Assembly (NCBI GenBank): GCA_963924565.1
Contig: OZ004613.1
Span: 13,268,001 to 13,332,000 of the forward strand
Origin: Ascidiella aspersa
Taxonomy: Eukaryota
Length of the DNA stretch: 64,000 bases
Reading direction: 5' to 3'
Shown here: positions 1-64,000 of the stretch, in pieces
Numbering within the stretch: the first letter of the stretch is position 1
How the letters are laid out: every line of letters starts with the position of its first letter
The notes under the pieces: generated by a model
Seen by the model: the letters and a program-made list of their open reading frames with translations, nothing else
What the model was told of the DNA's origin: nothing
The model's database searches: none
Program-made: the position numbers and the translations under genes

Positions 1-1696
1 ACGTGATAACAAGGCGTGGTCTAAACCTTTTTCTCTCGACTCTTATAGACGGAAATAATATTTTTGTCCCAATATGGCTTGAACAAAAGCGCTTCGATCT
101 ACATTGCGACGTAACTGGCGTTCGATTCTAAAAAATACCGGATAGTTGACAATAAGGCGAATTTCAAAACATGCGTTAACTTTAAACGGATGTTCGTATG
201 AGCCGGCGAGGCCTGACTCAGTGAAAAATGATGTCTTTGCAAAATCTTGCTAGATCGGCATTTGATGTTTTTTACAGAAAAATTTCCATGACGAAATATT
301 AAAACGGTGATACAGCGATAAAGCAAAAATTATCTGTGTAAACAACAATATGACGAAGTGGCTGCTTATAACTTCTTGCATTTTTCTGTGGAATTTTATT
401 CATATAATATACCATAACTGTAATAAAGTTGTGATTTCAGCGTTCTAAGTATGGTTTGCTTGAAGAGCCCATCTAACCCTTTCCACATATTTGGCGATGT
501 ATTGATTGGGGTTGAATAAGTCTACTTATTTAAATCGCTTGAAATTAATTTTGATTAAATCAACTTAACATGCTCCGTTAATTACTCTAAACATGACTTG
601 TCTAACTTTTAATAAGGTCTTTTGTGATTTGACTTGGTAACCTTTGGAACACCTTGCTTAGGATTTGTTTACTAGGAAAATGAACCAACAAAATAAACTT
701 AATTTAACAATTGCTGTCAATTTGTCGACAATTAATGTAGCTTTGTAAGTTTTCCAAAAATATTCTTTCAGTTTTATTATTATTTGAATATCAGTAGATT
801 CAGTACGTTCAAATTTACCGACATTAAAACGTTTTTCCTACATTTTTAGGAGAAGTAAATTTCTAAAACCTTTGGGTAGTAGCCCAGTGTTTTTGTTTAG
901 GGTTCTAGCTAATACACGTTTCAGCAATTTTAGAAATAAAATTTTCGCGCTATACTTTCTGTTTATTCGTTATTTAAATGTTTTCTGTTTCTAACATCGG
1001 GGGTATACCGGTGCTAATAAATAACAGTTTAGGCTAACTAACTATGAAACATATATAGTACTTTTTCAAATAATTTTATTAAACATTTTTGTGGTACAAT
1101 AGGCGTCGTTGTATATTTTAACACATATCCAGCTCAAAAGTTAAAGAAGTTTTTAACATAAAATAAATAATTATAAAATTACAGACGAAATTTTACTTGG
1201 TATACCATGGGTGGTTGTTCTGCCATACAGCTTTGGAATGAAACAAACCTCACAACTTTGTTTGACAACAACTTTTTTATGCCATTTAGCAATTTGTGCA
1301 TATCAAATCCTTTTCGCGTGATCACTACTTAAATTGTATCTACGTTTTGTCAATGTAAACTAATAAATGTAAGTAATAAAGCTGTTTACTTAAGACGTAA
1401 ATGTCTGTTTTATTGGAACGATAATCTACATCTGTGCGACCCAACCTTTTTCCGTTTGCAAACTCAGTTGTATTGCTATTTTGTTACACGAACCACTAAA
1501 CGATATTGATATATCAGAAGAAAGGAACCACATACAGTTTACTCTTAATGCCAAATTCGAGCTTGCATATATTGGATATTAACATATTATGTCGAGCATT
1601 GTAGGACACAAGTTATATACTTAGTATCAGCACAAAGAATGCCCAAACTTAGGCTCACTATGTTTTAAAGCTTAAAATCGGAACGATTCCAAACAG

Positions 1697-2174
1697 CAGT
1701 GTTCTAACCAAGTCATTTCGAAATATCTTAGGTCCCAGTCAAGTCATATGCCAAATAAGTTAAGTCCAAGTTAAGCTTTTTTGAATAAATTAGAAGTCAA
1801 GTCCCAGAGAAGTCATAATTAAAGCAAGTAAATTCCAAACCAAGTCCTTGTTACAAAAAATTACGTTAAGCTAAACAATTAGGTAAAATCATCCGATATG
1901 AGAAATACCTTAACTAAAAAATACCAAAAGGCAACAAAGGGCAAGCAAATTGTTTTATGTGCAAAAATTAAAATAAATAACCCAATTTTACAAAACAATC
2001 CTTAATGAAAACACTTAATTTCAACCCAAGTCATTTATCTAAAAGACTTGATCAAGTCAAGTCATATGCTCAAAAGACTTAAATCAAGTAAAGTTATTTT
2101 GCCCAAATGACATAAGTCAAGTCACGTCATTTGAAAACAGTGACTTAAGTGCACTTTAAGTCATTACATCACTG
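1697..2174. mobile_element. Non-autonomous hAT-like DNA transposon (MITE) with AAGTC subterminal repeats
   Basis: CAGTG...CACTG termini; flanking 8-mers CCAAACAG (1689-1696) and CCAAACAC (2175-2182) match 7/8, as expected for an aged 8-bp TSD; many CAAGTC/AAGTCA motifs cluster near both ends. Confidence 0.65.
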
Positions 2175-2591
2175 CCAAACACTCACCAGATCCAGCAGTA
2201 TTTGGGTTATAATTAAAACGTCACAAAAATACATCATAGCTGGACGTTATCAAGCATTTAACTAGAGTCCCGCGTAAATATAAAATTAAAAATAGGACTA
2301 AATGAGTACACCTAAAGCCATCGCATATCACTAAATGATTCCGTTTTTTACGGCAAATTAAAAAGTAAAAAAATGGTTGGTGGGAACCAAGCAACAGACA
2401 AATCTCGAATTTGATGGATTATTCTTTAAATTCTTATTTTTATAACATGTCAGCATTGTGACTTGATTTTATTAAGTGCAGGGTAAAATAGTTTAGTGCA
2501 GGGTTAAAGATTTTAGAGCAGGGTGTAGCTCAATTACAAACTGTAAAATGTCGGCGGCCGGTAGTCTTTTTTTAATTCTTGGCAAAATTTT

Positions 2592-2740
2592 CACACAGCT
2601 TCGTCCAATTCTAATCTCGGACATTCGTATTCGTAAACTTCCTCCCAGAAACCACCTCCCACCTGTATATAGCCTAACCACCTGATGTTCTCCCTCCAAG
2701 TTACTCTGACTACGTTGGTTACAATAACTATGCCAAGTAG
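2592..2740 (+). pseudogene. Decayed homolog of the gene B terminal (cytoplasmic tail) exon
   Basis: 2678-2740 translates PPDVLPPSYSDYVGYNNYAK* versus gene B PPGQFPPSYSASVGYNNHPM*. The upstream part reads HTASSNSNLG versus HTAPAPAANTNYG but in another frame, with stops. Confidence 0.6.
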
Positions 2741-3312
2741 CCGTTGCTCTTGGATCACCATAACCAAAAATGAATTTTCCTTCAGCAAATAGGACTTTAA
2801 TCGTTATCGTTGAATGCACTTTTATTGCAAGATTCACACTTTTTGTTATTTGCCTTTACTGATCACTATTTTATTACTTTTTTATTTTCGTATACCAACC
2901 AATGTCTACATTTTACCTCACGTTTAATTACAATTGCCACATATCCCCTAAACAGAGAATGTTAATAAGTCACTCATTTATAATGAAGCAATTTGTCGAT
3001 AGCTTACCACCTAAGACAGTTAATATTAGATTGCATTTAACGTAGTTTATAAACTTCAGCTTTCACAGTCGCAGGTACTGAAAGCGTGTCGCCCTAAATA
3101 TATTCACACAGGCCAATTTGATGAGTAGAAAATCTCTATCGCGATTACAAAACCTGACTTGACTTGAACTTAATTATAACAATTCCAATATTGCTTTTAG
3201 AATTCTATCTCTTCCTAATATTTGTGGTGAGTAATCAAAAGAGTTACATCTGGGATATTCGGCAGAATAAGGCCTTTATTCCTTATAGAATAAGGTTAGT
3301 GTCTTTCTAAAG

Positions 3313-4164
3313 CAGCGGTTCCCAAACTTTTCTAAAAAATTTGCCTGGCGGACCCGTTGCAATTATTTTGATATTTCGCGGCCCTGTAAGATTTCAAGGG
3401 TCAGTTGACCCATATTTCTTGTAGTGCACTAGTGTAGTCACAATTCTTTCTAATGTAACAACCTTCTAAATCAGGGTGGTCCACGGTTGACTGCATCGTG
3501 GGCCACAATATTTCTTGCAAATTCTTTGCGGTCCACATAAAGTAGGCTAAATGCGTATCAGGAGCGGGTCAACGTTTTTCGTTTGGTCGAGGCATGAAAT
3601 GTTTAAAGATAACGTCACAAAGTAGCATCGAAAGACGGATACGCTCCAGAAACTTGCTTCTGTCGTCGAACTTGCGCGCAAATAAAATCGAATGTCATGA
3701 GACTGGGAAAACTGGTGTGCGCGAAGCGCGAAAATTTGCGTATTTGACAAAAATTTTAATTAGAAGACTGCATTTTATAAGCGTAGAACGTTCGCGTAAA
3801 AGAGATGTTGCATACTCCCCAATCGCTAAATAACAAAGACGTTATCATTTCGCGCAAAAAGGTTTAGTTAACCAGACCAATTTGGCTGAAATTGCAACTG
3901 GGTTTGGACCACCCTGTTCTAACTAATGCGAACGATTCGCTGATAGCAGGTAGTAGGCCTACAGCATAATAGATGCTTTATGATGTCATAAAACACGCTA
4001 TATGGTCGAATAATAAAGTATAACTAAAGACAATAAAGATGACAGATAATGTTTAAAACATAGAATAAAGTTTATAAACTTAAAAGACTAATTCTCCTTG
4101 CGGACCCTCTGAAATTGCTGTACGGACCCCATTTGGTCCGCGGACTCCAGTTTGGGAACCGCTG
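3313..4164. mobile_element. hAT (Charlie-like) MITE
   Basis: TIR CAGCGGTTCCCAAAC ... GTTTGGGAACCGCTG; flanks TTCTAAAG / TTTTAAAG (7/8, central TA). Confidence 0.8.
3472..3916. mobile_element. hAT-like MITE nested inside the 3313-4164 element
   Basis: TIR CAGGGTGGTCCA ... TGGACCACCCTG; flanks TTCTAAAT / TTCTAACT (7/8). Confidence 0.7.
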
Positions 4165-5529
4165 TTTTAAAGTATTATATTTTAGAACAAATAATGCAAT
4201 ACGCAATACTGTGTATACCACGATAAATACAAACACTAAAACTATGATTTCGATTTCAATAAAACCATTTATATATTGCATCCCAGTTTAAGTATGACGC
4301 CGTTTTTTATTGTCAGCTGACGTTATTCATATCGGTGTATGAAGTGCACATGAAAGCTGCCAGCCTTGATCCTTCGTTTTCTTCCGACGCCAAGAGGACA
4401 AATTAGCGGCGCCTATAAATCCTGCCTTAAGATACACACGAGATCTACAAAAGGATGAAGCGTGAATATGTCCTTATAATCAACTGCACGCAATGACACA
4501 TCCTACATCATTACTTATATGCTATACTTAAAGCTTTAGCTCATGCACAAAGCTTTAGCTCATGTCCTATGACAGACTTAGTGTTTATTTTGCTTTAGAT
4601 TTGACTCACCTTGCTATCACGGAATTCCTGCAACAGCATTGTATTAACCAGAGCTTTGAAGGTATCTGCTTATTTGTTACCAAGAATTATTTTTGTAACA
4701 ACCACAAAAGATAGCCATGCGGCTACCTTCTTGGTACTTCTATTTAAAGAATTCTTCATCTCGTACAAGGGTAAGAATCTGATATCCATTAAACGCACCC
4801 GGAGCCTTTATTTTGTCTCACGACAACTTAGGAAGTGACGTGACGGGGGTCTTTAACCGTTATCACGTAGGCGCTTGGCCCAAGGCGAGGCCTTGCCATT
4901 GTAATTCGGCTTGGCTGACTCTTGCGATTACACCAAATGCGCATAACTTGGCCTTATAATTTATGTTAGCAGGGTGTGCGTTCGCGCAAAACCCCATACA
5001 AATAAAGAAGAAAAAATACTATGTACTAAATAAATCACTATCGTTCTTAACTGTTACATCAATCAGAGTTGTATGTGAAGTGTCGAAACACCATCTTCTT
5101 TTGGATTACGATTGGGTCGTGGGTAATATTTGGCCCACATACACAACAGAAAGCATCAGGAATATTTTTACACCCACGTCTACTATAGAAGAAGCCGTGT
5201 TTAAACTTTCAAGACAAACTACATTCCCTACTATAAAAACGTAATGTAAAAATTGGTAGATTAAACCGACACATGCACACTCCCAACTTCCTTACATGAC
5301 CGCACACTCTCAGTGTTCCTCCCAGTTACTTATATCAGTATAAAGCGTGCTGATGAGCCCTTAAAGCATGACGTATTAATAATCCGATTTTACTGATGAG
5401 ATAGCAAATCTAATTTGCAAAGTAGACAGAAAGGTACCGGTAAGCGTTTGTGACGGTAAGATTGCCTGATAGATGGCCATTCTTATACTTCTGTTATAAT
5501 TGCATTTGTCCCGCCCAATAATTAAATTT

Positions 5530-6205
5530 TAAGCATTCATTTTTTGCTTTTGAAACGGTCGTCCTACAACGACGTGTGCATTTCCGTTTGTCTTCTTTTC
5601 ACCATCGGGTTAAACTGGGTTTTTGGGTTCATTCTTAGCGTAGTGTTTTCTAAGTATGGGGCTGCATTGGCCGTTGTTTTTACTAAATCTGACTAAATAC
5701 GAGGTGGAGATATTTGTTTAATTATTTTTCTATATGATTGTAGATGGTCGCGTATTTTATTAATTGCCTATAAACTTAATACCAAGTACCTATTTTGCGC
5801 TGGAGTGTATTTGCGCTGTTTGAATATATTCGTGTTAACATAAGTGCACTATATTTTGTTTATAAATGCTTACAAACTTGAAAAAAACCTTTAATTAAAA
5901 AAATTCTTTTTATATTACATTACATTGGTTAATCGTTTAATTTAAGCCGTTCAGCTTTCACGGGCGCCGATACTTTAGCCGTATATATATATTATCGTAA
6001 ACGTAATGGCTAAAACACATATTTCGATATTGTAAAGTTACACACTATTTTTATGCAAATTCTGTTTTGCAACTCACCTAATTCGTTTTACAACGCTATA
6101 GGCGCATCTTAGGATTGCTGAGTAGAAAATCTCTTTTCTTTTACGATTTTACGCGTCATCCTAAAATAGTGTTGAGTATAGAAAATCTCTAACGAGATTA
6201 CAAAA
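5530..6205. repeat. Dispersed repeat; inverted homolog at ~10288-10810, end fragment at ~3117-3170
   Basis: 5541-5640 is the reverse complement of ~10710-10803, 6028-6135 of ~10440-10557, and 6171-6205 of ~10306-10336. Confidence 0.7.
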
Positions 6206-6236
6206 AAAAAACATTTTTGGGGGGTTATATCTTAAA

Positions 6237-6998
6237 AACAGATTAGGGCGGTTTTATTATATTAACAGATTAAAGTGGTTATATCACAGCGGTTTCCAAA
6301 CTGGGGTCCGCGGACCAAATGGGGTCCGTACAGCAATTTCAGAGGGTCCGCAAGGAGAATTAGCCTTTTAAGTTTTTAAACATTAGTCTGTGTTTTAAAC
6401 ATTATCTGTCATCTTTATTGTCTTTATAGTTATGCTTTATTATTCGACCATATAGCGTGTTTTATGATGTCTATTCTGACATCATAAAGCATCTATTATG
6501 CTGTAGGCCTGCTACCTGCTTTCAGCGAATCGTTCGCATTAGTTAGAACAGGGTGGTCCAAACCCAGTTGCAATTTCAGCCAAATTGATCTGGTTAATTA
6601 AACCTTTTTGCACGAAATGATAACGTCTTTGTTATTTAGCGATTGGGGACTATGCAACATCTCTTTTACGCGAACGTTCTACGCTTATAAAATGCAGTCT
6701 TTTAATTAGTATTTTTGTCAAATACGCAAATTTTTATATATATCATATCAACAGATTAAAGCGGTTCTATCATATAAACAGAATAAGGCGGTTATATCAT
6801 ATAAACAGATTAAACCAGTTTTAATATATGAACAGATTAAAGTGGTTGTATCATAAGAACAGATTAAAGCGGTTGTATCATATGAACAGATTAAAGCGGT
6901 TCTGATATGAACAGATTAAAGTGGTTGTATCAGAAGAACAGATTAAAGCGGTTGTCTCATATGCACAGATTAGAGCGGTTATATCATATAAACAGATA
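6237..6998. repeat. Minisatellite, ~26-bp unit AACAGATTAAAGCGGTTATATCATAT, interrupted by a MITE copy
   Basis: Two units at 6237-6286 and about ten at 6735-6998. Confidence 0.85.
6287..6734. mobile_element. Truncated inverted copy of the nested hAT composite (3731-4164)
   Basis: Near-identical reverse complement of 3731-4164, including the outer TIR and the inner-element junction. Confidence 0.85.
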
Positions 6999-8274
6999 AA
7001 AGGAAAATCAAGCTGAGATATTACACACTTTACCATCAAACCAATGCGTTATAATCATAAGGACAAGCAGAAGAAAATGCGTCTCCTTTACAATCGTGTA
7101 AATTTGTTTCAAATACTTATTTAGCTGCCAAATGTGGCTGGATATTAGTCGCTAAACGTGAATATTATTTGGACTTTTTCAAGTTGTAAGTTATTCTGTT
7201 TTTGCCTTGAATAATGGTATTTTCAAATGAACTATATGAAGTGTTTGAATTTTTAAATATTCTTTATCTTTCTAATGATAATATTAGAATTTTATTTATA
7301 AAATGATATCAGAAGCAAAGTTGGTATTTTCTGTGTTTGAACTACAAAACGACTTGTTGTGTTATGCTTGGAATACGAAACCTAAATATTTTTATCTTAA
7401 CTAAATTTTCTGAAAAAAAATTGTTAATACACGACAATTAAATAAACTCGGGATTTCATGACTAAAACGTGGTAAGGTGAACAGATATTTCGTATGCAGG
7501 GAATAAATAGTTTGTACATTGGTGTTGTGTAAAATAAAGGAGTATTAAACTTAAGTTCTCCGAGAAAATATCGCCGAATGAGAATAACAACTTTGCTTAA
7601 CTGTATTTTGTGGTAAATCATTTTAAAGATTTAACTTTTTATAGAATGTTTAAGTTCTACTTTTATAGAATGCCTTTTGTTAAAAGTCTGCCTTGGAGTA
7701 AATGCTTAACATAGTTGTGTTTGTGATTTAACAAATTACTGTTCGGTTCTTTAGTTCTGTGCTTTATTAATAGAGGCGAGAGACAAACACAATTTATACT
7801 ACGTTTAAAACTCGCTTCTAATACCCACGGAATTGGTAAAGAAAGTTAAGCCTGAAAGATGATAACACGATTTGTGCTAAACATGAAATAAATTGAATTT
7901 TCTTTTTTTCTTACCAAAAGCGTTTTAAAATGTTCTTCTTAAATATTAGCCCTTGGAAAAGAAGCAAAAAATTCAAATAAAGAAACATCTTTCACTAAAT
8001 CACAGTTGAATATTTAGAAAAAATGTTTCTCAAAAATGATTATATAAGACTTCTTTATCTCAACAACTTTAAAAATACGACAAAAAAAAAACAATTTTAA
8101 ATCAGATAAATTTAATCAGATAAGATATCTCTCTTATGTTAGCAAAATATCAGCCAGCATATATGTAGTTGAAATAAAATAAAATACGGGTTTTACTTTA
8201 ATATGTGTTCCATCACACAATATCTGCATTCCGAGATCACAAGAAATGAATTATTTGCAATAATTCTTTCCATA

Positions 8275-8925
8275 TTATTTATCCCCAGTGTGAGCTTTTT
8301 CATGAATTTTAAGATTCCATGCCCGATTAAAATATTTTCCACAATTCTTGCATTTGTAAGGTTTCACTCCAGTGTGAGTTAGGATATGTCTTTGAAGATT
8401 TCCTGTCCGGCTAAAACTTATTCCACATTCGTTGCATTTGTATGGTTTTTCTCCAGTGTGGGTTCTTTGATGAAGTTTAACGTCTCCAGCCCGGCTAAAA
8501 CATATTCCACAATCTTTACACTTATATGGTTTTTCTCCAGTGTGAATTCTCAAGTGAATTTCAAGTGTAGAAATTATCCTGAAAATCCTTCCACAAAACT
8601 CACATTTAAGTTTTTTGAAATGAATCCTAGAAAAATGGTAATTGAGCAAATGTTGCTTTGTGAACAACTTTTCACAAATGTGACAACGGAACTCAATGTT
8701 GTTGTTTTTTTGTTGGTATTTTCTTTTTACAGTTGTAAGATCCGTTCTTTTGTATTCCAGCCGTTTCATTTGATCCAAGTGACCCTGTCCTTCACAATCA
8801 GACCCCTCACCCACATGATATTCTTGTGACCAATCTGCAATCATCGCAACAGAATCATCAGAAAATTCATCGTCGCTCTCTTTTTTCAGTTCCGTCGTAA
8901 TAAAATCGCTTTGGTAGTTTGACAT
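8275..8925 (-). CDS. C2H2 (Kruppel-type) zinc-finger protein, 5 fingers, acidic N-terminus, ~216 aa, uninterrupted ORF
   Basis: Five CxxC-x12-HxxxH(or HxxxxH) units with TGEKPY/TGVKPY linkers. First ATG is at 8925 (MSNYQ...); the ORF-track start at 8988 is TTG. Confidence 0.9.
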   Translation of the reverse strand: MSNYQSDFITTELKKESDDEFSDDSVAMIADWSQEYHVGEGSDCEGQGHLDQMKRLEYKRTDLTTVKRKYQQKNNNIEFRCHICEKLFTKQHLLNYHFSRIHFKKLKCEFCGRIFRIISTLEIHLRIHTGEKPYKCKDCGICFSRAGDVKLHQRTHTGEKPYKCNECGISFSRTGNLQRHILTHTGVKPYKCKNCGKYFNRAWNLKIHEKAHTGDK

Positions 8926-10287
8926 ATTTTTATTTGCAAAATATAAATAAATAAACCTTTTAACGCAATCCCATGAATTCAACGTCAAACAAAAATCGAA
9001 AAAATCTCAAAAGAAATGCCATTTGCATATACAGTAGTTAAAATACTTTGTAATTTTCATACTTGCTAGTTATTGTGGCAGCCTATTTGCAGCTTACAAA
9101 AAACACTACTTGTTGTTGATGCCTTTATTTTAGTTATACCTTATAAAAAGCGTCTTTTAAAAGTAAAACAAAGAATACAAAGTTACTACATCCAGTAACG
9201 CGTAGCCATTAGTGACAATTGCGCTCTGCGTAACATTGACGAATATTGGCCTATAAAGCTGCAAGACCTTGAGTTACCAGTACCACCAGCGCGTATTAAG
9301 ATACAATGTTAATTTTGCAACTAAACGCAATAAAGCAAATTGCTAAATCTCAGCATTATATACTACTCACATAAGCCGCTCGTCCAAACATTTGATTGAC
9401 ACTTCCATATCAGTAAGCGTTAGCGGGAAGTGATTGGTGGCACGAAAAACGCTGACACCGCATTGCACGGCAGCATTAAAAGCAAGCAGTCCGTGTTACA
9501 GACCTTAACTCAAATTTAACACAGATAGTTTTAAGTGCATAGATGAATAAGCGCAATTTTTAATACTAATTTTGCTTTCCAAAAATAATAAATACCTCGA
9601 GATGCTGACTGACATAAATAAAGGTTTATTGTGCAACTAAAACGTTAATATACACAATACGTATTCTGTGATCAAGCCGTTTGTGAAGTCGTACTGATCA
9701 ACGATAACAGCACCCATAGGCCTATATAATAGAGAGATAGATACAAGATGTCTTTGGAAAGATTTACTGAAATCAGTCGGCCTGAACAGAATTGTAGTGC
9801 AAGCAAGGCAGGCCAGAAGTATGTTGTAAACAAATATTTTTTAAATGCTGCTTTCTGATGGTTTTACACTCAGCAAATGGTGACCTAGATAAAACAAATA
9901 CATTCTTAAACCCTTAATTGTTGCTTTAAATCCGGGTTCACCAAACTACGGACAACAGAATGCATTCTACTGGCCCGTGAAATATTTCTTTCATTTAAAG
10001 ATGAAGTACAGTTGAAATTTTGGCGGATGCAAATCCAAACTTAATTTTGATGGAATTTAAAATTAAAGCCGTGCATTTAAAACGAAGCACTTTGTCCAGC
10101 CTACCACCCCAGGCAGTGACTTTAATAGGCAGCCATTACCCCGATGACAACACTTATTTAAAACAATTTATTTTGCAATGAAATAACACATTAGCCTTTT
10201 GATTAATCTGCTTCAAAAATATATCACTCCGTGTCTAGTAATCCCTTACCACAAATATTAGGAATATGAACAATCCTAAACCCATTT

Positions 10288-10810
10288 AGTTCAAGTCAAG
10301 TTACTTTTTGGAATCTCGATAGAGATTTTTTACTCAACAAATTGCCAACCCCACCAACCCTGAGGTGCTTGAACCCTCAAAAGAAAAAAAAATGTTTTAA
10401 GATAATAGACTAAGTCGTGAAGCTTTCCTTACAAAAAAGAAGAGATCTTCTACACAACATTCCTAAGATACGCCTATGGCGTTGTAAACAAATTAGGTGA
10501 TTATACCTTGTTTGCAAAACAAAGTGTCTATAAAATATGAAGTGTAACTTTACAATATCTAAATTTGTATTTTAGGCATCACGTGTTACATTTCCCAACA
10601 TATACAAAAATAATTTAATTAAACGATTTATCTTCCGCCCTTTGTGTTGGGTTAGATGCGCTAAAAACAACGACCACTGTAGTCCCGGGTTTAGAAGACA
10701 ATTTGGTTAGAATGAACCCAAAAACCCAGTTTAAGCCGATGGTGAAAAGAAGACAGACGGAAATGCACACGTCTTTATAGGTCGCCGTTACAAAAGCAAA
10801 AAGTGATAGC
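10288..10810. repeat. Inverted copy of the dispersed repeat at 5530-6205
   Basis: Block-wise reverse-complement matches; ends in a short TTGAC-type repeat shared with 3157-3170. Confidence 0.7.
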
Positions 10811-12475
10811 TTAAATGTTAATTCAAATCACCCTGCTGTGCCAGTTTTGCTTTGTATCCAACAAACTTCCAGTGTACAAATCCATACCTTTAGCAAACAG
10901 TTTGCTAGGATATATTTTTCAAAGCTGTAGCCTACCGCTGCACAAAAACCACGTAAAAAGTGTAAAAGCCATTTTATATGAAATAAGTTAACAAAACAGT
11001 CCTCTCAGAAAGTGCTGTTCGCGTGAAATATATTTAAAGCAAAACAACACGTAATTCTGTACAGATGCGTTATTAAAATAGACAAAAATACTTATCTATT
11101 CTTGTATTCTTCACGAAAAATATATAAAGTACACATAGAGCCGAAAACAAAAACCTTTTTCCGTGACATAACGGAAATGTACCAGAATCTTTTTTATTCA
11201 AGTTTATTCGTTTGTGTGCGTTGTTTGCATTTTCACTTGCTTTGCTACTTATCTTCACTCTTGCGACACCTTGCATTTCACCTGTTTTATTTCTTATCTT
11301 TTCACGTTTTACTTTGACACCTTCTTATCGTTGGCAATTCACAACTTTTTCTTATTGTTTAGACTTTTAGTAAAGATTGGATGTATGAAGGCAGTCAGGT
11401 TTGCAACAGTTGACTGAATATTCGTAATAAAATAGGCTTTTATTTGTACAACTGAAATATATTTTATTTGTACAACTGAAAATATCAATATGGTTTTATT
11501 TTATTTGTTTATTAGTCGTGCATACTGCATATATCTGGTTTCGGGAAGTGGTGGGTTTTAATTGGAACGCGGTTGTTATAAGTGAGAGACAGGGGTGCAT
11601 CACGGTGGGGCGAGGAAAGCAGGCCATGTCCCCACTTTATTATATTTTTTGACATCCTTTGTTATGTACCGCAAATGCATTGTTTCGCGATTGCATTTTA
11701 CCTTCCGATTTGCGCATGAGTTCGGTCAAGAAAAACAGGTGTTTCGAAGACTAACCGATTTAGGATGTAACGCTATGACGTGACTTTGTAATGTCACCTC
11801 TAAATATGTTCATACTCCTAAACAAAAATCCTGGTGCGCCTCCTGGGAAGCAATACAACTAACTAGAACCCCTTAAAATCAGTACAAATATACATAATGC
11901 TGATGAAGACCATCTGATTGTCCTTAAACCAATAAAAAAAAAACTAGATCGAAAATTTAACTATATTTTGAAAAACGTAGTGGTTTCTGATTTTGGCTGT
12001 TTGCAAATGCAAATATAAAATTTAATTAATTTTCAAATATATCGCTGAAAGGTCAAATATATTTTTCACACAATGTCAATTATCCTACCCTTGGTTAGAC
12101 ACACATATACTTTCGTAAACAAATCGTCATTGCTCGAACAGCCATCGTTCGGTTTATTTCAAAAGTAACATTTATTTTGGATGAGTACATTATTCCAGCT
12201 GTACTTAACCAAACTTTCGATCATAATATTATTGAATTTTTTTAAACCGAGATATTTTTATGTTATAAAAGGAATATTAAAAAAAAATTAAAGTTGTATT
12301 TACAGTTTTAACTTTAAATGAAAGTATATATGTATAAACTGTTAGTTTGGCGATAAATTTATTTAGTAGTACGCATCAATATTTTTCTGTAATTAGCGTT
12401 TTAAGTCCTGTCTAATAAAGTAACAAAAACTGTACAATAATAATTTTAAATTTCGCCGATGCATTTCCAAGTTGA

Positions 12476-15400
12476 CTAAAACGAGACGTTGTAGCACCTT
12501 TCAAGAGTGTTCAGGTCAACCGTGAGTGGCTTGATCTTATTTAAGATTTGTTTAGGCGGAGGGCATGGTGGTGGCGTTAATCTGAAAATAAAAATTAGAG
12601 TAAAACTTTGTTAGGTCAAGGTACAAAGACGATCACTTGAGTTAACCATGTCAATCAATAATTATTTTTGTATTTAGGATTTGTATACCGGGATGATATA
12701 GAAGTTATTCTGATGAGTTGATTTATTCATTTGCCAACAAAACGAAAAATTATTTTGGGTAAAATCAGAAATAAGAACTAAAGGCTTCTTACATATTTCC
12801 TAACAAAAAGCACAAATAAATGTTACCCGTTGATCCTGTATTGATTTTCGCAAGGATTGAAAGCTTTGTTGTACTTAGTGCATGGACAAGAACATGTAAA
12901 ATGATTGGTTGGACACGTCGGAATCTGAATAGTTGAAACCACAAAGACGTTTAATCAATTATTCGTAGCCTACATATAAATTAGTCGTATATGTTCTCCA
13001 AAAATATGCGATGTTCAATTGTTATTGCATAATACAGTTTGCAGAAAAAAATTTGCTGCCGTTCTAAAGAACACTTACAAATGAATTGTGCCTGCAATAG
13101 CAGTCTGGAGTCATAAAGTTAGAGCACAGCTTAGAAGTTTTGTCCACCATAATGAGAAGTGCATTAGTGCCTTTTACGGGTTTAACTTCGAAATGAAAGC
13201 ACTCTGGGTAAAACGTTCGGCCACTGAACGAGCTTTGATTGGCAGAAATCTTGAATAAAATAAACAGAAGTTTATTGAAGACCCATGGGTATAAAATGCT
13301 AAAAAACTACAAAAAACTAAGTCCTTTTAAAATGGTTCAGTATGCAATAGTTTGGGTTGCTAAGCTGAACAGCCTTTGCATACTTCTAAAAATATGATTA
13401 ACACTGTTTACCGTGAAGGTTTTTTGAATGAAACCTTTCTCAATATTAGAGCATTGAGCCGGCTTCAAAATGTTGGCGGCGAATAAGGCGGCGGCCAGGT
13501 TTTTGTCCTCTGCAGCGATATGTCTGTTAAATGCTGTTTCAGGAGCTTTCAGGAAAGAAGGCGAAGCAATCACGAATCCGGAGTGATCAATCACCAAACA
13601 ACTGCGGCGTTATTAATATGGACTCAAAGTTACATGTTAAAGTTATGATTTGACGAGAATGAAGGACTGTACTTACGAGTATCGGCTTGTGTCGTTGCAA
13701 AATGGATAGAGCTCGGTAAGGATTTCAAAGAAGTATGACGTCACAATTTCAACTCCCATAGCGCCAAACATCTTATTCTTAACTGGATCTCGGATACCAC
13801 CAGGGCTATTTTCATCGGTTGTATACATACATGAACGAAAAACTGATCAAAACTTTTTCACGTATTTTTGCTTTAGATTTAGTGGTTGTTTGTTGTTTTC
13901 AGAATTCGTTTCTATACCTTTTGTCGCGGCAACCAAGATACTAAGCATAACTTTAACAGCAATACTTGACGGCCAAATTTGTCTGGACTTTAGTAAGTAA
14001 GGTCAAAGTAAGCAAAACACAAAGTATATAACAGAATAATCGATTTGGAATTTAATTAATATATTATGTACTGCCTACTAAATTTTCTCAAATTCAGAGA
14101 ATTTTGTTCAGAACCAATAAGAATATGACTCCTGTTGGTGACCAACACTGGTTTAGAAAATTTATACGATTTAACTCAATTCTATGATTGGGCATTCAAC
14201 AGTTGATGTGTAATATTCGTATATAGAGTGCCTTTCTTAAGAGTCCTTGTGTTAAAAAAATTGTGTGCAAGTACTGTAATTTGCGTTATACTTATTTACC
14301 TTCCTTCGAGAAGAGCTCTGCAAAAAGACATCACACTCAGTCCGCTCAACGCGTCACGGTACGGTGGCGTCATGACGTACTTGTCACGGTTTGCCTGCGT
14401 AGTTTCGTACCTGTATTTAAAAGATATGAAGCTGAATTTAGATAATAATTTCCTCTTACAAAACCAGTCGCGTTCAATTTCTCTTTCAGAATTGTAACTG
14501 TTTACTAAATATTTCTTAGTAATTCAGATAGATGAAGATATAATGTTTTAAGCCTAATATTAAAACACAGGCAAATAGTCCAATTCGACATAGCATAACT
14601 TAAAACTATAAGAAATCAGGATCGTTTGGCATAGAATAAATCAATAAAATGTACTGATGTTTCAACCCACCAAGATCGCGTGGTTGGGTGAAAATTGTTC
14701 GGCAACCGAGTCGGAGCATATGTTTGATAAAGTGGGCTTGGGTGTAATCTCAACGTTCACAGTAAATTAATAAGTGTACTTTGACAAGCAAACTTGCAAC
14801 AAAGTGACACTTGTAAATATTGTTTAGACTTTCCTCAAATTAAGAGACTGTTGATGCCTTATTTTGAGGCCAAATATATTTCTCTTTTAAATGATTAGAA
14901 CTTAATAATGACTGACTTAGACCAAGACAGAAAAGTCTGAAGAAGATTGGCTCCCGTATAAAGTCAATGTCACCATTTACATGTACGGGCAGAAGATTTC
15001 TTTATTTTTTACACATTTAGTTTTTCACAATGACACTTTGTTTTCTAAAAGTCTTTAGATTATTGGAGAAAATTACGCCTTCTCACCAGGATCGCATGGT
15101 TGGATCAAAATTGCTCGGCAACTGAGTTCCCGGAAAGATGCGCATTACGCCTTTCTTTGTCGCTATGTATCTCCAGAAGACGTTTTCAGTCAAATCGTTA
15201 TGTTCGACCTTCTTCCAAAGTTCCTCCGCTTTAAGAGTTGCAACAACTTCGTTTTTTACGCCAACCTGACAAGAGACAATTTATCAAGAGCATCCTATGT
15301 AATAAATAATAGTATAACAGCGTTAATAGCCCTCTGACGAAAAGTATTTATGACGGGTTAACCACTAACTTGGCCAAAAACTGTGATATAAACTAAATAT

Positions 15401-18400
15401 TTCATTTTACCTTTAAAAAAGTATCTAAAAAATAAAAACACTCCATACCTTTAACACGGTTTTTGTTGTTTTTCCTTCAAAGTAACTTGTTATTTGTCTT
15501 ACGTCATTCACGGTCTCAGGAACAGAAATATATTGCTCAGGGTCTTTGAAGGCCCTCGCTGCCAGAGCAACTGAACTTCTATCTATGAACAGAGAGAAAA
15601 CTAAAAAACGTTTACATAACCCCATCCAAGTTATGTGCCCTATCATTATTTTAAAATAGTTTTTTCAAGTACGGAAATTTGGTTTTGTATGTTAGACCAA
15701 TGGCTAAACATCCAAGAAGCAAACCTAAAAAGTAATTTCAGTAAATAAATAATGGGGTACTTTGCTTTTGCTAATGATGACTGTATTTAAGTTATCCAGA
15801 GCTGTGAGAATAAATTCGTTTTTTACATATTTGGAAACAAAACATCGAAGTTTATGCCAAACGCGCAGTATTTCTACAACGGAGTAAACAACATTTCACT
15901 GTATAGACGAATTAGGTAGAAAGCATTCTTCTGATCCCAACGTCTCTCGATATATTCGCAATTAGTTTATGTTGGTCATTGAACGAACTTTTTGAGCACA
16001 AAGTCTTTCCATGAAAACACAATTGCTTAGGATGAACCAGATCAAGTCGATGATATAGAAAGGAATCTGAGGGAAGAGAGCCGAGATTTTGAAGCAAGAC
16101 TTGTTGATCGTTGTCAGCCAAAACCAGGCAAAGCGAAAATTCAGTTCCCGGAATCTTAAAACATAATTAGGATTACATAATTTTTTTGATTTTTTTTTCT
16201 TTACTTCGTCAACATGAAGAAAAAGTGATATAAATCACGGCCGAAAAACGAAAAGACTGGAAATTGTTGAATTTGTACACGATCTTGTTTTGGTCAATTT
16301 TGCCGTAGTTTATAATCAACGCTAAAAATACGTTATCGGATTGAACGTTACGTATTTTAATACAGTAAATAAAACACTTTCGAACCCAAACAGAAAGATT
16401 TACAAACCTGTTTCCAGTAGTAGGTGGATTGCACTCGAACCTTCCTCACCGGATAATTTGTGCTGTCGCCTTGGGGAAGTATTCGGGTGGACATGAAGGT
16501 TTTGCTCCCCGATTCACCCCTAAAATAAAGTTTAATTTATAATCGAATTAAACATTTAAAGGGCTTTGCTTTGAAGTATTTAGTTTGAAAATTTGACTGC
16601 GATAAAATAACTTGAGAAAAACAATTAAGTAAACGAAATAGTTAATCATGTACCGTTTCATTGAAGCATAAACAGAAAGGAATTGCGGATCCGACTCAAA
16701 TGCGGTTACGTCGACAAACAATGGTTCGCTTGTGATCACCGTGGAAAATAGAGGGTGAGCAATTAATAAACCTGAAATTTAAAGCCACAGAACATACTGA
16801 AAATTTGTGTCACCTGTTTAATCTTTTATCTTAGACTAATATTTTATGCTATTTACTATAAAGATTTTTTAATTCAGATGGAGTTTAAATTCTTTGTCTA
16901 TGCTATAGTTTACACAGTAGGATCGAGAAAATATACCCTCTAAAAGTTTTTACTTTAAGGTAGGTAATCTGTGACAACATATTCTTTATATGTTAAGGTT
17001 CTGTAGAAATTGACATGCCGGTAAGCATCTAGCTATTACATCTGGTAGAATTTATCTCCATATGCTGTAATGTACAGTTCACCTTTTTGATTGATAACGA
17101 AAGAGTAGGAGAGTTCAGTTGGCCTAAAAAAGATTGATTCGGACAACATTTCCTCGATGCCTATATCAACTGCAGCAACTCCTACTAGTCTATTTGTATA
17201 AACCGGTAAAGCTGCCGTGATCACGGTACCTGGTAAAAAATGGATTATCCACTATCCGGTTAACAATTAACACGTGAATTAAACGAATAACAGCTATTTA
17301 CTATCGCATTTGCTTAGTTTTACATTGCATTACTCCGCACGAAATCTACTCAACAATGGGTAAGCAGATTCGTGCGGTAGATTTTTTTTTAGTTTTATTC
17401 TGTAACACCCCTGCACGAAAATTTTTGTATAACAGAAGTTTCACAAAATTATAAAGCAAATCTACCACCTTGTCCCCAGCCATCTAAATAAGGCACTGTC
17501 CAAACAGGCTCCGCAAAGCCTTGTCCTTCAACTGAATAGAAATTGTAATATGATCCCATTTGATTTCGCAAATTTGAAGGCGTTCGAATGCCTGTGAAGA
17601 TCCCCTTCTGTAGGAGTTTTCAAATAAAATCGTTGAACTCCCAAAGTTTTGGATAAATATAATTAATAAACATTTTAATTTTAAAATGCAAATAAAGGCC
17701 AAAATAGACGAACAACTTTTTGATAAAATTATTTTTTCACACACGTTGTTTTTTTAATTTGTTTTTAACAACACAAACTAGATGAAGCAATAGTATGACA
17801 AGATATTTTAAGTAAACTGCCCAAAAAGTATAGCGTTCGGAAGACCAATTTTATTATTTATTAGAAAACAAAAATGTAAAGAACATATCGATTTTGAAAG
17901 AGAACGGTCGTTGCTAAAATTAGGAAAAATAGGTGGTTTACGTCAAAAATACCACATTTTGGCATTTAGAACTATTAAAACTGATAAGGTAACAGCGAAC
18001 ACTTTAAATATCAGTAAAAAATAAATCCACAAAAAATGTAGCTTTAAATATAATAACAATCTTTAAGTTCTGGACGTAACTTTATTGGAGGAACAAATCG
18101 ATACACTCCCACTTTGAGAATTTTGTTAAGTTTTAGGTTCAGCAGACGTTTGGGGTTGTGGTATTAGGCTACGTAATAATGAATTTAATTATCCCACGTT
18201 AGTATTCTTTGCCATGATTTATCTTTACTAGTTTGTTTTATCGCTATAGTTTGATCGGACAATCGACTACAAATAAGCTAATTAAGCGCTTTAAGCTGTA
18301 ATTTGCTTTTGTACCAAAACAGTGCTGGGTTATGTTAATTTTCTGTATAACTTTATATATTATCCTGTTTGTACTATATTCGCCTTAGTATATGTATTTC

Positions 18401-21400
18401 CTTATCCTTAATTTTTTCGAAGTCGGCTAACACAAAAATTGTTCTCACCAGATGTAGGTTTTGTTGTACCATAGCCTGTTTAACACGTTAAACATTTTGT
18501 CAGGCGACAGAATCGTTTTCTGTATAAGTCTTACCTTGTGTTCGGGACCAACCTCTGCTTCTGTCATTCGCGCCATATTATACAAAATGGTCGGATCTGA
18601 AAAAGAATGGGAGTATGGCACTGTTATCTTCCATTAGGCACTGATTTTAAATAAGCAGTTTCCACACGGTTGATATTTAAAACACATTAAGAGTTTTGCC
18701 TTATGGTATGTGTAGGCGTAGCCACAATTTACCAAACAGGATTTATTAAAGCTCCTTGGGTGCCGTTTTCTCATTTTTATCGTGCCTTTTTAATCGGTTC
18801 TATAGTGCGGTATTTGTGCGGCGGCAGACGACCGGACGGCGGTCGTGTAATAAATGTCATCGCCTTACTGGTCACCCCGAAACTCTTACAAATCACATTT
18901 GTAACAAGGTAAGTAATGCACGTAGATGACGGGATTTAAAAGCTGGTTATTTGAAAATGTTAACATTGGACTGTAAACCGTTGCACGTGGTTACAGCAGG
19001 CCGAAGCAAATTTCTCTCTGAAACGAATAATTTATAATGATACTACTTCGTCGTTTCGGAAAACTTCACAAATAAAATAAAGCTATTTGCTTGTACCACA
19101 GTAGCATTCGTAAAACGATCAACAACATATATCCCCTTCACATATGACGTGCACGATAAAGTCGGCGACCTGAAGTTTTTGAAAAACCTTAGGGCTACAA
19201 TTTTCTTTTTTTTTGCTACAATTTTCTGGTCCACGGAAGTATTGAATTGAGCCAGCGGCGAGATGAATAATAAGGATCTTATTTGTTGACAGCAAATGAA
19301 AGTACCATCTTTGAGGAGCTGCATGATATCCTTATAGCGCAGCACTCAATATTTTTTGGACGCAAATTTTACATTGTCACTAGTATGGACACATCGTCAC
19401 AAGCGCCTTCAGGGTTGAACACAATAACAAATGGTAAAACACATTAATAAATCTGAAACGCAACAGTGACATACTAATAGAGTTTTTCAGACTTGCAGTC
19501 CAAAATTTACTGGAAGCACACTTTGACATGTGGAGCACCACATACTAAAATCTGAACTTTGCAATATGTTTGATATGAAAATCAGTTGGCGTTCTTCAAG
19601 CTGTTGATCGTCATTACATTCATCTGGTGGACGGGGCCTTTGTAAGGATTTTCGTCGACTTAAATCCTTCCCAGAACCCAGTATACACGAGATAGCCGGA
19701 TTGGTCATTTGAAGATATTTATGCGCTTTTGTCTGGTGGAAATATATTGTCAACAAATAAACTAGTGCTCGGCTATCATCAACTTACAGGGACAAAAAGA
19801 GTTCTAAAAACAGCAATCAAAGCGTCCATCGGTTTTTTGAATTTATAAGCATTTTCGAGCTCAAAATACATTTCAGCGACTCATGAATACGGTTTGGGAA
19901 GACCTTATATTCGTCGTCTTTTATATTGATATAATAATAGTGACTAGCTCGTCTATCCTAATACACAGAAAATTTGCAACAACTGTTTCTCCGTGCAACA
20001 TTAGTTAGTGAATATGGCAAACAAATACATGTTCGGAATTCCATAATTTGACTTTCAAAGACATCAACAAGAAGGAAACAGCATTACTTTCTCTAAGTGT
20101 AAAAATTGTTTATCTAGAAATCTTTGTACGTTGTTCAAGGACTGCACGAATTTGTAATAATGATCATTTTTATCATCGCTTTATATTTTCACATGTCAAC
20201 GTTATGACAACATTTTATGAAGCGCAAACGATTGAAACCCTCCCAAAACACCCTTGCTTGGAGCGCTCCAGTGTAATGCGCATTTTGCAGCCATGCACGC
20301 TCTCGCCAATGCTTTTTCGGTAATAAACCCTCGGGCTAGTTCGGAAGCAGCACTTACAGTGGCTGTACCGAAAATAAGTTATTGGTAGCGTTCTGCAACA
20401 GCATGTTGGTGGAGTTTTAAAACCGAAGAATTTTAGTGGAGTTTTAAAACCGAAGAAATTCAATTCCTGCCATCTTGATGGCCGACATGTTCGGGAACAT
20501 TTCCGAACGGCGTAGGTTTACAGCATTTACCGACCACAAACCTTTAACGCGAAAACGGCATATTTTTACAAATGCCAACTCAAGTACGGATGCAGCCTAC
20601 AGCACATCGCAGAAAGAAAACAAATTTGTGGCAGATGCACTTAGATCTTAATCAAACAATAAATTACATCACATCGACTACGAATCGCGAGCCGCAGCGC
20701 TCCAATACTTAGAGCTTAAAGACGTGTCCGCTCGAAATCCCGGCTCCAAACCAAAGATTATTGGCACTGCAAGATTTTCGACTTATCTGAACTCAAAAGC
20801 GATATTAATACACTTGCAGATATATGCCCCCCGTCCCATGACATGAGCTTTTAAAATCATTGTAACAAAAAATGTAGCAAATGACATTGGGGGTTGCTGA
20901 TACTAATAAAATAACTAAACGAATAAATACTAATAAAAGTTTATTGCTTGGTGTGTGGCAAGTACGACAAAATGTTTCAAAAAAGAATACATGGAAGGTG
21001 ATAAATCTACACATTTATAACCTTTGTATTGTTGTTGTATTACTGAGAGTTGTTTTGTAGGAGAACAACTAATAATGGGAAACAAAGTTGAGAAAAAACA
21101 AATTGTCATACCAAAGCTATTTCCAAGACCGTATGTCAGTATCAGAACTGAATTGTTGGCATTTCTTGTGGTAATGGTGTTGTAAATATCCTGAACCGCA
21201 TTATTTGGTTGGCCGTCCGACATAAACAGTATGACTTTATCCGCTGCGAAAAAGACGTTTTAAACGCAAGAGACTGAAATGTGAAGAATATCTATATTTC
21301 GTATAACAAGATGTCAACAATATTTGCGCTAAAATATTTTAAAAATAAATGTCTTTTAAAAGTAAACTTACCCTTTTTAATGCTTTTGCCAAACTCAAAA

Positions 21401-24400
21401 AAATCGAATGCTGCGTTTAGTGCAACGAGGTAGTTAGTTCCACCTAAAATGTTGTGCAATACAAAGATTTTATCGTCGACAATTCAAAAATCTTTAAACC
21501 AGGCGACACTTATAAATGTAAATTACATTTGGACAGTTACTTTAACCTAATGAAGCAGGGTTGTGTCATGTTTTAAATTGTCTTTAAATAACGCTAGCAG
21601 ATTTACGTTTTATTTAAATAATTTGTTGTACAATATTTCAATTTCCCAGCTATGTTATTTTACTTAATATTAGCCAAACAAGTTATGTGGTAGGCCTACA
21701 CTAAAACGTATACAAATTCTTTAATAAAATGTTTTAGGATCCTTTACCGAAAAGGCTTCTATTGAACAAAACGAACTTTAAAAAATGGGATACGAGCCAC
21801 AAACGAAGGCCCATGTATAAAGTTACTGTGAAGTTCAAATTATCGCATAGCGTTTTACTTTTAAGCAGGGTGAATTTATTATTATCGTTCATGATATGCC
21901 GTGTGTCATGCGAGGAAGAAAATGGTGAATAAAACACATCGAAAATAAATAAGTTCCATTTATACCCACTTGTGTTGGACAATCATGTATTATAAACGCG
22001 AAACAATATGGAAACAATGTCACCGGAAAAAACTAAAGATCTGTTTTTAGTTTGATTAAAACTTACCAATGGCGTATATTGTATCGATATGTTCTTTCAC
22101 CCTTTTTTTGTTTTGTGGGGTGGCCTGGGCGAAGGTCGACTTGAAGCAGGTGCCGTTGGGAATGCGGTTGTCCGTAAACAATGCTGCATTAGTGGAAAAC
22201 GCGACCAATGCAAACTTAAAACAAAGTAAAAAGAATGAAACAAAATTTACGTCTAAGGAGATATTTCGATCAATCCGGAACACTAACGTATTTTTTTATT
22301 AAAGAGTTTCAGTGGTTTTCTTTCTAATTAGGGCAAACTAACTGTACAAACATTATATCTATATAATAAACAAAAGTGTTGTCGTACAAGGCCGTCTTAG
22401 TAACAACGTGTTTTAGCAAAAACTTCACATTAAACCGTACTTCGTCATAAGAGTTGAGGGTGTCAATCACTGTTTTTGTCGCTCTTCTTGCATGCTCCAT
22501 AAACGTTATTCTACCAAACCGCTGGTTCATCGAACCACTCTTATCTAAAACGATCACAACTTGTTTGGGCTTGGGGGCAATGGCCTGCACGTACCAGGAC
22601 CTGAAAGTTGAAGGATAAAATTGTTCTTGTTTTATCTTGAAATATTGTATTTATTCTGCTAATAAGTTAATACTTGCTTGAAGTATATTGTAAAGCAAGT
22701 GGATGTAGGGATCAAATGAAATTAAATTTAAATAAAAAACTAGAGCTCTCCAATCTTTCCAATTATATTAGAAGTAACATTACCAAACTATAAATAACTG
22801 CTAATCACTTACATTCGTTTTGATAAGTTATATATGCTTTTAAGAAAGTGGATGGCAAATAATTGTACGCAACAATTAGCTCTTTCTTTAATTTACCAGT
22901 ATGAACCAAATCGTGGCTCGACGAAGAAATTAAATATTTAGAGAGTATTATATTTGCTCGCGACCGATTACAACGAATTACTGGAAACATTTACAAGTTT
23001 TTCCTACTTTACAATCAAATTGACTGTATATAGGCCTACAAAGAAAAACATGGATCCTTATACCTGAAGCGGTTATCGTAGTTTCCACAATTCGTCACTT
23101 TGGTGGCGGGAAATTGTGTTGTGACGCCCTGCTCACTTCCGAAATACTGCCACTTCATGGAAGGGACGCTGGCTAGATTGTCCATGCAAGCTCTGCTGAA
23201 ACCACTTTGCAATCTAGTGGACGAGCTCGGTGCGTTGGACGAAATCAACTCACAAACTTGAGAAGTCGAAACCTGAAATACAGAATGATGTTGTTCCCAA
23301 ACTACAACTATAGCCTTCGTTGCGACTCACGACTGTCAAGTTTGCTGTAAAAAAAAACGATTTAGACTATTACAAATTATCTTATAACTTTTGAATAATT
23401 TCGATAAATAGAATTACACCTAAAATAACATGGAAAAGTGTTAAAGGAACCCACATATGATATACAGTACAATAGTTTATCTCATTCAAGATCAGGTACT
23501 TACATTTCGTCGAAACTTAGGGTTGTATTCCAGTTTTCCTAAAGGAATTTGGCAACATTGATACTCATCCGATGTCAAACCAGAGAACGATTCCTGTACA
23601 GCTTTTTCCAAATTCCTTAGCGCCTTTGTCAGTCTTTGAAATTTTTTCCTCAATGCGTTACTCATCTTAAATATATTTCCAAGTTAATAAGTTGTTGAAT
23701 ATAGTTGTTGCTCTATGTGAAGTTAACATTACGAAATTGCGCAAACCAAATGTTTAGAAATGATTTAATTATTCCTTTTTTCCAAGAGATATCTGCCAAG
23801 TTTGGCGTTTTGCGCTCGATTTTGGCTTCGCATTAGATGAAGGCGCGTGACCCAACTACTTAAAAAGTACGTCGCTTCGAACAGTTTGTTAAACCGTAAC
23901 AAAAAAGAACAAAAACAATAATATCACTTAAAAAAAGGAGGGTAAGAACCCCTCAACCCTCCCTGGATACGCCACTGGGGGCAATGGATAATATATAAAT
24001 TTTAACCTCCATTGGTAATACATACTACACTTAAAAAATAATACTAATAGTCGCATTTTAAAATTCCAGGGGAGGGAACGAGATCTGCTTATGCTGCTCG
24101 ACTAGACTTGATATACCCTACATAGGTCTCAGGGTTGGATAAAGCCTACTTGATTTGGCATGCACTTACTGTGTCCAGCAATTCAACACCCTGTAAATCA
24201 TAACGACTGTAGTTCAGAGTATCCATATAATCCTGAAAAAATAAAAACATACTAAAGATTTGCGACGCGAATATGACAGATGCAAGGCTGAATCTCTTCA
24301 GGATACACTTACCTTTAAAGCCATGTTTCATTATAAACTTGAACTGTAATGCGTATGCTATTGCAAGCTACAAAAACCTAATCAAGCCAGCCACTGATCG

Positions 24401-24674
24401 CAGGTCTAAGCGTGAAGAAAATATTGAACTGATTTGGCTCACAGAGCATATTTACCTGCCTTTTGTTTTGATGCTTTGAGCAAGCGTACTGATTACTTTA
24501 GTTTCGAAATCAAGTGTAACTTACCTGCATTTCCTTGTACTTCAGCGAACGTTCAGTCAATTCCTTGACCTTGTTAGCTAGCAGATTCGAATCGGCTCGG
24601 GATATTAAGGAGGAAGAACAGACGAATCCACTTAAAAAACAAACTAACAATGTAACTTGCACTTTCCTGATCAT
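12476..24674 (-). CDS. CACHD1-like: Gene A: VWFA and cache domain-containing (CACHD1/alpha2delta-like) protein, ~985 aa, no TM as written (predicted secreted)
   Basis: 22 GT-AG exons in consistent phase: 24674-24525, 24232-24170, 23665-23504, 23272-23064, 22600-22441, 22214-22067, 21443-21372, 21243-21112, 18596-18535, 17607-17469, 17229-17083, 16771-16654, 16519-16408, 16154-15989, 15582-15449, 15265-15087, 14410-14300, 13805-13677, 13601-13412, 13249-13079, 12924-12827, 12581-12476 (2958 nt). Signal peptide MIRKVQVTLLVCFLSGFVCS, WQYFGSEQG, YDNRFRSWY, MIDAS DKSGS..GGT..SDG, PYLDGWG, FDPTMRSWY, CSCPC. Confidence 0.88.
18869..20790 (+). mobile_element. Decayed Ty3/Gypsy LTR-retrotransposon internal region in gene A intron 8 (antisense to A)
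   Basis: Ordered motif relics: HVEHHI (19527-19544), RT-like GGRGLCKDFRRLK (19626-19664), RNase H FTAFTDHKPLT (20517-20549), VADALR (20628-20645). PBS-like TGGTCACCCCGA at 18869, just after an AATAAA. Confidence 0.65.
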
Positions 24675-27600
24675 TCTGCACGCTTTTATTCCTTATGCCT
24701 GGAATTATTTTTGATACGGTGTATTATTATTAAATACCTGGACTTGGAGTTTTACACGTACGCATAACGCAATCAGGTTTTTCCGCCCTAGGCGTTATCA
24801 CTTTCCAGAAATTTTCCAATAGCTATTTTTAGACATTTTTCAGGTTGCTGTAACTTGGATGCGTTGGAATACCAAGCATGTATAGTATACCTATATCGAA
24901 CGAAGCAGATTCCTAAATTTATTACCCCAGGAAATCATTTTTTTCTTGTTGATTAATCCACAAGTATGTGATTTTGCTTGTACTTTTAGTTTTCCCACTT
25001 TTGCACAACTCAGTTACGATAAGCGATCAATCACAACGTTTATAACCAGAAAAAGGTAAATTACCTCATTGGTCAAATTTGAAAGAATATGTAAAGCAAT
25101 TGTATTTTTGAACTATATCGTTGCGGTTAGTTTGATCAGGGGTTATATAAATAATCAACCCAAGACACGGGCCAACAAGTAGCAATTATCGGATACAAAA
25201 CATTTTTAATACGTATATTCTGTGATCAAGTTTTTCTGGAGTCCCACCAGCCCATACAAACTGTACACAATGTATAGTACACCGGATGCCTTGAACTAAA
25301 ATAAGAGAGGATTAACAAATAAGGTTTAAAAAAATTCGCATGGTGTTAAATAGTTCACAAGGTGTTAAATAGTTTTAGTTTAAAAAATTTCACATGGTGT
25401 TAAATAGTGAAATGTAGGAACCTAAAATCATTATATTGTTTTAAATTATATTTTTATAATGTCGTAGGCTATATTGTCTGTGGTAATTGACATTCAAAAA
25501 CGATCAAAAAACAAAGTTCATACCTGATTCAATTCACACATTGGTAACGTACCACATTTTGTATAGCAATACGTGTAAAAAATCTACGTTCAGGATGAGT
25601 AAAGAAAATTTATTAGATCCATAATATTGGTCAACTAGCTTTTACTCTCAACGAGTAATTACAAAACTACTTTGTTATATAGCGAAGGAAAGAATCTTAT
25701 AAAATGCCTCACAAACTTATTTTTTAAGTATATTGGGGGGGGGGGGGGGTATTAAAGTTATAAATGCTTTCAAATGTATTATCCAACCGAAGGTGCAGCA
25801 AAGGAATTGTTGAACGTGCAATAAGAGAAAACCGATTATTACGCAAAGTTCGGTTAGTGTTTGCTTTAGCCAAACGTGAATAAATTATACCGACGTTCGT
25901 TTCATAAGACCTGGGTAAAATATAGCCGTGGGCCAGCCCGCGAAGCAATTTCCATAACACTTTTTAAGCAATAATAGGCCTTTGAATTGTTTCTTTGTTT
26001 TAAAATGTTATCTTAAAGTAAAACATCTGCAAGGCATCCCCACCTATTCCAACTTGTTAAAACAAGGAAAAATTCAGCTTTCTTTCAATATAAATCACAC
26101 TATGATGTGTATTTCAAATCAACTTTTTGACTCGGCACTCCAGGGTATTTTCTGTCCGTCATTGGCCGCCCCTGTCAAAAAATAGTCAATACATGGGTTC
26201 AATGATCGGGATTTACAGGCGTGGGAAAAAACTATAATATATATAATATATTAAGTGATACCTTTTAGATATGTACATGAAGTTTGCTAAAAACGTTTAA
26301 GGAGCCTTACCTATAGAAGGGGTTTAGTCATAACCGATGTCGCATTACTAGGCGTCTAAATGTAAAATATACACACTTTTAATTTATTTCCATATACGAG
26401 CAATGTACACCGACATATAAGCGATAACGCAACGATATTGACCGTATATTTGACGCGAACGGCGGGATATGTGACATTATGCGAGCATCCGGGTGTGTGA
26501 CATCATGCTAACGGCCGTTATACGTTATGTTGACAATCGTTTATGTATAGCCTTGCTTGCATCGTTGATCGACAGATTCGGTGAGTCTGCGATGGCTTTT
26601 CGGTGTACTACAGCCGCCCAATTTCATGATAAACGACTAATCCTGGTCCTATTACCCTCCCCTTCTTTTTATTCTGAGGCGCGTAATTATATACTGCCGT
26701 TGCATATTTGTTTTAAATTAAGGTATACGCTAAAATGAGAAGTTTTGGGCGGGACATCCAAAACAGTCACACCATTAAGAAAAAATGGTCGAGGTCCACT
26801 GTTATAAACCATGATAAAACAAACGTCATTCTTCAATACTTCGTAATGTTGCTATTAACACTGAAAAAAGTACGTAAGCAACGCGCTGATGTTGATCACA
26901 AGATCACTACCAAAGTGTGTGGCCACATCACGATGTCTGATGACGACACAAAACGTCATGTATGATTCGTGTGCGACACTAATTCGCTATGTAATTTAGC
27001 TTATGCATTTTATGAAATGCCTTAGTCGGCTAAACTGAGGGTTAACCGAAAAAAAACTATAGCATCACGTTGCTTACATGTCAAATGGCACACCAAATGA
27101 CTTTAAACGATAATGGTTACTTGGGTTTGTGTGTATATATAAGATGCAAAGGCAAGGCAGGAATTTACATATGTATAGATGAATATTCTAAACAAGCAAG
27201 CATTTTAGATTGCATCAAACTACCACAGTAAATTAACTCTTAAGATTGTAATTCCATGTAAACTGGCTCACACTAAACTTTGTCCTGTAATTAACCAGGT
27301 ATTAGTTGCTTATGTTTATGTGTGTTCAATTTTTATAGTAACTCGACCAGATGGTGGCTTTCCCGGAAATGACGCATTGCAACGCGTCAATAAACGTGGC
27401 ACACCCAACAAGGGGAAGAATAGAAGTAACAACAATGAATCGAAACATGATACCATCTTGCCGATTATTACAAAAACATCAACACACCTTAACTACCACA
27501 ACGTCTAGATAATAATTGGATTGACGAAATTCGGAAGTTCGCAAAAACAACATTTTTCCGCTAAGCATATCACCCTTTCGCAACCTTTTGGATGAAGTTT

Positions 27601-30600
27601 TGTAAAGAATCTGAAAATGTTTTGGGTTGGTTCGTCCTGCTCTAAGCAGGCCCCAGTGGAAAACTACTTACAACTTTAGCATTCAATGCAGGCCTTTGAG
27701 TAGGGGATTCCCCCCCCCCAATGACGCGTTTTATGTGCTATACAGCTACACATATCAGCCCAAAATTTTCGGACATTTAAGAATGGTGCATTCTGGCAGG
27801 ATATAGAAGTGTTTGGAGCTAGAATGGTTTACTCTGAAGTGCCGCTTTGTATATGGTTTATTCTAAAACATTTTGTTTTACAGACCTGTTTTTTTTTTAT
27901 TATTGCAAATTTCGATTGTCAGACTAATGATTGCACGAGCGCAAGTTGCACTGCTCATCTGTTTTCTAACAGGGTTGGCATCTGCATCGACTGTAATAAG
28001 TCAGGCTGATCCCAACTTGTTGTCCACAAAAGTCAAAGAATTGACTGAACAATCACTGAAATAAATGTAGGTAAGGTTTAAATTTATACCACAACGACAG
28101 CGAAAAACGTACTATTATTGTAAGTATATTATGCACGCATGTTTATCAGAATTATTTGGATACTTTGCCTTACGACCGGACTGACCTGCTGGGGGTTAAT
28201 TTGCTTAACGCGGTAAATATATAGCGAATAATAATTTAAAGTAATCTATTTATTGTTGAGAAAAGAATCGGTATCCAAATCGTTAACGTCTTTGTCTGAA
28301 ATTTGCATGTTTAGAACTCTAAGCTACATAAGTTTACAACACTTTTATATTATATGAAAATTATATGACTCAATAATTCAAACCGCCTATGTTCGTGGCT
28401 CATTTCATCCAACTGTGTAATGCAGTTTTAATCAGTAAACATTTATTTGTCTTGTACGTTGTGCTCTTGTTGTTATTTGAATCACTTTGCCCCACTAAAT
28501 TAAGTTAATAAAACGAAAGTGGAGACAGCAACTAACAATCGCCAAGTTGCATTGCCAAATAAACTGTCATTTTGCAGAGCGTTTAACTACATTAGTTCAA
28601 TCTTTTCTGTTTAAAGTCTTTGCTAGTACTATTTTCTTTGCTATTATTTGCGTTCTCTGCGCCGTTGTTAGTTGTTAATAAAATAAACGACAAAACAAAC
28701 ACGACACGCGTTTAATTTGCTTGGATTTGGATTTTAATTTTGTTTGTAGGTGGCCATGACATTTTTTTAGAGATGACGTCGTAAAAACATCAAAATTTGA
28801 CGTAACAAAGTTATTTTTAAACGTGAAACTAGAAAGAAGTTATCTCTACGCAGTTTGTTCATTTCTACTCCGTTCGTTTATTATGTTAAAATATAGGTTA
28901 GAGAAATGCTACTTTCAATACAAAAGCTATATTATAAAGATTTTATCGATTCGCGCAAAGCAAAAACGCCTTTATATTGTTAAGTTTTCAAAACTCTAAT
29001 TATCGAGGGGCAAAAAGACGCAAGATTAGAAAAGTGTGATACAAAATACACAAGACTATTAAGAAATAGGCCTTATAAACTATAAAAACTATAGAGTTTA
29101 CCGCTGCAAGTAAGTTTTAGATGAATTATTGCAGATTTATGTCAGTAAGTCGACAGCGTTATTCAAAGTCAAGGCAAAAATTTATAAAAAGCGGAAATGA
29201 AACTGCTTTGAGCGAAAAGTTGCCTGGGGGCACAAAATGAGCGGAATTATGTGACGTGGAAAACTACTAGTACCACTTTGCTTTAATGACAAACGTAACA
29301 CACGTATTGCAACACTGCGAACAATTTACAGACATATGTACACTGTGCTTGTTAATCTGCTACAAAGCCTAATACAGAAACTTATATAGCATTTGATCAC
29401 TGCCAAAGTAAATTGATTTTAGTGACATTAATTTTGTTATGTGGCCGAAAAAAAAAAATTTTGTTTGACACATGTTTTTACTGTCTGAAAATACAGTTCG
29501 GGGTCTTGCACTAAACATTGGTTGCGTTAGATAACATTTGCGTGGCGCTAATCTTTTAGCCAGCTATACAGTAATGCGCCCCGTAAGGATAATTAAGAAA
29601 TAGTATTGTCGAAGCATTAGGTAGAAGGCGACATTTGGCCGAGGGAAACCAATCAACTCTGTTGTGTTACCTATTAGACGTAACGCTGATGTGTATGCCG
29701 TTTATTGTGGACTTGCAACAGTTGCTTAGTGTCCGGAAATGACGCCTTGCACCGCGTACATAAACGCTGTATCACGTAGGAAAACACTGAGGAACAATGG
29801 TTAATCAAAAACTTGTTTACTGATTGCAAAGTTTTGAGCATAGTGGTCAACTGAAACCAATATTCAGTTATTAATATTCAGTTGTTCTTTGACAAACCGT
29901 TACCAAATCTACGCGACATTTAAGTTGGCTTGAATCAGAAGCACGCATAAACAAAGCAGTGTACACGCAGTGTGGTTATACAGTTGTCCCAGTTACAGAC
30001 TGGCGAGCGACTAGCAATTATACAGCACAAGCTACAATGTGGAGAATGAACTTTAAAGCGAACAGTTGTCGTTTTATTTAAGAATCTCAATCGATGTAAA
30101 AGGCCGACATTAGTGTTTTTGAATAAAAAGTATTTTTGTTTTTAAAGGGTTGCCCAAAATATCGAACGAATAATGCTACAGTGGACTTATACAGTTCATC
30201 ATTAGGCATATTTATTTTTTAAGTTGTAAACCTGTACAAACAAGGGTTTCTTAATTAATTATGTGTTCCTCAGTATTGTGGCAACGGCAATATTTACTGG
30301 ATGGAGCTTTAATCTCGCGAATAGACCGAAAATAAAAATATTTTTTCACCTAATTATGTGTGTTTCCATTAACGTTTTAAATTCAACAAAAACCTGAAAG
30401 TTTACCCAGTTATTTCGGCCTGAATCAGGCCGACAGTGGAAAACTACTTACAACTTTACAACTGAGTGCCCATGACTGTTTTGCGTTTTTGTGGGTGATT
30501 CCCCACGATTACGCATGTCACGAGCAACGTATATCACCCAAAATTTTGGTAAACACGCTCATTCAAGGATTGTGCGTTCAGGCAGCATGTAGAAGTTCAT

Positions 30601-30720
30601 TGGAGCTAGCATTGTTTCGTCTGAGTTGCCGCTTTACGCATGGTTCTAAACACATTTTGTTTTATAGATTTTTTATTTATTTATATTTATTTATTGTTGC
30701 AAAATTCGATTGTCAGACTA
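24675..30720. promoter_or_regulatory. Divergent intergenic region between the start codons of genes A and B
   Basis: Inferred from head-to-head orientation; transcription start sites cannot be seen. GTGGAAAACTACT recurs at ~27656, ~29256 and ~30437. Confidence 0.5.
27927..28212 (+). pseudogene. Older 5' fragment duplicate of gene B (upstream sequence plus exons 1-2)
   Basis: MIARAQVALLICFLTGLASA...EQSLK then TAA at 28062-28064 after a small deletion; exon-2 homolog at 28150-28212; no exon 3 follows. Confidence 0.85.
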
Positions 30721-33700
30721 ATGATTGCACGGGCGCAAGCTGCACTGCTCATCTGTTTTCTAACAGGGTTTGCATCTGCCACGACTGTAATAAGTCAGGC
30801 TGATCCCAACCTGTTGTCCACAAAGGTCAAAGAATTGACTGAACAGTCACTGAAGTTTAAAGAATTGCAGGTGGGCTTCAATTATGCGATAGTTACCTAT
30901 ATACGCTATCATGCCTAATTTTTTGCTCTTTTGGTTTGAGTTGAGATGTGTTTGTTCGTCCTGGTGACATTTATTTTTCACCTTTAGTTAGATGTTAACT
31001 GTTCCCATAAATATTTTATGCACGCGTTTTATTTCAGAATTATCTGGATACTTTGCCTTACGACCGCATTGACCTGCTGGGATTTGATTTGCTAAACGCG
31101 GTAAGTACAAGCAAAAACTATTTTTTAACTAATTAATTGTGGTTAGGAAAAAAAAAATAGTTTTCTGCAACTAAACTAGTAAACATCTTGTGTCCTAAAT
31201 GTGCTTGTTTATAACTCCAAGGGCGAAATATGTTTAAAGCATTGCTAACGTGAAGTGATTAAATAATTTATATGCCCTGTGTTTGTTGCTCAACATTGCC
31301 CTAATCTGGTTTGCGTTGAAAGCTTTTTTTGCTGGCTTATCAATTGAAATTTACCGACAGGCGACAATACCTAGTGGATTTTTATTTTAGGCCTACCGTG
31401 TAACCCAACGCAACAACAAAGCAGGTTGTAAACATAAACATTTACCTGACGCAGTTAAAAATAGGTACGTCATTCTTGGCTACACAATAGTATTGTCCTC
31501 ATTTAATCTGAGATGACTCACCTCAAACCAAGTTATAAGCATTTTCTTTAAATGCGTAATGTAGTGATAATGACAAGCAATTTAGTTAAATCGTATTTGC
31601 AAGACAGGACGTTAAATAAGGTTTCAATTGTATAAAACTGCAGTGGGTGATAGCCTTATATTATTTGCCTCTTGACTTTGATGTGAAGAAATATCAACCC
31701 TAACACCTCATATCACTTGCCCTAAGCCAAAAGGACGTTATTGTTCACAAATTAACCGCATGGCTAACTGAGTTTAGGCAAACGTCAGATACGAACCGTT
31801 GGTTTGGTTGCTTAAGTAACCTGATCGACAGCAAGTCATGCGAAACTCCAGCAGTTAAGCACTCATCAGCAAATCAGTAACCTGCTTATCTCTACCTTTT
31901 AACTGACACCTCAACAAGAAAAAGTCACTTGATGCCAGTAAACGCAAATTGGGAAATCTTTTATTTGTTGGCGTGCCAGATGGCAAGAAGTCATTGCCTT
32001 TTGTCGTTTAATCGTAGTTGAGTGCTATTCATAAAATGGGTTATTGGTGAACATATTGCGTTAACAGTGACGTTGTTTCCCATCCACTAACGTTGAACAT
32101 GTTGATTAGGGATGTCCGATACGAAATTTTGACAGTGAAATACAACCGTCCGATAACATAGCCTACCAAAGTTGTCATTACTGTTATAAAGTAAGCAAAG
32201 TTCTTAATATGACAATAGGTTAACGTTAACCTAAAGGTTTTAAAGATATTAGGCTATTGCGTAAGCATAAAAAGCGTATTGTTATTGTTAGTATTCTCGT
32301 AATCTTATAATTTACGGCGAAAATCCTCGGAAAGGTAGACAGCTATATGCATTGGATCGCAACGGCCGAAATGCAGCTTTTATTTGGTAATCGATCAGCG
32401 AACGTCCTGGTGTCGAATGAGTGTCAATACTACCACTTATAGAATCGGGTATCGGCTCATATACAATTCTATCAGATATCTCTAATAATAATCCACATAA
32501 TTGTTGTATTTCTTAGAAGTTGCTCGCATTGATTGATAAATGCCCTTTTAGGTAAAATTTATACTTCGATATTAATCAGATCTATAAAACAACATTGCTA
32601 ATATGCGAAAAAACAAATTTGGTTTTACTAATTTTTGGAGTTTTAAAAGAAGAATGACAGTTAAAATTTGTCAAGTGTCACCATTTCATTCGCTGCTATT
32701 TATTTCCAAATTTTAGATGAGCAGCGCTTTCGAGCGCAAGTTTCAAAGCCGGACAGAGGCCGTGAAGAAATTGGCAACTGCAGTTCGGTCGTCGTACAGT
32801 GGAACGAGCTCACCTTCTTATAAATGCTGCCTAATACCATCAGGACAACTGGAACACGATACGCGATTTAAACAACCTGTAAGCGTGAGATTACTTAGTG
32901 GTCAAAATTTCTCGTTTGGGCTGGTAAAGACTGCTTCATACCTTCATTGTAAAATAATTTATACATCAGTGTTTCAAAACTTTTCTTTCCACAGCCCCTT
33001 TTCGTATTGGTCCGTCGCCTTACTCTCTTACCCCAGACATTAAATAAGTATCATATTACATACTGATACAATGCATTAGTGCTGTGTAATGCGTTGTTTT
33101 TGCAACGTAACAACACCATTGGAATTTTTAACTTTATTTTAATCTAATACGTAAAAGTAAGCAAGGACACCGTATGTCAGCAAATTCAATAAAATGAAGT
33201 TTTAGAATATCACAGGGGTTGTGCTCCCCTGTAAATAACCATAGAGCACGACAATAGTTTCATTTCTTTCAGGTTTCGACTTCTCAAGTTTGTGAGTTGA
33301 TTTCGTCCAACGCACCGAGCTCGTCCACTAGATTGCAAAGTGGTTTCAGCAGAGCTTGTATGGACAATCTTGCCAGCGTCCCTTCCATGAAGTGGCAGTA
33401 TTTCGGAAGTGAGCAGGGCGTCACAACACAATTTCCCGCCACCAAAGCGACGAAATGCGGAAACTTTGACAATCGCTTCAGGTCTAATGGTGATTTAGGA
33501 AATATAATTTTGCTTGATATCTTTTAATGAGGATTGCTACATCAAGCAAATTTTCAGGTCATTTTATTGCTGCAGTCGTAAAAATGTTCTGTTTTTTCTA
33601 TTGTAAATTTTTAGAAGTGTTTTTCTCATTTCCGACTGCCGGAACTTGTTTAAATTGTGAACGATAAAATGTTAAAAGTGATACGACCTGTCTTTATAGG

Positions 33701-36700
33701 GCATTCGTCCGGGTTAAAGCCTTGAAACACACCATGCATCGTTTGGCAAACAAATTTGAAGATGTATTTTCTAACAAAATATTTGTTTTCCTGATGCAGA
33801 CCGTGGTACGTGCAAGCCAATGTTCCAATACCAAAGCAAGTTGTCATCGTTATAGACCGAAGCGGTTCAATGAGTCAAGAATATAAAGGAGTGTCGTACA
33901 TGAAACTTGCAATAGAAGCTGCGAAAACAGTGATAGACACTTTAAATCCCTATGACAAGGTTTGTTGCAGGATACTGTACATACTTGATTTTTGTGAAAA
34001 TGAATATCATACTTGTGTTAATGTAAAAATACTGTAAAAATAAACAAAACTATTGTATTTTTAATGAATCCTAACTGTTTTTGTTTGTTTCTGGGTTCGT
34101 TGAATGGATGCCAGTCTAAATGTGTCAAATAAACAAACCTAACGTTATTATGCGTTACTTTGAATTCCGATGTATACATTTAAGCCAGATAGCTGAATTT
34201 AATGCTTTAATGAAAACAATTTTTTTAAGTTTGCTTTTATCGCTTTTTCGTCGAGTGCTGAACTCTTCACGGCCAGTAAGATCCCAAACGGCACCTGTTA
34301 CAGAACAAGCTTCGCCCAGGCAACGCCAAAGAACAAAAAGCTCGTTAAAGAGCACATCGACGATATTTATCCAAGCGGTAAACTTCAATGTTGTCCGCAA
34401 ATCATTGGAATTTATTTAACTCTAATTTTTTGTTGTATAAATATGTCTATCGTAACGTTTTATTAAACCTGCAAATTATGTAATGCTGGAAATAGTGTCT
34501 CGTAAACAATATTTACGTTTGATAGACTTTGTCATGCAAATTTAAAACTTTCCTGTATATATTTCAGGTGGAACAGGATTTGTGGCAGCATTGCAAGCAG
34601 CATTCACATTTTTTGATCTGGTCAAAGACGACACTGAAGGTTGGACAATTTAATGGATAATTTACACTATGGTTTTGGCTGTTGACTACACTGGTGACAA
34701 TGTATAGAATTCCACAATTTCCTTCCGGGCAAACTGTTAAAAGAAAGATTGCCTGTAATGGAGGAGTTTCTTCAAATTATCAATAATTTTTCAAATTGTC
34801 CAAAAAAGGATAACAATAATTTTAAGTAATATTGTGCCTGATAACTCTTTGATAAATACTTTAGCAAAACTTTTAAATTTGCCTATAGCTTTTTTTACTT
34901 TTTTGTTAAATAGTTTGATAAAAATCTGGGCTGTGTCCAACATGATTTGTCATGGGACAGAAACAATGCTTTAATATATGCGTTTTTAGATGAATACGAT
35001 AAGAAAATAACCTGAATTTGTCAAGGAACAACACAGTTAAAATAAAGTTAAACGTCTCTCACAAATTTGTTTACGTTTATATAAACAAGTTCGTGTTGAA
35101 ATAAGTGTAAATTAACAACAAAAGTTTTAATATGGTTATCCCTTTCATTCGGGTGACTGATATTCAAAACGTATTTCGTGGTTATAAGTGCAACAAAGGG
35201 AGGGCTTATTGTGCAATGCGTCAAAAAATTCAAATTAACTACTTCCGGATTTTTTTTATTGAAAAAACTTGTGAAACCTAAAATAGATGGTTTATAGAGC
35301 GTACTATTTTTTGATACATCAATTGCTTTTTGTTGTGCCTAATGTGTAGCCTATTATTAAGTTTTTTAGGGATTAGCCTATTCTATAATTCAGGGTTCAT
35401 TATTTTTTCCATAAGTTTCCACCAAATGAAACACCATCCGGAAGTTAACAGAATATGTGCGTTTATTAATTGAAACTAACTGCAAATCCTAATAAACCCA
35501 AACTTTTTTATTAGGCCCTAACACTTAATTAGCAACACAAACAATTATTAAAAAGCCCAAAAAATCAACTGACGGCAATTAACTAAAAATAAAAAAAAAT
35601 TAATGATTTATATGTAACTGTTTATAGCAGTGGTTTGGGGATTTCGTGGTTGAGTTTGGGTTTGGACAATTTCATCATCATTTAAAGAAGATATGGTGTG
35701 CATACGTTAAGTGGTGCAGGATAATTGAAAACAACTGTATTACTAAGTCTGGTAATGAAAAGTACCGTGTTAAAAAATGTTTAAAAAAACGTTCAGTAAA
35801 ATGATTTGTTTACAAAAGCAATAAATACTGAATTACATAGAATAAGAAAAATTTGAGACAGAAACTTCCCTAATTTCGTAAAATATTTTCGCAATGGACC
35901 AGCTTAGGTAACGTGTCATCTAGGATAACCTTCCTCTCAAACTATTCACGATTTTGCTTAATAGCGCAATTTGTTACAGCAGATAAGGTTATGCTGTTCA
36001 TGTCGGACGGGAAACCAAGCGATTCAACAAGCAACATTTACCAAACCATAACCTATAGGAACCGGAACCTTAACAATTCAGTGATTATAATGACGTATGG
36101 TCTTGGATCTGGCGTAGGTTCGTGTTTATTTTTGTTTTCAAACGTGTGGCATAACATCCCCTGTGTTAAATTTTTTACAACCCTCTGAATAAACTTTTGT
36201 TATTTATTTCTTTTATAAGTTAAACGTTTTGAATTTTCTTAATTAAAAGAAAACAAAAGTACGGTATTTTATTTCATCTGTCTTAAATATAGTTAAATTT
36301 TTTTCAGACTCAACAGTTTTGCAGAATATGGCAAAATCCACGGAGATAGAGGTTGGATCCGATAACAAGGTTTGACTATTCCATTGTTTTGATGATAATC
36401 TGTTGAAAGTTTTTTAGCATAATGGATATTTTGTTTCATCTTTGATGTCTGTTATAGCTTGAATTGATGGTGGTAAAAAAAATTCAATAAAGAAATGCAG
36501 GTGACTCCAGCGTAACACGTTAGGTTGCACTATTACTCATTTCGACCACAAGTAAAAATAGAATATATTGTTATTTATAAAAGACCATGGTAGGCTAAAT
36601 TTACTCAAAATAGGATCTGAAACTCTATTAAAAAAAATGAAGGTTTGTTGCATTATTTTCCTAATTTTATATATGTATAGAAAAATTTCATTTATTAAAT

Positions 36701-39700
36701 TTTTTCGATTAGGGTGAATTTAAAACTTTCGTTTCAGTTCCGGTTCGACTAAATTTATTTTCAAAACCGATTAAAAAGTTACGGTTCGGAAACAATAAGA
36801 GTTGCGTTAAACCTAAAAAATCGTTTAATAAATGTAGAGAATGATTGTTTTGAACTGTAACCCGTATTTCATCTAAGTTTCGTGACGTATTAAATGCCAA
36901 ACAGCTCATTATTGAAATATCTCAAAAAAACGTTTTGCTTACTGAAATGAACATATTTTCATTCATTTTTTGCACTGTTGTAACGTATGTCACTTTTTTG
37001 TGAGTTATCTGAGATATAAAGTTTATCTCGAAACACTTTTATGATTTTACATTTATTCAAAAATAATTTACAAGTCTGATAAAATAGAGTTAACGAATAA
37101 AAGTTATCCTATGCTTTTCATTGTACTAATCGCCAAACAACTTTTTATTTAAATACTAATCAAAGAAGGAAAATTCGGACATTGCATTAAACACAAGTTG
37201 TAAGGTCATGCTGGAGTTAACCGCTTTTTAACAAGTTAAAGTTCGGGTTTCTCTAAAACATTGGGTTATTGTTTTGATTTCATTAAATAAAGATGATTTT
37301 AATAACTATTTCTGTGCTATTTGCAGCAAGGCCAATATACAGCAATTTCAACACCTTCGAATTTGCGAAATAAAATGGCGTCATATTACAATTTCTTTTC
37401 AATTCAAGGACAGCGAATTACAAAACCAGTGTGGACAGTACCTTATCTTGATGGCTGGGGTTTAGGTAATGGAATAATGTATTGAAATGTCATACAATTT
37501 TTTTGATTATTAATATTTATCAACCAATATTAGGAAATGTTTTTATTAAATATTTGCATTTTTGTAGACCTGTACTTCATTGTACAGGATAAATCCAGGC
37601 AATTTACTTTATTTATTGGTCTATTTTATTATTGTTTTACCAGGGTTAATGATCACGGCAGCTTTGCCAGTTTATACAAGCAATCTAATAGGAGTTGCCG
37701 CAGTGGACATAACTATCGAAGAGCTGTTGGCCGAATCAAGTTTCTTTAAACCAACTGAACTCTCTTACTCATTTGTTATTAATAAGAAAGGTAATGTATG
37801 CTTATAGTAAGGAAAGATGTTCCTGAGACCTAATGTTTTCGAATTGTTAACTGTTTAGGATTTTACAGTAAATTTGCAGGCCCACCGTACGTAGCTTAAC
37901 AGATTTCATTTTATATCGTCCATAACTCGTTATCGACATTCATGGGTTTCTAAGTTTATCTTGGTGGCATGAGAAGTGCCAAATGACTAATATTGCATTT
38001 TTAACTTATTAGTAAATTCCAAATTCTGAAACACATGTTCCGTTATAGGTTTCAATTTATATTAGTGGAATCCAAAACTAGTGGAATCCAAAAAAGCAGC
38101 GGGTGGCTGTCAGTCAATCACTGCTTAGCTAACATTTATGTAAACATGTAAAAATTAAGTGAAACTGTGTAATATTAAAATATATATTTTAGTAATCACC
38201 TCGGTATTGACAGTTTTGTTTTACGATACATTTATTAGATAAGTATACTTGAATTTTAGGTCTGGTCATCAACCATCCCTTATTTCCCACCGTGACCACG
38301 GGCGAACCATTGTTTGTCGAAGTAACCGCATTTGAGTCGGACCCGCAATTCCTTTCTGTATTTTCATCAATGAAGAGGTAAACGAGTATTAGAGTTTGGT
38401 TAGGAAGCCAATAAAAGTTACGAATGTTTTAATATTTCGAACCTTGCGCTAACCCAGCGCCACAAAACCTTTAATGTCGAATAATTTACCCACAAAAACA
38501 CGAAATGATTTAACCATTATAAATACTATTGAATTATCTCCACTATTATCTGCAACGCGTGTAACTATGTAGGTTTATCAGAAATTATAAAATAGGAACC
38601 GATACCTCATAGCAACAGTGCAAAACCAAAAATACATTGTTGTTGGCTTTTTACCTATTTTGCGCCCAGTTTGGCCTGGTAACGTACAGCTGTCAGAAAA
38701 CAGAATGTGAAAACAAAGATTTATGAAGTTCCAAAGTTTGCCCAATAAAAGATAAAGTTCGTCCAATGAAAGGATATAATAACTGGTAGAAGAAATGAAA
38801 GGCATAACGTCTTGCAAACCTGGGCAATTATCGCCTAGCATTTTTCATACAAGTTATGCTACACTGAGAAGTTTCATTTGGGCCGTAGGCTATATTATAC
38901 ACAATATACTGACGAGTCACCGTTTTGTCAGATCCCATTCATACGTGAACACATTCAAATATATTGAAGGGTCCCTAATTAACCATATTTATAGCCCGGG
39001 ATCCAGCAACAAAAGTTAATTTATCGCAGTTCAATGTTTCACGAAGTTAATTTACCGCAGTTCATTGTTTTAAATTGTACACTCATTCTTTAACAAGGGT
39101 AGAGAAGCTTTGGCTCTCGAGCCATTTAGGGCTCTTTGAATACCGTCATATGGCTCTTATGATAAAGTAATCTTGCTCGCAAATAGATCTGAGCTATCAT
39201 TTATTATCATGGCATGAATAAAACTCCACGCGGCCATGACTCCTTCCAAACTGTATTTTTTTAACAAGTTTAATAACACTTGAATAAAACTCCACGCGAC
39301 CATGAACCCTTTCAAACTATGGGTAATAGCAAAATTTTTCTCGGTCTGTTTTTTCGTGGCTGTTAGCCGATTTGATGAAACTCAGTAACCGAAGTTTTGC
39401 AAACTTAGCCACAGTACTTTTTCGCGTTTACTTTAGAATTAGATGTTGAAATATATAACAAGACTCTCATGGAAATACAACCAAAAATATTCGGCTTTTA
39501 TGGCTTTTTCAATTGAAAAGATTTCCGACCCCTGTTCTACAACATGTTTAATCCTATTCAGCGGCGGGTCAGGTAACAAAACCTTCATGTCCACCCGAAT
39601 ACTTCCCCAAGGCGACAGCACAAATTATCCGGTGAGGAAGGTTCGAGTGCAATCCACATACTACTGGAAACAGGTTTGAAAATCAATAATTTTTGACGGT

Positions 39701-42700
39701 TGCTGTTTCGCCATATATATATATTGCTGCCATTAAATCGTGAAACGTATAACATTTGTAAATCTTCGGGTTTGTAGTTTTTCAGTATCGGTTTAATTCT
39801 ATTTTGGCGTACCGGTACTTGCCTTAAATATTGGGTTTGTTATCGTTGTACAAAATTGTTTACGACTTCCAACGTGGTATTTTGGTTTGCCATGCTGTTG
39901 AATTATTATATCGATGTTTTTAGATTTCAGGAACTGAATTTTCGCTTTGCCTGGTTTTGGCTGACAACGATCAACAAGTCTTGCTTCAAAATCTCGGCTC
40001 TCTTCCCTCAGATTCCTTTCTATATCATCGACTCGACCTGGTTCAACCTAAGCAACAGTGTTATCATGGAAACAACTTTTGCTCAAAGGGTTAGAGTGTT
40101 CAATGCATGTAATGCGGAAATAAGTCAATTATTCCACGCCTGATTCGGCTTAAACATTTTTTCCCACATGGATTTTGTCGAAATTAGTAATAACAAAATG
40201 CATGCTGTTATATCTAATGTAATGTTTAGGACATAAGTATATTTATCATATCAGGGTTAGGTCGAGCATTTATTGGAGTAGTCGCTTATTTACATTAGTA
40301 TAAGATTAACGCACAGCACAATAGATAGTTAGAAACATGTGACTACAGAGCACGTGGCTGAGGGACGGCGGGTAACCTCTCCCAGTAGAACGGCGTGATT
40401 ATGCCATGACTGAAACGAAATATACAGTACGTTCCTGCAATATGGTGCCAAAAGCCAAAATGTTAATAGCTTTTCGGATCTGCCAAAATTTCTCACTGTT
40501 CGCTATGTTATATCCAACATGTATGTCTGCTCCTTAAAACGTCACAATGTGCATTTTATAACGTTTAGGACCTAAGAAAATTTATCGGGCCACAATTAGC
40601 TTTGAAACAAAATAAACAATCTGTTGTTGAGTTTTTCTTCAACTTTTATCATTTTGCTGCAGACCAAAGCTCAGTTGCTCTGGCGGCGAGGGCCTTCAAA
40701 GACCCTGAGCAATATATTTCTGTTCCTGAGACGGTAAATGACGTTACAAAAATGGCAAACTACATGGAGGGAAAGACGAGTAGTACCGTTTTAAAGGTAT
40801 GCGGTTGTCGGTTCGTTTAACTTAGGTACATCGTTATGAAAAGCGTTTAATGCCTATTCCAAATCTATAGCAGCTGTGACCTTTCTCCAATTACTGTCTG
40901 GCTTGCACTCTCAAAGCCTTTTAAAAGGAATAATTTTAAGAATACTTTTTACTCTTACCAAAAAATCAATTTTTTTTCATTAAAACAAAATAGTCTATTT
41001 AGTTTTTATCAATTGTAAAACTAAAATATGTTATTCAATTGGAAAATAATCACTGCATCACTGCATGGAATATAACCTACCCGTTTGGTTTTGTAGATTT
41101 ATATAAGTGAATTATGAAATCACTAATTTTACATGTCAGGCTGGCGTGAAAAATGAGGTGGTGGCCACTTACAAAGCAGAGGAACTTTGGAAGAAGATTG
41201 ATGAGGACGACTTGAGTAAAAACGTCTTCTGGAGATACGTAGCCACAAAGGAAGGCATGATGCGCATCTTTCCGGGGACTCAGTTGCCCAGCAATTTTGA
41301 TCCAACCACGCGATCCTGGTGAGTTAATTCATAGGCTTGATTCTCATCAATAATAATCTAAAGGATTTTAGGAAGCAAGGTGTCAGTGTGGCAAACTGAT
41401 GTGTAAAAAATGAAGATATATTTGCCGCCCGTACACGTAAATGACGACAATGACTTCATAAGGGAGCAAATATTTTCAGACTGTCCTGCCATGGTCTTCG
41501 TTCTAATTAAGAGACGGCGATGATGCCTTATTTTAAGGCGAAATACATATTTCTCTTTTAAATGACTAGATTTTATTAATGACTGACTTTGACCAAGACA
41601 GGAAAGTCTAAATAATATTGGAAAGGTTCACTGTGTTTCAACTTTTGTTTGTCAAAGTAGCCACTTATCAATTTGCTGTGAACGTTGAGATATAACCCAG
41701 CCTATATTATCAAACATATCCTGCTTTATGCCCCCCCGAGTGTTTATCGTTTTAGTCAATAAAAATTATTTCTTTAAATCCAGGTACGAATACACGCTAG
41801 CAAACCGTGACAAGTACGTTGTAACTCCACCGTACCGTGACGCGGCCAGTACACTCAGTGTGATCTCTCTTTGTCGAGCTCTGTTTGAGGGAAGGTAAGC
41901 GAAATGCACCGCGACCCTCACGATAAGCCAAACAATATAATAATGTGTCCCAGTAGCCACAGCTGCTAGTTGATGCAATAAAACGCATTTATAATTCGCG
42001 CCTACTCTTGACAGTTTTACTTTTTTCCTGTTTTGCTATCCTATTTAAAAACAAAAACATTTTTCAGTAGTTTCTTGATAATATAATCTATCCAAATTGT
42101 ACAACATTTTTGGCTGTATTGTTTATTCATGTTGCTGTTTAATAACACATTTACTAAAACTAAAAAACAGACAAGGTGGTGTCCATGATCCAATCAAGGA
42201 TAAGCTGATTGGAGCAATGGGAGTTGACATTGTGACGCCATACTTCATCCAGATTCTCTCACAGCTCTATCCATTCTGCAACGAAACAAGTCGATACTCG
42301 TGAGTGCGATCACTAAAACTTTAACCTTAACTTTTTTATTATTAAACATATTATTTCAAACATTCTTCGTTCGGCAGGTGTTTGGTGATTGATCACTCCG
42401 GATTCGTGATTGCTTCGCCTTCTTTCCTGAAAGCTCCTGAAACAGCATTTAACAGACATATCGCTGCAGAGGACAAAAACCTGGCCGCCGCCTTATTCGC
42501 CGCTAACATTCTGAAGCCGGCTCAATGCTCTAATATTGAAAACGGCCTGATTCAAAAAACCTTTACGGTAAAACGCTCGTATATTAATCAGGGATCTGCT
42601 AAGTATTTTATGTAACACACGGTGACATGGATAATGTGTTTCAACCACAGATCACAGTAAAACGATAGGTTGATATTCATTTCGAACTAAAAATAATTGA

Positions 42701-45700
42701 ATGAAATTTACATATTTTGTATCTTACAGTTTGTTCGTTTACAATGTAGACTTTTTATCATATCTTGGTATTTTTAAAACTTGCCGCTTGTTTAAGATTT
42801 CTGCCAACCAAAGCACGTACATCGGTCGGACCTTCTACCCCGACTGCTATTATTTCGAGTTGAAGCCGGTAGAGGGCACCAACGCGCTTATGCTCATGGT
42901 CGACAAATCTTCAAAGCGATGTTCGAACTTTGTCATATCAAGTTGTAGATGCACTCAATCATACAACGCGGATGTAAGTAACTTCTTTAAAATATATGTT
43001 TGCAAAGCTGCGTTAGCTTTTTAAAAAAATTTTTTTTTAATTACATGGAGTTCATTTAGATAGTAGTTCAATTTTTTTGTTCCAGACGCCAACCTGCTCA
43101 TCGTCTGCTTACACTAACTGCTCATGTCCATGCACCACCTATAATGGAGCATTTCACCCGTGCGAAAACCAATACCTAATTGACGGGTAAGAAATACACG
43201 CTTTGTCACATTTGAAGTTGTTGTTTCTTCCAAAACTAATTAGGTTTGCATAGGCAACCCTGACAAATAGTTTCTAGTATAACACCCTTGTGGTAGTAAA
43301 ACAGTTATTGTTTCACATATAAAATATTTATCAAGATCGGGGTTCCACTGTACTGATTTTTAATTATATTTTTTTACTAAACATAAAGGCGGGGATTTTT
43401 ACTTCTTCTAAAAAGGAAAGCTTTGTTGCTTCATTTTAAATTCTGTTAATATCTGGATGAAAGTCGATATAAAATCAATTTCATTTATTCATACAAAACA
43501 CGAAGGTATTTTTTTCTGCCTGTTTGGGGATAAATAATTGGCCTCAATGTATGACGCTTTTTTATTCAACCTGAAGTTGACATATTTGTGTCACGAAGGA
43601 TCTAAACAAAATAATAAAATATAGAATGACCATGTGACAAATGCACACTAGGAATTTAGTATGCCGCTATAACGCACAATTTGGGGCAATGTAACTATAT
43701 TCAATATTAAATTCAAAATATCCTACTATTCTAAAGTAGTAGATATCTGCTATATTTTCTTTCGACTTTTGACAAAATTGGCGGTTTCGATACATACATG
43801 GTTTTACAGCGATTTCTGTTTTAACCGTACAACCTGCTCCCCTTTTTCAGTTCGACACCCCCGCCGTGCACCCCGGATCAGGTCGATCTTACAAAAGTCG
43901 GTACACCTCCAGTTGACTTAACCACTCTTGGCAAGTGTTACAACATTGCTTTTACCGTACCCCGAAACAGCACCGCCAATGCCGGCGGCCAATCCACGAA
44001 TATCACAATTATTGTGGTGTGCGTCGTGGTGGGTTTGATTTTGCTTGCAATCATCTTCATGTGCTGCAGGAAGTGGAAGAGCGGTGCTTCCGTTGGACGT
44101 TCGGTAAGAACATAAAACTATTACTATTTACTTCAGTGACAGTTTACACTTGAAATAGTAAAAAATACACTTGTACAAATAATCCTTGAGCTGAGTAATC
44201 GTGACAAATTTTACATGAACAAAATTTTTCGTTTCCCAACCTTTTTTACACTAGTGCCCCCTTGGGCTCAATATTATTTCATATCGCCCCCCTCATCTTG
44301 CTTTACAGTAAAGTATTATATTAATCGTTGTCTAACATCATATTGTCTTCACTTTCGATTCGATAAGCTGTCAGTGATATTTTAGGTTGCCTAACATACA
44401 TTCACTATTGGAATTTATACATACATTATTTCACCAGGTTATGTCATTACCAGGAAAAATTCATATCTTTCTGCACCAAGACTTCAAATCCTTTTCTAGT
44501 CGCGGGCCGCAACCAAACTCATAAATGTCTCTGTGGGCCGCGCAAAATGTTAACTTAGAAAAATGTTAGAACAACTGTGAATCAGGCGGGCCTCGGATTT
44601 TTTTTATCCATACTAATAATGAAAAGTGTAATAGTGTTTGTTAATGTTTTGAAGTCCGGGCGCACCTGGCGATCGAAGCGAGCGCGATTTTTTGGGGTAT
44701 AACGGCATTTCTTTTAAATTTCCTGCTAGTTTTTATTTACCGTTAAAAAATATATGTCTAATATTTTTGAATACGTTTTCCGTTTGTCCGCGACACACTT
44801 GGCAGCCTTCCACGTCCCAACGGTAAAGAAGCGCTGATCTAGTCCAAAGACAGCATCAAAACGTAAACAAACTGGACGTAGAAAGACATTCGCGCAGCGC
44901 GAAAATTTTTCGCCCGTACTAAGTTAAAATAGTCAAAAAGTATTTAAAATGGACTCGTGTCTAGTTGTCAAAGAGGCGGCGGGTCGAGGGCCGTAGATTG
45001 GCGACCCCTACTTTAAATATACAAACATTTTGCCGCGTATAAAACGGTGAAACGCGCCAACAACCAACAGCTTTACATAAGAAAGCCAATTATTACGTAA
45101 CAATGGTCGGAAAACTACTACAAGTTCGCAGTACGGAAGTAGCCATTTAAGGTTAAAAGTTACCTACGTCCTACAGTGCTGTTTGTTACTATTTTTATGT
45201 GAACATTTTATCAAATTTTGATATAAGAACTTTCATGTAACACCCCCTTATGTGCGTTCAGCGCCCCCAAATCATGAAAAGACTCAAAACGCCCCCTTGG
45301 AACTCGCCAACGCCCACAAGGGGGCGGTACCGCCCACGTTGGGAACCTCTGCATTAAACGATGATATAAGAACGTATTTGTGCATTCAATAAGAATTGTG
45401 CAGATTAACTTTACTTGGCCGGGTAAACAGAAGTAAACATACTTCGCTATGAAAACCGAAATATTTTTTTTAGTTAACGGGAATGGTCAGCAACAGATTT
45501 CCTAATTATTCCTCTGGAAGACACTAAGTATAGAAGACCAATTGTTACTAAAAATGTCATCGAATAATATCGTAAACAAAATAAACCTTTGTCTTTTCAT
45601 AAACTTATCAAATTAAGTTATGGTCCTTACCACAAGCATACCATATTGAATGCCTTTTTTATCACGTTCTACTTTTGCAGTTATACACAATTTGGGGTGC

Positions 45701-46288
45701 TTATAAATCCACTTTCCAACTTTTTTTTGTTGTACCAGTGTATACCGGTATATCGTCAACAATTTTCAGTAAAACAGTCGTCGCAGGCATTAAATGTTTT
45801 ACTGAACAAAAAAAGATTTCTTACTGTTTCTATTTTTCAAAATAATCCATTCGTTTAACAATATCCCAAGTGATCATTTTAATGGCCTAATTTCATAACC
45901 TGTTATAGGTGCAATACCTTAAAATACGAGGTTATGAGAAGCTTAAGTTTTAATGGCGCATGCTATTTTTGAAGAATTTCGTCAGAATCAAGCCTGGTTG
46001 TCACTTCTTTATTTTTAGGATCTTAGTGCAGGGGAACAACTTTATTAGTCAAGAATTGTTAAATTTTTTTTCAGTATTTGATCTTGAATTAAATTGCCAC
46101 AGGCTCCAGCAACGATCCACACAGCTCCGGCACCAGCGGCCAACACAAACTACGGATACGCGTCTTCGCCGAGTGCACCCCCACAACCTCCCCCTACCAA
46201 CCCTTATTACACGGCCGATAAAGCACCACCTGGGCAATTCCCCCCGAGCTATTCCGCGTCAGTTGGCTACAACAACCATCCAATGTAG
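30721..46288 (+). CDS. CACHD1-like: Gene B: VWFA and cache domain-containing (CACHD1-like) type I membrane protein, ~1101 aa
   Basis: 23 GT-AG exons: 30721-30870, 31038-31100, 32717-32878, 33273-33481, 33800-33959, 34230-34377, 34568-34639, 35980-36117, 36308-36369, 37327-37465, 37644-37790, 38260-38377, 39562-39673, 39924-40089, 40663-40796, 41140-41318, 41784-41894, 42171-42299, 42378-42567, 42797-42973, 43086-43186, 43851-44103, 46103-46288 (3306 nt). Same intron phases as A. MIDAS DRSGS..GGT..SDG; TM ITIIVVCVVVGLILLAIIFMCC followed by RKWK; Pro/Tyr-rich tail. Confidence 0.9.
44231..45351. mobile_element. hAT-like MITE with a second decayed hAT-like element inside (~44490-45010), gene B last intron
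   Basis: GTTTCCCAACCTTTT ... GTTGGGAACCTCTG termini; inner GCGGGCCGC / GAGGGCCGTAGATTGGCGACCCCT ends; no clear TSD. Confidence 0.55.
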
Positions 46289-46987
46289 ACGATGAACGCC
46301 GCAAAACGAGATTTTCTTATATTGATTTTATTTTCTTATATTGACAAAACGAGATTTTCTTATATTGACGTCAATATCGTCCAGATAAACAAAATATAGG
46401 ACGTTAAAGCGTTTAAAGGTATTTTTTGAGACTAGTCAAAATATTCTTTCGCGTTCTAGGTTTCGTTGCCTTCAGTTGTTGACCTTTTTTAATGAATTCA
46501 CCTTTAAAGGTGGAAACTTTTTGCGTAGTGTTATTAAAAAAACAGATCCTCTGGTAATTGTAATTCATTTCTGCGTAGGATCGCAAATCAGAGATAAAAT
46601 ACCCATTTTATTTTGGTACGGGATCAGTACCGATACTGCCCGATTATTGGACGAGAAACAGATATACAATTTGACATCGGGTGTCGGCTCTGATCCGATA
46701 ATAGCTATACAATCAAAAAGGAATTGTCTGTTTGTAGAAAGCATTTGTTACGCTTCTTGAATGCACTTTTAAAACTTTTTTCTTCTTTAACACTATTTTT
46801 TATATTTTGTTTTCATGAATTGTTTAGCGCCATGCTTAGTTGTTTTACGAACTAAACAAACGAAACCAATGCTTGATTATTATAGCTATTCCAAATATGT
46901 ATCTAAAGAAGCTGTATTTAGGTTAACAAATGTATATCTTATACTAACCTTGTTGTTTCTGAATGATGTAGGAATCCTAAATCACAT

Positions 46988-49900
46988 CAACCTCTGCTTC
47001 TGTCATTCGCGCCATTTTATACAAAAGTGGTCGGATCTGAAAAGAATGGCAGTATGGCACTGTTATCTTCCATTAGGCACTGATTTTAAATAAGCAGTTT
47101 CCACACGGTTGATATTTAAAACGCATTAAGAGTTTTGCCTTATGATATGTGTAGGCGTAGCCACACTTTACCAAACAGGATTTATTGAAGCTCTCCTTGG
47201 GTGCCGTTTTCTCATTTTTATCGTGCCTTTTTAATCGGTTCTATAGTGCGGTATTTTTGCGGCGGCATACGACCGGACGGCGGTCGTGTAATAAATGTCA
47301 TCGCCTTACTGGTCACCCCGAAACTCTTACAAATCACATTTGTAACAAGGTAAGTAATGCACGTAGATGACGGGATTTAAAAGCTGGTTATTTGAAAATG
47401 TTAACATTGGACTGTAAACCATTGCATGTGGTTACAGCAGGCCGAAGCAAATTTCTCTCTGAAACGAATAATTTATAATGATACTACTTCGTCGTTTCGG
47501 AAAACCTCACAAATAAAATAAAGCTATTTGCTTGTACCACAGTAGCATTCGTAAAAAGATCAACAACATATATCCCCTTCACATATAACGTGCACGATCA
47601 AGTCGGCGACCGGAAGTTTTTGAAAAACCTTAGGGCTACAATTTTCTTTTTTTTGCTACAATTTTCTGGTCCACGGAAGTATTGAATTGAGCCAACAAGA
47701 CAAGCGTCGACATGAATAATAAGGATCTTATTTGTTGATAGCAAATGAAAGTACCATCTTTGAGGAGCTGCATGATATCCTTATAGCGCAGCACTCAATA
47801 TTTTTTGGACGCAAATTTTACATTGTCACTAGTATGGACACATCGTCACAAGCGCCTTCAGGGTTGAACACAATAACAAATGGTAAAACACATTAATAAA
47901 GCTGAAACGCAACAGTGACATACTAATAGAGTTTTTCAGACTTGCAGTCCACAATTTACTGGAAGCACACTTTGACATGTGGAGCACCACATACTAAAAT
48001 CTGAACTTTGCAATATGTTTGATATGAAAATCAGTTGGCGTTCTTCAAGCTGTTGATCGTCATTACATTCATCTGGTGGACGGGGCCTTTGTAAGGATTT
48101 TCGTCGACTTAAATCCTTCCCAGAACCCAGTATACACGAGATAGCCGGATTGGTCATTTGAAGATATTTATGCGCTTTTGTCTGGTGGAAATATATTGTC
48201 AACAAATAAACTAGTGCTCGGCTATCATCAACTTACAGGGACAAAAAGAGTTCTAAAAACAGCAATCAAAACGTCCATCGGTTTTTTGAATTTATAAGCA
48301 TTTTCAAGCTCAAAATACATTTCAGCTACTCATGAATACGGTTTGGGAAGACCTTATATTCGTCGTCTTTTATAATAGTGACTAGCTCGTCTATCCTAAT
48401 ACACATAAAATTTGCAACAACTGTTTCTCCGTGCAACATTAGTTAGTGAATATGGCAAACAAATACATGTTCGGAATTCCATAATTTGACTTTCAAAGAC
48501 ATCAACAAGAAGGAAACAGCATCACTTTCTCTAAGTGTAAAAATTGTTTATCTAGAAATCTTTGTACGTTGTTCAAGGACTGCACGAATTTGTAATAATG
48601 ATCATTTTTATCATCGCTTTATATTTTCACATGTCAACGTTATGACAACATTTTATGAATCGCAAACGATTGAAACCCTCCCAAAACACCCTTGCTTGGA
48701 GCGCTCCAGTGTAATGCGCATTTTGCAGCCATGCACGCTCTCGCCAATGCTTTTTCGGTAATAAACCCTCGGGCTAGTTCGGAAGCAGCACTTACAGTGG
48801 ATGTACCGAAAATAAGTTATTGGTAGCGTTCTGCAACAGCATGTTGGTGGAGTTTTAAAACCGAAGAATTTTAGTGGAGTTTTAAAACCGAAGAAATTCA
48901 ATTCCTGCCATCTTGATGGCCGACATGTTCGGGTACATTTCCGAACGGCGTAGGTTTACAGCATTTACCGACCACAAACCTTTAAAGCGAAAACGGCATA
49001 TTTTTACAAATGCCAACTCAAGTACGGATGCAGCCTACAGCACATCGCAGAAAGAAAACAAATTTGTGGCAGATGCACTTAGATCTTAACCAAACAATAA
49101 ATTACATCACATCGACTACGAATCGCGAGCCGCAGCACTTCAATACTTAGAGCTTAAAGACGTGTCCGCTCGAAATCCCGGCTCCAAACCAAAGATTATT
49201 GGCACTGCAAGATTTTCGACTTGTTGTGTGGATTATCACGACAATCGATGGTTCAAATTCTGCTTAGTGACGGAGTAGTGCCTCATTTTAAATTTTCCAG
49301 GGGTGTCGCACAACAATATAGTTTCATATCTGAACTCAAAAGCGATATTAATACACTTGCAGATATATGCCCCCCGTCCCTTGACATGAGCTTTTAAAAT
49401 CATTGTAACAAAAAATATAGCAATTGACATTGGGGGTTGCTGATACTAATAAAATAACTAAACGAATAAATACTAATAAAAGTTTATTGCTTGGTGTGTG
49501 GCAAGTACGACAAAACGTTTCAAAAAAGAATACATGGAAGGTGATAAATCTACACATTTATAACCTTTGTAATGTTGTTGTATTACTGAGAGTTGTTTTG
49601 TAGGAGAACAACTAATAATGGGAAACAAAGTTGAGAAAAAACAAATTGTCATACCAAAGCTATTTCCAAGACCGTATGTCAGTATCAGAACTGAATTGTT
49701 GGCATTTCTTGTGGTAATGGTGTTGTAAATATCCTGAACCGCGTTGTTTGGTTGGCTGTCCGACATAAACAGTATGACTTTATCCGCTGTGAAAAAGACG
49801 TTTTAAACGCAAGAGACTGAAATGTGAAGAATATCTATATTTCGTATAACAAGATGTCAACAATACTTGCGCTAAAATATTTTGAAAATAAATGTCTTTT

Positions 49901-51269
49901 AAAAGTAAACTTACCCTTTTTAATGCTTTTGCCAAACTCAAAAAAATCGAATGCTGCGTTTAGTGCAACGAGGTAGTTAGTTCCACCTAAAATGTTGTGC
50001 AATACAAAGATTTTATCGTCGACAATTCAAAAATCTTTAAACCAGGCGACACTTATAAATGTAAATTACATTTGGATAGTTACTTTAACCTAATGAAGCA
50101 GGGTTGTGTCATATTTTAAATTGTCTTTAAACAACGCTAGCAGATTTACGTTTTATTTAAATAATTTGTTGTACAATATTTCAATTTCCCTGCTATGTTA
50201 TTTTACTTAATGTTAGCCAAACAAGTTATGTGGTAGGCCTACACTAAAACGTATACAGATTCTTTAATAAAATGTTTTAGAATCCTTAGGCTTCTATTGG
50301 GCTAGTTCGGAAAGCAGCACGAAATGATTTAATTAATCCATATTTTCCAAGAGATATCTGCCAAGTTTGGCGTTTTGCGCTCGATTTTGGTTTCTCATTA
50401 GATGAAGGCGCGTGACCCAACTACTTAAAAAGTACGTCGCTTCGAACAGTTTGTTAAACCGTAACAAACAAGAACAAAAAACGATAATATCACTTAAAAA
50501 AAGGAGGGTAAGAACCCATCAACCCTCCCTGGATACGCCACTGGGGGCAATGGTTAATATATAAATTTTAACCTCCATTGGTAATACATACTACACTTAA
50601 CAAATAATACTAATAATCGCGTTTTAAAAGTCCAGGGAAGGGAACGAGATCTGCTTATATATATTATACGAGATCTGCTTATGCTGCTCGACTATACTTG
50701 ATATAACCTACATAGGTCTCAGGGTTGGAAAAAACCTACCGTACTTGGTTTGGTATGCACTTACTGTGTCCAGCAATTCAACACCCTGTAAATCATAACC
50801 ACTGAAGTTCAGAGTTTCCATATAATCCTGAAAAAATAAAAACATGCTAAAGATTTGCGACGCGAATATGACAGATGCAAGGCTGTATCTCTTCAGGATA
50901 CATTTACCTTTAAAGCCATGTTTTATTATAAACTTAAACTGTAATGTATATACTATTGCAAGCTACAAAAACCTAATCAAGCCAGCCACTGATCGCAGGT
51001 CTAAGCGTGAAGAAAATATTGAGCTGATTTGACTTACAGAGCATATTTACCTGCCTTTTATTTTGATGCTTTGAGCAAGCGTACTGATTACTTTAGTTTC
51101 GAAATCAAGTGTAACTTACATGCATTTCCTTGTACTTCAGCGAACGTTCAGTCAATTCCTTGACCTTGTTAGCTAGCAGATTCGAATCGGCTCGGGATAT
51201 TAAGGTGGAAGAACAGACGAATCCACTTAAAAAACAAACTAACAATGCAACTTGCACTTTCCTGATCAT
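46988..51269 (-). pseudogene. Gene A' - broken copy of gene A (exons 1, 2, 7, 8 and part of 9)
   Basis: ATG at 51269. Exons 3-6 are deleted, and an exon 2 (phase 0) to exon 7 (phase 1) join would frameshift. SDG is changed to SDS. The breakpoint lies inside exon 9. Confidence 0.88.
47310..49327 (+). mobile_element. Duplicated copy of the Ty3/Gypsy relic
   Basis: Near-identical to 18869-20790, plus ~105 bp absent from the first copy. Confidence 0.6.
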
Positions 51270-54200
51270 TCTGCACGCTTGTATTACTTATGCCTGGAAT
51301 TATTTTTGATACGGTAGATTATTATTAAATACCTGGACTTGGAGTTTTACACGTACGCATAACGCAATCAGGTTTTTCCGCCCTAGGCGTTATCACTTTC
51401 CAGAAATTTTCCAATACAATTTTTCCGAGTGCAGCGATAACAAAACAGCTATTGTTAGACATTTTTCAGGTTGCTGTAACTTGGATGCGTTGGAATACCA
51501 ACATGTACAGCATACCTATATCGAACGAAGCAGATTCCTAAATTTATTACCCCAGGAAATCATTTTTTTCTTGTTGATTAATCCACAAGTATGTGATTTT
51601 GCTTGTACTTTTGTTTTTCCCACTTTTGCACAACTCAGTTACGATAAGCGATCAATCACAACGTTTATAACCAGAAAAAGGTAAATTACCTCATTGGTCA
51701 AATTTGAAAGAATATGTAAAGCAATTGTATTTTTGAACTATATCGTTGCGGTTAGTTTGATCAGGGGTTATATATAATCAACCCAAGACACGGGCCAACA
51801 AGTAGCAATTAACGGATACAAAATATTTTTTAATGCGTATATTCTGTGATCAAGTTTTTCTGGAGTTCCACCAGCCCATACAAACTGTACACAATGTATA
51901 GTACACCGGATGCCTTGAACTAAAATAAGGGAGGATTAACAAATAAGGTTTAAAAAAGTTTCGCATGGTGTTAAATAGTTCACAAGGTGTTAAATAGTTT
52001 TTAGTTGAAAACCGATTATTACGCAAAGTTCGGTTAGTGTTTGCTTTAGCCAAACGTGAATAAATTATACCGACGTTCGTTTCATAAGACCTGGGTAAAA
52101 TATAGCCGTGGGCCAGCCCGCGAAGCAATTTCCATAACACATTTTAAGCAATAATAGGCCTTTGAGTTATTTCTTTGTTTTAAAATGTTATCTTAAAGTA
52201 AAACATCTGCAAGGCATCCCCACCTATTCCAACTTGTTAAAACAAGGAAAAATTCAGCTTTCTTTCAATATAAATCACACTATGATGTGTATTTCAAATC
52301 ACCTTTTTGACTCGGCACTCCAAGGTATTTTCTGTCCGTCATTTGCCGCCCCTGTCACAAAATAGTCAATACATGGGTTCAATGATCGGGATTTACAGGC
52401 GTGGGAAAAAACTATAATATATGTAATATATTCAGTGATACGTTTTAGATAAGTACATGAAGTTTGCTAAAAACGTTTAAGGAGACTTACCTATAGAAGG
52501 GGTTTAGTCATAACCGATGTCGCATTACTAGGCGTCTAAATGTAAAATATACACACTTTTAATTTATTTCTATATACGAGCAATGTACACCGACATATAA
52601 GCGATAACGCAACAATATTGACGGTATATTTGACGCGAACGGCGGGATATGTGACATTATGCGAGCATCCGGGTGTGTGGCATCATGATAACGGCCGTTA
52701 TACGTTATGTTGACAATCGTTTATGTAGCCTTGCTTGCATCGTTGATCGACAGATTCGGTGAGTCTGCGATGGCTTTTCGGTGTACTACAGCCGCCCAAT
52801 TTCATGATAAACGACTAATCCTGGTCCTATTACCCTCCCCTGCTTTTTATTCTGAGGCGCGTAATTATATACTGCCGTTGCATATTTGTTTTAAATTAAG
52901 GTATACGCTGAAATGAGAAGTTTTGGGCGGGACATCCAAAACAGCCACACCATTAAGAAAAAATGGTCGAGGTCCACTGTTATAAACCATGATAGAACAA
53001 ACGTCATTCTTCAATACTTCATAATGTTGCTATTAATACTGATAACAGTACGTAAGCAACGCGCTGATGTTGATCACAAGATCACTACCAAAGTGTGTGG
53101 CCACATCACGATGTCTGATGACGACACAAAACGTCATGTATGATTCGTGTGCGACACTAAATTCGCTATGTAATTTAGCTTATGCATTTTATAAAATGCC
53201 TTTAGTCGGCTAAACTGAGGGTTAACCGAAAAAAAACTATAGCATCACGTTGCTTACATGTCAAATGGCACACCAAATGACTTTAAACGATAATGGTTAC
53301 TTGTGTTTGTGTGTATATATAAGATGCAAAGGCAAGGCGGGAATTTACATATGTATAGATGAATATGCTAAACAAGCAAGCATTTCAGATTGCATCAAAC
53401 TACCACAGTAAATTAACTCTTAAGATTGTAATTCCATGTAAACTGGCTCACACTAAACTTTGTCCTGTAATTAACCAGGTATTGGTTGCTTTTGTTTATG
53501 TGTGTTCAATTTTTATAGTAACTCGACCAGATGGTGGCTTTCCCGGAAATGACGCATTGCAACGCGTCAATAAACGTGGCACACCCAACAAGGGGAAGAA
53601 TAGAAGTAACAACAATGAATCGAAACATGATACCATCTTGCCGATTATTACAAAAACATCAACACACCTTTACTACCACAACGTCTATAGATAATAATTG
53701 GATTGACGAAATTCGGAAGTTCGCAAAAACAACATTTTTCCGCATATCAGTTTACCCTTTCGCAACCTTTTGGATGAAGTTTTGTAAAGAATCTGAAAAT
53801 GTTTTGGGTTGGTTCGTCCTGCTCTAAGCAGGCCCCAGTGGAAAACTACTTACAACTTTAGCATTCAATTCAGGCATTTGAGTAGGAGATTCCCCCCCCC
53901 CCCCAATGACGCGTTTTATGTGCTACAGCTACACATATCAGCCCAAAATTTTCAGACATTCAAGGATGGTGCATTCAGGCAGGATATAGAAGTGTTTGGA
54001 GCTAGAATGGATTACTATGAAGTGCCGCCTTGTATATGGTTTATTCTAAAAATTTTTGTTTTACAGACCTGTTGTTTTTTGTTTTTTTAAAACATCAAAA
54101 TTTGACGTAACAAAGTTATTTTTAAACGTGAAACTAGAAAGAAGTTATCTCTACGCAGTTTGTTCATTTCTACTCCGTTCGTTTATTATGGTAAAATATA

Positions 54201-56023
54201 GGTTAGAGAAATGCTACTTTCAATACAAAAGCTATATTATGAAGATTTTATCGATTCGCGCAAAGCAAAAACGCCTTTATACTGTTAAGTTTTTCAAATT
54301 CTAATTATCGAGGGGCAATAAGACGCACGATTAGAAAAATGTGATACAAAATACACAAGACTATTAAAAAATAGGCCTTTTAAACTATAAAAACTATAGA
54401 GTTTACCGCTGCAAGTAAGTTTTAGATGAATTATTGCAGATTTATGTCAGTAAGTCGACAGCGTTATTCAAAGTCAAGGCAAAAATTTATAAAAAGCGGA
54501 AATGAAACTGCTTTGAGCGAAAAGTTGCCTGGGGGCACAAAATGAGCGGAATTATGTGACGTGGAAAACTACTAGTACCACTTTGCTTTAATGACAAACG
54601 TAACACACGTATTGCAACACTGCGAACAATTTACAGACATATGTACACTGTGCTTGTTAATCTGCTACAAAGCCTAATACAGAAACTTATATAGCATTTG
54701 ATCACTGCCAAAGTAAATTGATTTTAGTGACATTAATTTTGTTATGTGGCCGAAAAAAAAAATTTTGTTTGACACATGTTTTTACTGTCTGAAAATACAG
54801 TTCGGGGTCTTGCACTAAACATTGGTTGCGTTAGATAACATTTGCGTGGCGCTAATCTTTTAGCCAGCTATACAGTAATGCTCCCCGTAAGGATAATTAA
54901 GAAATAGTATTGTCGAAGCATTAGGTAGAAGGCGACATTTGGCCGAGGGAAACCAATCAACTCTGTTGTGTTACCTATTAGACGTAACGCTGATGTGTAT
55001 GCCGTTTATTGTGGACATTGCAACAGTTGGTTAGTGTCCGGAAATGACGCCTTGCACCGCGTACATAAACGCTGTATCACGTAGGAAAACACTGAGGAAC
55101 AAGGGTTAATCAAAACCTTGTTTACTGATTGCAAAGTTTTGAGCTTAGTGTTCAACAGAAACCAATATTCAGTTATTAATATTAAGTTGTTCTTTGACAA
55201 ACCGTTACCAAATCTACGCGACATTTAAGTTGGCTTGAATCAGAAGCACGCATAAACAAAGCAGTGTACACGCAGTGTGGTTATACAGTTGTCCCAGTTA
55301 CAGACTGGCGAGCGACCAGCAATTATACAGCACAAGCTACAATGTGGAGAATGAACTTTAAAGCGAACAGTTGTCGTTTTATTTAAGAATCTCAATCGAT
55401 GTAAAAGGCCGACATTAGTGTTTTTGAATAAAAAGTATTTTTGTTTTTAAAGGGTTGCCCAAAATATCGAACGAATAATGCTACAGTGGACTTATACAGT
55501 TCATTATTAGGCATATTTATTTTTTAAGTTGTAAACCTGTACAAACAAGGGTTTCTTAATTAATTATGTGTTCCTCAGTATTGTGGCAACGGCAATATTT
55601 ACTGAATGGAGCTTTAATCTCGCGAATAGATCGAAAATAAAAATATTTTTTCACCTAAATATGTGTGTTTCCATTAACCTTTTAAATTCAACAAAAACCT
55701 GAAAGTTTACCCAGTTATTTCGGCCTGAATCAGGGCGACAGTGGAAAACTACTTAGAACTTTACAACTGAGTGCCCATGACTGTTTTGCGTTTTTGTGGG
55801 TGATTCCCCACGGTTACGCATGTCACGAGCAACGTATATCACCCAAAATTTTGGTAAACACGCTCATTCAAGGATTGTGCGTTCAGGCAGCATGTAGAAG
55901 TTCTTTGGAGCTAGCATTGTCGTCTGCGTTGCCGCTTTACGCATGATTCTAAACACATTTTGTTTTATAGATTTTTTATTTATTTATATTTATTTATTGT
56001 TGCAAAATTCGATTGTCAGACTA

Positions 56024-59000
56024 ATGATTGCACGGGCGCAAGCTGCACTGCTCATCTGTTTTCTAACAGGGTTTGCATCTGCCACGACTGTAATAAGTCA
56101 GGCTGATCCCAACCTGTTGTCCACAAAGGTCAAAGAATTGACTGAACAATCACTGAAGTTTAAAGAATTGCAGGTGGGCTTCAATTATGCGATAGTTACC
56201 TATATACGCTATCATGCCTAATTTTTTGCTCTTGTGGTTTGAGTTGAGATGTGTTTGTTCGTCCTGGTGACATTTATTTTTCACCTTTAGTTAGATGTTA
56301 ACTGTTCCCATAAATATTTTATGCACGCGTTTTATTTCAGAATTATCTTGATACTTTGCCTTACGACCGCATTGACCTGCTGGGATTTGATTTGCTAAAC
56401 GCGGTAAGTACAAGCAAAAACTATTTTTTAACTAATTAATTGTGGTTAGGAAAAAAAATAGTTTTCTGCAACTAAACTAGTAAACATCTTGTGTCCTAAA
56501 TGTGCTTGTTTATAACTCCAAGGGCGAAATATGTTTAAAGCATTGCTAACGTGAAGTGATTAAATAATTTATATGCCCTGTGTTTGTTGCTTAACATTGC
56601 CCTAATCTGGTTTGCGTTGAAAGCTTTTTTTGCTGGCTTATCAATTGAAATTTACCGACAGGCGACAATACCTAGTGGATTTTTATTTTAGGCCTACCGT
56701 GTAACCCAACGCAACAACAAAGCAGGTTGTAAACATGAACATTTACCTGACGCAGTTAAAAATAGGTACGTCATTCTAGGCTACACAATAGTACCGTCCG
56801 CATTTAATCTGAGATGACTCACCTCTAACCAAGTTGTAGGCATTTTCTTTAAATGCGTAATGTAGTGATAATGACAAGCAATTTAGTTAAATCGTATTTG
56901 CAAGACAGGACGTTAAATAAGGTTTCAATTGTATAAAACTACAGTGGGTGATAGCCTTATATTATTTGCCTCTTGACTTTGATGTGAAGAAATATCAACC
57001 CTAACACCTCATATCACTTGCCCTAAGCCAAAAGGACGTTATTGTTCACAAATTAACCGCATGGCTAACTGAGTTTAGGCAAACGTCAGATACGAACCGT
57101 TGGTTTGGTTGCTTAAGTAACCTGATCGACAGCAAGTCATGCGAAACTCCAGCAGTTAAGCACTCATCAGCAAATCAGCAACCTGCTTATCTCTACCTTT
57201 TAACTGACACCTCAACAAGAAAAAGTCACTTGATGCCAGTAAACGCAAATTGGGAAATCTTTTATTTGTTGGCGTGCCAGATGGCAAGAAGTCATTGCCT
57301 TTTGTCGTTTAATCGTAGTTGAGTGCTATACATAAAATGGGTTATTGGTGAACATATTGCGTTAACAGTGACGTTGTTTCCCATCCACTAACGTTTAACA
57401 TGTTGATTAGGGATGTCCGATACGAAATTTTGACAGTGAAATACAACCGTCCGATAACATAGCCTACCAAAGTTGTCATTACTGTTATAAAGTAAGCAAA
57501 GTTCTTAATATGACAATAGGTTAACGTTAACCTAAAGGTTTTAAAGATATTAGGCTATTGCGTAAGCATAAAAAGCGTATTGTTATTGTTAGTATTCTCG
57601 TAATCTTATAATTTACGGCGAAAATCCTCGGAAAGGTAGACAGCTATATGCATTGGACCGCAACGGCCGAAATGCAGCTTTTATTTGGTAATCGATCAGC
57701 GGAACGTACTGGTGTCGAATGAATGTCAATACTACCACTTATAGAATCGGGTATCGGCTCATATACAATTCTATCAGATATCTCTAATAATAATCCACAT
57801 AATTGTTGTATTTCTTAGAAGTTGCTCGTATTGATTGATAAATGCCCTATTAGGTAAAATTTATACTTCGATATTAATCAGATCTACAAAACAACATTGC
57901 TAATTTGCGAAAAACAAATTTGGTTTTACTAATTTTTGGAGTTTTAAAAGAAGAATGACAGTTAAAATTTGTCAAGTGTCACCATTTCATTCGCTGCTAT
58001 TTATTTCCAAATTTCAGATGAGCAGCGCTTTCGAGCGCAAGTTTCAAAGCCGGACAGAGGCCGTGAAGAAATTGGCAACTGCAGTTCGGTCGTCGTACAG
58101 TGGAACGAGCTCACCTTCTTATAAATGCTGCCTAATACCATCAGGACAACTGGAACATGATACGCGATTTAAACAACCTGTAAGCGTGAGATTACTTAGT
58201 GGTCAAAATTTCTCGTTTGGGCTGGTAAAGACTGCTTCATACCTTCATTGTAAAATAATTTATACATCAGTGTTTCAAAACTTTTCTTTCCACAGCCCCT
58301 TTTCGTATTGGTTCGTCGCCTTACTCTCTTACCCCAGACATTAAATAAGTATCATATTAAATACTGATACAATGCATTAGTGCTGTGTAATGCGTTGTTT
58401 TTGCAACGTAACAACACCATTGGAATTTTTAACTTTATTTTAATCTAATACGTAAAAGTGAGCAAGGACACCGTATGTCAGCAAATTCAATAAAATGAAG
58501 TTTTAGAATATCACAGGGGTTGTGCTCCCCTGTAAATAACCATAGAGCACGACAGTAGTTTCATTTCTTTCAGGTTTCGACTTCTCAAGTTTGTGAGTTG
58601 ATTTCGTCCAACGCACCGAGCTCGTCCACTAGATTGCAAAGTGGTTTCAGCAGGGCTTGTATGGACAATCTTGCCAGCGTCCCTTCCATGAAGTGGCAGT
58701 ATTTCGGAAGTGAGCAGGGCGTCACAACACAATTTCCCGCCACCAAAGCGACGAAATGCGGAAACTTTGACAATCGCTTCAGGTCTAATGGTGATTTAGG
58801 AAATATAATTTTGCTTGATATCTTTTAATGAGGATTGCTACATCAAGCAAATTTTCAGGTCATTTTATTGCTGCAGTCGTAAAAATGTTCTGTTTTTTCT
58901 ATTGTAAATTTTTAGAAGTGTTTTTCTCATTTCCGACTGCCGGAACTTGTTTAAATTGTGAACGATAAAATGTTAAAAGTGATACGACCTGTCTTTATAG

Positions 59001-59260
59001 GGCATTCGTCCGGGTTAAAGCCTTGAAACACACCATGCATCGTTTGGCAAACAAATTTGAAGATGTATTTTCTAACAAAATATTTGTTTTCCTGATGCAG
59101 ACCGTGGTACGTGCAAGCCAATGTTCCAATACCGAAGCAAGTTGTCATCGTTATAGACCGAAGCGGTTCAATGAGTCAAGAATATAAAGGAGTGTCGTAC
59201 ATGAAACTTGCAATAGAAGCTGCGAAAACAGTGATAGACACTTTAAATCCCTATGACAAG
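56024..59260 (+). pseudogene. Gene B' - exons 1-5 of a gene B copy, truncated in intron 5 by the tandem-duplication junction
   Basis: Intact exons 1-5 with only synonymous differences from B seen; sequence jumps at 59333 back to the equivalent of 55238. Confidence 0.75.
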
Positions 59261-59354
59261 GTTTGTTGTAGGATACTGTACATACTTGATTTTTGTGTAA
59301 ATGAATATCATACTTGTGTTAATGTAAAAATACAGAAGCACGCATAAACAAAGC

Positions 59355-62300
59355 AATCAGAAGCACGCATAAACAAAGCAGTGTACACGCAGTGTGGTTA
59401 TACAGTTGTCCCTGTTACAGACTGGCGAGCGACCAGCAATTATACAGCACAAGCTACAATGTGGAGAATGAACTTTAAAGCGAACAGTTGTCGTTTTATT
59501 TAAGAATCTCAATCGATGTAAAAGGCCGACATTAGTGTTTTTGAATAAAAAGTATTTTTGTTTTTAAAGGGTTGCCCAAAATATCGAACGAATAATGCTA
59601 CAGTGGACTTATACAGTTCATTATTAGGCATATTTATTTTTTAAGTTGTAAACCTGTACAAACAAGGGTTTCTTAATTAATTATGTGTTCCTCAGTATTG
59701 TGGCAACGGCAATATTTACTGAATGGAGCTTTAATCTCGCGAATAGATCGAAAATAAAAATATTTTTTCACCTAAATATGTGTGTTTCCATTAACCTTTT
59801 AAATTCAACAAAAACCTGAAAGTTTACCCAGATATTTCGGCCTGAATCAGGGCGACAGTGGAAAACTACTTAGAACTTTACAACTGAGTGCCCATGACTG
59901 TTTTGCGTTTTTGTGGGTGATTCCCCACGGTTACGCATGTCACGAGCAACGTATATCACCCAAAATTTTGGTAAACACGCTCATTCAAGGATTGTGCGTT
60001 CAGGCAGCATGTAGAAGTTCTTTGGAGCTAGCATTGTCGTCTGCGTTGCCGCTTTACGCATGATTCTAAACACATTTTGTTTTATAGATTTTTTATTTAT
60101 TTATATTTATTTATTGTTGCAAAATTCGATTGTCAGACTAATGATTGCACGGGCGCAAGCTGCACTGCTCATCTGTTTTCTAACAGGGTTTGCATCTGCC
60201 ACGACTGTAATAAGTCAGGCTGATCCCAACCTGTTGTCCACAAAGGTCAAAGAATTGACTGAACAATCACTGAAGTTTAAAGAATTGCAGGTGGGCTTCA
60301 ATTATGCGATAGTTACCTATATACGCTATCATGCCTAATTTTTTGCTCTTTTGGTTTGAGTTGAGATGTGTTTGTTCGTCCTGGTGACATTTATTTTTCA
60401 CCTTTAGTTAGATGTTAACTGTTCCCATAAATATTTTATGCACGCGTTTTATTTCAGAATTATCTTGATACTTTGCCTTACGACCGCATTGACCTGCTGG
60501 GATTTGATTTGCTAAACGCGGTAAGTACAAGCAAAAACTATTTTTTAACTAATTAATTGTGGTTAGGAAAAAAAATAGTTTTCTGCAACTAAACTAGTAA
60601 ACATCTTGTGTCCTAAATGTGCTTGTTTATAACTCCAAGGGCGAAATATGTTTAAAGCATTGCTAACGTGAAGTGATTAAATAATTTATATGCCCTGTGT
60701 TTGTTGCTTAACATTGCCCTAATCTGGTTTGCGTTGAAAGCTTTTTTTGCTGGCTTATCAATTGAAATTTACCGACAGGCGACAATACCTAGTGGATTTT
60801 TATTTTAGGCCTACCGTGTAACCCAACGCAACAACAAAGCAGGTTGTAAACATGAACATTTACCTGACGCAGTTAAAAATAGGTACGTCATTCTAGGCTA
60901 CACAATAGTACCGTCCGCATTTAATCTGAGATGACTCACCTCTAACCAAGTTGTAGGCATTTTCTTTAAATGCGTAATGTAGTGATAATGACAAGCAATT
61001 TAGTTAAATCGTATTTGCAAGACAGGACGTTAAATAAGGTTTCAATTGTATAAAACTACAGTGGGTGATAGCCTTATATTATTTGCCTCTTGACTTTGAT
61101 GTGAAGAAATATCAACCCTAACACCTCATATCACTTGCCCTAAGCCAAAAGGACGTTATTGTTCACAAATTAACCGCATGGCTAACTGAGTTTAGGCAAA
61201 CGTCAGATACGAACCGTTGGTTTGGTTGCTTAAGTAACCTGATCGACAGCAAGTCATGCGAAACTCCAGCAGTTAAGCACTCATCAGCAAATCAGCAACC
61301 TGCTTATCTCTACCTTTTAACTGACACCTCAACAAGAAAAAGTCACTTGATGCCAGTAAACGCAAATTGGGAAATCTTTTATTTGTTGGCGTGCCAGATG
61401 GCAAGAAGTCATTGCCTTTTGTCGTTTAATCGTAGTTGAGTGCTATACATAAAATGGGTTATTGGTGAACATATTGCGTTAACAGTGACGTTGTTTCCCA
61501 TCCACTAACGTTTAACATGTTGATTAGGGATGTCCGATACGAAATTTTGACAGTGAAATACAACCGTCCGATAACATAGCCTACCAAAGTTGTCATTACT
61601 GTTATAAAGTAAGCAAAGTTCTTAATATGACAATAGGTTAACGTTAACCTAAAGGTTTTAAAGATATTAGGCTATTGCGTAAGCATAAAAAGCGTATTGT
61701 TATTGTTAGTATTCTCGTAATCTTATAATTTACGGCGAAAATCCTCGGAAAGGTAGACAGCTATATGCATTGGACCGCAACGGCCGAAATGCAGCTTTTA
61801 TTTGGTAATCGATCAGCGGAACGTACTGGTGTCGAATGAATGTCAATACTACCACTTATAGAATCGGGTATCGGCTCATATACAATTCTATCAGATATCT
61901 CTAATAATAATCCACATAATTGTTGTATTTCTTAGAAGTTGCTCGCATTGATTGATAAATGCCCTATTAGGTAAAATTTATACTTCGATATTAATCAGAT
62001 CTACAAAACAACATTGCTAATTTGCGAAAAACAAATTTGGTTTTACTAATTTTTGGAGTTTTAAAAGAAGAATGACAGTTAAAATTTGTCAAGTGTCACC
62101 ATTTCATTCGCTGCTATTTATTTCCAAATTTCAGATGAGCAGCGCTTTCGAGCGCAAGTTTCAAAGCCGGACAGAGGCCGTGAAGAAATTGGCAACTGCA
62201 GTTCGGTCGTCGTACAGTGGAACGAGCTCACCTTCTTATAAATGCTGCCTAATACCATCAGGACAACTGGAACATGATACGCGATTTAAACAACCTGTAA

Positions 62301-63450
62301 GCGTGAGATTACTTAGTGGTCAAAATTTCTCGTTTGGGCTGGTAAAGACTGCTTCATACCTTCATTGTAAAATAATTTATACATCAGTGTTTCAAAACTT
62401 TTCTTTCCACAGCCCCTTTTCGTATTGGTTCGTCGCCTTACTCTCTTACCCCAGACATTAAATAAGTATCATATTAAATACTGATACAATGCATTAGTGC
62501 TGTGTAATGCGTTGTTTTTGCAACGTAACAACACCATTGGAATTTTTAACTTTATTTTAATCTAATACGTAAAAGTAAGCAAGGACACCGTATGTCAGCA
62601 AATTCAATAAAATGAAGTTTTAGAATATCACAGGGGTTGTGCTCCCCTGTAAATAACCATAGAGCACGACAGTAGTTTCATTTCTTTCAGGTTTCGACTT
62701 CTCAAGTTTGTGAGTTGATTTCGTCCAACGCACCGAGCTCGTCCACTAGATTGCAAAGTGGTTTCAGCAGGGCTTGTATGGACAATCTTGCCAGCGTCCC
62801 TTCCATGAAGTGGCAGTATTTCGGAAGTGAGCAGGGCGTCACAACACAATTTCCCGCCACCAAAGCGACGAAATGCGGAAACTTTGACAATCGCTTCAGG
62901 TCTAATGGTGATTTAGGAAATATAATTTTGCTTGATATCTTTTAATGAGGATTGCTACATCAAGCAAATTTTCAGGTCATTTTATTGCTGCAGTCGTAAA
63001 AATGTTCTGTTTTTTCTATTGTAAATTTTTAGAAGTGTTTTTCTCATTTCCGACTGCCGGAACTTGTTTAAATTGTGAACGATAAAATGTTAAAAGTGAT
63101 ACGACCTGTCTTTATAGGGCATTCGTCCGGGTTAAAGCCTTGAAACACACCATGCATCGTTTGGCAAACAAATTTGAAGATGTATTTTCTAACAAAATAT
63201 TTGTTTTCCTGATGCAGACCGTGGTACGTGCAAGCCAATGTTCCAATACCGAAGCAAGTTGTCATCGTTATAGACCGAAGCGGTTCAATGAGTCAAGAAT
63301 ATAAAGGAGTGTCGTACATGAAACTTGCAATAGAAGCTGCGAAAACAGTGATAGACACTTTAAATCCCTATGACAAGGTTTGTTGTAGGATACTGTACAT
63401 ACTTGATTTTTGTGTAAATGAATATCATACTTGTGTTAATGTAAAAATAC
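59355..63450 (+). repeat. Tandem duplication of 55238-59333 (period 4117 bp)
   Basis: ORFs recur at a constant +4117 offset (55943/60060, 57955/62072, 59111/63228); only a few substitutions seen. Confidence 0.95.
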
Positions 63451-64000
63451 TGTAAAAATAAACAAAACTATTGTATTTTTAATGAATCCTAACTGTTTTT
63501 GTTTGTTTCTGGGTTCGTTGAATGGATGCCAGTCTAAATGTGTCAAATAAACAAACCTAACGTTATTATGCGTTACTTTGAATTCCGATGTATACATTTA
63601 AGCCAGATAGCTGAATTTAATGCTTTAATGAAAACAATTTTTTTAAGTTTGCTTTTATCGCTTTTTCGTCGAGTGCTGAACTCTTCACGGCCAGTGAGAT
63701 CCCAAACGGCACCTGTTACAGAACAAGCTTCGCCCAGGCAACGCCAAAGAACAAAAAGCTCGTTAAAGAGCACATCGACGATATTTATCCAAGCGGTAAA
63801 CTTCAATGTTGTCCGCAAATCATTGGAATTTATTTAACTCTAATTTTTTGTTGTATAAATATGTCTATCGTAACGTTTTATTAAACCTGCAAATTATGTA
63901 ATGCTGGAAATAGTGTCTCGTAAACAATATTTACGTTTGATAGACTTTGTCATGCAAATTTAAAACTTTCCTGTATATATTTCAGGTGGAACAAGATTTG
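60141..64000 (+). CDS. CACHD1-like: Gene B'' - third CACHD1-like B copy, exons 1-6 and start of exon 7, running off the window
   Basis: ATG at 60141; open exons with intact splice sites; exon 7 starts at 63986. Completeness cannot be judged. Confidence 0.75.

Follow-up and report, generated by a model that had tools for sequence, protein, structure and literature searches.

Neighbouring divergent CACHD1-like genes in the ascidian Ascidiella aspersa: an anchored receptor-type protein and a transcribed paralog without a membrane anchor

Two neighbouring divergent CACHD1-like paralogs, gene A on the minus strand and gene B on the plus strand, are located in a 64,000-nt stretch of Ascidiella aspersa DNA (the window, i.e. 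the whole stretch analysed here; Table 1). The 22 exons that they have in common were aligned block by block and give an amino-acid identity of 71.7%. Exon length is equal in 20 of these exons, and all shared introns (21/21) are GT-AG and have the same phase in the joint splice model. The ATG of A (24674) and the ATG of B (30721) are 6,046 bases apart. Such a divergent pair would have arisen by inverted duplication. The extra copy of B exons 1–2 at 27.9 kb was considered as an alternative promoter and rejected, as an in-frame stop precedes the donor of its exon 1.

Table 1. Positions of the A/B locus features in the window.
Feature	Position	Strand	Description
AATAAA signal	12358..12363	-	115 bases after the A stop
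Gene A	12476..24674	-	22 coding exons, 985 codons; intact ORF, splice model
A last exon (exon 22)	12476..12581	-	ends ...LNTLERCYNVSF; TAG at 12476-12478, directly after CYNVSF
Conversion tract 3 (A exon 19)	13407..13601	-	B partner 42378-42572; 9 differences in 190 bases
Conversion tract 2b (A exon 14)	15991-16164	-	B partner 39914-40087, 92.5% identity
Conversion tract 2a (A exon 13)	16397-16512	-	B partner 39569-39684, 95.7% identity
Conversion tract 1 (A exon 4)	23058..23278	-	B partner 33267-33487, 95.5% identity; pS ~0.1, residues 121-175
Duplication copy 1	18549..46988	.	left break inside A exon 9
Interval between divergent start codons	24675..30720	.	from exon blocks and splice model
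Decayed extra copy of B exons 1-2	27927..28218	+	in-frame TAA 5 codons before exon-1 donor
Gene B	30721..46288	+	23 coding exons, 1101 codons; type I membrane CACHD1-like protein
B exon 22	43851..44103	+	...CYNIAF, 18-residue linker, helix IIVVCVVVGLILLAIIFMCC, RKWK, phase-0 donor CG/gtaaga
B putative tail exon	46103..46288	+	61 residues, proline-rich, NPYY and FPPSYSASVG (PPSY); from sequence and phase
Duplication copy 2	46988..64000	.	extends to window coordinate 76496
A', dead 5' fragment of A	46988..51269	-	exons 1 (51120-51269), 2 (50765-50827), 7 (49915-49986), 8 (49655-49786), 9 in part (46988-47034); exons 3-6 deleted
4.1-kb unit, doubled	55238..63466	+	55238-59352 and 59355-63466, 99.7% identical
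B' proximal exons 1-7	60141..64000	+	gene runs to 75769, past the window

B has a single transmembrane helix at residues 1009–1027 (Kyte-Doolittle mean 3.47 over 19 residues), followed by a predicted cytoplasmic tail of 74 residues. The phase-0 donor at 44103 fits the acceptor at 46103; a stronger acceptor at 46075 would leave a tail of only 5 residues. The tail end FPPSYSASVG corresponds to FPPSYEESVG at the C-terminus of a Clavelina CACHD1-like protein (P0002), FPPSY being conserved. The product of A contains a signal peptide, VWA_N, VWA with the DxSxS motif and putative cache regions, and it has no transmembrane segment. Past residue 590 its hydropathy maximum is only 1.26, and its C-terminus is polar, not hydrophobic. 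We searched the minus-strand ORFs of 8990–12476 (3.5 kb, up to the next gene) for either a match to the helix and tail exons of B or a 19-residue window with a Kyte-Doolittle mean of at least 2.2, and no anchor exon for A was found there. In the paralogs C1a, C1b and C4 the transmembrane exon is situated 0.5–1.1 kb downstream of the exon homologous to the last exon of A. A has lost the anchor and the tail, and there is no membrane anchor in its gene model. Such a protein should be exported as a free ectodomain.

Read mapping covered the 3' half of A with three DNA runs (X6, X1 and X2) and one RNA run. The stop codon of A is present in all three DNA data sets, and no base change or indel is reported in the last exon. 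X1 and X2 have a 30-base insertion 13 bases beyond the stop, as expected of untranslated sequence. The RNA sample consists of 24 reads, drawn from about 6% of one run of unrecorded tissue. All reads have a single orientation (minus strand) and are found in bins holding or adjoining A exons, with the exception of 15650–15849. This bin lies in the modelled intron 14, so unspliced RNA may contribute to the A signal. The depth of RNA coverage is 1.42 in the bin of the stop codon (12450–12649), 0.22 in 12250–12449 and zero below 12250, i.e. coverage ceases at most about 230 bases past the stop. The 24 reads contain no splice junction at the reporting threshold, with which a rare alternative 3' exon is still compatible. 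Cross-mapping from B as the source of the exon 14 and exon 19 reads was rejected by discriminating bases: RNA has the A base at 13475, and at the 14 sites of exon 14 where A and B differ no RNA difference is listed. These reads show low-level minus-strand transcription of A, with transcripts that end soon after the stop codon. Its product would end right after the conserved CYNxxF motif, with polyadenylation about 120–140 bases further on. An earlier sequence-only reading of this DNA described A and B as genes of the same exon phases diverging from an interval of about 6 kb, B with a transmembrane helix and a motif-rich tail (NPYY and PPSY in our model), A stopping at CYNVSF before the transmembrane position; it took A to encode an unanchored protein. 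Gene models and reads bear out this description.

Family membership was examined by Pfam and large protein searches of A and B done exon by exon. The only PDB match of exons 4 and 16 is CACHD1 (8s7c). Fish CACHD1 (P0072) matches A with E 3e-101 and B with 1e-105 over ~930–970 residues. The nearest named homolog, P0002, is 45% identical to A over 975 amino acids and 48% identical to B over 980; it matches CACHD1 with 1.3e-109 over 953 residues as compared to 2.5e-24 over 425 residues for alpha2delta-1. At exon level VWA_N (6e-06) and VWA_2 (1.7e-04) are both below the Pfam gathering score because the exons are short. In P0002 both domains are above threshold. Evidence for cache regions comes from weak exon matches to MCP-like_PDC_1 and VGCC_alpha2; in P0002 MCP-like_PDC_1 is above threshold and dCache_1 below, and its alignment to 8s7c spans both double-cache regions and reaches residue 1021 of 1102. 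For exon 5 of B the PDB matches were a designed repeat protein and ITIH4 only, which are uninformative beyond the DxSGSM motif. Neither A nor B has a C-terminal GPI signal or an alpha2delta protein as its best match. Sequence comparison places the A/B family with CACHD1 and not with alpha2delta.

Two features set A and B apart from vertebrate CACHD1. First, the metal site (MIDAS) of the VWA domain is intact, with VIDRSGSM in B and VLDKSGSM in A (DxSxS), whereas the mouse sequence is DHGAS. The disrupted MIDAS, a hallmark of vertebrate Cachd1 (PMC6231325), is thus found neither in A nor in B. DxSxS is also kept in most of the invertebrate homologs compared, so the intact MIDAS looks ancestral. 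Second, a membrane-proximal cysteine-rich module (C..C..DC..C.WC), which P0072, P0060 and P0115 have, is absent after CYNIAF in A, B, P0002 and P0016. It occurs in vertebrate, hemichordate and brachiopod CACHD1 and is not a part of the A/B subfamily. In the CACHD1 family Frizzled is bound by a C-terminal addition to the ectodomain (FZI); exon 20 of B has no PDB match. Given both observations, Frizzled binding cannot be assumed.

The genome contains eight full-length CACHD1-like loci in three ascidian subfamilies, plus one dead fragment. A, B and B' (a tandem copy of B, see below) group with two genes of chromosome 1 in a clade specific to this lineage; tree support is 100/100 for (A,B) and 100/99 for (A,B,C1a,C1b). 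The idea that B is the ordinary single CACHD1 ortholog is rejected by this family expansion and by the tree. The A/B locus would be a part of an expansion, in the ascidian lineage, of a family of type I membrane CACHD1-like glycoproteins. The earlier view of a lineage-expanded CACHD1-type family, in which B is neither a single housekeeping ortholog nor an alpha2delta subunit, agrees with the PDB matches, the E-values and the tree.

Nothing in the results indicates the role in chemosensory, immune or gamete recognition that the earlier reading had proposed; the sole functional lead for A and B is, by analogy, vertebrate CACHD1. Vertebrate CACHD1 has the same domain order of signal peptide, VWA_N, VWA, two double-cache regions (putative in A and B) and CxCPC stalk, and like B it crosses the membrane once, as a type I protein, and has an unstructured tail. 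Besides the metal site, there are other differences: A and B are only ~26% identical to it, it is one gene as compared to several copies here, and A is without any anchor. Vertebrate CACHD1 binds Frizzled and LRP6, and the response to WNT3A is lowered by its ectodomain on its own (PMC7615972). In mammals BACE1 sheds CACHD1 (PMC7949136). The shed form is a free ectodomain of the same family, active as a recombinant protein in a WNT3A reporter (PMC7615972, PMC7949136). Note that in mammals the soluble ectodomain is made by proteolysis of one membrane protein, whereas here a separate gene, A, would encode one. The alpha2delta proteins (CACNA2D1-4) have VWA_N and VWA with intact MIDAS like A and B, as well as the double-cache regions that are putative in A and B, and the mode of attachment varies across the wider family; they carry a GPI anchor and undergo cleavage into alpha2 and delta, and their similarity to A and B is much weaker and partial. 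Closer relatives are predicted ascidian "CACHD1-like" proteins of Clavelina (XP_076811760), Styela (XP_039253634) and Ciona (XP_078491527), which are automatic annotations and unstudied. They share with B the subfamily, length, CY.IA, transmembrane helix, NPxY and the FPPSY tail (identity to B 48% in Clavelina and 38% in Styela). All that are close to B have a transmembrane helix, and among them we saw no secreted member in a head-to-head arrangement with an anchored protein. A literature search for CACHD1 and ascidians found no mention of CACHD1 among the top-ranked papers.

Taking these results together, we favour, with a probability of roughly 0.55, the explanation that A and B belong to an ascidian CACHD1-like expansion with an anchored B and a secreted A acting as a soluble competitor or modulator. 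The ancestral organisation would be kept in B, from the signal peptide through VWA_N, VWA (DxSxS metal site intact), a pair of double-cache regions and the cysteine-rich stalk to a single transmembrane helix and a tail that carries NPxY and PPxY. A may compete for the extracellular proteins that B-type receptors bind, or may act on them as a modulator; if vertebrate CACHD1 is a guide, these proteins could be Frizzled/LRP6 or voltage-gated calcium channels. A receptor and its soluble competitor encoded side by side is a plausible pair on the sequence evidence. The links of CACHD1 to Wnt receptors and calcium channels are recent, and almost all work on it concerns the single gene of vertebrates. 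Ascidians, the invertebrates most closely related to vertebrates, are shown here to have several CACHD1-like subfamilies, and in one lineage an ectodomain without an anchor is encoded by a gene of its own next to the anchored parent. Should A and B compete for shared partners, A would be a natural counterpart, encoded by its own gene, of the shed mammalian ectodomain, and it would help to identify the binding partners of invertebrate CACHD1 proteins whose metal site is intact. The A/B locus extends a known family modestly and does not represent a new kind of system.

Residue changes private to A outnumber those private to B by 57:27 and 66:20 (p ≤ 0.001), i.e. amino-acid change is two to three times faster in A by these counts. 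The faster rate fits also relaxed constraint on a gene losing function. A would then be a disabled receptor becoming a pseudogene, in which loss of the anchor was loss of function and transcription is residual. Its low expression is consistent with this. A weak collinear trace of the B linker and helix in the 3' UTR of A suggests mutational loss, an alignment that is not significant (20/300 shuffles reach its score), and the TAG in B' demonstrates that this family does acquire stops close to the helix. However, the frame is open in all 22 exons of A and no splice site has been lost, despite near-saturated synonymous sites outside the conversion tracts. The pairwise dN/dS of 0.21 (dN 0.18, dS 0.85) is too low for mostly neutral drift of one lineage, and the stop codon of A is fixed in all four DNA sources compared. 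Judged by these substitution patterns, A is intact and under purifying selection, though evolving faster than B. We consider decay of A unlikely and prefer the soluble competitor.

The window contains also a 28.4-kb tandem duplication, in which 18549–46988 is copied to 46988–76496, copy 2 running 12.5 kb past the window. This later duplication would have added a dead A' and a full copy of B, B'. The 5' parts of A and B recur at 46988–64000 with 93–99% identity. In A' the reading frame is not preserved when exon 2 is joined to exon 7. B' has all 23 exons, and the 4.1-kb unit doubles its exons 1–5, both exon sets being identical. There are 17 coding differences between B' and B. One of them turns K1030, directly behind the transmembrane helix, into TAG; this nonsense codon would remove the tail. 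The sequence-only reading had proposed that the pair is repeated as a cassette. Recurrence of the 5' parts holds, but there is no second A/B pair since the second A is broken. A somewhat less likely alternative than decay of A is that the repeat is an assembly artefact, with haplotypes placed in tandem and B' and A' being alleles of B and A. The divergence of the copies (1–7%) is within the between-individual range here (~80 differing sites per 6 kb), and the 99.7% identical 4.1-kb unit could be assembly stutter. The 114 kb of contiguous sequence without N, the clean junction within exon 9 of A, flanked by unique sequence on either side, and the 2-kb deletion, 0.9-kb deletion and 4.1-kb insertion by which the copies differ argue for a real duplication.

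Three roughly exon-bounded tracts (exons 4, 13–14 and 19) are nearly identical between A and B. More specifically, pS is 0.05–0.13 over residues 526–585 in tracts 2a and 2b (15991..16512). At position 13475 in tract 3 the assembly and RNA have the base of A, and the X6 and X1 DNA has the base of B. Short gene conversion tracts would hold these exons near-identical in the two genes. A bolder version of the competitor explanation can be built on this pattern: A and B could be a genetically coupled receptor-decoy pair, in which recurrent exon-sized conversion between the inverted genes, still segregating in the population at 13475, keeps a few binding-surface exons identical in the secreted and the anchored protein as A diverges elsewhere, and tail-less B' could be a third, signalling-dead membrane form. 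We regard this version as doubtful, and a little more so than an assembly artefact.

It is very unlikely that A is still membrane-bound, either via a GPI anchor or via an unsampled alternative last exon. With one T less in the TTTT run at 12479–12482 the protein would end in ...GNASAKFKIIIVQFLLLY, a GPI-like signal, and the homologs P0029, P0034, P0080 and P0091 end in GPI-like hydrophobic tails. This is opposed by the absence of an indel in the TTTT run in X6, X1 and X2, by the 30-base insertion of X1 and X2, which falls inside the would-be signal, by 3.5 kb downstream of A without a hydrophobic ORF and by RNA that passes the A stop and then ends. Hardly credible is the explanation that A and B are ordinary alpha2delta calcium-channel subunits: VWA_N, VWA, cache regions and an intact MIDAS are common to both, but exons 4 and 16 match only CACHD1 in PDB, P0002 is far closer to CACHD1 than to alpha2delta-1, and B spans the membrane as a type I protein, has a tail and is not GPI-anchored.

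A and B are head-to-head CACHD1-like paralogs, and A has lost its membrane anchor, yet it is intact and expressed. This confirms as a whole what the sequence-only reading had observed, a divergent CACHD1-like pair with one unanchored member. In the window (G+C about 35%, no N; assembly of 308 Mb in 75 contigs), self-comparison reveals inverted exon-sized similarity between 13.1–24.7 kb on the minus strand and 30.6–43.2 kb on the plus strand, and a translated comparison links the two regions by 22 collinear blocks. Splice sites were picked jointly in A and B, requiring GT-AG borders, equal phase and open frames, and there was a single clear solution for nearly all introns. Two donors were set by hand: that of intron 13, left where the conserved block ends, and that of A intron 20 at 13079, a far better site that leaves the phase unchanged. 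The exon phases had been described as shared; indeed, all intron phases are identical and 20 of 22 exons have the same length. The proteins are 71.7% identical. Residues 25–985 of A align end to end with residues 21–993 of the full-length Clavelina protein, which means that A misses no exon.

Features of the A/B region and related loci (window positions unless a contig handle is given; G000:C7 is the contig of the window, G000:C1 another contig of the same genome)
Feature	Position	Strand	Description
Gene A	24674 to 12476	−	22 exons, 985 codons
Gene B	30721 to 46288	+	23 exons, 1101 codons
C2H2 zinc-finger ORF	8275–8988	−	single exon, 237 residues, ~5 fingers; next gene downstream of A, same strand
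Decayed additional copy of B exons 1–2	27927–28218	+	in the A–B interval; exon 1' has TAA five codons before the donor
4.1-kb tandem unit	55238–59352 and 59355–63466		99.7% identical; doubles B' exons 1–5
B' exon 22 stop region	G000:C7:13341348-13341599 (window ~73.3–73.6 kb)		TAG directly past TM helix, ~30 bases before donor
C1 CACHD1-like gene pair (C1a, C1b)	G000:C1:6736000-6770000	−	tandem; each with separate TM exon

In exon 22 of B, CYNIAF is followed by an 18-residue linker, IIVVCVVVGLILLAIIFMCC and RKWK, after which there is a strong phase-0 donor at 44103. A proline-rich frame at 46103–46288 is joinable in phase. We accept it as the predicted tail exon of B, since its FPPSYSASVG matches FPPSYEESVG at the extreme end of the Clavelina protein and PPxY is frequent at the C-termini of invertebrate homologs. 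If the stronger acceptor at 46075 were used, the tail would have only 5 residues. A reads CYNVSF and then TAG, with no hydrophobic stretch beyond residue 590 (Kyte-Doolittle mean maximum 1.26), so that the proposed difference, a TM helix in B and a stop before it in A, holds. In the paralogs C1a, C1b and C4, found elsewhere in the genome, the homologous exon ends shortly past CYNxxF, and the helix and basic residues are on a separate exon 0.5–1.1 kb downstream. The 3.5 kb from the A stop to the next gene, scanned in the same way, contain neither an anchor exon into which A could splice nor ORFs resembling the B helix or tail. A collinear trace between the A 3' UTR and the B linker and helix is not significant. 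Judging from automatic models of homologs, membrane attachment appears to vary across the CACHD1-like family: GPI-like tails are seen at the ends of some database homologs, and one Tubulanus isoform is without the helix. Note that in C1b exon 22 is followed by a long (CT)n-like run.

A may be secreted and would then compete with or modulate B-type receptors. This proposal draws indirectly on vertebrate CACHD1, the ectodomain of which alone reduces the WNT3A response (PMC7615972), and on the shedding of mammalian CACHD1 by BACE1 (PMC7949136). The contact sites of the vertebrate ectodomain on the Frizzled CRD and on LRP6 overlap with those used by Wnt and DKK (PMC7615972). The main rival reading sees in A a receptor at an early stage of decay. 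Over the whole alignment of A and B, dN is 0.18 and dS 0.85 (ratio 0.21, Nei-Gojobori). Taking C1a as outgroup, 57 residue changes outside the conversion tracts are private to A and 27 to B; with C1b the counts are 66 and 20 (p ≤ 0.001 in both). The A branch in the tree is twice as long as that of B. A is therefore under constraint, though a weaker one than B. Most windows are close to saturation for synonymous differences, which drop to 0–0.13 at residues 121–175 (exon 4), 526–585 (exons 13–14) and 796–840 (exon 19). These stretches coincide with nucleotide tracts of 92–97% identity ending within ~10 bases of exon borders, which we read as gene conversion between the inverted paralogs.

Regarding the family, exon-level Pfam matches are VWA_N, VWA_2, a PDC/cache model and VGCC_alpha2, and CACHD1 is the sole PDB match of exons 4 and 16. 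The VWA domains of A and B retain DxSxS; in contrast to vertebrate, hemichordate and brachiopod proteins, the ascidian subfamily has no cysteine-rich module before the helix. A and B each share 26% identity with fish CACHD1 (E 3e-101 and 1e-105, respectively). In the Clavelina protein, residues 24–976 match mouse CACHD1 (1.3e-109) and only residues 151–575 match alpha2delta-1 (2.5e-24), which bears out the CACHD1-like part of the earlier claim of a CACHD1-like protein rather than a housekeeping channel subunit. A representative library was searched with an exon-4 profile built from seven own-genome copies. Homologs from Clavelina lepadiformis and Styela clava are 48% and 38% identical to B, and there is one also in Ciona intestinalis; the genome is therefore that of an ascidian. 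Exon 4 is present at nine places in the genome. Four are in the window, one in A, one in B and two in B', the B' copies being identical; two are on C1 and one each on C4, C6 and C3. When fetched and tiled, the C1 loci form a tandem pair of genes, and C4, C6 and C3 carry one gene each. The maximum-likelihood tree of 21 proteins omits near-identical isoforms, proteins below 900 residues and ~20 more distant full-length matches of a quick tree, and for the paralogs it uses tblastn pieces tiled together instead of curated models. A and B group together (support 100/100), then with C1a and C1b (100/99), then with Clavelina P0002 and C4 (99/98); Styela joins next (100/99). C6 groups with a Ciona-containing clade (Ciona P0159, P0011; 96/96) and C3 with P0075/P0040 (100/100). 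The nine places and the own-genome clade of A, B, C1a and C1b agree with the lineage expansion that had been proposed.

The long direct repeat in the window self-comparison (18549–34582 recurring at 46988–64000) is a 28.4-kb tandem duplication, 18549–46988 and 46988–76496, its limits set with the flanking sequence of the contig. The junction is clean, with unique sequence on both flanks, and it is improbable that the duplication is an assembly artefact. Its left break is inside A exon 9, and copy 2 is without 21764–23757, the segment of A exons 3–6. A' has exons 1, 2, 7, 8 and part of 9, for which no in-frame splicing is possible. B' has all 23 exons with GT-AG sites and differs from B at 17 coding positions (9 synonymous, 8 nonsynonymous). 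Thus the sequence-only reading was right about a downstream copy of the A–B 5' unit and about the missing anchor of A, but not about a repeated A/B cassette: B' is complete and A' is broken. Overall, its interpretation is supported in part. Codon 1030 of B', one of the 17 differences, is TAG instead of AAG, so that the protein reads ...FMCCR and stops; if real, the product would be anchored but would have no NPxY/PPxY tail. The 4.1-kb repeat could be an assembly stutter; B' exons 2–5 total 594 bases, and splicing through both sets would stay in frame. The decayed segment of B exons 1–2 is missing from copy 2.

Reads were examined over 10450–16449, the 3' part of A. About 6% of the RNA run X7 yielded 24 reads. 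The first mate is always on the plus strand, which fits minus-strand RNA in usual stranded libraries. A is transcribed. Depth is confined to bins holding or adjoining A exons, intergenic depth being zero. It is 1.42 in the bin with the stop codon, falls to 0.22 in the following bin and is zero below 12250; AATAAA is located 115 bases beyond the stop. These reads derive from A and not from B, since they carry A's base at 13475 and since, in exon 14, no flag was raised at any of the 14 sites where A and B differ. No splice junction reached the reporting threshold among the 24 reads. At 15650–15849 reads fall in model intron 14 of A, the donor of which (AAA/gttcgt) is weak; unspliced RNA, intron retention or another donor is possible.

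The A stop is confirmed by the DNA runs X6, X1 and X2. Loss of one T from the TTTT stretch that precedes it would create a GPI-like end, but no indel is reported there in the three data sets and two of them have a 30-base insertion within the would-be frame, so the region past the stop behaves as untranslated sequence. The insertion is at 12463, 13 bases beyond the stop, in other individuals (X1, X2). At 13475 in exon 19, X6 and X1 have B's base while the assembly agrees with the RNA, which looks like a segregating conversion event. A 128-base insertion in A intron 20 (13044–13047) is found in other individuals among the DNA runs, which together display ~80 variable sites in 6 kb.

What the first reader, a model, noticed from the sequence alone, without database searches (positions are those of the whole stretch)
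13412..42567. Exon-confined near-identical patches between otherwise diverged inverted paralogs (mosaic gene conversion)
Seen (hand counts): exon 4 first 175 nt with 2 mismatches (23272-23098 vs 33273-33447); exon 13 last ~96 nt with 1 mismatch; exon 14 with 104 nt identical; exon 15 ~62 nt with 1 mismatch; exon 19 ~125 nt identical. Synonymous sites are included. By contrast exon 3 is only 24/54 aa identical, and intron 13, between two homogenised exons, does not align. Inference: repeated short-tract ectopic conversion, favoured by the inverted geometry or templated by spliced cDNA, homogenises Cache-scaffold exons while VWA exons stay distinct. This gives a constant/variable mosaic.
Basis: partly seen in the sequence, partly recalled or inferred. 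Interest (0 to 1): 0.75.

Follow-up and report, generated by a model that had tools for sequence, protein, structure and literature searches.

The report
Short gene-conversion patches between old paralogs
Two old, head-to-head copies of a sea-squirt membrane-protein gene share five short, almost identical stretches inside exons, best explained by one copy repeatedly overwriting bits of the other, which is a known process seen here in unusually small, sharp patches.

Summary
Gene A (minus strand) and gene B (plus strand) are CACHD1-like (VWA_N/VWA/Cache) paralogs. They are 77% identical over 2745 aligned coding bases, synonymous sites are saturated in many exons, and most introns do not align. 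Five tracts of 62-175 nt in exons 4, 13, 14, 15 and 19 carry only 4 mismatches in 563 nt, all at third codon positions.

- **Chance:** no permutation reached such runs.
- **Constraint:** the patch codons are no better conserved than other codons in Phallusia, Ciona and Clavelina relatives or in two paralogs on another chromosome.
- **Polishing artefact:** raw reads and contigs of other individuals argue against it, for four of the five patches.

Best explanation: recent interlocus gene conversion at the DNA level, confined to islands where homology survives, on top of an older tract covering exon 16 and intron 16.

The spliced-cDNA idea is not supported, and inverted geometry is not required, because a tandem pair on another chromosome has a similar patch.

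This is a clean new example of known mosaic concerted evolution. The scan noted exon-restricted conversion elsewhere in this genome.

The parts
12479..24674 (-). Gene A, CACHD1-like. In-frame exon pieces E1 (24674-24525) to E22 (12580-12479), all open.
   Evidence: Exon-by-exon tblastn of A against B and of named relatives P0002 and P0090. No stop codon in any piece. Stranded RNA reads lie on its exons.
30721..43953 (+). Gene B, CACHD1-like, head-to-head with A. In-frame exon pieces E1 (30721-30870) to E22 (43852-43953).
   Evidence: Weak exon-level Pfam matches to VWA_N and VWA_2.
33273..33447 (+). Patch 1 in exon 4 of B, 175 nt with 2 mismatches. It starts at the first exon base and ends 34 nt before the exon end.
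23098..23272 (-). Patch 1 in exon 4 of A.
   Evidence: Not covered by the reads laid.
39577..39673 (+). Patch 2 in exon 13 of B, 97 nt with 1 mismatch. It runs to the exon's last base and about 11 nt into intron 13.
16408..16504 (-). Patch 2 in exon 13 of A.
39930..40033 (+). Patch 3 in exon 14 of B, 104 nt identical. It starts 6 nt inside the exon.
16045..16148 (-). Patch 3 in exon 14 of A.
40671..40732 (+). Patch 4 in exon 15 of B, 62 nt with 1 mismatch (40685). The third copy B' has the A letter at that site.
15513..15574 (-). Patch 4 in exon 15 of A.
42379..42503 (+). Patch 5 in exon 19 of B, 125 nt identical. It starts at the second exon base.
13476..13600 (-). Patch 5 in exon 19 of A.
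   Evidence: Contig depth in run X2 is about 3 times that of the flanks here. There is one in-patch variant, at 13523, in other individuals.
41134..41722 (+). Older tract in B covering exon 16 and most of intron 16, about 75-84% identical to A 15271-14715.
   Evidence: blastn HSP. Intron score z = 84. 341 of 419 ungapped intron columns are identical.
14715..15271 (-). Older tract in A covering exon 16 and intron 16.
18549..46988 (.). Unit 1 of a tandem segmental duplication of about 28.4 kb. It holds the 5' part of A (from within exon 9) and all of B.
   Evidence: megablast blocks at 93-99% identity.
46988..64000 (.). Unit 2 of the same duplication, which runs on to about 12.5 kb beyond the window. 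It holds the fragment A' (no exons 4-6) and the third copy B', with exon-4 patch copies at 58574-58748 and 62691-62865.

Best explanation
A and B are old duplicates of a CACHD1-like gene lying head-to-head about 6 kb apart. Most of their length has diverged to saturation. Short stretches have recently been copied from one gene into the other by non-allelic (interlocus) gene conversion acting on genomic DNA.

Inferred, not shown:
- Pairing between the two genes can now form only where purifying selection has kept exon sequence alike, because most introns have lost all similarity.
- Tracts therefore lie inside exons and tend to stop at exon edges.
- Stretches that stay nearly identical remain substrates for further conversion, while the rest has escaped.

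An older event of the same kind covered exon 16 and intron 16. The third copy B' takes part in the same pool of near-identical sequence.
For: **Patches against the rest of the gene.**
- Patches have 4 mismatches in 563 nt, all at third codon positions.
- The synonymous difference is 0.05 per site in patch codons and 0.61 in the others.
- Per-exon dS is saturated in E1, E5, E6 and E20-22. It is 0.8-1.0 in E3 and E10-12, and 0.5-0.74 in E15-18.
- Permutations: 0 of 2000 and 0 of 5000 on third positions alone reach the observed runs.

**No special constraint on the patches.**
- In patch codons A-B identity is 0.99. B to Phallusia, Ciona, Clavelina, C1a and C1b is 0.59, 0.55, 0.53, 0.62 and 0.56.
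- Those values are no higher than in non-patch codons.
- Third-base identity among conserved residues is 0.49 and 0.40 in patches against 0.43 and 0.39 outside (C1b and C1a).

**Discordant history along the gene.**
- In E3-E12, B is as close or closer to the Phallusia protein (0.69) and to C1b (0.66) as to A (0.63).
- In non-patch E13-E22, A-B is the closest pair (0.71 against 0.62).
- Quartets (A with B: B with Phallusia: A with Phallusia) are 8:0:0 in patches but 2:2:2 and 4:4:1 in E5-E12.

**Conversion at the DNA level.**
- The exon-13 tract extends about 11 nt into the intron, with an atypical donor that A, B and B' share and C1a does not.
- Intron 16 is about 80% identical.

**Reality in reads.**
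- Raw DNA reads of another individual include reads that carry B's own intron sequence joined to the patch.
- Among the rows shown, the only alternative letter inside a patch is at 13523.
- Contig depth in run X2 is about 3 times the flanks in the patches.

**Generality and print.**
- The tandem pair C1a/C1b has a like patch in exon 11.
- Mosaic conversion and the impeding role of diverged introns are described in print (PMC2720389 and PMC3966223, passages read).
Against: - No rise in GC3 in the patches (0.50 against 0.46-0.48). Such a rise often accompanies long-term conversion.
- Exon flanks at 70-80% identity and tracts of 62-175 nt are poor substrates by what is known of homology requirements.
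- Why tract ends hug exon edges is only inferred. The combined p is 0.019 and post hoc; 6 of 7 tracts sit at the acceptor edge, p = 0.125.
- No orthologous DNA could be compared.
- Read depth was only about 5-8x, and 50 rows of the variant table were not shown.
- The exon-4 patch was not covered by reads.
- Variants in other individuals give no independent sign of ongoing conversion.
Confidence: 0.8

Rival explanations
1. The patches were copied from a spliced cDNA, or directly from RNA, of the paralog. That would explain why introns between them do not align.
For: - The exon-13 patch reaches the last exon base and the exon-14 patch starts 6 nt into the next exon. In spliced register they are nearly contiguous, while intron 13 does not align.
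- Gene A is transcribed.
Against: - Four of the five junction-abutting tract ends do not continue into the neighbouring exon. The ends of E3, E14 and E18 are diverged.
- Two mismatches (39927, 39929) sit exactly between the E13 and E14 patches.
- About 11 nt of intron 13, with an atypical donor, is shared.
- The older tract contains intron 16.
- All intron positions are kept in both genes.
Confidence: 0.05
2. The identity reflects strong selection on the nucleotide sequence itself (an RNA element, splicing code or overlapping gene) in both copies, with no copying between them.
For: The patches lie in exons and abut splice sites.
Against: - Patch codons are not better conserved than others in three ascidian relatives or two in-genome paralogs, at either protein level or third positions.
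- B and B' differ at 2 sites within the patches (33353, 40685).
- Another individual carries a variant inside patch 5 (13523).
- No Rfam family matches in the region.
- The C1 pair has its patch in a different exon.
Confidence: 0.03
3. This is an assembly or polishing artefact: reads of one paralog were mis-mapped onto the other and overwrote true differences.
For: - Short reads of B do lay on A's patches (loose ends at 13605, 16164 and 16397), so cross-mapping is possible.
- The locus holds near-identical duplications.
Against: - Polishing can only erase differences where copies are already nearly identical. It cannot create the step from about 70-80% to 99-100% within an exon.
- Raw reads of a different individual show no well-supported alternative letters in the E13, E14 and E15 patches and only one in E19, among the rows shown.
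- Contigs of two other samples carry the same patch sequence.
Confidence: 0.04
4. Reciprocal exchange rather than conversion: crossovers between the inverted copies, which would flip the 10-29 kb between them, or double crossovers, have shuffled segments and left identical junction stretches.
For: - Inverted near-identical stretches of 100-175 nt are possible substrates.
- The 5' and 3' halves of the genes have different histories.
Against: - A single crossover leaves no short identical island bounded by divergence on both sides within one exon.
- No strand-changing joints were reported in the region laid, though depth was low and only A's 3' half was laid.
Confidence: 0.05

Closest known systems
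Mosaic concerted evolution of mammalian gene pairs BMP8A/B, DDX19A/B and TUBG1/2 (PMC2720389; abstract and passages read)
   Same: - Old, linked duplicates in which only some segments are kept homogeneous by gene conversion while the rest diverges.
- Detected by paralog similarity exceeding ortholog similarity and by run tests of the GENECONV type.
   Different: - Those tracts span exons and introns and show raised GC. At least one similar intron was a selection criterion of that study.
- Here the young tracts are 62-175 nt and lie within exons. Most flanking introns are unalignable, and GC3 is not raised.
'Merohomogenization' of paired leukocyte receptors KLRC, KLRI, KLRB, KLRA and PIR (PMC3210942; abstract read)
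   Same: Homogenisation restricted to the part of the genes that encodes one domain while other parts stay distinct. That is a constant/variable mosaic between partners.
   Different: - There the homogenised part is a defined ligand-binding domain and a functional rationale is proposed.
- Here the patches are fractions of five exons spread over VWA_N and the region between and within the Cache matches. No function was tested.
Gene conversion between adjacent Caenorhabditis paralogs, including inverted hsp16 and hsp70 pairs (review PMC3966223; passages read)
   Same: - Conversion occurs in both direct and inverted adjacent pairs.
- It is usually reported for exons, and diverged introns are said to impede it.
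- Tracts can be very short.
   Different: In nematodes, tracts often include the very short introns. Here most introns (about 80-2800 nt) are excluded, apart from intron 16 in the older tract.

Membership tests
Interlocus gene conversion / mosaic concerted evolution | Paralogs are more alike in the tract than either is to outgroup relatives, and not so outside the tract | tested here: met
   - Patch codons: A-B 0.99 against 0.53-0.62 to five relatives.
- Non-patch E3-E12: A-B 0.63 against B-Phallusia 0.69.
- Quartets 8:0:0 in patches against 2:2:2 and 4:4:1 in E5-E12.
- Protein level only.
Interlocus gene conversion / mosaic concerted evolution | Synonymous sites are homogenised together with replacement sites | tested here: met
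   Synonymous difference 0.05 per site in patch codons against 0.61 elsewhere. 4 mismatches at 186 patch third positions.
Interlocus gene conversion / mosaic concerted evolution | Identical runs longer than permutation of the differences allows | tested here: met
   0 of 2000 permutations and 0 of 5000 on third positions reach the observed runs. GENECONV itself was not run.
Interlocus gene conversion / mosaic concerted evolution | Raised GC or GC3 in converted tracts (a frequent accompaniment, not obligatory) | tested here: not met
   GC3 is 0.495 and 0.50 in patches against 0.475 and 0.458 outside.
Interlocus gene conversion / mosaic concerted evolution | Converted exons group by species and others by gene in nucleotide trees with orthologous loci | not testable with these tools
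No DNA of eukaryotic orthologs could be fetched.
Interlocus gene conversion / mosaic concerted evolution | The identity exists in the organism's DNA, not only in the assembly | tested here: inconclusive
   - Supported for the four patches of gene A that were laid (E13, E14, E15, E19) by raw reads of another individual and by contigs of two samples.
cDNA- or RNA-templated conversion | Tracts continue across exon junctions in spliced register | tested here: not met
   One of five junction-abutting ends continues (E13 to E14), and there 2 mismatches lie in the first 6 nt of E14.
cDNA- or RNA-templated conversion | No intron sequence is co-converted, and introns are sometimes lost | tested here: not met
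   - About 11 nt of intron 13, with a shared atypical donor.
- Intron 16 is about 80% identical.
- All inter-exon intervals are present in both genes.
CACHD1 / alpha2delta-like proteins (the genes themselves) | VWA_N, VWA and Cache domains in this order | tested here: met
   - Exons match in order along named 'VWFA and cache domain-containing protein 1-like' proteins of Clavelina and Phallusia.
- The Clavelina protein has these Pfam domains.
- Single-exon Pfam matches are below the curated cut-offs.
- The joined model was not searched, by rule.
CACHD1 / alpha2delta-like proteins (the genes themselves) | Metal-site motif D-x-S-x-S at the start of the VWA domain (motif recalled, not from a call) | tested here: met
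   The exon 5 translations read D-K-S-G-S in A and D-R-S-G-S in B.

The most novel reading that the evidence does not exclude
The tracts are anchored to splice junctions. Six of seven (five young, one older, one in the C1 pair) begin at or within 8 nt of an exon's acceptor edge and run downstream. This could mean that the copying is coupled to transcription or splicing, for instance break repair guided by the paralog's transcript, rather than ordinary DNA-to-DNA conversion limited by homology. The mosaic might also be kept by selection as a shared 'constant' scaffold next to diverging VWA modules.
Probability: 0.08. Interest if true: 0.75.

Novelty: new member of a known kind. Interest (0 to 1): 0.3.

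Why it matters
- Gene conversion can persist, or recur, in islands of only 60-175 nt between duplicates that are otherwise saturated. Whole-gene identity or dS would misdate such duplicates, and exon-wise trees would conflict.
- This is a clean case for asking what limits conversion tracts when introns have lost all homology.
- Any assembly, read mapping or expression measure at this locus needs care, because three copies share identical stretches.
- The scan's other notes suggest the pattern may be common in this genome.

Tried and rejected
**Signals that gave nothing**
- GC-biased conversion: no GC3 excess in the patches.
- Known RNA families: only a U1 gene far from the finding.
- Third literature search: nothing relevant.
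- 'cachd1' with 'ascidian': one unrelated review. I found no paper on this family's expansion in ascidians in that one search.

**Population signal of ongoing conversion**
- Of the 40 variant rows shown, 10 are exonic. In 5 of these the other individuals carry B's letter.
- I rejected this as evidence. A new mutation on the reference A allele gives the same picture, and 5 of 10 is what that null predicts.
- The variant at 13475 may mean only that the identical run in exon 19 is 132 nt in other individuals.

**Counts I dropped or do not rely on**
- One search's Phallusia counts for E1-E4 are spurious local alignments, because P0090 lacks the N-terminus. E1-E4 were left out for Phallusia.
- One search's ungapped B or A against C1 figures are invalid (one-codon indel). 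Only the C1a/C1b comparison from that call is used.
- Run X1 did not show the 3x depth that X2 shows in the patches. I use the X2 depth as a hint only.
- The exon table leaves out exon 8 and part of exons 20 and 21, which have indels.

**Not done**
- Exons were never joined into a spliced CDS or protein. All searches and counts were exon by exon and summed as numbers.
- No supplements of papers were consulted.


Full report
**What is in the window.** The window has no N and about 35% G+C. It is G000:C7:13268001-13332000 of a 308.6-Mb assembly. Earlier notes of the scan call the animal a sea squirt. This fits my results: the nearest named proteins are 'VWFA and cache domain-containing protein 1-like' (CACHD1-like) proteins of the ascidians Ciona intestinalis, Clavelina lepadiformis and Phallusia mammillata.

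Gene A lies on the minus strand (start codon at 24674, last piece ending at 12479). Gene B lies on the plus strand (30721 to 43953), head-to-head with A. I defined 22 exons in three ways:
- comparing A with B frame by frame;
- reading the splice sites in nucleotide alignments;
- laying the Clavelina and Phallusia proteins on the DNA exon by exon.

Single exons give weak Pfam matches to VWA_N and VWA_2, below the curated cut-offs. The full-length Clavelina relative has VWA_N, VWA and two Cache-type matches. All searches were exon by exon, and all statistics are sums of per-exon counts.

| Exon | B coordinates | Length | Mismatches |
|---|---|---|---|
| 4 | 33273-33447 | 175 nt | 2 |
| 13 | 39577-39673 | 97 nt | 1 |
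| 14 | 39930-40033 | 104 nt | 0 |
| 15 | 40671-40732 | 62 nt | 1 |
| 19 | 42379-42503 | 125 nt | 0 |

- The 4 mismatches in 563 nt are all at third codon positions.
- Over 21 in-frame exon pieces, 627 of 2745 nt differ. Exon 8 and parts of exons 20 and 21 were left out because of indels.
- Exon 3 is 24 of 54 residues identical.
- Shuffling the differences within codon-position classes never gave runs like those seen (0 of 2000; longest shuffled run 54 nt). Nor did shuffling third positions alone (0 of 5000; observed runs of 41, 34, 28, 27 and 27 codons against a shuffled maximum of 30).
- Inside each patch exon the change to the rest of the exon is abrupt, for example 0 of 125 against 8 of 64 mismatches in exon 19 (Fisher p from 1e-6 to 1e-4).

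**Strata of divergence.**
- Per-exon dS is saturated in E1, E5, E6 and E20-22. It is 0.8-1.0 in E3 and E10-12, 0.5-0.74 in E15-18, and 0.15-0.23 for the whole patch exons E4, E13, E14 and E19.
- In patch codons the synonymous difference is 0.05 per site, against 0.61 in the rest.
- I tested 20 inter-exon intervals against shuffles. Only four had a local alignment score that no shuffle reached:
  - E7-E9, which contains exon 8;
  - intron 16 (z = 84);
  - intron 12 (z = 3.7);
  - intron 18 (z = 2.7).
- Intron 13 (z = 0.2) and the introns beside exons 4, 14, 15 and 19 are not alignable, apart from intron 18 just upstream of exon 19.
- Intron 16 is about 80% identical over its first 400 columns (271 of 337 ungapped columns; 341 of 419 in all).
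- So there are at least three ages: an old background, an intermediate tract over exon 16 and intron 16, and the young patches.

**Is it constraint?** I aligned each exon's translation to the Phallusia, Ciona and Clavelina proteins and to two paralogs on contig C1 of the same genome. These are C1a and C1b, found and fetched.
- In patch codons A-B identity is 0.99 (190 codons). B to the five others is 0.53-0.62, no higher than in non-patch codons.
- Among residues conserved between B and C1b or C1a, the third base is the same in 50 of 102 and 46 of 115 patch codons, against 136 of 316 and 125 of 322 elsewhere.
- B and its near-identical copy B' differ at 2 sites inside the patches.
- No Rfam family lies in the region.

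The patches are therefore not unusually constrained stretches of this family.

**Discordant history.**
- In non-patch codons of E3-E12, B is 0.63 identical to A but 0.69 to the Phallusia protein and 0.66 to C1b.
- In non-patch codons of E13-E22, A-B is the closest pair (0.71 against 0.62).
- Informative quartets with Phallusia and Ciona (A with B: B with Phallusia: A with Phallusia) are 8:0:0 in the patches, 2:2:2 in E5-E9, 4:4:1 in E10-E12 and 7:1:1 in E16-E18.
- The counts are small and at protein level. Still, they say that the A/B split is about as old as the split from the Phallusia gene in the 5' half, while the patches differ by 0.7%.
- That 0.7% is about the difference between individuals seen in the reads, and about the difference between B and B' (13 of 2745 exonic nt).

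**Template: DNA, not spliced cDNA.**
- The exon-13 tract runs about 11 nt into intron 13. A, B and B' share an atypical donor beginning GTTTG (10 of 11 bases alike between A and B), whereas C1a has a different donor.
- The older tract includes intron 16.
- Of the five tract ends that abut an exon junction, only the E13/E14 pair continues on the other side, and there two mismatches (39927, 39929) lie between the two patches.
- No intron is missing.

**Tract ends and exon edges.**
- Tract ends do lie closer to exon edges than random placement predicts (Fisher-combined p = 0.019, post hoc).
- Six of seven tracts sit at the acceptor edge (p = 0.125).
- I read this as homology ending at the exon edge. 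That is an inference.

**Inverted geometry is not needed.** C1a and C1b are tandem and on the same strand. Their exon 11 has 10 mismatches in 144 nt, only one of them in the first 81 nt. Their other exons match at 73-77% or not at all by blastn.

**Is it real?** I laid four runs on A's 3' half (window 12450-18440).
- The raw DNA reads (X9, about 5-8x of what was read) come from another individual. They differ from the reference in all reads at many intron sites.
- Reads with loose ends at 13605, 16164 and 16397 carry sequence that I matched by eye to B's introns 18 and 13 as printed. So reads of B join B's own introns to the same patch sequence.
- Among the 40 variant rows shown (50 more were not shown), the only one inside a patch is 13523 (6 of 11 reads in X9, and the contig of X1).
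- At 13475, the first A/B difference after patch 5, X9 (7 of 7 reads) and X1 have B's letter.
- Contig depth in X2 is 183-221 in patch 5 against 63-71 in the flanks, as three copies sharing the stretch would give. X1 does not show this.
- Stranded RNA reads (X10, 30 reads) lie on A's exons in the sense expected for the minus strand. They include a diverged part of exon 14, so A is transcribed. No junction reached the listing threshold.

- The stretch 18549-46988 is duplicated in tandem at 46988 to about 76500 (93-99% identity).
- This gives a fragment A' and a full third copy B'.
  - A' holds the 5' exons of A but lacks 21744-23757, which carries exons 4-6.
  - B' has an internal 4.1-kb tandem repeat (55238-59352 and 59355-63466, 99.7%).
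  - So the exon-4 patch occurs four times in the window.
- The B/B' gene body is more alike (99.1%) than the unit's flanks (96-97%). The whole cluster therefore appears to be recombinationally active.

**Comparison with what is known.**
- Mosaic concerted evolution is described for mammalian pairs (PMC2720389, passages read).
- It has been named merohomogenization for paired leukocyte receptors (PMC3210942, abstract read).
- A review of Caenorhabditis paralogs states that conversion is mostly reported for exons, that diverged introns may impede it, and that it occurs in both orientations (PMC3966223, passages read).
- The present case is a new, sharp example in an ascidian CACHD1-like cluster, not a new kind of process.
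- The scan has a first-reader note of exon-restricted conversion on another piece of this genome (s1-802440), and a follow-up that found patchy conversion in another family (s1-794399). I tested neither.

**Verdict.** Interest is modest. The main open points:
- long reads over every patch;
- why tract ends sit at exon edges.

Noticed in passing
window 46988-64000 and on to about 12.5 kb beyond the window end (L019, L024): A tandem segmental duplication of about 28.4 kb copies the 5' part of A and all of B. The gene body of B/B' is 99.1% identical, while the unit's other parts are 93-97%. This suggests later homogenisation.
   Followed up: partly
window 55238-59352 and 59355-63466: A 4.1-kb internal tandem repeat (99.7%) inside the third copy B' doubles its exons 1-5. 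The effect on the transcript is unknown.
   Followed up: no
window 27644-28336 (+): A diverged relic (74-80%) of B's promoter-proximal region with exon 1- and exon 2-like sequence lies between A and B.
   Followed up: no
window 14658-14732 (-): A partial second copy of the 3' end of exon 16 lies inside A's intron 16. It is 48% identical in translation to B's exon 16 end.
   Followed up: no
window 14835-14950 and 41502-41621: A repeated element sits in intron 16 of both genes. It matches in both orientations, and contig depth there is about 9-10 times the flanks.
   Followed up: no
window 4832-4996 (+), with repeat arms at 3731-4165 and 6286-6734: A U1 snRNA gene (Rfam 91 bits) lies between the arms of a 93-95% inverted repeat.
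   Followed up: no
window 12463: RNA reads and contigs of two samples all leave the reference just before 12463 with the same unlike sequence. The stretch laid began at 12450, so this may be an end effect. It may also be a structural difference next to A's last exon, which bears on the neighbouring note on A's C-terminus.
   Followed up: no
G000:C1:6737000-6770000 (L020-L022, L025, L026): Two further CACHD1-like paralogs lie in tandem on the minus strand. They have one exon-confined high-identity patch, in exon 11.
   Followed up: partly
Clavelina lepadiformis proteins P0002, P0085, P0086: The annotated 'isoforms' share blocks. P0002 and P0085 are identical over residues 1-750. P0002 and P0086 are identical from about residue 754 to the end. 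This looks like module swapping or read-through between tandem paralogs of the same family.
   Followed up: partly
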